DNA of 40,622 nucleotides from Candidatus Altiarchaeota archaeon (lineage in GTDB: Archaea > Altiarchaeota > Altiarchaeia > IMC4 > SCGC-AAA252-I15). Of the stretch, positions 1-40,622 are shown one piece after another. The notes below the pieces were generated by a model. That model did no database searches. It was given only the letters and a program-made list of their open reading frames with translations, and had not been told where the DNA came from. Numbering within the stretch: position 1 is the first letter of the stretch; each line of letters opens with the position of its first letter. A program made the translations under genes and the position numbers. The stretch is from NCBI GenBank assembly GCA_043804895.1, contig JAZDIN010000007.1, positions 1 to 40,622 on the forward strand, written 5' to 3'.

Positions 1-1275
1 GACAAGGCCCCGCCGCACATCGAGCTGATGAGGCGCCTAGAGCTCGTCGACTACGAGCCAGCAAGCGACCCCGGCAACTTCAGATACTACCCCAAAGGGC
101 GGATGGTGAAAGCCCTACTCGAAAACTACGTCACACAGAAGGTGCTCGAATACGGCGGACTAGAGGTTGAGACTCCAATCATGTACGACCTCCAACACCC
201 GACATTGGAAAAATACCTCAACAGGTTCCCGGCGAGGCAGTACATCGTCGAAAGCGAAGACAGGAAATTCTTCCTCAGGTTCGCGGCCTGCTTCGGACAG
301 TTCCTCATGGCCCACGACGCGACCTTAAGTTACCGGAACCTCCCATTCAGGCCTTATGAATTGTCAAGGTATTCGTTCAGGCGGGAGAAGAGCGGTGAAC
401 TCACGGGCCTCAGGCGCTTGAGGGCGTTCACGATGCCTGACGTACACGCGCTCTGCGGCGGATTCGAACAGGCGATCAAGGAGTACAAGCGCAGGCTTAG
501 GCTCTGCCTGGAGACAATCGAAGGAGTCGGCTTGGCAAGGGACGATGTTGAAATGGGGGTTCGCGTGACCAGAGACTTCTATGAGGAGCACAAGGACATA
601 GTCGAAGGGCTTGCGAAGGAGTTCGGTAAACCGGTCCTCTTTGAGATGTGGGATTCGAGGATATTCTACTTCGTCCTCAAATACGAGCTAAACTTCGTAG
701 ACGCCCTTGACAAGGTATCAGCCCTCTCAACAGACCAGATTGACGTCGAAAACGGCGAACGCTACGACATAAAGTACACCGACTCGGACGGAACCCAGAA
801 GCATCCGATAATACTCCACTGCTCACCCTCAGGCGCTATCGAACGGGTGATATACGCCCTCCTGGAGAAGGCGTACATGACATCACAATCAGGGGGCACA
901 GCCAGCCTCCCAGTGTGGCTCGCACCAACCCAAATCAGGATAATACCCCTCTCAGAGAAATTCCTAGACCATTGCACTAGGATGGCCGACAGGTTCGAGG
1001 AGAAGGAAATCAGGGTAGACGTCGACGACAGGAGCGAGAGCATGGGCAAGAAGATACGCGACGCGGAAAGGGAATGGATTCCATACGTCATAGTAGTTGG
1101 AGAGAAGGAGATTGAATCAGGGAAGGTGAGCGTCAGGGTGAGAGGCGAGAAAGACCAGCAGACCATCGTCGCCGAAGCAGTCGCAGTCGACGTGAAAGAA
1201 CAAAGCAAAAACAAACCCTACAGAAGACTACCCCTACCAAGGATGCTATCACAGAGGCCGACGTTTGTCGGCTGA
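1..1275 (+). CDS. thrS: Threonyl-tRNA synthetase, archaeal type (5' truncated by window edge)
   Basis: Frame is open from base 1. Motifs [45 protein letters not shown] and a C-terminal anticodon-binding domain ([14 protein letters not shown]...KKIRDAE..WIPY). Confidence 0.97.
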
Positions 1276-2133
1276 CCTATTTTTCCGCTTCAGGTACTCG
1301 CCGTACGTTACCTCCTCATCCTGCCTAACAAGGTTCTCGTCGAAGTCAGGTATCTTCCGCGGTTCTAGGAACTGCTTCGCCAACAGGACGGCGTCCCATA
1401 TAGTACCCTCCTTCCCGTCCCGCTCATATGGTGTGTACATAAGCCCCGGAAGCTTACGCTCGTAGAAGGACCGCCTCATGTCGGGGTTAGGTAGATCACC
1501 CGCATCAATGATAACCTGGTCTATGTCCCTGCGTTGAATCGTCTCCAGTCTAGGCAGTCCATGCTTTCCGATGACAGCCTCGGTGTTGGACACAAAACAG
1601 TACCCGTTTTTGGCGAAGTTGACCAACGTGGCCGGGTGCTCGGCCCGTGCGGTAAGGTAACGCACATCACACTTCAAACACAGCCTCTCCGCGACCCTGC
1701 GCATGAAATCGGCCACACCAGCAGTCTTGTACGGGTCGTAGGTTTGGACGTGCATGTCCCATCCCATGAACCCAGGATTTATGTCATGGTCTAAAATGAG
1801 CGTAAGGTCGCCAACTGCCTGCTCCCCGTCCTTTAGGTTAAAGTATGCGAAGCATTGCGGGTTCGACAAGCTAGACCTGGACATCTCCATGCTGAAGCCG
1901 TTGCCCAAGTCACATGAACCAAGGATTATGTCCTCGCGTCTTTTCACACCCCCACTCCAGAGTGTGCCGTCGATGAAGGCCTTAAGATTAGACTTTTTCA
2001 GGAGACAGTCACGCTCCGCAATCCTCCCGACGTTCTCGTCGGTCAGCACCTTCCTCAACTCCCCCACCCTCTCGTCAATGAGCGCAGCCTCATCCTTACG
2101 CCCCTTCTGAGCCTTTTTCTCCCTGGGCATCAT
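1249..2133 (-). CDS. Hypothetical protein with probable divergent GNAT-fold acetyltransferase domain
   Basis: 294-aa ORF filling the thrS-rpiA gap. Segment [18 protein letters not shown]...YLTARA...FAKNGY resembles GNAT motifs A/B. Overlaps the thrS 3' end by 27 nt. Confidence 0.5.
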
Positions 2134-2206
2134 GTATCAAATAAATTAGGGAAACCTGAGGATATATCCCCTTTTTATATGCTAACCCTTTATTGTTTAA
2201 CCCAGA

Positions 2207-2896
2207 ATGGCATCAACGAAGGCTCAGGATGAGGATAAGAAGGCTGCTGCTCTCGCAGCCGTGCGAGAGGTTAAGGGCGGGATGAAGTTAGGCCTTGGGA
2301 CCGGTTCCACTGCGAACTTTTTCATAGAGGAGTTGGGGAGGCGGAAGTACCCCGGCCCGGTGGTCGCATCCTCAAAAGCCACAGAGGAGCTGGCCAAGAA
2401 GGTCGGCTTGAAACTTGTCACACTCGATAGCCTCATCAAGCCGACGATGGGCGAGGAGGAGACGATACTCGACCTCTACGTCGACGGGGCTGATGAGGCT
2501 GACAAAAGCTACAACCTAATCAAAGGCGGAGGCGGGGCGATGACAAGGGAGAAGGTCGTCGCATCAGCAGCGGCCGAGTTCATATGCATAGTCGACGAGT
2601 CAAAGCTTGTGGCGAAGATTGGAAAATTCCCGCTCCCGATCGAAGTCATACCGTTCGCGAAAACGTACGTCGCATACGAGTTGAAGGAACTCGGCGCAGA
2701 AGTGAAGGAGAGGCCGAAGTTCATAACAGATAATGGGAACATAATACTGGATGCGACGGGCCTGGACTTCAAGGACCCGCTTCAACTAGAGACGGAGCTG
2801 AACAACATACCCGGCGTAGTCGAGAACGGGATATTCGCGGTCAGGCAGCCGGAGCGCGTCATAGTCGGCAGGAAGGGGAAAGCCGAATACCTCTAA
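2207..2896 (+). CDS. rpiA: Ribose-5-phosphate isomerase A
   Basis: GLGTGSTA, DGADE, IKGGGGAMTREKVVA, TDNGNIILD and IPGVVENGIF motifs. Confidence 0.97.
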   Translation: MASTKAQDEDKKAAALAAVREVKGGMKLGLGTGSTANFFIEELGRRKYPGPVVASSKATEELAKKVGLKLVTLDSLIKPTMGEEETILDLYVDGADEADKSYNLIKGGGGAMTREKVVASAAAEFICIVDESKLVAKIGKFPLPIEVIPFAKTYVAYELKELGAEVKERPKFITDNGNIILDATGLDFKDPLQLETELNNIPGVVENGIFAVRQPERVIVGRKGKAEYL

Positions 2897-2897
2897 C

Positions 2898-3320
2898 ATG
2901 GAACAGAAACCTGATATCAACAAAATCCTGATGCAGCTTGAACTCGGGAAACGGCAGATGGACCAGATGGGCAGACAATCGCAGATGATAGAGTCCGCGA
3001 TAGCTGAACTCAACTCGACACTCGAGGCGCTCAACAGCATAAAAGACCAGAAGCCAGGCACCGAAGTCATGATGCCCCTCGGTGCAGGCTCATACATGCG
3101 GGCCGCACTCAAAGACAACGAGAACGTCATGCTCGGAATAGGCGCCGAGATGTACGTTGAGAAGAAGCTGCCTGACGCCACCGAGACCCTGAGAGAACGA
3201 GCCAAAAAACTGGCAGAATCCCATGCATCCCTCCAGAAATCGATGGCTGAACTCGGGACTAAACTCAACGCCATGAGCGGCCAAGCAGAGGAGATGATGG
3301 GCCAGGCAAGGTCCGGGTAG
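2898..3320 (+). CDS. pfdA: Prefoldin subunit alpha
   Basis: Coiled coil - beta hairpins (EVMMPLGAGSYMRA; VMLGIGAEMYVEK) - coiled coil. Lies directly upstream of ftsY, the usual archaeal context. Confidence 0.93.
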   Translation: MEQKPDINKILMQLELGKRQMDQMGRQSQMIESAIAELNSTLEALNSIKDQKPGTEVMMPLGAGSYMRAALKDNENVMLGIGAEMYVEKKLPDATETLRERAKKLAESHASLQKSMAELGTKLNAMSGQAEEMMGQARSG

Positions 3321-3323
3321 AAA

Positions 3324-4271
3324 ATGTTCGAATTCCTGAAGCAGAAACTAAGCTCCTTCGTAGGCGGAGTCAAAGACACCACAGAGCATCAGATAACCGC
3401 GGCGACGAAGATAAAGGCAGCGGTCACAGGAAAGGCCAAGCTGACTGAATCAGACGTTGAAGACACCCTATGGCAGTTGCAGACCGATTTGATGCAAGGC
3501 GACGTGTCTGTCGAAACAGCCGATTACATCATCGCTGAACTGAAGAAAAGACTAATAGGCCTTGAGGTTACGGGCGGGTCAGCCTCCGATGAGATTAAAG
3601 CGACTGTTAAATCGGTGCTGGAGGAGACGCTCACACCGAAAAAGGAAGTGAACCTCATAGAATCAGTCAGAAATGGGCCGCGCCCGTACAAGATACTACT
3701 CCTCGGCGTCAACGGGACAGGTAAGACGACGACCATGGCGAAGATAGCCCGATTACTCATGGACAACGGCTTCTCAGTGGTATTCGCAGCAGGAGACACA
3801 TTCCGCGCCGGGGCCATAGAGCAGCTCCAGGAGCACGCCCAGAGGCTCGGCGTTAAAATCGTAAGCCACAAGAAGGGAGCCGACTCCGCCGCAGTCATAT
3901 ACGACGCAATCGAACACGCGAAGGCGCGAAACATCGACGTAATACTCGCTGACACGGCCGGGCGGATGCATTCGAAGGCGAACCTCATGGACGAGCTGAA
4001 GAAGATAATCAGAGTCAACAAACCGGACATGACCCTATTCATCGGAGACGCCCTAGCAGGAAACGACGCCATAGAACAGGCCGCCACATTCGACCAAGCC
4101 GTAGGATTTGACGCAGCCATACTCGCGAAGATGGACGCGGACGCTAAGGGAGGAAGCGCACTCTCCATAGTCCACTCCACAGGAAAACCCATAATCTACA
4201 TCGGAGTAGGCCAAAAATACGAAGACCTCAAAGAATTCGACAAAAACTGGTTCATAGGAAACCTGATTTGA
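3324..4271 (+). CDS. ftsY: Signal recognition particle receptor FtsY
   Basis: GVNGTGKTTT, DTFRAGAIEQL, DTAGR and AKMDADAKGG SRP-GTPase motifs. No M domain. Confidence 0.97.
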   Translation: MFEFLKQKLSSFVGGVKDTTEHQITAATKIKAAVTGKAKLTESDVEDTLWQLQTDLMQGDVSVETADYIIAELKKRLIGLEVTGGSASDEIKATVKSVLEETLTPKKEVNLIESVRNGPRPYKILLLGVNGTGKTTTMAKIARLLMDNGFSVVFAAGDTFRAGAIEQLQEHAQRLGVKIVSHKKGADSAAVIYDAIEHAKARNIDVILADTAGRMHSKANLMDELKKIIRVNKPDMTLFIGDALAGNDAIEQAATFDQAVGFDAAILAKMDADAKGGSALSIVHSTGKPIIYIGVGQKYEDLKEFDKNWFIGNLI

Positions 4272-4275
4272 GAAG

Positions 4276-4491
4276 TCACCCCATTGGTCCACCCCCGGCC
4301 TTTTGAGCCGGGGGTGGGGGGTGGTTGGCTGAATTACCACATCTAAGTGATGTGATCCTGTCCCGCAACCCTATATTGCGGGGTTTTTTTGTTATGCGAT
4401 GGCTTTTTTTTCCCACACTTTTTTTTTGGAGTGATGTGAGAGGGATCCACCCCCAGCTTGTTCAGCTGGGGGTGGGGGGTGGTTGGGGTGA
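4276..4491. repeat. Intergenic element with two copies of a GC-rich palindrome plus G-tract, bounded by an 8-bp inverted repeat
   Basis: CCACCCCCGGC-7nt-GCCGGGGGTGG (4289-4317) and CCACCCCCAGCT-5nt-AGCTGGGGGTGG (4447-4475), each followed by GGGGTGGTTGG. TCACCCCA (4276-4283) is complementary to TGGGGTGA (4484-4491). Confidence 0.85.
4362..4390 (+). terminator. Hairpin plus T-tract terminator candidate downstream of ftsY
   Basis: CCCGCAA-7nt-TTGCGGG followed by G and T7. Further T8 and T9 runs lie at about 4404-4427. Confidence 0.6.
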
Positions 4492-4502
4492 TGTAATAAG
4501 TG

Positions 4503-4934
4503 TTACTTTACCTTGTAGTACACTTTGCGGCCTGCGTATTCTTTCTCTAGTATTCCCTCGTGGAATAGCTTGGATAGTCTCGCGCTGGCTGCGTTCTTGC
4601 CTTTGTATTTGAATTTGTCTTTGAGCTTGTCTGCGCAGACTCTGCCTTCCTTTTTGACGTATTCCAGGACTTCCACGTCCCTTTCGGAGAGTCCTGCCGT
4701 CTGGGCAGCATGCGGCGTCGTCTCCCTCTTTTCGAACTGTTCTATCTTGCTTATGAGGGAGTCTATCTTCGCGTTTAGGTTCCTGAAGATTAGGTTTGAA
4801 CTTTTGCGCTCTTCGACTAGGGAGTATAGCATCACGCCTATTGCGACTGGGTCGTTTATTTCGTTTATGGCTTGGATTACGTTTCCTGCTTGTTCCTTGA
4901 ATTCCTTCTCGTATCCGACCCCCATCTCTTTCAT
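4503..4934 (-). CDS. Coiled-coil + C-terminal winged helix-turn-helix protein (putative transcription regulator)
   Basis: LSERDVEVLEYVKKEGRVCADKL...NAASARLSKLFHEGILEKEYAGRKVYYKV is a typical wHTH with wing. It is preceded by a heptad segment. Confidence 0.8.
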   Translation of the reverse strand: MKEMGVGYEKEFKEQAGNVIQAINEINDPVAIGVMLYSLVEERKSSNLIFRNLNAKIDSLISKIEQFEKRETTPHAAQTAGLSERDVEVLEYVKKEGRVCADKLKDKFKYKGKNAASARLSKLFHEGILEKEYAGRKVYYKVK

Positions 4935-4968
4935 GACAGATATGATATTGTCATGACTCTTTAAATAC
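4931..4968 (-). promoter_or_regulatory. TATA box plus palindromic operator over the wHTH gene start
   Basis: TCATGACA-10nt-TGTCATGA (4931-4956) overlaps the ATG. TTTAAA at 4960-4965 is about 26-31 nt upstream of the start codon. Confidence 0.6.
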
Positions 4969-5019
4969 TTATCGGTTTCTCACACGATAGAATCACGCCA
5001 CACAACCTGGAGGCAGCGA

Positions 5020-5745
5020 CTACGAACTAACCCTTGCCAAACCTAAAAGCCTCTCACGGTGCTCTGGCATGAGGGCCTCCATGTAATATTGGACTTGCGA
5101 GCCTTCCCTAATGATTGCTTCGCATGCCTTGCAAACGCTCTCATCAGTCACGCCTGACTGCATGTTCTCATCCGCGATAGTCATGATAGTCCTTATGACG
5201 TCAGAGTCGACCTTCATGACAGACTCGACACTAGTCTTCTCAAACTGTGATATAATCACGGCGATGTTGCCTCTGCGCTCATCCGGGTTTGACGGTTGCA
5301 TCCGTGGTGCAGCAGGAGACGGCGCCTCAACTGGCTTGGCTGCCGGTACAGGCTTGGCAACAGCAGGCTCTACGATTCTCTCAGAATATCTTGGAGTTTT
5401 GTCCTCCACTTTCTTTTCCACTACGCTTGCGCCGCCGTACTTTATCTTGTAATAGTCCCCGATCTTCGACTCCACGTTCGCGTTCAAGTACTCGTTCACC
5501 AGGCTCCTAATCTTCGCCTCGAACTCTGGGTGTTTCCCATCGATTGTCTCGGCGATGTATTCCCTGCTTTCATCGTCCACATCCGCCATCGCGTTCAGAA
5601 GGTCTGCCGCCAAAGTTATGTTCGAGAGTTCGACAATCCTCCTCGTCCTTGCAGCTATCATCGACTTAGCCTCAGGATTCATTGAGTCGTACTCGTTCCT
5701 CGTAATCCCCTGTATCGCAAGCCCCCTGTCAGTCGGCTCGTCCAT
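5020..5745 (-). CDS. Hypothetical protein: two helical domains joined by a Pro/Ala-rich linker
   Basis: 241-aa ORF in tandem with upstream minus-strand genes. Linker PAVAKPVPAAKPVEAPSPAAP. No recognisable family. Confidence 0.7.
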   Translation of the reverse strand: MDEPTDRGLAIQGITRNEYDSMNPEAKSMIAARTRRIVELSNITLAADLLNAMADVDDESREYIAETIDGKHPEFEAKIRSLVNEYLNANVESKIGDYYKIKYGGASVVEKKVEDKTPRYSERIVEPAVAKPVPAAKPVEAPSPAAPRMQPSNPDERRGNIAVIISQFEKTSVESVMKVDSDVIRTIMTIADENMQSGVTDESVCKACEAIIREGSQVQYYMEALMPEHRERLLGLARVSS

Positions 5746-5746
5746 G

Positions 5747-6031
5747 TTAAATCCCCCCCATTATCCTCTTCAACCTGTCGAACACGCTGAACACCTTGGC
5801 TACGCTGCCGAACGACGTCTTAGCGAGCCTCATGCACGATGCAAGACTCCTCTTCAGAAGATTCCCGATAGCGGCATTAGAGTTGTTCATAAGCTGCTTC
5901 GAAACCGGGCTCATCTCCCTCGGCAACACCCCATGGGATGCCTCAACCAGTGCGGCAGCCTCGATGGGTGGCCCGACAACGTCCCTGATAGTCCTAATCT
6001 CATCAGGGTTTTCGACTCTGCTTGCTGCCAT
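5747..6031 (-). CDS. Small hypothetical protein (about 94 aa)
   Basis: Fills the gap between hpt and the 241-aa ORF with 1-nt spacing downstream. ATG at 6031 has GGAGTG upstream. The longer start at 6100 would overlap hpt. Confidence 0.5.
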   Translation of the reverse strand: MAASRVENPDEIRTIRDVVGPPIEAAALVEASHGVLPREMSPVSKQLMNNSNAAIGNLLKRSLASCMRLAKTSFGSVAKVFSVFDRLKRIMGGI

Positions 6032-6056
6032 AGTTAATACTCGCACTCCTGCTTTT

Positions 6057-6623
6057 TTAATCCGATACCTTAAGTACTCTGACCTTCTCGCCGACTTCAA
6101 TCTTCACTAGAGTCTTGACCTTGAATCCTGTCTCCTCCTCAACCTCCCTTACGCCGTCGCCGCGCTCTATCACGCACACGACATCCTTTATCAGCAGGCC
6201 AGCTGACTGGAGGGCCTTTATGACCGCGACTAACGTGCCTCCTGTGCTGACGACCGCGTCCACGATGGTCACCACATCCCCCCTCTTGACAGAGTTTATG
6301 TACATGCTGCCCTTGCTGTAGCTGGTGGTCTGGTCCAACACAATCTCCCCAGGGAGTCCATACTGTCTCTTCCTAATAATGTTGAATGGGAGGCCTGTGA
6401 GCTGGGAGACGACTGCGCATATGTGGATTCCCATAGCCTCCATTGTGACAATGTAGTCCACGTCCAGGTCCGCATGCCTTATGACCGAATCGCAGACCTC
6501 CTTCATAAGCTCAGGCCTAATCGGAGGTATGCTGTCAGTGAGTGGATGTACGAAATACCTGTACTCCCCCCTCCTAATGACCTTAGCATCCTCTAAAGAC
6601 CTTCTGAGAAGTTCAAGCGCCAT
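6057..6623 (-). CDS. hpt: Archaeal hypoxanthine/guanine phosphoribosyltransferase
   Basis: SLEDAKVIRRGEYRYFVHPLTD, EAMGIH, IRKRQYGLPGE, and PRPP loop VTIVDAVVSTGGT. Confidence 0.88.
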   Translation of the reverse strand: MALELLRRSLEDAKVIRRGEYRYFVHPLTDSIPPIRPELMKEVCDSVIRHADLDVDYIVTMEAMGIHICAVVSQLTGLPFNIIRKRQYGLPGEIVLDQTTSYSKGSMYINSVKRGDVVTIVDAVVSTGGTLVAVIKALQSAGLLIKDVVCVIERGDGVREVEEETGFKVKTLVKIEVGEKVRVLKVSD

Positions 6624-6624
6624 C

Positions 6625-7626
6625 CTAATCCTTACCCCATATCCTAGTGTTCAGGTTCAAATCCTCGACCACTTCCACAGCCAGCCTGATGTTCTCGAAG
6701 TACTCCTCAGCCTGCTTGTAGTCGACGATGCTCCTGAATATCCTCGGCTCAAAGAGGTTTTTCCCATATGGTAATGCGACGACGATGTTGTTGTTAACAA
6801 AGGAAAGGTAAATGTTCCTCCCAGTCTTCTTCCTGAATTCCATAATCCTCTGCATCAGGCTCGTGGAGAGGATGTAGCGGGCCTCAACCTGGTCGTCCCC
6901 GTACACGACGAACAGTTTCTCGAACTCCGGGTCCTCCAGCTTGATGAGCTTGTCGCGCATGAAGTTGTGGGACTGTAGCATCTTCCCAAGGACGCTGCCG
7001 AAGAGCTTCTCCGCGGTGTCTGGCAACACCACAGTCAACCCCTTAAAGTTCTTGTTGAAGTCGGCGATGATGAACAGGCCCCTGAATATCGTATGCCACT
7101 GTGTGTGCTTATGTCCTTTGCTGTCCCTTGTCTCAGTCTTATACTCTGCGTGTATCTCAGAGAACTCCATCCTCGTCTTCCCCACATTGCCGCTAACATA
7201 GTCCTCGCCGTGGAATCTGTCCGGGCTCTGAAGGAATATCCTGCTACCAACGAACGCGGAACTTGAGATTGTCTTCCCGCTCTCGTAAGTGAGGCCCTCG
7301 TCGATGAACCTCACAATCTTTGCGATAATCTGGCTCTTGAAGTCGCTCACATACCCTCCCGTAATCCTGCCGTAACCGAAGGCCCACATGGTCGCGCACA
7401 GTATGACTGGGAGGAATCCAAGACAGCAGCAAATGACGGAATATTGTGCCTCGAAGAATCTGGTCCCGATGACCAACATGATGATGGTGAACGCAATCGC
7501 AGCCAACACAGCAACAGCAAGGGCCACAACACCCAACGCCACCTTCTTCCGCCGAGCATCAAGGGCCTTCAGTTCCGGAAGAAGCTGCCCATCATACAAC
7601 GACTTAAACTCCTCAGCGGTTTTCAT
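6625..7626 (-). CDS. DUF3137-family membrane protein
   Basis: Two N-terminal TM helices. FRGLFIIADFNKNFKG, LEDPEFEKLFVVYGDDQVEARYILS and LNLNTRIW motifs. Linked to lemA. Confidence 0.85.
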   Translation of the reverse strand: MKTAEEFKSLYDGQLLPELKALDARRKKVALGVVALAVAVLAAIAFTIIMLVIGTRFFEAQYSVICCCLGFLPVILCATMWAFGYGRITGGYVSDFKSQIIAKIVRFIDEGLTYESGKTISSSAFVGSRIFLQSPDRFHGEDYVSGNVGKTRMEFSEIHAEYKTETRDSKGHKHTQWHTIFRGLFIIADFNKNFKGLTVVLPDTAEKLFGSVLGKMLQSHNFMRDKLIKLEDPEFEKLFVVYGDDQVEARYILSTSLMQRIMEFRKKTGRNIYLSFVNNNIVVALPYGKNLFEPRIFRSIVDYKQAEEYFENIRLAVEVVEDLNLNTRIWGKD

Positions 7627-7628
7627 CT

Positions 7629-8594
7629 CTATTCCTTACCCCATATTCGCGTGTTAAGATTTAAATCCTCGACGACGTCGACTGCCAACTTTATGTTGTG
7701 GAAATACTGCTCCACCTGTTTGAAATCCAGTAGACTTCTGAATATCCTCGGCTCTAAGAGGTTTTTGTAGTAGGATATGGCTATGTGGGCTGTATTGTCT
7801 ACGAATAATATGGAGAAGTCTCTTCCCGTCTTTTTTTTGAACTCTAGAATCCTTTGCATAAGGCTTGTGGATAGGATGTATCTGGCCTCGACCTGGTCGT
7901 CGCTGTAGACTACGAACGTCTTTTCGAATTCAGGGTCTTCAAGCTTAACCAGCTCACCGTTTATCGTCTCCGAGGATTGAATCTTTGAGCCTACAACTTT
8001 ACCTAAGTATCTTTCTGCAATGTCAGAAAATACCGCAGTCGTACCTTTGAATTTTTTGTTGAAGTCTGCGATAAAGAAGATGCCCTTGAAGGGGGTGTAC
8101 CACCACTTATGCCCGCGGCCTCTGCTATCTGTTATTTCAGTGTATTCCGAGGAGAGACTGTAGAATTCTATCCTCGTCTTACCTATCATACCGCTTGTAT
8201 AGTCCTCAATTTCAAATTTGGATGGATTTTGAGAGGATATACTCAGTGACTTTTTGCTTTCATAATTGAGGTCGGAATCAACGAATTTCACAATCTTTCG
8301 TATTACCTGGTCTTTGAAATCCCTGGCATATTTTCGTGTGAGCAATAAGTGTCCCACAAACCAGATGATACTGCTAAAGAACATAGACATGGGGAGTGAA
8401 CCAGCAAGCAGATAAAATGATTTGGCAGAAAAATCCATTACGAACTGGGCTAGTACGAAAAGGGGTACTAATACTGTAGCAAATGTAAGCAGCCCAACAC
8501 CGATTGCGATCTTCTTCCTTCTCGAATCCAATGTTTTCAGGTCTGGTAGTAGTTGTTCTTCGTAGAATTTCTTCAGTTCTTCTGAAGTTTTCAT
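7629..8594 (-). CDS. DUF3137-family membrane protein (tandem paralogue)
   Basis: Same motifs as the neighbour (LEDPEFEKTFVVYSDDQVEARYILSTSLMQRI; LNLNTRIWGK). TM region is divergent. Confidence 0.85.
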   Translation of the reverse strand: MKTSEELKKFYEEQLLPDLKTLDSRRKKIAIGVGLLTFATVLVPLFVLAQFVMDFSAKSFYLLAGSLPMSMFFSSIIWFVGHLLLTRKYARDFKDQVIRKIVKFVDSDLNYESKKSLSISSQNPSKFEIEDYTSGMIGKTRIEFYSLSSEYTEITDSRGRGHKWWYTPFKGIFFIADFNKKFKGTTAVFSDIAERYLGKVVGSKIQSSETINGELVKLEDPEFEKTFVVYSDDQVEARYILSTSLMQRILEFKKKTGRDFSILFVDNTAHIAISYYKNLLEPRIFRSLLDFKQVEQYFHNIKLAVDVVEDLNLNTRIWGKE

Positions 8595-9190
8595 TGCTTG
8601 TTGAATCTTTCGGGGGCGTCTGGTACTCTCCTCTCGTCTTCTTTTATGTCGAAGTAGTTTCTCCTCTTGTAGCCGATTAGGTGGGCCATGAGGTTGGTGG
8701 GTAGCATTTCGACTGAGTTGTTGTATTCTAGGACTGAGGCGTTGTAGGCCCTCCGCGCGGCTGAAATCTGCTCTTCCACGTCGTTCAAGGAGGCCTGTAG
8801 TTTCAGGAAGTTCTCGTTCGCCTTCAGTTGCGGGTAGTGTTCGACTGACACCATTATTGAGCGCAGAGCTGAGGTTAATTGGTTGTTGAGGCCGACTTTC
8901 TCATCGTCTGAGACGCCGCCTGAGAAGGCTTTAGCCCTCAACTCCGTGACTTCAGTGAGGACGGTCCTCTCATGCTTCATGTACCCCTCAACCGTGGACA
9001 CGAGGTTCGGGATTAGGTCGTATCTCTTCTTCAGGTACACGTCCACGCTCGCGAAGCTGTTGTTCACCTGATTCTTCTTGGAGACTAGGGTGTTGTACAT
9101 GAGGGCTAGGATTATCACCAACACTACTGCGATGCAGCCTCCAATGACTAAGATGGCTGTTATGGACAGCCCTACAAGCTCTACTAACAC
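8591..9190 (-). CDS. lemA: LemA family protein
   Basis: N-terminal TM, YNTLV, LKKRYDLIPNLV, YPQLKANENF, ARRAYN and PTNLMA motifs. GTG start. Confidence 0.95.
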   Translation of the reverse strand: MLVELVGLSITAILVIGGCIAVVLVIILALMYNTLVSKKNQVNNSFASVDVYLKKRYDLIPNLVSTVEGYMKHERTVLTEVTELRAKAFSGGVSDDEKVGLNNQLTSALRSIMVSVEHYPQLKANENFLKLQASLNDVEEQISAARRAYNASVLEYNNSVEMLPTNLMAHLIGYKRRNYFDIKEDERRVPDAPERFNKQ

Positions 9191-9204
9191 AATAATCCTT
9201 AGTC

Positions 9205-9222
9205 AGGGTAGTATATAATTAC
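9205..9222. promoter_or_regulatory. Candidate shared TATA element between divergent lemA and psd
   Basis: GTATATATAATT lies in the middle of a 51-bp divergent intergenic gap. Confidence 0.45.
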
Positions 9223-9241
9223 GTAATCTGATTTCTGATTC

Positions 9242-9859
9242 ATGATTCGGTTCAGGGAATGCTGGCCTCTCATAGCGATTTTGGCGGCCTTGACTTTGGC
9301 AGGGTATGTTATCTTCCTTCCATCTGCTCTAATCTTCAGCATGCTCCTCCTCTTCACCCTCTACTTCTTCAGGGACCCTGAGAGGAGGGTGCCATCTGGG
9401 GCTGGGTTGCTAGTCTCGCCTGCGGATGGCCGGGTCCTTGACGTCGAAGAGGTGAATGACTCCTTTGTCGGCAGTGGAAGGCGGCTTAGTATTTTCATGT
9501 CAGCGTTTGACGTGCATGTGAACAGGTCACCGTTTGGTGGGACTGTGAAGTCCGTGAGGCACACTCCCGGGAAAAAGGTAGTCGCCTACCTGAAGGGGGA
9601 GCTGAGTGCGAGGGAGCGAAACAGGATTGAGATGTCTGGGGGGTTCAACATTGCCGTGGAACAGTACGCTGGGATATTCGCAAGGAGGATTGTCTGCTAC
9701 GTGAGGGGGGGGCAGAGCGTGGCAGCAGGCGAGCGCATCGGGATGATAAAATTCGGCTCAAGGGTCGACGTGGTCATGCCTTTAAACGTGGAAGTTAAAG
9801 TCCGTAAGGGTGAGAGGGTGACTGCAGGAGAAACTGTGATAGGTGTTGTGAATGGTTAA
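9242..9859 (+). CDS. psd: Phosphatidylserine/archaetidylserine decarboxylase proenzyme
   Basis: FFRDPER, SPADG, IFMSAFDVHVNRSP, ARRIV and the KFGSRVD self-cleavage site. Confidence 0.93.
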   Translation: MIRFRECWPLIAILAALTLAGYVIFLPSALIFSMLLLFTLYFFRDPERRVPSGAGLLVSPADGRVLDVEEVNDSFVGSGRRLSIFMSAFDVHVNRSPFGGTVKSVRHTPGKKVVAYLKGELSARERNRIEMSGGFNIAVEQYAGIFARRIVCYVRGGQSVAAGERIGMIKFGSRVDVVMPLNVEVKVRKGERVTAGETVIGVVNG

Positions 9860-10490
9860 GCTTACAAGGCACATACCGAATTCGATGACGCTGTTCAACA
9901 TAGCAGTCGGCCTCGCCTCCATAATGCTCACCCTCTCAGGCGAGTACGAGAAGGCCGCTGGGATGATAATAGTCTCCGTTATAGTGGACACGTTCGACGG
10001 CTACGTGGCCCGCCTGTTCAATTCGACCAGCAGGTTCGGCGTCTACATGGACACGGTGTCGGACTTCCTGTCGTTCGGAATCGCCGCGCCCCTCCTCATG
10101 GTGAGGACGTTCGACGTGAGTCTCCTCGTCGCCTGCTTCTTCACCCTCTCATCAGCCTTCAGGCTCGTCTACTTCGTAAGGACCAAGAACCCGAAGTTCT
10201 TCTACGGCCTCCCCTCGACGGTGGCTGGCGGGTTCCTGGCTACATTGGCGATACTGAAGCCCCACCTGCCACTGCCTGTATGGGTTCTGATGTTCCTACT
10301 GTCCCTGATGATGCTGTCGAGGATAAAATACTACCGGCTAGATCTGAGGAGTAAGAGAACGTTGTCGATGATACTTGCTGTGTTCATGTACCTCTTCGTC
10401 CTCGACCTGATGCTCGCAGTCAACGCCGTCATGGCGACGTTCCTCGGCTACATTCTGTTCGGATGGCTTAAGATAAAGGAAGTAAAGTAG
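9852..10490 (+). CDS. pssA: CDP-alcohol phosphatidyltransferase (phosphatidylserine/archaetidylserine synthase)
   Basis: IPNSMT, DTFDGYVARLFNSTSRFGVYMDTVSD (CDP-OH transferase signature) and FYGLPS. Overlaps psd. Confidence 0.9.
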   Translation: MVKLTRHIPNSMTLFNIAVGLASIMLTLSGEYEKAAGMIIVSVIVDTFDGYVARLFNSTSRFGVYMDTVSDFLSFGIAAPLLMVRTFDVSLLVACFFTLSSAFRLVYFVRTKNPKFFYGLPSTVAGGFLATLAILKPHLPLPVWVLMFLLSLMMLSRIKYYRLDLRSKRTLSMILAVFMYLFVLDLMLAVNAVMATFLGYILFGWLKIKEVK

Positions 10491-10493
10491 CGA

Positions 10494-10742
10494 CTACTTC
10501 CTGAACGTGAAGCCGCAGGTCCTGGCATCCCTCACATCCTCCGGAGTGAGAGGGAACGCGCGGCAAATGTTCGGCCTGTGTTTGTATACCCTGCAGTAAC
10601 CCTTTTTGCTGGCGTAGAACGGGCAGGCATTGCAGCAGGCACCGCACCTGACGCATCTGCCTTCCCTTCTGGAATGTGTCTCACGGACTTTATGCCTTCT
10701 CAGATACCACACGATCCTGCGCCTAAGCCAGCCGTCAATCAT
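10494..10742 (-). CDS. YkgJ-family (CxxCxxCC) cysteine-cluster protein
   Basis: CVRCGACC..CPF...CRVYKHRPNICRAFP. Confidence 0.8.
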   Translation of the reverse strand: MIDGWLRRRIVWYLRRHKVRETHSRREGRCVRCGACCNACPFYASKKGYCRVYKHRPNICRAFPLTPEDVRDARTCGFTFRK

Positions 10743-10811
10743 CCATTAAGTAACGGATGGGTGATTTATATACCCCGAATATTATTTGTATAAAAAAGAG
10801 GTGATTCGGAC

Positions 10812-11255
10812 ATGGCTAAGGCGCTTGTGGGTAAAAGAATCGTTGCATTCTTGATTGATGGTATTATCCTACTTCCAATAATGGTGATTTTTAGTGTCGT
10901 TGGTGTGATTGCTTGTATGGCCGTGAGAATAATCTTTCCAAGAATTATAATTGGTGAAGTTGCTCTGTTAAGCCTCCTAATGTTTGTTGTCGTACCATTC
11001 GCGGTAATTGCATCCTTCATTATATACGGGCTGTTGAGGGACATACCGGGCGGAAGCAGAAGCATCGGGAAAAAAATCATGGGTCTCAAGGTTGTCAAGA
11101 ACGGAGCAGCATGTGACAAGAAAGGGCTCATACTACGTAATGTGACATTAGTCATACCCCTCATCAACCTTATAGACCTTGTCATGGGTCTCGTCGACAA
11201 GGACGGGTTGAGGATTGGGGATAAGATAGCGAAGACGGAGGTAGTGGAAGCGTAG
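10812..11255 (+). CDS. RDD family membrane protein
   Basis: KRIVAFLIDG, SIGKKIMGLKVV and RIGDKIAKTEVV motifs. GAGGTGA ribosome-binding site at 10798-10804. Confidence 0.9.
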   Translation: MAKALVGKRIVAFLIDGIILLPIMVIFSVVGVIACMAVRIIFPRIIIGEVALLSLLMFVVVPFAVIASFIIYGLLRDIPGGSRSIGKKIMGLKVVKNGAACDKKGLILRNVTLVIPLINLIDLVMGLVDKDGLRIGDKIAKTEVVEA

Positions 11256-11288
11256 GTGTCTCCCACTACTCTTAACATTTTTTAAAAT

Positions 11289-11864
11289 ATGGCTCCTGTC
11301 TGGGACCCTAAAAACAGCCCGCCGCAGACTGTGGTAGTGCGAGGCGAAAGGGAGGAGACTAAGGCATCAGCGCGAGAGTCCACAGCGAACCTGCAGGCAT
11401 ACGAGGAGCACATGAGGCTTGCAATCAACGTAGCCCGCGAAGGCGTCGCCAAAGGCCAGACTCCCTTCGGCGCATGCATCGTCAAGGACGGCCAGGTCCT
11501 CGCATCCGCCCACAACACAGTCTGGGAGACTAAGGACGTAACAGCACACGCGGAAGTGAATGCCATCAGAGAAGCCTGCAGGGTTCTCGGTTCAATCGAC
11601 CTTTCCGGCTGCGTCCTATACACCACCTGCGAGCCGTGTCCGATGTGTTTTTCCGCAGCCCACTGGGCGAGGATAACAAGGATAGTCTACGGCGCGACGG
11701 TAGGCGACGCGCAGAAGGCCGGCTTCAACAAACTGACGGTATCTGCCTTCGAGATGAAGCGCGCCGGAGGCAGCAAAGTGGAGATAATCGGCGGAATCCT
11801 AAGGCAGGAGTGCGTTGGAGTCATAAAGGAGTGGCTGAACCGACCAGACCACCTGACATATTAG
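11289..11864 (+). CDS. Zinc-dependent nucleoside/guanine deaminase (cytidine deaminase fold)
   Basis: PFGACIVKDG, HAEVNAIREA and CEPCPMC zinc motifs. About 35-aa N-terminal extension. Confidence 0.88.
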   Translation: MAPVWDPKNSPPQTVVVRGEREETKASARESTANLQAYEEHMRLAINVAREGVAKGQTPFGACIVKDGQVLASAHNTVWETKDVTAHAEVNAIREACRVLGSIDLSGCVLYTTCEPCPMCFSAAHWARITRIVYGATVGDAQKAGFNKLTVSAFEMKRAGGSKVEIIGGILRQECVGVIKEWLNRPDHLTY

Positions 11865-11888
11865 ATTATATTCACAATATTCTACTGT

Positions 11889-12668
11889 ATGGAAAGCCTG
11901 AGAAAGAACCTAGTGCTGGGCATAAGAGATTACATGCGAGAATACTGGTTCCAAAAGGTAGTACTCGGCCTCTCAGGCGGAGTCGACTCCGCGGTCACAG
12001 CATGCCTCGCAGCCGAATCGGCAGGCCATGAGAACGTCCTTGGGGTGTCGATGCCAGGGCCGTACTCCTCCAAGAACAGCCTAGTCGACGCGCAAAAGCT
12101 TGCCGAGAACTTGGGGATACACTACACTGTCATACCGATAACAGGACTCCACAAATCCTACCTTGCCTTACTCAAGGAAACGTTCAAAGGCACGGAACCC
12201 GGGATAACAGAGGAAAATATCCAAGCCAGAATCAGGGCTAACATACTCATGGCAATCTCCAACAAATTCGGCCACCTGGTCCTCGCCACAGGAAACAAGA
12301 GCGAACTCTACACCGGCTACTGCACACTCTACGGAGACCTCGCCGGAGGCCTCGCACCAATAGCAGGCCTCTACAAGAGCCAAGTCTACGAGCTTGCGCA
12401 GGAGATAAATCGGGGTGGAGAGGTTATACCGGAGTCGACAATTAAGAAGAAGCCGTCAGCTGAACTGAAGCAAGGCCAGACAGACCAGGATACGCTGCCA
12501 CCCTACAAGACCCTGGACAGGATACTACACTACCACGTCGACGAAAGACTCTCAGGGGAGGCGATTGCCAGGAAGGGATTCAACAAAAAAACCGTGAACT
12601 GGGTAATCAACGCAGTACAAAAAAGCGAATTCAAAAGACGACAAGCACCGCCTAAAATTAAACTGTAA
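11889..12668 (+). CDS. nadE: NAD+ synthetase (synthetase domain only)
   Basis: LGLSGGVDS, ENIQARIR, TGNKSE...GYCTLYGD, PSAEL...QTDQDTLPPY and EFKRRQAPP motifs. Confidence 0.93.
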   Translation: MESLRKNLVLGIRDYMREYWFQKVVLGLSGGVDSAVTACLAAESAGHENVLGVSMPGPYSSKNSLVDAQKLAENLGIHYTVIPITGLHKSYLALLKETFKGTEPGITEENIQARIRANILMAISNKFGHLVLATGNKSELYTGYCTLYGDLAGGLAPIAGLYKSQVYELAQEINRGGEVIPESTIKKKPSAELKQGQTDQDTLPPYKTLDRILHYHVDERLSGEAIARKGFNKKTVNWVINAVQKSEFKRRQAPPKIKL

Positions 12669-12686
12669 GTGTCGGAGGATGCAGTC

Positions 12687-14702
12687 TTAATATCCTCCTC
12701 CGATTATCTGCTCAGCATCTTCCTGGTCTAGTGTTTGCCCCCCTTCGAACCTGCCCAGGAACAGCTTATTAGCGAGGAATATCCGCAGGAGGGACACGGA
12801 GGTGTCTTCTTCATTAATACGGTTACTGGCGAACTTTGCTATCTTACCTGCCACTTCTTGGTTGACGGCCTCAGGTATGACGTCCTCATAGACAGCTAAA
12901 GGACTGAATAGCATCATCCCCAATGGGTGGGCTCTCCTAAACGCATTGACCTCCGCGGGTGTGTAAGTCTTCCCCACTCTAACCTCGTCCAATATACCAT
13001 TAATCTCATCATGGTCCCATCTTGTCCTCCCAGCAACCTTCAGCTGTTGCAAGGCCTTGTCAGCATTCCCTATCATCTGAGTCCGGTCTTCACCGTGGAC
13101 GATGAGTTGGGCGAACATGGGGTCATATCTGGTGATTGGGACCCCGCCAGAATATTCTCCCAACCCCCCAGCCTCCAAGCGCACGCTATCCGTATCAGAT
13201 GGCGCGTTGAAGCGCTCGATTATTGCAGGATAGCCTTCAATCTCTTTCGGATACCCTTGTTTTCTTCTCAGAAGTACGATGCGACCCTCCATCGCATTGC
13301 CTTCATGGGATACATTCTCCTGAGTGATGCCTAACTCATCAAGGGTCTTACCTGTTGCAAGCTCGAACTGCAGCCTTGGAAGATTAAGTTTTTCGCCGTT
13401 CACCCGGGTCACGGCCTCTGTCACTCCATGTTCAACCTGTAGGCGGGGGTTAACCTCCAAGAATGTGAGTCTGCCAGCTTCATCCACCAGGAACTCCACT
13501 GTGCCGATGCCGCGGTAGCCGATGGAGTTGATAAGTTTGACAGCGTCCTTTTGTATGTCCTCCAGTAGTTTTTTCTCAGCTAGAAGGTGTTCCTTCATTG
13601 TCGGATCATCCGTCTTAGCTAACGCCCTCTCATATTGTTCGACTGTCAGGGACTCCTCCAAAAGCTTCTGTCTGTGGATCTGGATGGTGCACTCCCTGCA
13701 CCCGAAGTGGACGGTCCTCCTCCCGTCGCTGGCAACCTGGACCTCAATATGTCGTGGGTTTTGGACGTCAGGCGCGACAAGGTAACCCTCAGCCCCAATA
13801 AAAGTATCCTGTCTAGCCTCTCCGCTATGACTTTTAATAAATGCATCAACTTCCTGCCTGCTGGAAACCACCCACTGGCCACGGCCACCGCCAGCAGTCT
13901 TCTTCTTAATCCTTAGGGGGTTGTCATCCCAATCCGCCTCATCCACCAACGTCACATTAGCCTCCCCTGCCTTGTTAAAGGTCTCATCAATTATCCTCCA
14001 TAAATCTTGAGCCCAATCTACGCCAGTAATGTCCTTTTCAGCCGCCAAACCCGCCAAGGCCTCTTTGACGTCCCCACCCCTCTTCTGGGCCTTGCATAAG
14101 AAAATCATCTTCTCACAAGCCAAAAGCGCCCTCCCCGCTTCATCGAATTCCTGTGTTGGTGTTACAGGCAGGCCCGCCATCTCAGCTTGGCGTTTGGCTT
14201 TAGCCTTATTACCCAACTCGTCCAGAACCCCCGGATTAGGGCCGGTGGTGCGTATGCCGGCCTTCCAGCATTTCGCAGCAAAAGAGTCGCTTTCTGAGAC
14301 GAAACCCCCCATACCCGGCCATACCGTGTTCGCGCCGACTTTTTTCGCAACCTCAACTATTGCGCCTTCATCTTTAGCGTAGGAGTCCACTACTGTGACT
14401 GAACTGTACAGGCTGGGGTCGTTAAGCCACTGCCCGAATGCGAAATCCAGCTTCTCGACTATCAGGTGGACTTCGCCTACGCCAGCACGTTTTGCCTCCC
14501 GTGCAGCAATCAAGGCGCCGGTACCCCGGCCAGCGATTAACAGCTTCATCTCACCCAGGTCTATTTTCTCGATGTCCCCTTCGGAGGCGATTGGCTTTCT
14601 TGTTTCAGGGCCTTTTAATTGGTCTGAACCAAAGCGCGTCGCATCCGGCTTGTATACTACCTCCTCCTTTGGCGTGTCCTTCGGGGGTTTCTCTTCGGCC
14701 AT
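12687..14702 (-). CDS. Divergent biotin carboxylase-like ATP-grasp protein
   Basis: GGGRG, RHIEVQ, REC(T)IQ..QKLLEE, GTVEFLV, FLEVNPRLQVEHGVTE and YDPMFAQLIVHG motifs, with insertions and terminal extensions. Confidence 0.85.
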   Translation of the reverse strand: MAEEKPPKDTPKEEVVYKPDATRFGSDQLKGPETRKPIASEGDIEKIDLGEMKLLIAGRGTGALIAAREAKRAGVGEVHLIVEKLDFAFGQWLNDPSLYSSVTVVDSYAKDEGAIVEVAKKVGANTVWPGMGGFVSESDSFAAKCWKAGIRTTGPNPGVLDELGNKAKAKRQAEMAGLPVTPTQEFDEAGRALLACEKMIFLCKAQKRGGDVKEALAGLAAEKDITGVDWAQDLWRIIDETFNKAGEANVTLVDEADWDDNPLRIKKKTAGGGRGQWVVSSRQEVDAFIKSHSGEARQDTFIGAEGYLVAPDVQNPRHIEVQVASDGRRTVHFGCRECTIQIHRQKLLEESLTVEQYERALAKTDDPTMKEHLLAEKKLLEDIQKDAVKLINSIGYRGIGTVEFLVDEAGRLTFLEVNPRLQVEHGVTEAVTRVNGEKLNLPRLQFELATGKTLDELGITQENVSHEGNAMEGRIVLLRRKQGYPKEIEGYPAIIERFNAPSDTDSVRLEAGGLGEYSGGVPITRYDPMFAQLIVHGEDRTQMIGNADKALQQLKVAGRTRWDHDEINGILDEVRVGKTYTPAEVNAFRRAHPLGMMLFSPLAVYEDVIPEAVNQEVAGKIAKFASNRINEEDTSVSLLRIFLANKLFLGRFEGGQTLDQEDAEQIIGGGY

Positions 14703-14744
14703 GTGTTGTTTATCGGGAAATATGAGAAAATAAATAGGTTGTTG

Positions 14745-15425
14745 TCATTTTCCAACCAGCTTCGCCTTCTTTATCATATACACTCCCGCGTTGTTGCGGA
14801 AGCTTGTTTCAGCCTCCTGGATTTCGACTCTCCTCCTGAAGAATGGGGTGTCGAGTACTGTCGTTTCGATTTCGCCTCCTTCGCCTGAGGGGTTAATCTT
14901 GTACTCGGCCTTCAGCTTCACGAGTTCTTCGATTGCCGCATCGTCGATGACTCGCCCAAGCCAGCTTTCATCGAACGGGTAGGCGAATACTCCTGAGATG
15001 ATTACCTTAAACTCTGATTCGACCAGCTCATGCAGCAACTTAACCTGGTCTATCCCCCACAGGGGATTGATGCACTCTAGACCTAGTTTGTCGCACAGTT
15101 TCCTAATCCTTTCGGCCTGGTAGACTGACGCTATCGCCCCGGTGACAACACCCTCAATACGATACTTGCCTTTAGCCTCCAGTATCGCATCCTCCAAGTC
15201 CGTGAGCTCCTCCTCTTTCACACCGGTCGTCGTCTTCTCCAGGAGCGGTAGGCCGATTGCCTCCGCCTGAAGTTTTGCCAGATTTATGTTGGGGGTGTGG
15301 AACATGTAGCTTTCAGGATTCCTGGAGATGAGAGTAATGAGGCAGACCACCTCATGAGCCTCCCCGGCCTTATACAACGCGTACGTCGAATCCTTACCGC
15401 CTGAGAAGAGTACTGCGACTCTCAT
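14745..15425 (-). CDS. dph6: Diphthine--ammonia ligase (PP-loop)
   Basis: MRVAVLFSGGKDS, SYMFH, GAIASVYQ, PLWG and GEGGEIETTVLD motifs. Start set at the ATG at 15425, just downstream of the helicase stop. Confidence 0.9.
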   Translation of the reverse strand: MRVAVLFSGGKDSTYALYKAGEAHEVVCLITLISRNPESYMFHTPNINLAKLQAEAIGLPLLEKTTTGVKEEELTDLEDAILEAKGKYRIEGVVTGAIASVYQAERIRKLCDKLGLECINPLWGIDQVKLLHELVESEFKVIISGVFAYPFDESWLGRVIDDAAIEELVKLKAEYKINPSGEGGEIETTVLDTPFFRRRVEIQEAETSFRNNAGVYMIKKAKLVGK

Positions 15426-15427
15426 TC

Positions 15428-16552
15428 TTACATCCTGAAATCCTGCGTGTTTGCTGGTGTTATCTTCGTTCTTGCGAAGTGTTCTATGCCCCATAGGTCG
15501 TGTATCTCCTGCGGGCTGATGAAGGAGATTGCCTTCCCGGATTTGCCGGCCCTGGCGGTTCTTCCTATCCTGTGGACGTAGTTTTCCTTCTCCCTTGGTA
15601 TGTCGTAGTTGAATACGTGGGATATGTCATCAACGTCGAGGCCTCGCGCGGCCACGTCGGTTGCTATGAGAATCTTTATCCTCTTCTTCCTGAAACCCTC
15701 CATCACATTGTCTCGTTGGTTCTGGGAGAGGTCTCCGTGTAGTGTGTCCACATTGAAGCCTCTCCTCATCATCAGGCTGGCCAGTGTGTCGGCCCATCTT
15801 TTGGTGTTGCAGAATATTATCGCGCTCTCGGGGTTCTCCTTCCTCATGACGTTGACGAAGGTGTCGAACTTCGCGGTCTTCGCTGTCTCGTAGTAGTACT
15901 GTTGTATGTCGTCTACTGTGCGCTCCTCTGATTCGATTGATATTACCTGCGGGTCGCACATCACGGAGCCTGCTAGGTCCCGTATCTCATCAGGGATTGT
16001 CGCGGAAAACAGCATAGTCTGCCGCTCTTTGGGCAGGTGGGATATTATCTCCCTAATGTCCTCTATGAATCCCATGTCAAGCATCCTGTCAGCCTCGTCC
16101 AAGACGAACATGCTGACCGCGTCTATTCGCAGCATCCTCCTGCCTATGAGGTCGAGTATCCTACCCGGGGTGCCGACTACGATGTGGACTCCCCCCTCCA
16201 ATGCCCTCGCCTGGTTGCCTATGCTCTTGCCGCCATAGAATGCGGCGACTTTAATCCTCTTCTTGTAGCCTACCTTCTTGACTTCGCCTGCGACCTGCTC
16301 GGCAAGCTCGCGCGTCGGCGTGATAATCAACGCCTGAACGTTCCTCTTGCCTTGATCTATCCTCTCCACTATCGGGATCGCAAACGCTAAAGTCTTACCG
16401 GTCCCGGTCTTCGCTTCCGCTATCAGGTCACATCCGCCCATGAGGACTGGTATGGCCTGGCCTTGAATCGGCATCGGCGTTTCCAAGCCGTGGTACGCTA
16501 AATCTTCTAATACGCTCTGACTCAAATTAAGGTCAGAGAATCCATTCTCCAT
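15428..16552 (-). CDS. DEAD-box RNA helicase (minimal two-domain core)
   Basis: Q motif, AKTGTGKT, PTRELA, TPGR, DEAD, SAT, ARGLD and HRIGRTAR motifs. Confidence 0.97.
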   Translation of the reverse strand: MENGFSDLNLSQSVLEDLAYHGLETPMPIQGQAIPVLMGGCDLIAEAKTGTGKTLAFAIPIVERIDQGKRNVQALIITPTRELAEQVAGEVKKVGYKKRIKVAAFYGGKSIGNQARALEGGVHIVVGTPGRILDLIGRRMLRIDAVSMFVLDEADRMLDMGFIEDIREIISHLPKERQTMLFSATIPDEIRDLAGSVMCDPQVISIESEERTVDDIQQYYYETAKTAKFDTFVNVMRKENPESAIIFCNTKRWADTLASLMMRRGFNVDTLHGDLSQNQRDNVMEGFRKKRIKILIATDVAARGLDVDDISHVFNYDIPREKENYVHRIGRTARAGKSGKAISFISPQEIHDLWGIEHFARTKITPANTQDFRM

Positions 16553-16740
16553 TCTAAATTACCTCTTTTAAATAGTCGTAGAATCAGGGATTATTGCATC
16601 AGTCAGAAAAACACTGTGAGCATTATTCTACTGTGAAATGTCTCTACCGAAATTCTACTCGCTGCAGTATATAATGCAACCCCTCCTTAAATACGGCTAA
16701 TTCGGGTTTATTTAATTTGTGAGGCGAATAGTTCAGCAGG

Positions 16741-19700
16741 ATGGACTTTCTGAAGGGTGCTAAGCTCGAATTGTTACACCTGCAGGCTGAGAACAGTCTC
16801 AAGAAGGGCGACTTCAGGTCTGCTTTGAAACACTACGAGGAGCTTTTCTCCATGTCCCTTGACGGCGCTGGGGAGGCGTCCGTCGCATACTACCTTGAGA
16901 GGATTGGCGACTGCTACGATAACCTCGACCACCACGGCCACAAGGAACGGATAGAAGACCACCGGAAGGCGGCTGAAAACTACGTTAAATCCGCTGACCG
17001 ATATAGGAAGTTGAGGAATCACGAGAAGGCGGGGGAGATATATGAGAAGGGCGCGAAGGCGTATGAGGAGGTGGATGACTTCACATCGGCTGCTGAGTTC
17101 TACAAGGAGTCTGCGACCATGTTCTCTGAAGTCAGGGACTACGTTAACGCGAGCTACGCCTACAACACGGCAGCAAGATACTACGAGAAGGACGGAAAAT
17201 TCGATGACGCAGCCAAGAACTATCAGGAGTCGGCTATATGCGACATGAGGATAAAGGACACGGCCAGCGCGGCCACGAGCTTCAAGAAGGCTGCGCAGAC
17301 GTATGAGAACGCGAAGAACTGGGCGAAGGCGATCGACGCCTACGCTGGGTCGGTCGAGATTGACTTGATAAACCGGCATTACCTGGACGTTGCGGACACA
17401 TACGATAGGATGGCTGACTGCTACTATGAGACGAACGACCAGAAGAACGCCGTCTACTATCACATAAAATCCGCGGAGCTTAAGGATGCGAACAGCGACA
17501 AGAACGGCGCTGGGTTAAGTTACAGGAAGGTGGGCACAATATACGAGAACGCAGGGGAATACGATCACTCGATAGAATACTTCCTTAAGTCTGCGAAGAA
17601 CTACTACGGCGCCAGCAGCTTCCAGCAGGAGGGGGCGTCGTACATGAACGCCGGCAGGGTTTATGAGTTGAAAGGCGATTTCGAAAAGGCTGGTGACTCA
17701 TACCTTGAGGCAGGAAAGTCCAATCGCGTCGGTAGGAACGAACCATTAGCCGAGGAGGGTTTCCTGAAGGCCGCGCAATCGTATTCGAAGGCCGCGGAAA
17801 AGACGGAAGACAAGGTAAAGTCAGCGGAGCTTAACATGAAGGCTGCACTCGCCTACAGTGAGATAAAGTCCTATGAGAGGTCGGCTGACTCATACAACAA
17901 GTACGCCGAGCTCATGTCAGCCGCAGGCGATAAGGTACACGCAGACGAAGGCTTCCGGAAGGCTGCGGAGGAGTACGTGAAAGGCGGGAAGATATGGGGG
18001 GCTGCGGAGGCGTACGTTAACCACGAGGACTACAAGAGGGCTTCTGAACTATACGACGCCCACGCCAACGAGAGGGCTGCCAAAAAAGACAACTTCGGCG
18101 CAGCAAACTCCTACATGGAGGCAGGCAACTGCTACAGGCGGCTTGGAAACGAGGCTGTGATGAAGGCCAGGCTCGAGCGTGCGGTATACTATTTCACTAA
18201 GTTCATAGAGGAGACGAAGGACAAGGACAAGTCTGAGAAGGCTATGCTGCTTCTGGGCGACTCATTCCGCAAAATCGGCGAATGCAACAAGACGCTGGCG
18301 GAGCTCATGGACGCGCAGCGGCACCTCACAAAGGCTGAGGAATACTACCTGAAAGCGAACGACGCCGACAGGCTGAACCTCGCCCGAGCCCTGAGGCTGA
18401 AGGTTGACGGAGTCAAGGCAATAGACCACGGATACTACCCTCAGGCTGAGGAGCTGCTCAGGGAGTCGCAGACTCTCCTTGATGCTTCCATCAAAAGCGG
18501 GGCATGGAAGCGGGAGTACGCGAAGATACTTGCCGAGGGTTTGGAGGAGGCGAAGGAGCTTGTCGAGAAGATAAAGCTGAAGCCTGAGGTGGTGCTCGAC
18601 GTCGACAGGTACTCGTACACGTTCCTGAACATCCCCGTCATACTCAACCTCACCCTGTCCAACAACGGCAAATACACGATGAAGGACGTGACGTTCCTAG
18701 AACACCTGCCTGAGGAGATTAAGCTGACGAAACTCCCAGAACACATGCCTGAGATAGTCTCCGGCGGCGTGAAGTCCTCATCCATCGAATTGAACCCAGC
18801 CAAAACCGGCCTACACATGCTCAAGCCGGTCGAGGTCTACTACGAGGACCAGAAAGGCCACAAGTACGTGAAGGCAAGCAACGAAGTCGTCCTCGAAGTA
18901 GTGGAGAGGCCGCCGACAGACTACAAGAACTACGCCAGCGCCTTGGAAATCTTCAGAAAATACGCGCAGTCCCAGGAGTCCAACAAAAACTGGTTCCAGG
19001 CAGGCGACGGGTACCGGCAGATGGCAGTCACCTACGGCCGCTTCAGAACAGACGAGACGCTGACCGGCTACCTGACCAAGTCTGTCGAGAACTACCGCAA
19101 ATACGTGGAAGCATACAGGAACCTGGGGGAGACTGACGACAAAACCAGGGTGAAGCGCCTTGCAGACGCCAACTGGTTCGCAGCCGAAGGCCTCAGGAAC
19201 CTGAACCAGATGGACGACTCAATCAGGCACTATGATGAGTCGATACCATTATACCGCCGCGGGAAGATGGAAAACCTCGCCAACCGCTCCGCTGCCTTGA
19301 AGCTGAAGTCAGAGGGTGTGAAGGCGATAAGGCTTGGCGACTACGGCAAGGCAGAAGGCAAACTGAATGAGGCGCTCGTATACATAGGCGAGGTAATAAA
19401 GGCAGGAGGGTACGACACAGACGGACTGGAGTTTTTGAAGAAAAACGAGGACGAGACAAGGAAGATGATAGAGACCGTCAAAGCCAAGCCAGAGATAAAC
19501 GTGATAGTGTCAGCTCCAAAATCAGCTCAACAAGGCGAGACCGTCACAATGAAAGCCACCATAACGAACCCGCTCGCACAAGACGTCCTGTCAGTGAGGC
19601 CTATGGTCAAGACCGTGGAAGGAGTAGAGGTGGTGGAGAACGCGAAACCGGTGGGCGGGTTGAAGGCAGGCGGTAGCGCGGACACGGAATTCAGGGTCAG

Positions 19701-22071
19701 GTTCAACAAAACCGGGCAGTACACGTTCAGCCCACTGGACGTCACATACAACGACGACAAGGGGAACGCGTTCATGCGCGGCAGCGCGGAATTGACAGTG
19801 GACGTGAGAGAGGAGTCTGAGGAAATTAGGCAGACCGTGCAGGAAACGAAGCCTGACATCAACATCGACCTTGACACCTACTCGTACACGTTCATAAACA
19901 TCCCGGTCATACTGAACATCAAGCTATCAAACAGCGGCGCATATGCGATGAGGAAGGTCACGTTCCTCGAACACCTCCCTGAGGGGATAAAACTCACGAA
20001 GCTGCCTGAGGGCGTTGCAGAGATAGAGCCGAACGGAATAAGACTGTCCTCGATTGAACTTACGCCCTCAAAGACCGGCATGTACACGATAAAACCGATA
20101 GAGGTGTACTACGAGGATTTGAAAGGGAGCAAATACGTGAAAGCCAGCAACCAGACCACCCTCGAGGTGGTCGAGAGGCCGCCCGCAGACTACAAAAACT
20201 ACATGAACGCGGTGGAGATATTCAAAAGATACGCCCAGTCGCAGGAGTCTAACAGGAACTGGTTCCAAGCAGGCGACGGATACCGGCAGATTGCAGGCAC
20301 ATACGGCCGCTTCAGAAGCGATGACACCCTGATGGGATACCACAGCAAGTCAATCGAAAACTACCGCAAATACGTTGAATCCAGCAAGCCCGAAGAAGCG
20401 GAAGACAAAACGAAAATCAAAAGGCAGGCTGACGCGTACTGGTTCGCAGCAGAGGCACACCGAAGCCTCAACCAGCTTGACGATTCAGTGAGAGCCTACG
20501 ATGAATCGATAATCTTATACCAGCACGGTGGGATGGACAACCTCGGCAACCGCTCTAAAGCCTTGAAGCTGAAGGCCGAGGGAGTCAAGGCCATAAGACT
20601 CGGGATGTACGAGAAAGCAGGGGAGAAGCTGAACGAGTCCCTGGCCCATATCAACGAGGTCATCAAGGCGGGAGGGTATGACGCCGACGGACTGGAGTTT
20701 TTGAAGAAAAACGAGGACGAGGCTAAGAAGATGCTCGAGACCCTCCTTACAAAGCCTGAGATAAGCGTTGTCGTGGAAGCCCCGAGGACTTGCCAAGTCG
20801 GGGACCCTGTCACATTGAAGGCGACAGTAACAAATCCCCTAAGCTACGGCATAACCGGCGTACGCTCGATAGTCAAGACAGTCGAAGGCGTGGAGGTAGT
20901 GGAGAATGGCAAGCCAGTGGACAGGATAGATGCAGGGAAAAACGCAGCAACCGAGTTCAAGATACGGTTCAACAAGGCTGGGCAGTACACGTTCAGCTCC
21001 CTGGATGTCACATACAACGACGATAAGGGGAAGTCCTACATGGTAGGCAGCAACGAGACGAAGATATCAGTAGGCGACAGCGCCCAAACAAGGATAATAC
21101 GGCCTCTCGGGGATTTTGGCAAACCGTCCCTCTCGCTTGATTTCGGAGTGGAAGCCAAGGTGAAAGCCCTCGTCGAGACTGAAATCACAGGAGTCGTATC
21201 AAACGACGGGACAGTGGACGTACTTGGCGTAAGGTTCATCGGGAACAACACAGACGATGTGGAAGTGCTGGAGGCGCCGAAAGAAATCGGATCCCTAACA
21301 GCCGGCGAGAGGATGGAAGTGAAGGCGAAGATAAAGGCCCTGAAGACAGGTACATTCCAATTCAACCCGTTCGAGTTCTTCTACAAGGACAAGCAAGGCA
21401 AACGGTTCTTCAAAGGAAGCAACCAGTTGACAGTCAACGCGCAGGAAGCTGAGGCGAAGAAAATCCAACAAGCCAGGGCATCATCGGAAGCCGAAGAGGC
21501 GAGGTTAGTGGACATAAGGGGCAGATTGGATGCGATACTCACCACCCTAGCGGACAACTCTGTCGTACTAATATCCTCAGACCTCGAGAAGCACAGCCAA
21601 GTCACGACAAACACACTGGACATCCTCATAAACCAGAAACGGATGGGCGGGGTCTATATCAGCGTAAGCCGGCCGTGCGAAGTAATACTTTCGGAACTTA
21701 AGGCTGAGGGTGTGCCGGCTGAGAACATACGCTTCATAGACTGCATAAGTCTGATGGCTGGGAAAAGCAGGGGGAAAGAAATCGAGAACGCAGTGTTCAT
21801 AGAGAATCCGAGCTCACTTGAGGAAATCAGCATGTACTTGGACAACATGCTCTCCAAAGTTAAAACCCAGAGGAAGTTCATCATCCTCGACTCTCTGGAC
21901 AGCGCCCTCATATACAACACAGACAAGAGCGTGAGGGAATTCACCCACTTCATAATCAACAGGATACGGCTTGAAAAGATAACCGGAGTCATATTAGCGA
22001 TGGAAAAGAAGGAAGCAGAAGACATAGTCAGGACAGTAGCATCAATGTGCGACACGGTAATAAAACTCTGA
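16741..22071 (+). CDS. Giant cytoplasmic protein: SNAP/TPR-like solenoid, repeated helical + Ig-like modules, C-terminal inactive KaiC/RecA-fold domain
   Basis: 1776 aa with no signal peptide or TM. Recurring A..Y..AA..Y helical repeats over aa 1 to about 610. Five beta-sandwich units (N.G...V.F...TG...P.EV.Y.D.KG). C-terminal GVYISVSRP/FIDCIS/IILDSL/CDTVIKL without a Walker A motif. Confidence 0.85.
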   Translation: MDFLKGAKLELLHLQAENSLKKGDFRSALKHYEELFSMSLDGAGEASVAYYLERIGDCYDNLDHHGHKERIEDHRKAAENYVKSADRYRKLRNHEKAGEIYEKGAKAYEEVDDFTSAAEFYKESATMFSEVRDYVNASYAYNTAARYYEKDGKFDDAAKNYQESAICDMRIKDTASAATSFKKAAQTYENAKNWAKAIDAYAGSVEIDLINRHYLDVADTYDRMADCYYETNDQKNAVYYHIKSAELKDANSDKNGAGLSYRKVGTIYENAGEYDHSIEYFLKSAKNYYGASSFQQEGASYMNAGRVYELKGDFEKAGDSYLEAGKSNRVGRNEPLAEEGFLKAAQSYSKAAEKTEDKVKSAELNMKAALAYSEIKSYERSADSYNKYAELMSAAGDKVHADEGFRKAAEEYVKGGKIWGAAEAYVNHEDYKRASELYDAHANERAAKKDNFGAANSYMEAGNCYRRLGNEAVMKARLERAVYYFTKFIEETKDKDKSEKAMLLLGDSFRKIGECNKTLAELMDAQRHLTKAEEYYLKANDADRLNLARALRLKVDGVKAIDHGYYPQAEELLRESQTLLDASIKSGAWKREYAKILAEGLEEAKELVEKIKLKPEVVLDVDRYSYTFLNIPVILNLTLSNNGKYTMKDVTFLEHLPEEIKLTKLPEHMPEIVSGGVKSSSIELNPAKTGLHMLKPVEVYYEDQKGHKYVKASNEVVLEVVERPPTDYKNYASALEIFRKYAQSQESNKNWFQAGDGYRQMAVTYGRFRTDETLTGYLTKSVENYRKYVEAYRNLGETDDKTRVKRLADANWFAAEGLRNLNQMDDSIRHYDESIPLYRRGKMENLANRSAALKLKSEGVKAIRLGDYGKAEGKLNEALVYIGEVIKAGGYDTDGLEFLKKNEDETRKMIETVKAKPEINVIVSAPKSAQQGETVTMKATITNPLAQDVLSVRPMVKTVEGVEVVENAKPVGGLKAGGSADTEFRVRFNKTGQYTFSPLDVTYNDDKGNAFMRGSAELTVDVREESEEIRQTVQETKPDINIDLDTYSYTFINIPVILNIKLSNSGAYAMRKVTFLEHLPEGIKLTKLPEGVAEIEPNGIRLSSIELTPSKTGMYTIKPIEVYYEDLKGSKYVKASNQTTLEVVERPPADYKNYMNAVEIFKRYAQSQESNRNWFQAGDGYRQIAGTYGRFRSDDTLMGYHSKSIENYRKYVESSKPEEAEDKTKIKRQADAYWFAAEAHRSLNQLDDSVRAYDESIILYQHGGMDNLGNRSKALKLKAEGVKAIRLGMYEKAGEKLNESLAHINEVIKAGGYDADGLEFLKKNEDEAKKMLETLLTKPEISVVVEAPRTCQVGDPVTLKATVTNPLSYGITGVRSIVKTVEGVEVVENGKPVDRIDAGKNAATEFKIRFNKAGQYTFSSLDVTYNDDKGKSYMVGSNETKISVGDSAQTRIIRPLGDFGKPSLSLDFGVEAKVKALVETEITGVVSNDGTVDVLGVRFIGNNTDDVEVLEAPKEIGSLTAGERMEVKAKIKALKTGTFQFNPFEFFYKDKQGKRFFKGSNQLTVNAQEAEAKKIQQARASSEAEEARLVDIRGRLDAILTTLADNSVVLISSDLEKHSQVTTNTLDILINQKRMGGVYISVSRPCEVILSELKAEGVPAENIRFIDCISLMAGKSRGKEIENAVFIENPSSLEEISMYLDNMLSKVKTQRKFIILDSLDSALIYNTDKSVREFTHFIINRIRLEKITGVILAMEKKEAEDIVRTVASMCDTVIKL
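18580..21075 (+). repeat. Intragenic tandem duplication with a period of 1269 nt (423 aa)
   Basis: KPEVVLDVDRYSYTFLNIPVILN at 18580 recurs as KPDINIDLDTYSYTFINIPVILN at 19849. Long near-identical peptides occur in both copies (NWFQAGDGYRQ, GLEFLKKNEDE, VKTVEGVEVVEN). Confidence 0.95.
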
Positions 22072-22090
22072 ACAGGCCTATCATCTAATT

Positions 22091-22121
22091 TATTAATGCG
22101 GCATTAATATAACATTAATGT
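22091..22121. promoter_or_regulatory. Palindromic operator upstream of the antitoxin gene
   Basis: TATTAATGC-G-GCATTAATA (22091-22109) and ACATTAATGT (22112-22121). ATTAAT occurs at 22092, 22103 and 22114. Confidence 0.7.
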
Positions 22122-22127
22122 GGGACT

Positions 22128-22370
22128 ATGGTGCAGGCTATCATAAACATCGAAGACCAGACAAACCGCGTCATCAACATGGTTAAGGCCAAATACGGCC
22201 TAAGGGACAAGAGCGAAGCCATCAACGTAATGGCGCAACAGTATGAGGAAAAAGTACTGGAACCACAGCTTAGGCCGGAATACGTGAAAAAGGCCAGGTT
22301 GATAATGAAGCAGAAACCGATAAAAGTCGGCACCGTGGGAGCGCTCAGGAAGAGGATGGGCCTGACTTAA
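22128..22370 (+). CDS. Putative antitoxin (DUF2683-like, ribbon-helix-helix type)
   Basis: MVQAIINIEDQTNRVINMVKAKYGLRDKSEAIN...EPQLRPEYVKK. Adjacent to a RelE-like toxin gene. Confidence 0.8.
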   Translation: MVQAIINIEDQTNRVINMVKAKYGLRDKSEAINVMAQQYEEKVLEPQLRPEYVKKARLIMKQKPIKVGTVGALRKRMGLT

Positions 22371-22639
22371 CGCGGCCTGTATATCCTGTCGTGATGGTCA
22401 TAGTCTTCCAACGTCACTGTCTTCGTTTTCTCATCCACTGAAAAGGCCAGGACAAAGTGTTTGTCTATGTGCACCCTCTTCCACTTATTCAAAGGCGTGC
22501 GGAGGTTCTTGTACCTATTGGGATTCTCCAACACCTCCTCTGTCTTCTTCAGGATGATCTCAACATGCCTCCTATTCCTCTTAGCCAGCTTGGAAAACTC
22601 CCTATCCAACTCCGGCTTAATGGCTAACTGGTACACCAA
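22367..22639 (-). CDS. RelE/ParE-superfamily toxin
   Basis: 90 aa. Motifs Y.L.I...LDREFSKL, NPNRYKNLR, KRVHIDKHFVL and DYDHHDRIY. TTG or GTG start. Confidence 0.82.
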   Translation of the reverse strand: MVYQLAIKPELDREFSKLAKRNRRHVEIILKKTEEVLENPNRYKNLRTPLNKWKRVHIDKHFVLAFSVDEKTKTVTLEDYDHHDRIYRPR

Positions 22640-22685
22640 TTAAACACTCATCGGCGGATATATAAAAGCAGTCTAATAGTATACC

Positions 22686-23630
22686 ATGGCCGAGAAGGAC
22701 AAGGATGTGTTTCAGCAGTTTCGGCAGTTGACTGATGAGATACACAAGAAGATTATCGGCAACGACGAGGTCATAGAGAACATCCTGATTGCGATTTTCG
22801 CCGGAGGCCACATACTCCTTGAGAGCGTCCCTGGTATGGGTAAGACGGTGCTGATTAAGGCTGTCGCCGACACCATGGACATGAACTTCATGAGGATACA
22901 GTGCACCCCGGACCTGACTGCGACAGACATCATGGGGAAGGTGAACTACGACGAGACGAAGAAGGAGAACGTCCTGGAGAAGGGCCCAATATTCACCAAC
23001 CTCCTGCTCATAGACGAGATTAATAGGGCGCAGCCGAAGACGCAATCCGCGCTCCTTGAGGCGATGGCCGAGGCTGAGGTGACGCTCGCGGGGGTGTCGC
23101 ACAAGCTGCCGCAGCCGTTCACGGTCCTTGCGACTGAGAACCCAGTGGAGCAGATGGGCACGTATCCGCTCCCGGAGGCGCAGAGGGACCGTTTCATGTT
23201 CATGTCAGTGCTACAGTACCTCTCACTCGAGGAGGAGATGATGATAATAAAGACGAAGTTCAAGGACAGCGCCATAGCGCCGATATTCAACCCTCCCGAG
23301 GTTCTAATCATAAGGGAGGAGATAAAGAACAACGTCACAATGTCCGACTCCGTCCTCGAGTACGCCCTGAAGATAATAGGTGGCACAAGGACGAGAAGGG
23401 AGGTCTCAACCGGCGGAAGCCCGAGAGCGACGATAGACTTCTGCAAGGCAGCGAAGGCGAGGGCATTCTTCAGGGGCCGCGACTTCGTCAACGCTGAGGA
23501 CATCAAAATGCTCTCCTTCCCGGTGCTTCGGCACAGGATAATATTAAACCCGGATTCGAAGGACTTCGGGATAACAACAGACGACGTGATAGCGAAGGTG
23601 CTGGAGCACGTTGAACCTCCAGTAGACTGA
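22686..23630 (+). CDS. MoxR-family AAA+ ATPase
   Basis: GHILLESVPGMGKT, RIQCTPDL, LIDEINRAQPKTQSALLEAM, ATENPVEQMGTYPLPEAQRDRF, GSPRA and VLRHRI motifs. Confidence 0.95.
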   Translation: MAEKDKDVFQQFRQLTDEIHKKIIGNDEVIENILIAIFAGGHILLESVPGMGKTVLIKAVADTMDMNFMRIQCTPDLTATDIMGKVNYDETKKENVLEKGPIFTNLLLIDEINRAQPKTQSALLEAMAEAEVTLAGVSHKLPQPFTVLATENPVEQMGTYPLPEAQRDRFMFMSVLQYLSLEEEMMIIKTKFKDSAIAPIFNPPEVLIIREEIKNNVTMSDSVLEYALKIIGGTRTRREVSTGGSPRATIDFCKAAKARAFFRGRDFVNAEDIKMLSFPVLRHRIILNPDSKDFGITTDDVIAKVLEHVEPPVD

Positions 23631-23633
23631 AAA

Positions 23634-26006
23634 ATGCGAAAAATCACAATAGCACTCTTGACACTGCTCCTAGTTCAAACGCAGGTCTGCGCCGACGCCC
23701 CTCGCATGAACCTCCAGGCTAAATGGTCCTACAACACGAGAGGCCAGATAGGGGGAATGGTCCTAGCAGACTATGACGGGGACGGAAAGAACGAAGTCTA
23801 CATAGGCCTCAGGAACGACACGATACTCGTCCTAGACAGGTACGGTTCAAAGGTGGCGGAGTTCGCGTTAGGCAACGCATCGCAGATAGGGGGCGTATAC
23901 TCCATGGACGTCGCCGACGTGAACGGCGATGGCATGAAAGAGCTGATATTCGGCCTCGGCGGGGCGAAGGAGGTCAGGACGTACGAGGCCCATGACTTTG
24001 AAATCGGCGACAAAACCCTCACCCCAAAGGACAAGGTGCTCTACAGGGTCGTCAGAAAACACGGCGGAGTCTACGTCACAGGAACTGACGGCACGATGGT
24101 CTGGAGGTACCTTACTGACGACAGCGTCAAATCAGTCCGACACTTCCAAAGGCCCGAGGGCGCGTTCATCGCCGCTGGAGTCGGCGACCTAGTGATATAC
24201 ACCTACAACGAGAGGAGCAACGAGGAAATAGAAGGCAAGGAGGTCTGCACTGAAGAGGAGGTGACTGATGAGGAGGCGAGGTGGACATCTGAGACGGACT
24301 GCAAGAACCACACCAAATGCTGCGAAGACCTCCTTGATTGCGCCTGCAGATGGTCGGAAAAAACCCTTGAAGACGGCCAGACCGAGGACGTCTGCTACAG
24401 AAGCTACACCGAACTAGTGTGCGGGAAGGAGAAGTACGAGCAGGGGTGGCATCTCGTCGACTACCGGGAAACCAACGGCACGCTCACAATACTTGACAAC
24501 AACGGGAAGCTTAAGGGGAAGTATGACATACGCCTCCTGGACGATAAAGGGAAAATCGTGGCTGAAGCAGACAACTCCCTACTTGGAATCTACTCAGCCA
24601 AGATGGGGCAAATCTACGAGGAAATCCTCACCGCCTCAAGCAACGGACAATTAACCGTCCTGAATGTGACAAACCTGACTAGAATCCAATCTTCATGGAA
24701 GACCATAGAAGAGTACCTGACCGACAGAAAGACTGGGGATGTCATGTGGGCGCAGGCGATTGAGCTTCGCGCCGTCAGCGCAGCAGACATAAACAACGAC
24801 AAGCTCACTGAGGTCGTGACAGGCAGCGGCGGTGGGCTGGTAGCGACATACGACAGCCGCGGTAAGCTCATGTGGAAGCAGAAGGTAGACGCAGCCGTAA
24901 CCGACATCACAGTGGACGACATAGAATCAGACGACTCCAAGGACATAGTCGTCTCATCAAGGGATATGAGCATCTACGTCTACGACCCTGAAGGGGACCT
25001 ATCATGGAGCTACCAGGCCGACGACTCAATCTACGGAGTGGAAGTTACAGACCTGGACGACAACAGCCTCAAGGACATACTGATATTCACAACCCAGAAG
25101 GTCGAACGGTACGAGACCACGGAGTTCTACATCAAAAGGTTCAGGGCTGACAGCTACTACTCAAAGGCGTACGACAAATTCGTAGCCGAAGACTACACGG
25201 GAGCGAGCATATTCCTTGATCGGGCCATAAGCCTCTACAGGGAGATAGACGACCGCGACGGCATACCCAAGTGCAACACCCTCCGGGCGAGGATAGACGA
25301 CGAGTTCAAGCTGAGGAACAAACAGGATGCTGACAGGCTGTACAACCTAGCCCTCAGCTACTACGCCTCAAACGACCTTGAGAACACCATGAAAAACGCG
25401 GATGCCGCCCGCATAATATACGAGAAGATAGGCGACAAAGAGGGGATAGGAAGATGCGACTCACTCGAGGCAAACGCGAAGGATGAGGCCAGGACCCAGA
25501 AGAAGATCATGGCAGACGGGTACTACGGCAAGGCCGTCACGCTCAGCAGCTTCCAAAACTACACCGGCGCATTGGAGCTCATTGATAAAGCGAAAGAGAC
25601 GTACGCCGAAGCAGACTACTACAATGAGACCGTGAAATGCGACATGTTCGTGTTAGGCATAGCCGACAGGCACTACCGCCTCGCCGAGGCCGCGTTCAAA
25701 TCAGAAGATTATGTGAAGGCGATATCATATGCGAAAATTGCAAGAGACCTCTACCTAAGGGCAGGAAGTGTCAACGCGTCTGAAACCGCAGGCGAACTGT
25801 TAAGGGAAGCAACCGACGCAATGAACAACCCCAAGCCTAATAGGGGGGCAGACATGGACTACATGCCATACGTACTAGGAGCGGCGGCTGTAATCATCCT
25901 CCTCGCAGCCTACTCCAGGATAAAGCGGCCGAAGACCCGTGTCATGAGAATGCCGCCGCAGGCAGCGGATGAGGAACTGGAGGCGCTTGAGAAAGAGAAC
26001 CTATAA
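23634..26006 (+). CDS. Secreted, C-terminally membrane-anchored FG-GAP/VCBS-like beta-propeller + TPR-like protein
   Basis: Signal peptide MRKITIALLTLLLVQTQVCA. Five DxDxDG-like loops (DYDGDG, DVNGDG, DINNDK, DIESDD, DLDDNS), a Cys-rich insert, helical repeats, TM YVLGAAAVIILLAAY and an acidic tail. Confidence 0.8.
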   Translation: MRKITIALLTLLLVQTQVCADAPRMNLQAKWSYNTRGQIGGMVLADYDGDGKNEVYIGLRNDTILVLDRYGSKVAEFALGNASQIGGVYSMDVADVNGDGMKELIFGLGGAKEVRTYEAHDFEIGDKTLTPKDKVLYRVVRKHGGVYVTGTDGTMVWRYLTDDSVKSVRHFQRPEGAFIAAGVGDLVIYTYNERSNEEIEGKEVCTEEEVTDEEARWTSETDCKNHTKCCEDLLDCACRWSEKTLEDGQTEDVCYRSYTELVCGKEKYEQGWHLVDYRETNGTLTILDNNGKLKGKYDIRLLDDKGKIVAEADNSLLGIYSAKMGQIYEEILTASSNGQLTVLNVTNLTRIQSSWKTIEEYLTDRKTGDVMWAQAIELRAVSAADINNDKLTEVVTGSGGGLVATYDSRGKLMWKQKVDAAVTDITVDDIESDDSKDIVVSSRDMSIYVYDPEGDLSWSYQADDSIYGVEVTDLDDNSLKDILIFTTQKVERYETTEFYIKRFRADSYYSKAYDKFVAEDYTGASIFLDRAISLYREIDDRDGIPKCNTLRARIDDEFKLRNKQDADRLYNLALSYYASNDLENTMKNADAARIIYEKIGDKEGIGRCDSLEANAKDEARTQKKIMADGYYGKAVTLSSFQNYTGALELIDKAKETYAEADYYNETVKCDMFVLGIADRHYRLAEAAFKSEDYVKAISYAKIARDLYLRAGSVNASETAGELLREATDAMNNPKPNRGADMDYMPYVLGAAAVIILLAAYSRIKRPKTRVMRMPPQAADEELEALEKENL

Positions 26007-26007
26007 C

Positions 26008-26550
26008 ATGGAAAACAGAGTCAAGTGGGCGCTGACAGCTATCATCGTGATAGCGATTCTTGTCGCATTGAACCTCAGGCTAAGCCCCACCCTGATAACC
26101 TACGCCCTCGCTTGCGCAATCGTTGTGACAGCGCTTTTGGTGTTGAAGCCGTCAGACCAGACGCTGTCGATGGACCTCAGCCATAAGATGAAGCGCGATG
26201 GCGGGATAAAACTGGACAGCAAGGAGAAGAAGCTACTCACCTTCCACATACTCGCCCTACTTGAGAAGAAGGAGGATGTTGACATGAACGAGCTGGCAGA
26301 GGAATTCAACACGAGCGTATACCAGCTGAACGACATCGTCCGAATGCTTGGCAAACACGAGCTAGTCACAATCTTCTACCCTCCTATGCACAACTTCCCC
26401 ATCCTCAGGAGGGGCGACGCTGAGAAGAGCAGGAAGTTCAGGCTCAACATATTCAAGTCGATAGTCAAGGGCAAGGAGTCTAACGGGTCTAAGATGGACG
26501 AGTTCGCGAAGGAGGTTGAAGAATACCTTGAAAACGTCAAAAGAAAATAA
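26008..26550 (+). CDS. Two-TM membrane protein with a cytoplasmic winged-helix domain
   Basis: Start at the ATG 1 nt after the upstream stop. Two N-terminal hydrophobic helices, then ILALLEKKEDVDMNELAEEFNTSVYQLNDIVRMLGKHELVTIFYP, which is wHTH-like. Confidence 0.7.
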   Translation: MENRVKWALTAIIVIAILVALNLRLSPTLITYALACAIVVTALLVLKPSDQTLSMDLSHKMKRDGGIKLDSKEKKLLTFHILALLEKKEDVDMNELAEEFNTSVYQLNDIVRMLGKHELVTIFYPPMHNFPILRRGDAEKSRKFRLNIFKSIVKGKESNGSKMDEFAKEVEEYLENVKRK

Positions 26551-27538
26551 AGCCACGGGCGCGTGGAAAATCCTCCTCACAGCAGCCTTGATGCTCCAAG
26601 CAACCTCAACAGCACAGGCAAACGACTACAGGACAGTAGAATCCTGCGCACTGGAATCCTCCCCCGGGTCCTGCTGGCCGGCCCAGATTATCTACTACGC
26701 CGGGGACCACACCTTCTGCAGCACAGGCGGACTCCCCTATTGGGTCGGATTCTACAGCGGACCGTCTAAGGGAGGATGCTACGAAATACTGTCCGTGGCA
26801 TGCAACTGCAAGGACCAGTTCGACTGCATAGTATTGCAGCCTCCAATTCCCCCCGATGTCGGTGCCAACGTCGAGGCCGGCGACATATTCAGCGTCTGGG
26901 ACTACTACCCCTCATGCTACGAGAGCCTCCCCTCCTCCATATTCCTTGACGTCGGCAACGACACAGACTACGAATGGTATGCGCCACGATGCTTCAGGGG
27001 CCCTGAGACGGTCGACGTCACTGAAAGCTTGAACAACTACGTCCGAGGCGGCTGCTGGTGCACGGGCTGCGTGTACGACAGTGACAGCAGAAACTGCACA
27101 GTCCCAGTCGTCTTCAAATCAGATTATCCTGGATGGTTCACAATCGACAACGTCAAACTCACGTTCACTAAGCTCAACACCCTCGGGGAAGTCACATACG
27201 GCACTCCCTTCAGAAACAGCGAAGGAGGATGCTGGATGATACAATATAAAAAAGACCCAGAAACCTACACACCCATCCTCCCAGTGCCTGCTGATTACCA
27301 CGGTGGAGTCTGCGACATGCCCGACTACGTTTACAAGGAAAAGTCAGGCCCCATCACCACAGACGACGCTGTGGACGATGCGGTGTACCGGCTCCTCAAC
27401 GGAACCCTCGACACAAACGGTGACGGCATAATGGACTTGGAATACAAAAGGGATAAGATGGAATTCCAGACTGAAGGGAAGATAGGAGTCCAGACACTAT
27501 GGGGGCCGATTCAGATGAGGCTGGTCGTATGGTCCTAG
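26528..27538 (+). CDS. Secreted Cys-rich pilus-associated/adhesin-like protein
   Basis: Sec-like signal ending TAQA, many Cys, and a DTNGDG loop. The C-terminal DDAVYRLL...LWGP...LVVW resembles the ends of archaeal pilus-locus proteins. TTG start 11 nt after GGAGGT; alternative start at 26516. Confidence 0.6.
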   Translation: MKTSKENKATGAWKILLTAALMLQATSTAQANDYRTVESCALESSPGSCWPAQIIYYAGDHTFCSTGGLPYWVGFYSGPSKGGCYEILSVACNCKDQFDCIVLQPPIPPDVGANVEAGDIFSVWDYYPSCYESLPSSIFLDVGNDTDYEWYAPRCFRGPETVDVTESLNNYVRGGCWCTGCVYDSDSRNCTVPVVFKSDYPGWFTIDNVKLTFTKLNTLGEVTYGTPFRNSEGGCWMIQYKKDPETYTPILPVPADYHGGVCDMPDYVYKEKSGPITTDDAVDDAVYRLLNGTLDTNGDGIMDLEYKRDKMEFQTEGKIGVQTLWGPIQMRLVVWS

Positions 27539-28854
27539 GGGTGAGGGGATACATCTTCACCCTCATAACAGCCATGATGGCCATGGTGATACTATCGCTC
27601 ATCCTCTTCCAGACTGAAATCTCAGCCCCGATATTCGAGGACGCTTCGAATAAGATGAGCGTGGAAGAATCACACTACTTCGTGGAGTCCCTCAAAAAGG
27701 ATGCGCAGAGGGCGCAGGCCATATCAGGCCAGCGGGCTGCCACATACGCCATCGACCACATAATCTCAACCAACGAGAGCATGGATGGGTATGGGATGAG
27801 AAACTGCACTGAATTCAACTACTCCACTGCCGGCGTCGAGGCCGCCCTCTCCGAGCTCGCATTCTGCGGCACATTAGCTAATGCTAAGGTGGAGACAGAC
27901 CAGGACGAGCTGGAAAAGTATATGGAGAACAACACCATACGCGACTGGATGGGGAAGGTGCAGGAGAACCGGACGCCCGGCGTAGCATACAACGTCAGCG
28001 TACGGCTCAGGAACATGAGCCTCGCCGCCTACGACTCATGGCATTACGCCATAGTCGGCGAATACGATTTAGTCGTGGACGCAGGCGGAGGAAACAGGTT
28101 CGCAGGATACGGTATCCCAGTCGTTTCAGTCGTGGACATCACCACTATGGAAGACCCCCTGCATCACATGAAATACGGTATACCCGCCTCAATGAGATTG
28201 TTCAGGCGGTGCGAAACGCTCCCAAGGCTCAACGGCAAGGTACTGGACCGCTGGGTGGAGGAAGGCTGCTACAACATGGAGTGGAACCGGGAAAACGCCC
28301 CCTCGTTCTTCGACAGGCTAGAGGGAAGAGACAGCCTAGACCCGGACCTAATCGAGGAGTCCGCTTCACTTTTGGGCGGCCTCGGCTACACTCCAGGCGA
28401 ACTTGGCTTAGAGAGCATGCTAGACCTCCAACTCCTCGAGAAGTACAACCTCACAGTGAATGGGAACCTAAGCCAGGTCGACCACTCCTACTGGGGCAAC
28501 GTGGAAAGCAGATGCGCGGTCGATGGCATGATGAAGCACCCTGACTTCAGAATGGACGTGGAACATGCGGTGAAATACAGGGTGGTTGGCTTAGACTGCA
28601 CAGTCTACGTGGACGTGGTAGGCTCAACATGCAAGTTCAACCCTGAGAAGATAAAAGTACCACTCAACACAACCATATCCTGGGTTGAACTCGGCAGCGG
28701 ACGCAAAGACCTTTACATAGTGGAACTGGACACGCCCCTCCCAGTCGAAGCCAACGGGAAGGTCCAATGGCTGTTCAACGAAACTGGCACATACACGATA
28801 GCATGCCTGGACGCCTCAGACGCATCCACAGTCGAAGTAACTGACAGATTCTAG
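27529..28854 (+). CDS. Minor pilin-like protein with class III-like signal peptide and C-terminal cupredoxin-like domain
   Basis: MVLGVRG/YIFTLITAMMAMVILSL. EDPL, PSFFDRLEG and GLES motifs, which I associate with archaeal pilus-locus proteins. C-terminal FNPEKIKV...ISW...FNETGTYTIAC. Confidence 0.65.
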   Translation: MVLGVRGYIFTLITAMMAMVILSLILFQTEISAPIFEDASNKMSVEESHYFVESLKKDAQRAQAISGQRAATYAIDHIISTNESMDGYGMRNCTEFNYSTAGVEAALSELAFCGTLANAKVETDQDELEKYMENNTIRDWMGKVQENRTPGVAYNVSVRLRNMSLAAYDSWHYAIVGEYDLVVDAGGGNRFAGYGIPVVSVVDITTMEDPLHHMKYGIPASMRLFRRCETLPRLNGKVLDRWVEEGCYNMEWNRENAPSFFDRLEGRDSLDPDLIEESASLLGGLGYTPGELGLESMLDLQLLEKYNLTVNGNLSQVDHSYWGNVESRCAVDGMMKHPDFRMDVEHAVKYRVVGLDCTVYVDVVGSTCKFNPEKIKVPLNTTISWVELGSGRKDLYIVELDTPLPVEANGKVQWLFNETGTYTIACLDASDASTVEVTDRF

Positions 28855-28967
28855 CCTGTGGATTTTTATGCCGAAAGCCACAGACACCACAATACCTCTA
28901 CTGTGGATAAATGCGGGTTGTGTGGCTTTCTTATAAATACCACAGGCTCCTGCCTGTGGATATTTAT
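28823..28967. repeat. Array of eight TGTGG/CCACA motifs upstream of the pilus ATPase
   Basis: Motifs at 28826(-), 28857(+), 28878(-), 28887(-), 28902(+), 28921(+), 28940(-) and 28955(+). Includes TGTGGATAA and two long inverted repeats. Confidence 0.8.
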
Positions 28968-28991
28968 TGAGCGGAACTCATAAGTAAACGA

Positions 28992-30818
28992 ATGGACGAC
29001 AAAAACCCCGCTTCTGGGGCTAAAGACCAGAAGAAAGCGCTGTTAGAACTTATAAACTCCTCAGGCAGGATAAAGATATCCCAGGCCTCCGAGGAAATGG
29101 GTTTGGACAAGAACATCCTCATCAACCTCGCCGAGGAACTCGCCCGCGACCACGCGATACGCGTCGAATCCCACTACATCACCGAACCGGAACTGGAAGC
29201 CCTCAACTATAAGGAGACAAAAAAAGAGGAGGCCACCTCAGAGAAGTCCATACAGATGGAGACTCCGCCGGTGCCGATGGCAAGGGCGGTGCCGAAGGAC
29301 ACGCCCGAGGCGAAGAAACAGGAGGTGATGGACGATTACATACTCACCTCAGACGAAGTCCACTTCAACGTTAAAATAACGGACGTCGGCGACTTCGTGC
29401 CCCACTACCTCATAACAATACCCCACATCGACTTCGTGACACGAGCCCTCCTCGATGAGACCAAAAGGTACCTGATAAGCGACGTGAAGGTGGAGACAGC
29501 GGACGTCTTCGACACAGCGAAGTTCCTGAAGATAAAGTCGAAGTTCACAAGCCGCGCCAAGGACAAGCTAAGGAACGTACTAAAAAAGTCATCTGACGAG
29601 TACGTCGCCACCCTAAGCAAGCTACTCGTCAACGAGATGCTCGGCCTCGGCGACCTAGAATACCTGCTCCTGGACGACAAGCTGGAGGAGGTCGTAGTCA
29701 ACTCCAGCAGGGACGTGGTGTGGGTCTACCACAAGAACCGCGGGTGGCTGAAGACGAACATAATCCTGCCCACAGAGGACCTGATACTCAACTACTCCTC
29801 AAGGGTCGCAAGGGAGGTCGGCAGGGAGATAACCCACCTGAACCCACTACTGGACGCCCACCTCACAACCGGAGACCGCATAAACGCCACACTCTCACCC
29901 ATATCAACTGCAGGCAATACCATAACAATTCGACGGTTCTCAAGGGTTCCATGGAGCGTCATAAACATGCTCGACCCCCAAGTCAAGACCGTGAGCTCCG
30001 AGGTAGCTGCCTTCCTGTGGATGGCGATAGAGTACGAGTTGAGCGTACTCATCGCAGGCGGCACAGCATCAGGGAAGACCAGCATGCTCAACTCAATCAC
30101 CCCATTCATGCCAGCTAACCAGAGGATACTCTCCATAGAAGACACGCGCGAACTAAACCTCCCCGACTACCTCCAATGGGTTCCGATGACCACCAGGCAG
30201 CCGAACCCGAAAGGTGAGGGGGGAATCACCATGCTCGACCTTTTACAGAACGCCCTTAGGATGCGCCCTGACAGGATAATAGTCGGCGAAGTCAGAGCAA
30301 AAAGAGAATCGGAAGTGCTCTTCGAGGCCATGCACACAGGACACTCAGTCTACTCGACATTCCATGCTGAGAGGGCTCAGGAGGTCGTCGACCGAATCAC
30401 AAGCCCGCCGATGAGCATACCCGGCACGGTCATGAAGTCCCTGCACCTGATAGTCATACAATACCGGAACAGGCGGACCGGAAAGAGGAGGACATTCGAA
30501 GTGTGCGAGCTGATGAAGGACGAGTCCGAGATGCCGACCCTCAACACCCTCTACAAGTGGGAGCCAAGAACCGACACACTCGGTAAGATGTACCCGAGCA
30601 TCAGGGTCAAGGAAGAACTCGCTCTCTTCACAGGGATGAACGAGAAGGAGATAGAGGAGGATATACAGGACAAGAAACAGGTGCTTGACTGGATGTTAGC
30701 CTCAGGCGTGTACGAGGTGAACAGCGTAGGCAGGGTCGTCACAGAATACTACATGAATAAGGAGAAGATAACCGGGATGGCTAAGAAGAAAGCACAGATG
30801 ATAAAATTCAACCCCTAA
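28992..30818 (+). CDS. Type IV pilus/type II secretion ATPase (CpaF/VirB11/FlaI family) with an extra N-terminal winged helix
   Basis: GGTASGKTS (Walker A), SIEDTREL (Asp box), LRMRPDRIIVGEVR (Walker B) and HTGHSVYSTFH (His box). Confidence 0.95.
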   Translation: MDDKNPASGAKDQKKALLELINSSGRIKISQASEEMGLDKNILINLAEELARDHAIRVESHYITEPELEALNYKETKKEEATSEKSIQMETPPVPMARAVPKDTPEAKKQEVMDDYILTSDEVHFNVKITDVGDFVPHYLITIPHIDFVTRALLDETKRYLISDVKVETADVFDTAKFLKIKSKFTSRAKDKLRNVLKKSSDEYVATLSKLLVNEMLGLGDLEYLLLDDKLEEVVVNSSRDVVWVYHKNRGWLKTNIILPTEDLILNYSSRVAREVGREITHLNPLLDAHLTTGDRINATLSPISTAGNTITIRRFSRVPWSVINMLDPQVKTVSSEVAAFLWMAIEYELSVLIAGGTASGKTSMLNSITPFMPANQRILSIEDTRELNLPDYLQWVPMTTRQPNPKGEGGITMLDLLQNALRMRPDRIIVGEVRAKRESEVLFEAMHTGHSVYSTFHAERAQEVVDRITSPPMSIPGTVMKSLHLIVIQYRNRRTGKRRTFEVCELMKDESEMPTLNTLYKWEPRTDTLGKMYPSIRVKEELALFTGMNEKEIEEDIQDKKQVLDWMLASGVYEVNSVGRVVTEYYMNKEKITGMAKKKAQMIKFNP

Positions 30819-30819
30819 G

Positions 30820-31686
30820 ATGAAATCCATATTCGAGTCGCCGGTAGTGCTCAAGATGAGCGAACCCCTACTGGAGTACGCGTACCGCCTCGAGGTCCTG
30901 TTCCCCCAAATGGAGTGGAACCTAAAGCGCGCCGGATACACCCTAGAGAGCTCGCAGTACCTTGCTGTGGCCATATACCTTAGCGTGACTGTGTTCACGT
31001 TCTGCGTGCCAATCCTCGTCCTACCGGTCCTTTTCACACAGGGCATCGCTGCAAGCTACGCCAGCATAATATACTCAATCATCATATCAGCAGCAGTCCT
31101 CGTGTACGTGATGATGCTACCCTCAGTGAGGATGAAAAGCAGGGCAGTCACAATCGACCGCGACCTGGAATACCTCCTCAAGGACATGAGGATACAACTG
31201 ACCGCGGGAGTCCCCCTCTTCGATACCATCGTCAACGTCGCCAAAGGCGGATACGGGGAATGCTCGAAGATATTCGAAGGGGTCATACAGGAGGTGGAGC
31301 AGGGCAGGTCAATCGTCGACGTCCTAGACGACGTAGGAATGTGGTCCTCCTCAGAGTACTTCCGAAGGATGCTCTGGCAGATAGTCAACGCACTCAAGTC
31401 CGGAAGCGACATAGCGAACGCACTCGACGCCCTCTCAAACGATATACGCCTGGAGAAGGAGAACAGGATAAGGGCCTACGGCAAGGAACTCAACCTCTAC
31501 GGCCTCATCTACCTGATGTTCGCCATCATAGTCCCCTCAATGGGCGTCACACTCCTAGTCATACTCTCAAGCTTCCTAGGGGGGAAGATGATAAACGAGA
31601 CCCTCTTCTGGATGATACTCATAGGCGTTGCGCTCTTCCAGACTATATTCATAGTGTACGTCAGAAGCAAGAGGCCCCTAGTCTAA
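30820..31686 (+). CDS. Type II secretion system F-family (TadB/TadC/FlaJ-like) platform protein
   Basis: TM pair, then GVPLF...GYGECSKIF...QIVNALKSGSDIANAL, then a C-terminal TM pair. Directly follows the ATPase. Confidence 0.9.
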   Translation: MKSIFESPVVLKMSEPLLEYAYRLEVLFPQMEWNLKRAGYTLESSQYLAVAIYLSVTVFTFCVPILVLPVLFTQGIAASYASIIYSIIISAAVLVYVMMLPSVRMKSRAVTIDRDLEYLLKDMRIQLTAGVPLFDTIVNVAKGGYGECSKIFEGVIQEVEQGRSIVDVLDDVGMWSSSEYFRRMLWQIVNALKSGSDIANALDALSNDIRLEKENRIRAYGKELNLYGLIYLMFAIIVPSMGVTLLVILSSFLGGKMINETLFWMILIGVALFQTIFIVYVRSKRPLV

Positions 31687-31687
31687 G

Positions 31688-32866
31688 ATGGCAGAAAACG
31701 AACCGAAGGGAATAAGGGTAGTCAAGCCGGACCTAGAGAGGGTGAAGAATGCAGCATCCTCAGCATTCAATACTGTATCATGGCTATTCAAACTCGTCTT
31801 CTGGGCTGTGAACATGATAGTGAGACTCTTCACGAAATTCCTGAACGTGATGGGATCCAGCGTCAAACTGCTCATGACACACATCCCCCGGTTGCTCTCC
31901 AAGATACTCCCGAAGAGGGTGAACAGCATCCTCGGGCAGCAGCTAATCTACGCCGGCGTCGAGATGACCCCAGCGGAGGTCATAAGCCTAACCCTCGTCT
32001 ACAGCACCGTACTCACCGCGGTAGCTTACGTGTCGATGCTCCTCCTTGCAGCATCACAGCTTGTGACCTCGGTAATACTAGTGGTCATCTTCTGCCTAGT
32101 CTGGTCTCTGCCACTCCTACTTCTGAACATCCTCGCAACCAACAGGGCGAATGCTGTGGAACTCACCCTCCCCGACATCCTAAGCATGGTAGCCCAGAAC
32201 ATGAGCGCAGGCATGACCTCCTACAACGCCCTCTGGAGCGCAGCCCGCCCCGAATTCGGCCCACTCGCTGTCGAGATACAGGATGTGGCGAAAGCCACCC
32301 TCACCGGGATACCGATGGCCGACGCCCTCATGGGGATGACCAACCATGTTAAGTCCACGAAGCTGCTTCGGGTAGTGAGGCTGATAATCCAGGGTATGAA
32401 ATCAGGAGGGGAACTGCCGACGGTATTGCAGGCAATATCATCGGACATGAGGCGGGAGGACAACCTCAGGAAGCAGATGGGCGCTGAAACCACAGCCCAG
32501 GCAATATTCATCCTATTCGCTGTCCTGGTGGGGGCCCCGCTCCTCTTCGCAGTCTCAGCCCAGTTCATAACGATATTCTCCACCATGATGGAGAAACTGA
32601 ACGTCCAAGACCTGAGCAAAAACGCCCCCCAGGGGATGATAACCATCAGCCAACTCTCAATCACACCCGAATTCTTCCAAACCTACGCCATCGGCATACT
32701 CTTCGTGTCAGCGTTCTTCGGCTCACTCCTACTCGGCATACTCAAGACCGGAAACCCGCTCTCAGGCCTATCCACCACACCACTCCTCATAACAGTCTCC
32801 ATCGGCATATTCCTACTCATAAAACACGGCCTCGGCCTACTATTCGCAGGGATGATAACCTTCTAA
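31688..32866 (+). CDS. Type II secretion system F-family (TadC-like) platform protein
   Basis: LPDILSMVAQNMSAGMT...ARPEFGPLA...GMKSGGELPTVL, with several TM helices and a long N-terminal extension. Confidence 0.9.
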   Translation: MAENEPKGIRVVKPDLERVKNAASSAFNTVSWLFKLVFWAVNMIVRLFTKFLNVMGSSVKLLMTHIPRLLSKILPKRVNSILGQQLIYAGVEMTPAEVISLTLVYSTVLTAVAYVSMLLLAASQLVTSVILVVIFCLVWSLPLLLLNILATNRANAVELTLPDILSMVAQNMSAGMTSYNALWSAARPEFGPLAVEIQDVAKATLTGIPMADALMGMTNHVKSTKLLRVVRLIIQGMKSGGELPTVLQAISSDMRREDNLRKQMGAETTAQAIFILFAVLVGAPLLFAVSAQFITIFSTMMEKLNVQDLSKNAPQGMITISQLSITPEFFQTYAIGILFVSAFFGSLLLGILKTGNPLSGLSTTPLLITVSIGIFLLIKHGLGLLFAGMITF

Positions 32867-32883
32867 ACGGCCGCAACAGGTTT

Positions 32884-33084
32884 ATCAATAACCGGCGACT
32901 TTAGTCGCCGGTTTGATGTGGGCTAGCGCTATGCGCTGTGGCCGAGCCACCAGGCTCGGACACACTCGTGAGCTTTGCTCACGCGTGTAGCACATGTGTC
33001 GGAGGCAGTGCCTCCGTCACATAAGCTTGAAACCGCAATAGTGGATGCATACCATTCGCCCCTCCCTAAAGGAGGGCGGTTTCA
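32884..33084. repeat. Cluster of at least six hairpins (REP/IS200-IS605-end-like palindromes or structured RNA)
   Basis: AACCGGCGAC-TTTA-GTCGCCGGTT; AGCGC-TAT-GCGCT; three 7-bp stems with a single mismatch and a basal TGTG/CACA-type stem; TGAAACCGC...GCGGTTTCA enclosing CCCTCC-CTAAA-GGAGGG. Confidence 0.85.
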
Positions 33085-33088
33085 TCGC

Positions 33089-33157
33089 TTATAAACCCCG
33101 TCTCTAATAGAATAGTAACTTACAGTTGTTTAATGTAAACAAAATTTTTTGAGGTGA
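33089..33157 (+). promoter_or_regulatory. Candidate TATA box and ribosome-binding site of the pilin gene
   Basis: TTATAAA at about 33089-33095. GAGGTGA at 33151-33157, 7 nt before the ATG. Confidence 0.55.
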
Positions 33158-33164
33158 ACAAAAC

Positions 33165-33647
33165 ATGATAGGAAATAAAGGACAGGGTGCGATGGAGTAC
33201 CTAATGACCTACGGATGGGCTATTCTCGTAGTGATGATAGTCGGGATCGTAATGTGGCAGCTGGGCATATTCAACATGGGCGGAACCACAGTAACGGCCA
33301 CAGGATTCGCCAAAATCAAGCCACAACTGGCTGGAACCGGCTTAGGCCACAGTGGGGATTTCGTGGGCGTTTTCACGAACGGAGTCGGGACGATGATTAT
33401 CCTCAGTGATACCAGTGCTGCGCTAACTATGTACCAAGATGGGGGTACAGGGACATGCCAAGCCTATACCATAACTCCTAAGACGGTCTCTGCAGGTCAG
33501 AACTTCCAGGTCACTGCAAGCGGCTGCTACAGCGGTTCAGCAGGCGACGTCTACAACCTCCAGGTTTCACTACCCTACACAGTTAGTATCGGCAGCGTGA
33601 GCACAGACCACACAGAATCTGGAGCAATAAGAGGGCCAATGGAGTAA
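33165..33647 (+). CDS. Archaeal type IV pilin (class III signal peptide), probable major pilin
   Basis: MIGNKG/QGAMEYLMTYGWAILVVMIVGIVMWQLGIF: basic-Gly cleavage site, Gln at +1, Glu at +5, hydrophobic helix. Beta-rich Thr/Ser/Gly head with two Cys. Confidence 0.9.
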   Translation: MIGNKGQGAMEYLMTYGWAILVVMIVGIVMWQLGIFNMGGTTVTATGFAKIKPQLAGTGLGHSGDFVGVFTNGVGTMIILSDTSAALTMYQDGGTGTCQAYTITPKTVSAGQNFQVTASGCYSGSAGDVYNLQVSLPYTVSIGSVSTDHTESGAIRGPME

Positions 33648-33659
33648 ACATACTCCATT

Positions 33660-33684
33660 ATCCTTTCTTTTTTCTATTCTTTTT
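33660..33684 (+). terminator. T-rich archaeal terminator candidate after the pilin gene
   Basis: TTCCTTTCTTTTTTCTATTCTTTT just after the pilin stop codon. Confidence 0.55.
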
Positions 33685-35497
33685 ATTCTGGCAGTAGCAT
33701 AGGCGCTTTATACTCCAGGAAGTAGACGTTTGACATGTTGTTCTCGACCACAAAATTACTTGTCACATTACGCCACAGTATGCCGTTCATGTTGTTGATG
33801 TAGATGGGGATGCCCCGGTCCGAGTAGTGTCTCATGAGGTTCGGCAAATCGCCGCCCTCGTCTATGAACGACGTCACCAGCCTAACCCTCTTGGAAAGCT
33901 TGACTGTGGCGAGGTAAGGGTACTCTCCCTTCTTCGAAAAAATTATTACGGAATCATTTGGGACCTGTTCGGCAACCTGGACCGAAGTCCCCCACACGGT
34001 GCCCTTCACCACCTCCATAACATGCAGGTCGGCATATGCTATGGACGCCGCATAGGAGACTGACAGGATGAGGAAGAGGAGCAGTATGGGGCGCACTTGG
34101 GTGAACTTAAGGTATGCGGAAGCGGAGACAAGCAACACGACGTAAATGAGCATGGGGATATTACGTATTAGGCCGTCACTCAGGTATATGTTCTCCCCTG
34201 AGGACAGGAGATACGCTGCGAAGACAAGGAAAACAATCGCGGAAAAAACAAGCTCCATTCGGCTTAAGCTGCGCAATAAAACCCCCATAGAATAGGCTGC
34301 GAAAAGGACTAAGAATGGGAGGGACTCCAGGAAATACCTCATAGAGTAAGTCTCATCCCAACCCCCAGCCGAGATGAACGGGGATAACGCGACCTCTGCT
34401 AGTGCGAAGGATGTGAGAAGAGCAACCAACGGAACGTTAAATCTCCTCTTCAACATGAAGTACGGCCCCAACACCGCGAGGATGAGGTATGGCACAGACT
34501 GCAAGAGAGCCTTCTTGTAGAGGCCTGGGTAATCGGGCATCAATGCCATGTCAAAAACCTTCGCATAAAGTTTTATGAGAATTAGCTTCGTCGGCTCAAA
34601 AAAACACAGCAAAAGAAGTACGAACGCGAGGATAACCACGCTGCTCTTAATATGCCCGGAAGATGGCTTAGAGCCAGCCTTAACCCTATGAACCGCAAAT
34701 ACGATGGCTGCCAAGAGGGGGACAGCCAAGGCCAGAATATACCAGACCACATGCGACGGGTAGGATGTCTCAACAACGCTGCCGAATGATGTGAGATTCA
34801 GGTAAGCTAAGGCGACTGCAGGAATCAGAAGGCCGCTCAGGTAAGGCATCATCCTGCCTCGTAGCATGATGTAGATGAAAAGCACCTCCACTGCAGTGAA
34901 CATGCCGTTGGTGTACCTCACCCCCACAGCCAAACCGGACAGGAGGCCTGAAAAAAACAGCATATGGGGGCCTGAGTCTTTGCCAAGGTAGACTCGCAAA
35001 AGGAGGTAAACGGAAGACAATACCAGGAGTGCAGAAAAACAGTGCGGCCACAGCATCTGCGAGTAACTCAGATAGTAGGTCAGTGAGTAGAGTATGGATG
35101 AGAGAACTGACTCGCCCTTGGATAAGAACAGGCAGCAGGTCCAGTAGAACACCAGGATGGAACAAGAGTATGCGATGACGTTCATCAGGTTAAGCCCTAC
35201 CACGCCGAAGATAAGGTAGAAGGGCACTGCAAAAAAAGTGTAAAGCGGAGCCGGGATGCCGAAGACCCGTATCTCGCGGCCGTCGCTCACAAGCTGCGTG
35301 GATGGAAGCCAAAGCTCCGGAGACTGTATCTCGTCGAAGCCATTCCATATCTGCAGTTGGTGGTCGACTGCCAGCGACTTCACCATGAGGACGTACGCGG
35401 CCTCATCCGTCACCCAGACGCCAGGGGTGAGGGTGTACAAAAGGAAGGCGGACATCAGGAACATGTACATGTAAAAGGTTGAATCCCAGCAATCCAT
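33683..35497 (-). CDS. Polytopic GT-C (PMT/ArnT-like) glycosyltransferase
   Basis: Acidic loop VTDEAAY after TM1, P..YT motif, GLLSGLAVGVRY, RYFLESLPF, more than 10 TM helices and a soluble C-terminal domain. Confidence 0.7.
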   Translation of the reverse strand: MDCWDSTFYMYMFLMSAFLLYTLTPGVWVTDEAAYVLMVKSLAVDHQLQIWNGFDEIQSPELWLPSTQLVSDGREIRVFGIPAPLYTFFAVPFYLIFGVVGLNLMNVIAYSCSILVFYWTCCLFLSKGESVLSSILYSLTYYLSYSQMLWPHCFSALLVLSSVYLLLRVYLGKDSGPHMLFFSGLLSGLAVGVRYTNGMFTAVEVLFIYIMLRGRMMPYLSGLLIPAVALAYLNLTSFGSVVETSYPSHVVWYILALAVPLLAAIVFAVHRVKAGSKPSSGHIKSSVVILAFVLLLLCFFEPTKLILIKLYAKVFDMALMPDYPGLYKKALLQSVPYLILAVLGPYFMLKRRFNVPLVALLTSFALAEVALSPFISAGGWDETYSMRYFLESLPFLVLFAAYSMGVLLRSLSRMELVFSAIVFLVFAAYLLSSGENIYLSDGLIRNIPMLIYVVLLVSASAYLKFTQVRPILLLFLILSVSYAASIAYADLHVMEVVKGTVWGTSVQVAEQVPNDSVIIFSKKGEYPYLATVKLSKRVRLVTSFIDEGGDLPNLMRHYSDRGIPIYINNMNGILWRNVTSNFVVENNMSNVYFLEYKAPMLLPE

Positions 35498-35590
35498 CCT
35501 CAGATATTAGGAAGGGGGATATATACCTTAACTAACGAGAAACAAACACCAAGTGTGATGGAGTGGATCTGGCGGTAAGGAGACAATAAC

Positions 35591-36484
35591 ATGGGAGAAG
35601 GCGTATCACCTACGGTCTGTGGAAAATCGACTTTGAGAAGTATCATCTCCTTAGCTAAGATAATAGTGTTCATCCTGGCTGTTTGGTATCTGATAAAATA
35701 CCTAACGCTCTATGACATACCCTCCCAACTCTCCAAAGTCAACCCCGCATACCTTCTAATTAGTATGTTCTTCTCCGCATGCGCATTCCTCCTCCAAGCA
35801 TGGTTCCTCAAAAGGGCTTCAAACGGTGGCCTCACAATCAGGGATTCGGTTTATGTGGAGTTTTACACGCTCATTCTCAACCTTGGGGTGGCCTCATCAT
35901 TTTTCTCGCTACCTAAGGTGGCTTTCATAAACAACAAAGTCAAGAACCTCAAGGAGTCGGTCCGACTGTTCAGCCTGCCTTTACTCCTTGGGACGGCTTT
36001 GAGGGTCACCATCATCATGGTTGCCGGATTATTCGTGTACTTCCGAGTGCTTCCCGCATTAGTCTCGGCCTCCATCATCCTAACCATCTTCTTATCAGTC
36101 TTATACGGCCCCTTCAGGTCGCGGCTTGAACGTATGACAAAGACCCCCTCCAATACCCTAGCGGAGCTTTCAGCCGTCGCTGCCTTGAACGTCCTCTGCG
36201 TTGCGTTGTCATATTACTTCGTCATCACCTCCCTCGCAGAAAATCCGCCGATACCAAACACGATATTCTCCGAGGGCGTCGGCTACCTCACAGGCCTACT
36301 CTCCCCCATGCCTTCAGGCATCGGCGTCAGAGAATTCGCACTCACTGAGCTCAACGGGGTCATGGGAATAACAAAAGACGTCGCCTTCACAGCAGCAGTA
36401 CTCCACCGCCTGATAACAGTAGCCGCCACATTCGCCGCAACCCTAGCGTTCTATATCAAACTGCCCGGCTGTGATACAGCCTGA
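35591..36484 (+). CDS. Lysylphosphatidylglycerol-synthase-TM/UPF0104 flippase-like membrane protein
   Basis: Multi-TM. SPMPSGIGVRE and AAVLHRLIT motifs. Confidence 0.8.
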   Translation: MGEGVSPTVCGKSTLRSIISLAKIIVFILAVWYLIKYLTLYDIPSQLSKVNPAYLLISMFFSACAFLLQAWFLKRASNGGLTIRDSVYVEFYTLILNLGVASSFFSLPKVAFINNKVKNLKESVRLFSLPLLLGTALRVTIIMVAGLFVYFRVLPALVSASIILTIFLSVLYGPFRSRLERMTKTPSNTLAELSAVAALNVLCVALSYYFVITSLAENPPIPNTIFSEGVGYLTGLLSPMPSGIGVREFALTELNGVMGITKDVAFTAAVLHRLITVAATFAATLAFYIKLPGCDTA

Positions 36485-36667
36485 GCATCCTTCCAACTGC
36501 GGAATCAGTTGAGAACGAAGCCACCTTCTGCCTAGACTTCTTCGCTATGGACTCCCTCAGCTTCCCGTCAGTGTAAAGCTCGTCCAATGCCTTTGCCAGC
36601 TCCTGAGGGTTCTTCGGCTAGACGAGGTATGGTCGACCCCGTGTTCCAACACCACTCCTGCCTGTCC
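36456..36667 (-). pseudogene. C-terminal remnant of a GT4 glycosyltransferase
   Basis: Reads GQAGVVLEHGVD-(frameshift)-YLV*PKNPQELAKALDELYTDGKLRESIAKKSRQKVASFS...RLY, with a premature TAG at 36618-36620. Aligns by eye to THLVDSYIIPPKDPKRLAEAI of the GT4 at 39369. Confidence 0.8.
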
Positions 36668-36668
36668 G

Positions 36669-37217
36669 TTAATTCCGCATTTTAAGAAGTCTTGCAGGGT
36701 TTCCTGCAACCACCGAATACGGTTCCACGTCTTTAGTCACGACTGAGCCTGCGCCGACAATAGAACCTTCCCCAATGGTCTTTCCCGGCAGGATGATGGC
36801 ACCCATACCGATGTCACATCCATCACCAATAACGACTTCCCCAAATTCAAGTGTAGATGATGTGATAGGTCTCTTCCTACCCTCCTCTGTATGGACTGAA
36901 GTGAGTATCTTTACAGCTGGGCCTAATCCAACGGCTTTCCCGATTTTTATACCGCCTGCGCTGTGCAGAAAACATCCCTGCCCTATCCAAGTGTCGTCGC
37001 CTATTAGCATTAGGTTCTTATAATACCCCTTTAGTATTGAATAGTGACCGACGTAGATGTTGCTACCCAGCTCTATGTTTTCGGGATGGAAGACCAGGAC
37101 ACCTTTTTCAAATATTACATTGCAGCCTACCTTTTTGAATTCCTTTAGTTTGAAGCTACCATCTCCGTGGCTTTTGAAAATCTTACACCCTATGTCATGA
37201 GCGGACTGCATCGTCAA
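36669..37217 (-). CDS. Left-handed beta-helix sugar acyltransferase
   Basis: Hexapeptide repeats (IGDDTWIG, IGDGCDIGMGAIILPG, IGEGSIVGAGSVVTKDV) and VAGNPAR. Confidence 0.9.
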   Translation of the reverse strand: MTMQSAHDIGCKIFKSHGDGSFKLKEFKKVGCNVIFEKGVLVFHPENIELGSNIYVGHYSILKGYYKNLMLIGDDTWIGQGCFLHSAGGIKIGKAVGLGPAVKILTSVHTEEGRKRPITSSTLEFGEVVIGDGCDIGMGAIILPGKTIGEGSIVGAGSVVTKDVEPYSVVAGNPARLLKMRN

Positions 37218-38179
37218 ATCCCCTTCTGTTTACTATAGTACTCTACAGTATTTTTCATACCCTCATATAAGCCGACTTTTGGCTCGAACCGTATTAAGTC
37301 TGTTGCGAGAGATATATTTGCTATGTGTCTTCTGACGTCACCTAGACGCTGTGGTTCGTATTTTAACTGTTTGACACATCCCATTATTTTACAGATTGTT
37401 TGTATCACCTGCAGTATGGATATTTCTTTGCCACTGGCAATGTTCAACACTTTGCCCCTGGTGTTCCGTGAATTATAGACTTTTACTGCCGCGTCGACAG
37501 TGTCTGTCACGTATAGGTAGTCCCTCGTCTGCTTCCCATCGCCGAATATGACTAGGGGCCGACCAGTTAGTATCCGTTTAATCGTCAGGGGTATTACGCC
37601 GGCGTAGCTTCTATCGTTCTGACGCGGCCCATAGTTGTTGAAAGGCCGCACGATTGCCGCATCTATGCCGTATGTCCTGATGTAGGAGAGGACAAGCTGG
37701 TCTGATGCGGCCTTGCTTGCTGCATAGGGTGTTGTGCCATTGAGGGGGTGGTTCTCATCCATGGGCGCATATTCTGATGTGCCATATACTTCGGATGATG
37801 AGAAATGGATGAGTGTCTTGAATTTCCCGGCTCTCGCAAGTTCTGCCATAGTCATCGTTATACCTATGTTCTTTTCAAAAGACCATTTAGGTTTAATCAG
37901 GGATGCTGGGAGCGGCACTACAGCGAGGTTGAAGACGACATCAATGCCTTCTTTCGAGATTATCCTAGACATTGCTTTCTGGTCTGCAGCATCCTGACAA
38001 TAAACTCTTAGTTTGGGGAATTTTTTCTTTGCTGTCCGTATGTTTTCTTTTTTGCCGAGGAAGAAGTTATCGACTAGGGTCAGCCTCTGCGGGTGTTCCT
38101 TAATTATTCTGTCGACTAGATGGCTTCCTATGAAACCCGCCCCACCAGTCACCAGTACTGACTTATCCTTCAGATTCAA
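37214..38179 (-). CDS. NAD-dependent nucleotide-sugar epimerase/dehydratase (extended SDR)
   Basis: VTGGAGFIGSH, SSSEVYG, YAASK, RPFNNYGPRQ and GDGKQTRD motifs. Confidence 0.93.
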   Translation of the reverse strand: MNLKDKSVLVTGGAGFIGSHLVDRIIKEHPQRLTLVDNFFLGKKENIRTAKKKFPKLRVYCQDAADQKAMSRIISKEGIDVVFNLAVVPLPASLIKPKWSFEKNIGITMTMAELARAGKFKTLIHFSSSEVYGTSEYAPMDENHPLNGTTPYAASKAASDQLVLSYIRTYGIDAAIVRPFNNYGPRQNDRSYAGVIPLTIKRILTGRPLVIFGDGKQTRDYLYVTDTVDAAVKVYNSRNTRGKVLNIASGKEISILQVIQTICKIMGCVKQLKYEPQRLGDVRRHIANISLATDLIRFEPKVGLYEGMKNTVEYYSKQKGI

Positions 38180-39306
38180 CTCAATGCCTCCACAGCCTTT
38201 TTGATATGTTTTACTGCGTAGTCTATGTCTTCTTCTAGCAACTTGTAATACATGGGTAATGCCAGACAGCGGTTAAATAGGCCCGCAGATACTGGGCAGA
38301 CTGCTTTCGAGCGGTACACCGGTTGAATGTGGCATGAGTATGTCCCAATCTGGGTTTGAATGCCTTTTTTCATCAGGAGTGTTATGAGTTTGTTGCGATT
38401 AATCGATTCATCTACAGTAGATACATAACTTTGGTATATGTGTTCTGCATTTTTGTCAACAAATGGGGGGGTTATATGAGGTATGGACTCAATTTTCTCC
38501 CCCCAGTACTTCGCCAACTTCTGTTTTCGGTTAATTATATCCTTCAGTCGCCTCATCTGCGCGACGCCGACTGCGGCTGCGATGTCACTCATCTTGTAGT
38601 TGAACCCTATGTCTGTGAACTGAGGTATTGTGAATAGCTTATCCTTTTCCCTGCTCCATGCGCCGGATACGCCAAACGTCGACAGCCTCCTGATCTTATC
38701 ACTGAGTTTTTTATCGTCGGTGACCACCATCCCCCCCTCACCTGTCGTTATCCCCTTGCGGGCATGGAATGAGAAACACCCGACATCGCCGAATGTACCT
38801 GCATATTTACCCTTATATTTCGCTCCAAATGCGCATGCAGCATCCTCCACAACAGAAATGTCATGCTTTGATGCTATCTCCATGACTGCATCAATCTTCG
38901 CCGGCTGTCCGAAAGTGTGGACAGGGATGATTGCCTTCGTCTTTTTAGTTATCCTCCTCTCCACCTGCGTTGGGTCGATGTTGTATGTCCGCTCGTCTAC
39001 GTCAACGAAAACAGGTTTTGCTCCGCAATAAAGGACTGCATGGGCTGTTGCAGGATAGGTATAATCAGCCACAATAACTTCGTCACCCTTACCCACGCCC
39101 AATGAAAGAAGGGCTAGATGGAGTGCTGCAGTGCAGTTTGTGACTGCAACGGCATTTTTTTTACCTAAGTACTTGGCAGCCTTGCCCTCGAACTCCCTGG
39201 TTTTCGGACCCTGGGAAACCCACCCAGACATTAGGGCTCCTCTTATTTGCCTTAACTCAGATTCGTCAAAGAAAGGTTTTGTGAGGGGGATGATTGGGCG
39301 GACCAT
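38176..39306 (-). CDS. DegT/DnrJ/EryC1/StrS PLP-dependent sugar aminotransferase
   Basis: NCTAALHLAL, IIPVHTFG, EDAACAFG, FSFHARKGITTGEGG (PLP lysine) and GFNYKMSD motifs. Confidence 0.95.
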   Translation of the reverse strand: MVRPIIPLTKPFFDESELRQIRGALMSGWVSQGPKTREFEGKAAKYLGKKNAVAVTNCTAALHLALLSLGVGKGDEVIVADYTYPATAHAVLYCGAKPVFVDVDERTYNIDPTQVERRITKKTKAIIPVHTFGQPAKIDAVMEIASKHDISVVEDAACAFGAKYKGKYAGTFGDVGCFSFHARKGITTGEGGMVVTDDKKLSDKIRRLSTFGVSGAWSREKDKLFTIPQFTDIGFNYKMSDIAAAVGVAQMRRLKDIINRKQKLAKYWGEKIESIPHITPPFVDKNAEHIYQSYVSTVDESINRNKLITLLMKKGIQTQIGTYSCHIQPVYRSKAVCPVSAGLFNRCLALPMYYKLLEEDIDYAVKHIKKAVEALS

Positions 39307-39368
39307 CTTTAGTATAACTATATTATGGGTGAAGCCAATAATAACGAATGCGTGAGGTGATTTAGCTT

Positions 39369-40541
39369 ATGAGAGTCTTGGAGGTCACAACCTCTTACCC
39401 TCGCTATAGAGGGGATTTCCCCGGCATATTCAACTTCCGCCTAGACAGGGAACTCGTGCAAAAAGGTTTTGATGTGACAGTATTAGCCCCTGAAGCATAC
39501 GGTTACCCTACAGAAGAGACAATGGATGGCGTCAAAGTCAAAAGACTGAAATACTTCTGGCCTTCAAACCTACAGCAGCTGGCGTATGGGGGGGGTATGA
39601 AGCATAATGTTTTTACTAAGCCATGGTTGATTATCCAGATACCAGTAATGCTTATGGTATTCTTTGGCAACATCATTTTCCGCAGTAGGGAATACGATCT
39701 CCTGCATTGTCACTGGCTTCCGCTTGGGCTTCTGGGGGTCCTTGCCAAACCCCTCATAAAAAAGCCAGTGGTCATATCACTCTGGGGTACAGACTACCGT
39801 GACTTACCCAGATGGTTCGGTAGATTTGTTGTTAGTAGAGCTGATGCAGTTGTTAGTTCGGCTACGGAAACTTCGAAATACCTTGAGAGTATAGGTTGTT
39901 TAGATTTTGAGTGGATTCCGACCCCGATAGATGAGAATGAATTTGACCCGACAAAGACACCTACTGATATCCTAGATGAGTTTAAGATTGGCGACAGGAA
40001 GGTTGTGACCTTTATCGGAAGACTTGACCCCCTGAAGGACCCACAAACATTTGTAGAATCCGTGCCACATGTGATAAAAAAAAGGGGGGATGTCATGTTT
40101 TTTCTGGTTGGAGGGGGGGATATGATTGAAGACTTGAGATTGAGAGCCAACCACTTGGGCGTCCGCGACCATATCATCTTTACTGGCTCCAGGACCGATG
40201 TAGCCCGCATTCTAAGGGTTTCCTCTCTCTTTACTGCCTTAAGCCCCGCAGAGAACACATGGAGTACGTCAATCGCTGAGGCTATGTTCATGGATGTGCC
40301 TTTGATACTTACAGACGTCGGCCACACCGCTGAGTTCTTTACTCACTTGGTGGACTCGTATATCATTCCCCCAAAAGACCCGAAAAGACTGGCCGAAGCA
40401 ATAGTATATCTCTTAGACAACCCAGACGTGGGGGAAAAACTTGTTGAGGGTTCAAGGAATCTTCTTAAAAAATCTGGCAAAAGAAGGGGTATAATAGTTG
40501 GAAATACTATCAAGCTATATAACAGGATGATAAACAAGTGA
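39369..40541 (+). CDS. Glycosyltransferase family 4
   Basis: TTSYPR, HCHW, FIGRLDPLK and ENTWSTSIAEAM (EX7E-like) motifs. GAGGTGA ribosome-binding site. Confidence 0.92.
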   Translation: MRVLEVTTSYPRYRGDFPGIFNFRLDRELVQKGFDVTVLAPEAYGYPTEETMDGVKVKRLKYFWPSNLQQLAYGGGMKHNVFTKPWLIIQIPVMLMVFFGNIIFRSREYDLLHCHWLPLGLLGVLAKPLIKKPVVISLWGTDYRDLPRWFGRFVVSRADAVVSSATETSKYLESIGCLDFEWIPTPIDENEFDPTKTPTDILDEFKIGDRKVVTFIGRLDPLKDPQTFVESVPHVIKKRGDVMFFLVGGGDMIEDLRLRANHLGVRDHIIFTGSRTDVARILRVSSLFTALSPAENTWSTSIAEAMFMDVPLILTDVGHTAEFFTHLVDSYIIPPKDPKRLAEAIVYLLDNPDVGEKLVEGSRNLLKKSGKRRGIIVGNTIKLYNRMINK

Positions 40542-40564
40542 GGGGGGCGGCCATCAGGTTGCGA

Positions 40565-40621
40565 TTATTTTCTTGTTGCTTGCATGTCGAAGAGCATCGC
40601 GAAGAAGAGGCTTTGTAGGCC
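40565..40621 (-). CDS. 3' end of a gene running off the window, probably a membrane-associated GT2 glycosyltransferase
   Basis: GLQSLFFAMLFDMQATRK-stop resembles the C-terminal TM end of GT2 proteins. Only 18 residues are visible. Confidence 0.4.
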   Translation of the reverse strand, partial: GLQSLFFAMLFDMQATRK

Positions 40622-40622
40622 G

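Follow-up and report, generated by a model that had tools for sequence, protein, structure and literature searches.

A PilA-type pilus locus of an altiarchaeal genome and the lineage-specific MoxR module linked to it in some relatives

The locus at 16741-33647 of the window, which is the whole 40,622-nt stretch of DNA analysed (Candidatus Altiarchaeota archaeon, contig JAZDIN010000007.1, assembly GCA_043804895.1), is made up of two parts. Its 3' half (26516-33647) is a conventional PilA-type archaeal type IV adhesion pilus, and its 5' half (16741-26550) is a distinct, Altiarchaeota-specific MoxR module. The reading preferred here, with a probability of about 0.5, is that of a PilA-type pilus and a separate lineage-specific MoxR module that are linked in some genomes and work by the mechanism proposed below. 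Judged from the sequences, functional coupling of module and pilus is plausible.

Most of what is known of archaeal type IV pili comes from a few model organisms, and their control and anchoring are little understood. The Altiarchaeota form an uncultured lineage that is widespread underground; some of them carry unique hooks, the 'hami'. The locus offers a conserved and well-delimited set of genes as a candidate accessory module, with parts clearly predicted for cytoplasm, membrane and surface, a MoxR ATPase with a conserved partner other than a vWA protein, and a fusion-type hint, from a KaiC-like domain, of a tie between a cytoplasmic scaffold and the pilus motor. Comparisons were made within a sample of 61 genomes of the class, the families being labelled f1, f3, f4, f5, f7 and f9. 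The features of the locus are the following:

16741-22071, + strand: gene of the giant protein (1776 aa)
22128-22370, + strand: DUF2683 antitoxin-like gene (Pfam DUF2683, 38.9 bits)
22367-22639, - strand: YafQ/RelE-like toxin gene (NCBIfam YafQ family 65.7 bits, below the 87.25 cut-off; ParE_toxin 21.6 bits)
22686-23630, + strand: MoxR gene (Pfam AAA_3 190.9 bits, AAA_lid_2 68.4 bits)
23634-26006, + strand: gene of the FG-GAP/TPR protein (Pfam FG-GAP_3 40.2 bits, FG-GAP 28.3 bits)
25969-26550, + strand: TM-wHTH gene (weak Pfam Rrf2 17.1 bits and MarR 16.2 bits, both below cut-off); likely true start at 26008
26516-27538, + strand: gene of the 340-aa protein (Sec-type signal, Cys-rich)
27499-28854, + strand: gene of the 451-aa protein (class-III-like signal, N-terminal helix)
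28855-28991, no strand: intergenic region before the ATPase gene, with promoter-like motifs
28992-30818, + strand: pilus ATPase gene (Pfam T2SSE, 115.4 bits)
30820-31686, + strand: TadC/T2SSF-like platform gene 1 (T2SSF 57 bits; multiple TM segments)
31688-32866, + strand: TadC/T2SSF-like platform gene 2 (T2SSF 50.4 bits; multiple TM segments)
33165-33647, + strand: PilA-type pilin gene (class III signal motif in the sequence)

When the ORF coordinates were checked, ten genes in one orientation, broken by a toxin-antitoxin insertion, were found as in the original prediction, and all ORFs of the locus save the toxin gene lie on the + strand. The claim that the genes from 22686 to 28854 abut or overlap was likewise borne out, with a 3-nt gap followed by overlaps of 38, 35 and 40 nt for the ORFs as listed; with the start given for the TM-wHTH protein in the Atlas (residue 14), its gene follows the FG-GAP/TPR gene after 1 nt and does not overlap it.

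The assignment of the ATPase, the two T2SSF proteins and the putative class III pilin to an archaeal type IV pilus was upheld by the core domains, the Walker A motif, the conserved pilin motif and a prepilin peptidase (A24, 47.9 bits, above cut-off) encoded outside the locus (G000:C58). The ATPase carries its Walker A sequence, GGTASGKT, at residue 356, has 2oap as its best solved relative (E 4.6e-70) and scored 239.9 bits against afGspE, and an orthologous ATPase has a Pfam match to PilB3_C. A P-loop ATPase of the GspE/VirB11 family is found together with two TadC/T2SSF platform genes, as expected of a type IV pilus. The pilin begins with …NKG/QGAMEYLMTYGWAILVV…, that is, KG/QGAMEYL and a hydrophobic helix, and its orthologues have the same N-terminus; the Pfam Class_IIIsignal match to it is weak (13 bits, E 0.1). 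Paralogues of this pilin are present on three contigs of the window genome (C68, C62 and C6). Two other identities were considered and rejected: an archaellum, for which the FlaI model gave 286.5 bits on the ATPase against a cut-off of 550 and no archaellin family was matched by the 12 proteins, and a bacterial Tad pilus, for which the CpaF score (166.9 bits) was weaker than that of afGspE and no Flp, TadZ or secretin family was found in the locus. The resemblance to TadB/TadC is limited to the split platform.

Two minor-pilin-like proteins had been predicted, and the description held for the 451-aa protein and failed for the 340-aa protein. The N-terminus of the former (…GVRG/YIFTL…) is class-III-like, with G17, T21 and L22 conserved in an alignment of 27 sequences, and its AF2 model (pLDDT 88.4) has a pilin-type N-terminal helix. 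By structure comparison, residues 366-448 form a cupredoxin-like beta-sandwich (cupredoxin matches with Z 8.6), and the range 47-214 aligned with GspK (3ci0_K) over 96 residues at rmsd 3.0 and Z 6.5, a score within the noise range stated for the tool. The model suggests a large minor pilin with a possibly GspK-like middle and a cupredoxin-like head. The 340-aa protein has a Sec-type signal (…STAQA/ND), is Cys-rich and secreted, and showed no pilin helix in its model. No recognised fold was found for its conserved C-terminal domain (~140-340), a homologue of which is carried by vWA proteins in outgroup loci. The 3' end of its gene overlaps the start of the 451-aa gene.

The conserved core of the module is the pair of giant protein and MoxR. 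The N-terminal part of the giant protein (~1-610) is a SNAP/TPR solenoid (Pfam SNAP 94.7 bits, TPR_12 59.8 bits), followed by two ~415-aa Ig–helical–Ig units at residues 614-1027 and 1037-1449, 67% identical to each other, and by one more Ig-like domain; over its whole length the protein matched Pfam BatD with 29.3 bits (cut-off 24.1). Its core was matched by only 60 clusters among 1.84 billion representatives, and homologues of 1724-1794 aa are present. As no hydrophobic segment was detected by hydropathy and the protein contains only 9 Cys, it was again placed as a predicted cytoplasmic scaffold, and this composition, compared with the Cys-rich extracellular proteins of the locus, was counted in favour of the module reading.

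The KaiC-like domain claimed for the giant protein was recognised at its C-terminus (~1600-1776) as one of the DUF7504/DUF835 type without a P-loop. Its homologues exceed the DUF7504 cut-off with 38.9-50.7 bits, whereas the window copy falls slightly below the Pfam cut-offs (DUF7504 26.8 vs 27; KaiC 22.9 vs 26.6), and no Walker A motif of the form GxxxxGK[ST] was found in a scan of the protein. An active KaiC/ArlH-like ATPase was ruled out on both grounds, and the sequence fits an 'inactivated KaiC-like' domain. The domain is present in about half of 21 long homologues and is absent from the giant protein of several linked genomes (for example, G006, G016, G002 and G023). In the outgroup family f9, all five loci encode a free-standing homologue of the last ~180 residues directly before the orthologous ATPase gene; in the three that were scanned with Pfam (L033, L034 and L042), it belongs to a KaiC–DUF7504–KaiC cassette. 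This arrangement provides a hint, of the fusion type, of coupling between the scaffold and the pilus motor.

The MoxR protein has intact Walker A (PGMGKT) and Walker B (DE) motifs, with G50, G52, K53, T54, D110 and E111 invariant in 17 orthologues, and orthologues are present in 39 of the 61 genomes. No vWA or DUF58 partner was matched by Pfam among the 12 proteins of the locus. A MoxR–vWA chaperone pair at the locus was rejected accordingly, the MoxR being present and the partner missing. A canonical MoxR–DUF58–vWA operon is encoded elsewhere in the window genome, close to an FG-GAP gene; a pilus ATPase is not among its neighbours.

The propeller gene begins 3 nt past the MoxR stop codon, and the gap between both genes lies between -38 and +5 nt in the ten ORF pairs that were called. 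Its product consists of a signal peptide, an FG-GAP beta-propeller with a Cys-rich insert, a TPR-like stalk and a C-terminal TM helix with a short, acidic, cytoplasmic tail. Four Ca-binding-like loops of the Dx[DN]x[DN] type were located by motif scan at residues 46, 95, 385 and 473, so that FG-GAP repeats and Ca-type loops occur together as in integrin-like proteins. In an alignment of 11 orthologues, D46 is invariant and D50 and E54 are nearly so; identity among orthologues goes down to 25-52%. As the TPR part follows the signal peptide and precedes the C-terminal TM helix, it was placed extracellularly; the earlier description as an FG-GAP/TPR membrane protein was right as regards the propeller and the anchor and was corrected in this respect.

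The TM-wHTH protein has two N-terminal TM helices and a putative C-terminal MarR-like winged helix. The winged-helix part was aligned in all ten rows of its Atlas structural neighbours, at TM scores of only 0.37-0.42; nine are regulators, mostly MarR-named, and the tenth is a GNAT protein that contains an HTH_34 part. A PDB profile search with the protein returned nothing relevant. By tblastn, orthologues were found in only seven relatives, six of which were aligned. In the proposed mechanism, the protein would more probably regulate the operon from the membrane than serve as a structural adaptor. The ~100-aa N-terminal extension of the pilus ATPase is a probable winged helix, as a wHTH scored above cut-off in one of eight N-termini (the window and seven orthologues), in an orthologue (MarR_2, 29.6 vs 27 bits). 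The paired winged helices of the original prediction thus stand in part, on MarR-type structural neighbours for one protein and on this single N-terminus for the other.

The toxin-antitoxin pair, a YafQ/RelE-like gene convergent with a DUF2683 gene, is a strain-specific insertion, as had been supposed. The distance from the stop of the giant gene to the MoxR start is 614 nt in the window versus 15-89 nt in nine relatives with both ORFs, and no toxin-antitoxin matches were found in 40 loci of relatives. Two further DUF2683 copies are present in the window genome. With such a pair at this spot, a propeller gene after MoxR and a match of MoxR to Pfam bpMoxR above cut-off (35.4 bits vs 27), the module might be taken for a MoxR–vWA–beta-propeller type conflict or defence system. 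This is very improbable, as AAA_3 (190.9 bits) fits MoxR far better, a vWA protein and an effector domain are both missing, the propeller is a secreted protein with a membrane anchor, PADLOC returned only two 20-bit matches on MoxR and none on the other nine proteins, and the pair is missing at this position in all relatives.

The accessory genes, claimed to be a set, are conserved as such and are not chance neighbours. The giant and MoxR genes are adjacent in 27 genomes (the window and 26 relatives), and MoxR and propeller genes in 20 (the window and 19 relatives), the propeller being added in most of the window's family and two sister families, sometimes with the two-TM MarR-like protein. 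In 11 genomes of families f1, f3 and f4, the pilus operon comes directly after the full module, as the order giant–MoxR–FG-GAP–(TM-wHTH)–340aa–451aa–ATPase–TadC–TadC–pilin recurs in ten relatives. Elsewhere, the two halves are apart. None of 17 ATPase loci of f5 matched giant or MoxR, and in nine of them the sequence reaches 13 kb or more upstream of the ATPase gene; in f5, the MoxR orthologues were located on different contigs, together with the giant and without pilus genes, giant–MoxR standing alone in nine of 11 loci and orthologous pilus genes in none, and possible FG-GAP orthologues are on still other contigs. In a closed f7 genome (G026), ~0.7 Mb separate MoxR–FG-GAP (0.52 Mb) from the ATPase gene (1.22 Mb), and in two f1 genera (G011 and G014) the triplet is followed by unrelated genes. 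The parts are therefore nested and separable across the class, and the check by gene neighbourhood and co-occurrence gave linkage in three families and its absence in f5, the closed f7 genome and the two f1 genera.

The original prediction had joined the upstream genes into one trans-envelope machine. Read strictly, all ten genes would form a single obligate machine for adhesion or secretion in which scaffold, MoxR, propeller and wHTH protein are structural. The tight spacing from MoxR to the 451-aa gene and the order conserved in 11 genomes speak for it, as would the extra envelope parts demanded by a double membrane, which Perras 2015 and Bird 2016 describe for some Altiarchaeota. Against it, orthologous pilus operons occur without the module in f5 and f9, the module occurs without pilus genes elsewhere, and neither the TM-wHTH gene nor the KaiC-like domain is present throughout, which makes an obligate machine improbable. 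The linked order thus stood and the obligate machine did not: the unlinking of accessory genes in relatives, which had been named as evidence against it, was found in part of the class, and points to a separable MoxR module docked by the pilus operon.

The same unlinked loci could also mean that two independent systems are neighbours here, with giant–MoxR(–propeller) serving, for example, the maturation or quality control of envelope or surface complexes, the pilus working on its own and their adjacency reflecting the clustering of surface genes. The variable junction, the promoter-like motif within the locus and the separate MoxR–DUF58–vWA operon near an FG-GAP gene agree with this. It is a possibility to be taken seriously, though a doubtful one, since 11 genomes of three families share the collinear same-strand order although their sequences have diverged deeply, the family of the scaffold's KaiC-like end domain adjoins the orthologous ATPase in outgroups, and a second, paralogous pilus locus of the genome (C4) again lies beside genes for an FG-GAP protein, a MarR-domain protein and KaiC. 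The gap between module and 340-aa gene is 16-528 nt in relatives, and the parts proposed for contact occur unevenly, several linked genomes having no KaiC-like end domain in the giant protein and the TM-wHTH gene being found in only seven relatives; loose junction and patchy parts were counted against the preferred reading, as was the lack of a vWA or DUF58 partner for MoxR. The linked (f1, f3, f4) and unlinked (f5, f7) genomes provide a natural comparison for the service of the module to the pilus.

In the preferred reading, a PilA-type pilus with a separate, docked MoxR module, the afGspE/FlaI-like ATPase and the split TadC platform would assemble the class-III-signal pilin, and the GspK-like minor pilin with its cupredoxin-like head and the secreted Cys-rich 340-aa partner would be likely priming or tip parts. 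MoxR would act as a chaperone-like AAA+ remodeller, the giant scaffold, placed under the membrane, serving as the adaptor that replaces the usual vWA partner. The propeller, whose gene would be translationally coupled to that of MoxR, may be a surface adhesin or receptor that depends on Ca. In genomes with module and pilus operon side by side, both would be co-regulated and probably co-localised for attachment, and the scaffold would probably dock to the pilus motor or its KaiC regulators through the P-loop-less KaiC-like end domain.

Several known systems share parts with the locus. In the archaellum, the KaiC-like ArlH works with ArlI, and ArlX/ArlCDE form a cytoplasmic scaffold thought to surround the motor. 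The locus likewise encodes a KaiC-like protein beside a secretion ATPase and a large cytoplasmic scaffold, but it has no archaellins, its ATPase falls below the FlaI cut-off, its KaiC-like domain is P-loop-less and fused to TPR–Ig, and the two scaffolds are unrelated in sequence. Bat (Bacteroides aerotolerance) operons encode MoxR–DUF58–BatA/BatB (vWA)–BatC (TPR)–BatD. They resemble the module in combining MoxR with TPR and BatD-like Ig modules, the canonical version being encoded elsewhere in the window genome, whereas the module lacks vWA and DUF58, has TPR and Ig fused in one cytoplasmic 1776-aa protein and has a secreted FG-GAP propeller after MoxR. PilY1-type propeller adhesins are pilus-associated, Ca-binding proteins of bacterial type IVa pili. 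They share with the window protein a Ca-binding beta-propeller at the surface encoded with pilus genes and are set apart by description, as the latter is of the FG-GAP type, has a signal peptide of its own, is anchored in the membrane by its C-terminus and is not a protein of the pilus tip. ArnR and ArnR1 are membrane-bound HTH regulators of Sulfolobus type IV pili. The TM-wHTH protein, also a membrane-anchored HTH protein tied to a type IV pilus, differs in having two N-terminal TM helices and a C-terminal MarR-like domain, and it has no sequence relation to them; their precedent is a hint that module and pilus could be coupled through a membrane HTH protein.

Among archaeal pili, the locus resembles the clade 2 PilA-based type IV pili of euryarchaea (PilB3/PilC3 type, Haloferax volcanii) defined by Makarova, Koonin & Albers 2016 (PMC4858521). 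Both have a VirB11/GspE-family ATPase, a pair of tadC-like genes, a PilA-like pilin with a signal of class III type, a FlaFind-type minor pilin of 250-550 aa and frequent KaiC-family neighbours; these features and the PilB3_C match of an orthologous ATPase are leads only and not a phylogenetic placement. As described there, clade 2 has no giant TPR–Ig scaffold, no FG-GAP/TPR surface protein and no vWA-less MoxR, all of which the locus has, and the words TPR, FG-GAP and wHTH do not occur in the main text of that survey, which mentions PilY, the relation of FlaH to KaiC and, in general terms, associations of KaiC-like and MoxR proteins with archaeal type IV pili. Thaumarchaeal subclade 4A of the same survey also has a MoxR-family AAA+ gene strongly linked to a pilus locus, but that GvpN/MoxR-like ATPase is paired with a vWA protein (arCOG02900), whereas the window has a giant TPR–Ig partner and no vWA or DUF58 protein. 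No published description of this gene set was found in the literature, in agreement with the original remark that the combination was not recognised from described archaeal pili, and no published account of Altiarchaeota pilus loci was found.

A bolder version of the coupling, which is speculative and rather unlikely, would have the pilus motor of several Altiarchaeota families physically built into a scaffold ring–MoxR–propeller apparatus, forming a switchable organelle for cell-to-cell or cell-to-surface attachment. A SNAP/TPR–Ig ring with an inactivated KaiC-like docking domain would be remodelled by the vWA-less MoxR, and the scaffold would hold the acidic cytoplasmic tail of the Ca-binding FG-GAP propeller on its TPR stalk. 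If true, the organelle would be a counterpart of the archaellum ArlH/ArlX–CDE complex joined to a PilY1-like adhesin, possibly adapted to the unusual altiarchaeal envelope.

The region before the ATPase gene (28855-28991) holds a TATA-like TTATAAATA, three CTGTGGAT repeats and an 8-bp palindrome, and is probably an internal promoter by its motifs. Several transcripts are therefore likely from the locus. A TATTTATTG motif in this region is common to three of the ten relatives.

Ten genes on the + strand were found at 16741-33647 with a two-gene insertion between genes 1 and 2, in agreement with the original prediction of ten co-oriented genes and an inserted TA pair. The predicted tight packing was also recovered from the MoxR gene to the 451-aa protein gene, as a 3-nt gap followed by overlaps of 38, 35 and 40 nt. 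The window is an entire 40.6-kb contig, whose source bin has 1.58 Mb and is 88.7% complete.

Features of the locus in gene order, with Pfam/NCBIfam matches (scores in bits)
16741-33647, + strand: the ten genes
Gene 1, +: giant protein, 1776 aa; SNAP 94.7, TPR_12 59.8; Ig-type matches NPCBM_assoc 31.4, BatD 29.3 and TRAP_beta 32.4; C-terminal stretch just missing DUF7504 (26.8 vs cut-off 27) and KaiC (22.9 vs 26.6)
22128-22639: insertion, DUF2683 protein and YafQ/RelE-like toxin
Gene 2, +: MoxR; AAA_3 190.9
Gene 3, +: FG-GAP protein, 790 aa; FG-GAP_3 40.2 and weak TPR matches
Gene 4, +: 193-aa TM protein; sub-threshold MarR and Rrf2 matches
Genes 5 and 6, +: 340-aa and 451-aa proteins; no family
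28855-28991: region 5' of the ATPase gene
Gene 7, +: ATPase; T2SSE 115.4, FlaI model 286.5 vs cut-off 550
Genes 8 and 9, +: two T2SSF proteins
32867-33164: intergenic region 5' of the pilin gene, after gene 9 (the second TadC gene)
Gene 10, +: pilin; no family

No Rfam family was detected in the window, and PADLOC assigned no defence family to the proteins of the locus.

Two units make up the locus, a conventional PilA-type archaeal pilus operon and, adjoining it, a conserved MoxR module that is restricted to the lineage and has the giant protein and MoxR as its core pair. Among solved structures, 2oap was the closest relative of the ATPase (E 4.6e-70), with FlaI and CpaF behind it. An archaellum was rejected because the ATPase falls below the FlaI cut-off, and a type II-like secretion system was dropped, as evidence for a substrate or a secretin was absent. 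The N-terminus of the pilin (…NKG/QGAMEYLMTYGWAILVV…) was the same in its orthologues, and comparison of the pilin with PDB sequences returned chance-level matches only. A prepilin peptidase is encoded on another contig (C58), and seven pilus-type ATPase genes were counted in this genome. One paralogous pilus locus (contig C4, L001:3473-18233) encodes a divergent 913-aa FG-GAP protein, a CARDB protein, 646- and 865-aa relatives of the 340/451-aa pair, a MarR–DUF2226 protein, an ATPase, an antisense KaiC gene and two TadC proteins.

In the model of the 451-aa protein (pLDDT 88.4), an N-terminal TM helix after …RG/Y precedes another long helix and a mixed domain in the middle; the C-terminal part is a cupredoxin-like sandwich that matched 5fc9_A (Z 8.6, rmsd 1.9, 83 residues); a match of residues 47-214 to GspK (Z 6.5) is only suggestive. 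As inspection of the window's sequence revealed no His in the cupredoxin-like stretch, a type-1 copper site is unlikely. The 340-aa protein carries a Sec-type signal and 15 Cys, compared to 8 in the 451-aa protein. Its model had a pLDDT of 66 and a best structural match of only Z 3.8; the conserved C-terminal domain, in which 10-residue blocks had a pLDDT of 76-93, gave no fold match. In three outgroup pilus loci of family f9 (L033, L034 and L042), the C-terminus of a vWA protein was homologous to the 340-aa protein, so the latter may derive from a TadG-like protein by loss of the vWA part; a relative of the 451-aa pilin follows this vWA protein (706-709 aa in L033 and L042, 365 aa in L034).

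The conservation of the locus was followed in 61 genomes of the class, which are related, so that the counts do not represent independent events. Homologues were detected by tblastn (E 1e-4 to 1e-5), by which diverged ones can be missed, and many contigs are short. ATPase orthologues (54-77% identity) were present in 56 of the 61 genomes, and 40 ATPase loci were fetched and analysed by tblastn with all window proteins and then by ORF calling. In 10 of these 40 loci, the genes for MoxR (64-78% identity) and the FG-GAP protein precede the pilus genes, with order and strand unchanged from the window; eight of these loci belonged to family f1 (genera g1, g2, g3 and g6), one to f3 and one to f4. 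The other five f1 ATPase loci end at most 3.4 kb upstream of the ATPase and are uninformative on linkage. In f3, two inserted large genes separate the propeller gene from the 340-aa/451-aa genes, and in f4 one does so.

MoxR orthologues (53-82% identity) were found in 39 of the 61 genomes, distributed as 16/20 in f1, 2/2 in f3, 1/1 in f4, 18/22 in f5 and 1/1 in f7, and none was detected in f2, f6, f8 or f9. Twenty further loci were fetched around the MoxR orthologues that were not on an ATPase locus. Within f5, the giant gene was directly upstream of MoxR, with unrelated genes after it, in 9 of 11 MoxR loci, none of which contained orthologous pilus genes, and one f5 MoxR locus had a paralogous TadC pair 5 kb upstream. 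Neither giant nor MoxR was detected in the 17 f5 ATPase loci, nine of which hold at least 13 kb upstream, and possible FG-GAP orthologues of this family lay on yet other contigs. In the single-contig f7 genome G026, the positions were 0.52 Mb for the MoxR–FG-GAP pair and 1.22 Mb for the ATPase. Two f1 genomes (G011 and G014) had the giant–MoxR–FG-GAP triplet followed by unrelated genes, with their pilus operons on other contigs, and in six more f1 and f3 loci the contig ended after the triplet. Counting the window, giant and MoxR were adjacent in 27 genomes, MoxR and the FG-GAP gene in 20, and the module was linked to the pilus operon in 11.

The accessory genes are linked to the pilus genes in these 11 genomes and unlinked in f5, G026, G011 and G014, which speaks in part against the original prediction. 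That prediction had joined the upstream genes in one trans-envelope adhesion or secretion machine; a single obligate machine of all ten genes would agree with the linked loci, but is weakened by the f5, f7 and g8/g11 genomes, in which module and pilus genes are apart. In the ATPase tree (41 rows, midpoint-rooted), f9+f2 branched outermost, followed by f6 and f7 and finally by a trio (f4, f1+f3 and f5) whose branching order was unresolved; the two unlinked f1 genera were sisters (support 100/98). Given this topology, the module–pilus linkage would be either ancestral to the trio and lost twice or gained twice, and the tree fits either history. A search of a public genome collection with the FG-GAP protein and with MoxR confirmed no relative, so that the gene-order comparison is based on the 61 genomes alone. 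Every source-named homologue (451-aa, 340-aa or giant protein) was from Candidatus Altiarchaeota/Altiarchaeales archaeon or 'uncultured archaeon'.

No hydrophobic segment is present in the giant protein, and Cys accounts for only 9 of its 1776 residues. A role as secreted adhesin was discarded, as the protein lacks a signal peptide or TM segment, is Cys-poor and ends in a cytoplasmic-type KaiC-like domain. An Ig–helical–Ig unit of ~415 aa is present in tandem (residues 614-1027 and 1037-1449, 67% identity), a recent duplication, and with lengths from ~750 to 1794 aa the homologues differ in their number of units. Its core matched only 60 clusters in 1.84 billion representatives.

The KaiC-like end domain was found on about half of the 21 long giant homologues, annotated as DUF7504 or DUF835 in the source records, and no GxxxxGK[ST] motif is present anywhere in the window's giant protein. 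A standalone homologue of residues ~1600-1776 was encoded upstream of the ATPase in all five f9 loci; in the three scanned with Pfam (L033, L034 and L042) it lies within a KaiC–DUF7504–small gene–KaiC cassette that adjoins the vWA protein with the 340-aa-like C-terminus and the 451-aa-like pilin. A similar KaiC–DUF7504 cassette is present on contig C25 of the window's genome, away from any pilus ATPase. According to Makarova 2016 (PMC4858521), archaeal pilus loci frequently include genes for KaiC-family ATPases. The fusion provides the best hint that the scaffold might touch the pilus motor or its KaiC regulators, and in the linked genomes module and pilus would cooperate in attachment through this domain. 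The main rival explanation, that module and pilus are independent surface-related neighbours, would suit the genomes in which they are separated.

The PGMGKT and DE motifs of MoxR were invariant in 17 orthologues. For MoxR, the giant scaffold would act as adaptor in place of a vWA protein; complex prediction of giant residues 590-1035 with MoxR (score 0.00, mark 0.32) speaks neither for nor against contact. A canonical MoxR–DUF58–BatA/vWA–vWA operon is present on contig C66 (L002/L003), with no pilus ATPase nearby; within ~25 kb it is accompanied by an 819-aa FG-GAP protein, a standalone DUF7504 protein, a DUF835 protein and a third copy of the TA pair.

In the FG-GAP protein, an N-terminal signal and one C-terminal TM helix were recognised. 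In an alignment of 11 orthologues, the signal peptide is followed by the propeller, which carries a Cys-rich insert, then by TPR-like repeats over ~250 residues, the TM helix and a short acidic tail (…LExLE); the repeats, lying between signal peptide and TM helix, therefore form an extracellular stalk. Four Dx[DN]x[DN]-type loops were identified, and in the alignment D46 was invariant and D50 and E54 nearly so. The propeller could serve as a Ca-dependent surface adhesin or receptor.

The evidence for a winged helix in the TM protein consists of weak Pfam matches and ten Atlas structural neighbours aligned over this region (TM 0.37-0.42), nine of them regulators, mostly MarR-named; a profile search of its alignment against PDB sequences gave nothing relevant. 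Only 7 relatives (genera g1, g2, g3 and g10) yielded its gene, which is missing from loci with abutting propeller and 340-aa genes. When the ATPase N-termini of the window and 7 orthologues were scanned, one of the eight passed MarR_2 (29.6 vs 27 bits) and four more gave weak wHTH-type matches, and a language-model look-up yielded only a 0.76 match without family. This N-terminal extension is missing in f5 and f9, where alignments begin near residue 100, and shows no mutual similarity with the TM protein.

The literature search, which covered the supplements in part, returned no paper on this gene set. The main text of Makarova 2016 (PMC4858521) makes no mention of TPR, FG-GAP or wHTH. Three of the features found here are already reported in that paper, namely KaiC-family neighbours, MoxR/GvpN+vWA neighbours in Thaumarchaeota, and a pair of tadC genes in clades 1 and 2. 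Therefore, the gene set, new in the literature searched, appears to be a variation on known archaeal pilus loci. In the text of Bird 2016 on Altiarchaeales, 'pili' and 'pilin' do not occur and only 'flagellar proteins' are mentioned, in the Alti-2 core; Perras 2015, as far as its text was covered, refers to type IV pili only by analogy with hami.

Region 28855-28991 contains three CTGTGGAT repeats, a palindrome, CCACAGGC-N4-GCCTGTGG, immediately after a TATA-like TTATAAATA box, and a TATTTATTG motif that recurs before the ATPase in 3 of 10 relatives. One of the winged-helix proteins might use these elements as an operator. As the pilin also has its own TATA-like box upstream, and the gap from the module to the 340-aa gene varies from 16 to 528 nt in relatives, several transcription units are likely.

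The TA pair was absent from all 40 ATPase loci of relatives, and the giant-to-MoxR gap is 15-89 nt in the nine relatives with both ORFs compared to 614 nt in the window; therefore, it is a strain-specific insertion. Two more DUF2683 and YafQ/RelE-like pairs are present in this genome, on C33 and C66, and a related pair in f7 (L051) lies ~3 kb past the FG-GAP gene end of the MoxR–FG-GAP pair. Region 32867-33164 forms a chain of GC-rich hairpins with four inverted repeats of 11-19 nt and a folding energy of -125 kcal/mol, compared to -85±5 for shuffles (z -7.8), and has no Rfam match. Pieces of it were found at 88-100% identity on at least 7 other contigs of the same genome and not in the loci of relatives, and it has the appearance of a dispersed palindromic (REP/MITE-like) element specific to this genome.

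Region 33683-40541 contains, antisense and just after the pilin, the gene of a 604-aa polytopic membrane protein that has no Pfam match and whose relatives (37-46% identity) adjoin the pilin in three other loci (L008, L012 and L020). It is followed by a sugar-modification cluster with an LPG_synthase_TM-like gene, a hexapeptide transferase, an epimerase, a DegT aminotransferase and a GT4 glycosyltransferase, which are possibly genes for pilin or surface glycosylation.

What the first reader, a model, noticed from the sequence alone, without database searches (positions are those of the whole stretch)
16741..22071. 1776-aa cytoplasmic SNAP-like solenoid + five Ig domains: architecture reminiscent of eukaryotic trafficking scaffolds
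Seen: there is no signal peptide or TM. About 450 aa of A..Y..AA..Y helical hairpins are followed by H-Ig-H-Ig-Ig-H-Ig-Ig and a RecA-fold domain. Established: alpha-SNAP is a TPR-like solenoid that acts with an AAA+ ATPase (NSF), and large TRAPP subunits are alpha-solenoids followed by Ig-like sandwiches. Prokaryotic BatD/CARDB-type Ig domains are usually exported. Inference: this is an intracellular solenoid-Ig scaffold encoded next to an AAA+ ATPase and a membrane machine. The resemblance may be convergent.
Basis: partly seen in the sequence, partly recalled or inferred. Interest (0 to 1): 0.75.

Follow-up and report, generated by a model that had tools for sequence, protein, structure and literature searches.

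The report
Archaeal solenoid-Ig partner of MoxR ATPase
A very large protein inside the cell of an uncultured archaeon, built of helical repeats and antibody-like folds, that nearly always sits beside a protein-remodelling motor lacking its usual helper and probably serves as that helper; its likeness to eukaryotic trafficking scaffolds is mostly generic.

Summary
The ORF and domain order are real: a solenoid of 20-residue helices, H-Ig-H-Ig-Ig-H-Ig-Ig (partly a recent 414-aa duplication, 67% identical) and a KaiC-type domain without Walker A; no signal peptide or TM by hydropathy. The host is an Altiarchaeota archaeon. The family (750-1850 aa; core = solenoid + helical cap + one Ig) occurs in 41 of 49 genomes of the order. 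In 27 of 31 readable loci it precedes an intact MoxR AAA+ ATPase; these MoxRs form one clade and 0 of 31 loci have the DUF58/vWA partner. The type IV pilus genes follow in only 7 of 14 long loci. The C-terminal cap is swapped between two inactive-KaiC families. The solenoid has SNAP-like geometry (gamma-SNAP rmsd 4.1 A/248) but scores higher against LGN; the Ig is a generic MG/TRAP-beta/CARDB type; the ATPase is not NSF-like. Best reading: cytoplasmic client adaptor for a vWA-less MoxR, wired to KaiC signalling (0.55; binding untested). Side result: a single-copy Asgard family (about 120 of 251 genomes) shares the hairpin-cap-Ig module by profile comparison, with mixed controls.

The parts
16741..22071 (+). 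1776-aa cytoplasmic solenoid-Ig-iKaiC protein (whole gene)
16741..18000 (+). N-terminal solenoid of 20-residue helices (aa 1-420), SNAP/LGN class
18001..18912 (+). Core module 1: hairpins + helical cap (aa 421-612) + Ig1 (aa 613-724); present in all full family members
18913..19818 (+). Module 2: hairpins + cap + Ig2 (aa 725-1026)
19852..21084 (+). Ig3 + module 3 with Ig4 (aa 1038-1448); duplicate of aa 613-1026 (67% aa, 72% nt)
21124..21453 (+). Ig5 (aa 1462-1571)
21511..22068 (+). Inactive KaiC-type cap (DUF7504-like), no Walker A, Walker B-like strand kept
22128..22639 (.). Inserted toxin-antitoxin-like pair: DUF2683 (22128-22370, +) and ParE-like (22367-22639, -); not between the two genes in relatives
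22686..23630 (+). MoxR AAA+ ATPase (AAA_3 + AAA_lid_2), catalytic motifs intact; member of a clade with no adjacent DUF58
23634..26006 (+). FG-GAP beta-propeller + helical repeats, N-terminal signal-like segment and C-terminal TM; follows MoxR in 15 of 31 loci
25969..26550 (+). Two-TM protein with weak winged-helix match
26516..28854 (+). Two proteins of no Pfam family (340 and 451 aa), conserved in the pilus-linked loci; the second has an N-terminal TM
28992..32866 (+). Type IV pilus ATPase (T2SSE) and two TadC/T2SSF membrane proteins
33165..33647 (+). Probable pilin (short charged leader + hydrophobic helix; class III signal reading is recalled, no Pfam match)

Best explanation
A lineage-specific cytoplasmic adaptor for the neighbouring MoxR AAA+ ATPase, standing in for the DUF58/vWA partner that MoxR-proper enzymes normally use. 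Shown: fold and domain order, cytoplasmic character by hydropathy, order-wide conservation, fixed linkage to one MoxR clade, absence of DUF58 at the locus, interchangeable inactive-KaiC cap. Inferred: (1) the solenoid and the hairpin-cap-Ig modules bind a client complex and present it to the MoxR ring for ATP-driven remodelling, as SNAP does for NSF, by analogy only; (2) duplication of the module adds reach or binding sites; (3) the cap docks on an intact KaiC-family ATPase and gates the activity; (4) in part of the order the client lies at the membrane, in the beta-propeller/type IV pilus assembly encoded downstream. Direct binding and the client are not shown.
For: MoxR follows on the same strand in 27 of 31 genomes with a readable 3' side, within 224 bp in 24, across five families at 24-56% identity of the big protein and 53-82% of MoxR. 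These MoxRs form one clade (FastTree 0.86; 28 tips incl. 3 duplicate loci) and none has DUF58 nearby, while 61 of the other 87 MoxR tips do; DUF58 0 of 31 loci. The genome's only DUF58 sits in a separate MoxR-DUF58-vWA-vWA operon. MoxR motifs are invariant. Of 48 family proteins, 17 end in a DUF7504-type and 9 in a DUF835-type cap; the two fall in separate branches and DUF7504-type caps interleave with those of membrane proteins encoded right behind intact KaiC genes. In G009 an intact KaiC gene lies between the big gene and MoxR. Bathyarchaeia loci L441-L443 show the same order solenoid-Ig-degenerate KaiC beside an intact KaiC. Passages of PMC3495828 (vWA as substrate-binding co-chaperone of MoxR), PMC5847659 (DUF835 = inactivated KaiC), PMC4858521 (KaiC and MoxR/vWA as predicted pilus regulators) fit.
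Against: All functional steps rest on gene neighbourhood and analogy. In 4 of 31 genomes (G026, G031, G037, G040) the two genes are apart, including the single-contig genome G026, where the family member is shortened (569 aa) and MoxR keeps the beta-propeller. The MoxR clade could use the DUF58 of the other operon in trans (39 of 41 genomes have one). Its sister MoxR in the same genome also lacks DUF58 yet has other neighbours (PrgI/TraG-like ATPase), so loss of DUF58 does not require this protein. About half of the family has no KaiC cap. Genomes are kin, so the counts are not independent. My DUF58 profile was home-built and missed or could not see partners in 26 of 87 other tips. The Asgard look-alikes keep no common neighbour.
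Confidence: 0.55

Rival explanations
1. A dedicated type IV pilus assembly or control scaffold, with MoxR as an accessory chaperone of the pilus locus.
For: In the window the gene heads a same-strand run ending in pilus ATPase, two TadC and a pilin; the ATPase follows within 7.3 kb in 7 loci; KaiC-family and MoxR genes are known companions of archaeal pili (PMC4858521 passages).
Against: Among 14 MoxR-linked loci with 9 kb or more of downstream DNA, 7 lack the pilus ATPase; family f5 keeps only the big gene and MoxR together.
Confidence: 0.17
2. Mainly a KaiC-network signalling hub: the solenoid-Ig part senses or binds a ligand protein and the cap relays to KaiC; MoxR is a co-regulated neighbour.
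For: Two inactive-KaiC families were recruited as caps; intact KaiC inserted in the operon in G009; same domain order beside KaiC in Bathyarchaeia without MoxR in the fetched DNA.
Against: The cap is missing in about half the members, whereas MoxR linkage holds with or without it.
Confidence: 0.13
3. A true relative of eukaryotic trafficking factors (alpha-SNAP, large TRAPP subunits) acting in membrane traffic with an NSF-like cycle.
Confidence: 0.07
4. An exported or surface protein of BatC/BatD type with an unrecognised export route.
For: The Ig domains are of a class common in secreted and S-layer-like proteins; TPR and BatD proteins accompany MoxR in Bat operons (recalled; PMC3557215 seen as a search listing only).
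Against: No hydrophobic leader in the window protein or in family N-termini; fusion to a KaiC-type domain; the same Ig class occurs in a STAND-NTPase protein (P0137); archaeal intracellular Ig adaptors are described (10.1101/2024.02.06.579148 passages).
Confidence: 0.03

Closest known systems
MoxR-proper (AAA_3) systems with DUF58/vWA partners, incl. Bat operons
   Same: Intact MoxR with AAA_lid_2; neighbours with helical repeats and BatD-like Ig; membrane protein downstream
   Different: No DUF58/vWA at the locus (0 of 31); the fixed partner is one large cytoplasmic solenoid-Ig protein upstream; separate MoxR clade
alpha/gamma-SNAP (Sec17) with NSF
   Same: 20-residue helical hairpins, similar sheet-like geometry; genomic pairing with an AAA+ ATPase suggests the same adaptor logic
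   Different: Six times longer, continues into Ig and KaiC domains; ATPase is MoxR; sequence closer to LGN-type TPRs
Inactivated KaiC-like fusion proteins of archaea (DUF835, iKaiC; PMC5847659 passages)
   Same: C-terminal RecA-type domain without Walker A, fused to other domains, homologs beside intact KaiC
   Different: Fused to a solenoid-Ig scaffold linked to MoxR; cap optional and exchanged between families
Large TRAPP subunits, adaptin/COP appendages, BBSome GAE domains
   Same: Helical solenoid followed by Ig sandwiches in a cytoplasmic protein; weak Pfam and fold matches of the Ig
   Different: Helical modules interleave with Igs; Ig matches are no better than to MG/transglutaminase-C/TRAP-beta; no appendage platform domain
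Archaeal 'adaptin-like' Ig proteins in ESCRT loci (10.1101/2024.02.06.579148 passages)
   Same: Intracellular Ig-like domains proposed to bind cargo next to an AAA+ ATPase
   Different: Those go with Vps4 and ESCRT-III and carry propeller or TBP domains; this goes with MoxR and has a SNAP/LGN-type solenoid
Uncharacterised Asgard family found here (alignments A6, A7)
   Same: Hairpins + cap + Ig in the same spacing (284 collinear columns)
   Different: 450-690 aa, one module, long coiled coil instead of KaiC cap, no common gene neighbour; common descent about even odds

Membership tests
alpha-SNAP/Sec17 | 20-residue helical hairpins forming a twisted sheet | tested here: met
alpha-SNAP/Sec17 | Sequence closer to SNAP than to other TPR classes | tested here: not met
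   LGN 90.7 bits vs alpha-SNAP 67.7; Pfam SNAP passes its cut-off but rings in 3 of 14 control genomes too
alpha-SNAP/Sec17 | Single domain of about 290 aa ending in the NSF-stimulating C-terminus (recalled) | tested here: not met
   1776 aa; family 750-1850 aa, ending in Ig or KaiC-type cap
alpha-SNAP/Sec17 | Partner is an NSF/Cdc48-type AAA+ ATPase | tested here: not met
   Linked ATPase is MoxR: AAA_3 190.9 bits, AAA_lid_2; linkage, not binding, was tested
alpha-SNAP/Sec17 | SNARE substrates in the genome | tested here: inconclusive
   No PF05739 match in an 89% complete genome; controls silent
Large TRAPP subunits | Alpha-solenoid followed by Ig sandwiches | tested here: met
   helical modules interleave with the Igs
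Large TRAPP subunits | Ig domains specifically of the TRAPP/GAE type | tested here: inconclusive
Large TRAPP subunits | Bet3-type core subunits in the genome | tested here: inconclusive
   No PF04051 match; controls silent
MoxR-proper system | Catalytically intact MoxR | tested here: met
   Walker A, Walker B, arginine-finger and sensor-II positions invariant in 21 of 21 sequences (motif names recalled)
MoxR-proper system | Adjacent DUF58/vWA gene | tested here: not met
   0 of 31 loci; present at the separate C66 operon
BatC/BatD exported proteins | Signal peptide or membrane anchor (recalled) | tested here: not met
   Hydropathy only; SignalP not available
Inactivated KaiC-like domains | KaiC/DUF835/DUF7504 profile match without Walker A | tested here: met
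   PDB sequence search gave KaiC only at E 0.25
Inactivated KaiC-like domains | Binds an intact KaiC | not testable with these tools
   Only gene adjacency of homologs
Archaeal type IV pilus locus | Constant linkage to secretion ATPase, TadC and pilin | tested here: not met
   Present in the window but in 7 of 14 long MoxR-linked loci

The most novel reading that the evidence does not exclude
The hairpin-cap-Ig module is an old archaeal adaptor fold inherited by Altiarchaeota (paired with a vWA-less MoxR) and by Asgard archaea (single-copy, about 120 of 251 genomes, with a coiled-coil tail), and the Asgard form lies on the line that gave alpha-SNAP or solenoid-Ig trafficking scaffolds; the window protein would then be a working archaeal model of a SNAP-like adaptor for an AAA+ motor.
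Probability: 0.12. Interest if true: 0.85.

Novelty: new variant of a known kind. Interest (0 to 1): 0.5.

Why it matters
MoxR ATPases are widespread and mostly lack known clients; the rule is that a vWA protein recruits the substrate. A clade conserved across an archaeal order that has dropped this partner and kept a large solenoid-Ig protein gives a clean two-gene test of a different recruitment route, and the swappable KaiC cap offers a concrete link between the proposed archaeal KaiC signalling network and a remodelling motor. The Asgard family found on the way is a conserved, unannotated candidate for work on the origin of SNAP-like adaptors. Against this: the parts are all common folds and the host is uncultured.

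Tried and rejected
Upstream signal peptide or missed start: rejected (stop three codons upstream). Foldseek with the whole model gave only long TPR proteins at rmsd 10-50 A and was uninformative. No TRAPP chain was listed among the top 50 for the Ig model; this does not exclude it. RNA runs: none was listed. Scans of genome contigs with the module alignment (no conserved stretch) and with single MoxR (nothing confirmed) led nowhere. Search for short stand-alone forms (163-550 aa) returned 1 generic TPR protein among 8000 candidates. Full modules were not found in those searched of other groups: 0 of 12 genomes of other Altiarchaeota orders (63-87% complete); only partial TPR or Ig matches in 3 of 301 genomes of the phylum of G063, 2 of 201 of the phylum of G061, and, with the Asgard profile, Ig-only matches in 22 of 201 of the phylum of G367; only some candidates per genome were scored in these large searches. 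The reciprocal search with the Asgard profile ranks three other Ig proteins of this genome above the window protein. CDC48 near the Asgard gene: only 11 of 45 loci, from related genomes, 2-4 genes away; treated as synteny. My recollection that the Heimdall SNARE preprint reports alpha-SNAP homologs was wrong: 0 occurrences. The 2017 KaiC paper is not held. Earlier scan findings: nothing. Eight paper searches (titles and abstract starts seen) listed no paper on this protein or gene pair; supplements (arCOG/asCOG tables) were not looked at and may list these families.

Full report
Observation. The ORF 16741-22071 (+) encodes 1776 aa with a stop three codons upstream and no hydrophobic leader or TM by hydropathy. 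The first 613 residues are helical in an AlphaFold2 model of aa 1-1026 built on 28 sequences (pLDDT 90.6, pTM 0.52), with a 20-residue period. Iterated profiles give the order H-Ig-H-Ig-Ig-H-Ig-Ig-K. Two of the five Igs and one helical block come from a duplication (aa 613-1026 vs 1037-1450, 67% aa, 72% nt). The last domain matches KaiC and DUF7504 above cut-off and has no Walker A; aa 1027-1776 were not folded.

Host and family. Named homologs are Ca. Altiarchaeota; one cluster member is labelled IMC4, which PMC4975002 (passages) places in the Alti-2 clade, so the host is probably Alti-2 (inference). The module profile A1 matches 41 of 49 genomes of the order, 13 of 13 of those at least 90% complete, and 0 of 12 other genomes of the class. 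In the 50%-identity library the first 42 of the 150 listed rows are family members; the rest are generic TPR or multi-Ig proteins. Of 8 low-scoring members looked up, 2 clusters carried names, both Altiarchaeota; the others are unnamed. Lengths run from about 750 to 1850 aa. The invariant core is solenoid + cap + one Ig; modules and Igs are added by duplication. Conservation peaks at the cap-Ig junction and the last Ig hairpin.

Neighbourhood. Of 35 loci examined, 4 were dropped (3 run off the contig, 1 is a solenoid-only second locus). In 27 of the remaining 31 MoxR follows on the same strand, within 224 bp in 24; the beta-propeller follows in 15; the pilus ATPase in 7 of the 14 MoxR-linked loci with at least 9 kb downstream; DUF58 in 0. 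Exceptions are G026, G031, G037 and G040. In a FastTree of 115 MoxR sequences the linked ones form one clade (0.86), sister to a second DUF58-less MoxR of this genome (0.999); 61 of the 87 tips outside the clade have DUF58 within 2.5 kb by my profile. The genome's DUF58 lies in a separate MoxR-DUF58-vWA-vWA operon. In many relatives ArgRS is divergently upstream (4 such genes checked); here a DEAD helicase is, and a DUF2683/ParE-like pair has been inserted before MoxR.

The cap. Of 48 family proteins, 17 end in a DUF7504-type domain, 9 in a DUF835-type domain (Pfam-confirmed for 2) and the rest at an Ig, a helical tail or a contig end. PMC5847659 (passages) lists DUF835 as inactivated KaiC. 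The two cap types branch apart, and DUF7504-type caps interleave with those of membrane proteins encoded directly behind intact KaiC genes (moderate support), which suggests repeated exchange. In G009 an intact KaiC gene sits between the big gene and MoxR. Three Bathyarchaeia loci out of 251 genomes searched carry 1307-1375-aa solenoid-Ig-degenerate-KaiC proteins beside an intact KaiC; their kinship to this family is weaker (hhalign 84).

Asgard look-alike. The ESM Atlas pointed to archaeal clusters at 0.91-0.93. Following this, a family of 450-690 aa (hairpins + cap + Ig + coiled coil) was found in about 120 of 251 Asgard genomes (124 matches, 4 of them Ig-only), single copy except G559. Profile comparison with A1 gives probability 99, score 130 over 284 collinear columns; reversed control 27; other Ig-bearing families 54-67. 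Results against: any solenoid window scores 43-51 on the Asgard helices, cap against cap is not significant (11.6), shuffled helices plus the real Ig still give 84.6, and the reciprocal HMMER search ranks other Ig proteins first. The Ig match (73) is above controls (52-64). I put common descent near even. Its best natural PDB hit is Sec17 at E 0.0026; 12 of 45 members touch Pfam SNAP at E up to 0.05; a TRAPPC11 cluster appears at 0.76, below the Atlas's bar. No neighbour is shared across the 45 loci; a MoxR profile was run on 6 of the family's loci and found none. PMC13734099 (passages) reports Asgard-eukaryote solenoid clusters but has 0 occurrences of SNAP or NSF.

Mechanism. Most likely the protein is the client adaptor of this MoxR clade, replacing the vWA co-chaperone proposed in PMC3495828 (passages): solenoid and modules grip a complex, MoxR remodels it, and the optional cap ties the reaction to KaiC signalling; where the pilus genes follow, the client may be that membrane assembly (PMC4858521 abstract and passages, name KaiC and MoxR/vWA as predicted pilus regulators). 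Fold, linkage and motif states are shown; binding, client and regulation are inferred. Since the beta-propeller protein appears to face outward with a short inner tail, any contact would be through that tail or the two-TM neighbour.

Verdict. Real and conserved; a new variant of MoxR systems made of common folds; the eukaryotic resemblance is mostly generic. Interest 0.5. Not-in-print rests on eight searches; the 2017 KaiC paper and all supplements were not seen and may already list these architectures.

Noticed in passing
L351:1840-3225, L358:3831-5534, L401-L440 (alignments A6, A7): Conserved, almost always single-copy Asgard family (about 120 of 251 genomes): SNAP-like hairpins + cap + Ig + coiled coil, no Pfam family above cut-off for most; best natural PDB sequence hit Sec17 (weak). 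Deserves its own study.
   Followed up: partly
L441:2442-6389, L442:8040-12167, L443:6806-10729, L444:5808-10442: Bathyarchaeia proteins of 1307-1544 aa: TPR solenoid + Ig + one or two degenerate KaiC domains; in L441-L443 flanked by an intact KaiC and an HTH_45-iKaiC gene.
   Followed up: partly
L446:7376-8683, L447:7450-8754, L448, L449, L450: Second Asgard family of about 435 aa with N-terminal TPR/SNAP-like helices and a C-terminal Ig (possibly two); only the last Ig matches this family's profile.
   Followed up: no
L357:7267-7899: 210-aa Asgard protein with a TRAPPC13_C match above the Pfam cut-off in a single stretch (38.4 bits).
   Followed up: no
window 22128-22639: DUF2683 antitoxin-like and ParE-like genes are convergent and overlap by 4 bases rather than forming an operon; inserted between two otherwise adjacent genes.
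   Followed up: partly
L176:2355-7232, L179:2427-7437: A second DUF58-less MoxR, sister to the clade studied, lies behind a PrgI/TraG-like 1088-aa ATPase and a membrane protein; in L179 a secretion ATPase is nearby. Possibly a conjugation-like locus.
   Followed up: partly
L177:1631-3480: Intact KaiC followed by a membrane protein with the same inactive-KaiC cap (51% identical to the cap of the window protein); conserved in many Altiarchaeota loci.
   Followed up: partly
L178:358-2817: An 819-aa FG-GAP beta-propeller paralog lies next to the other (DUF58/vWA) MoxR operon on the opposite strand, so both MoxR loci have such a neighbour.
   Followed up: no
P0069, P0084, P0102 C-termini: Some family members end in a short helical tail that recalls a steadiness-box hairpin (recalled resemblance; no Pfam match).
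   Followed up: no
L304:634-1956, L312:1315-2637: DUF58 proteins next to MoxR in Asgard genomes carry an N-terminal Ig that weakly matches this family's Ig profile (18-21 bits).
   Followed up: no
window 6625-9190: LemA followed by two tandem DUF3137 genes on the minus strand.
   Followed up: no
window 12687-14702: 671-aa biotin-carboxylase-like ATP-grasp protein, longer than usual, between NAD synthase and diphthamide synthase.
   Followed up: no
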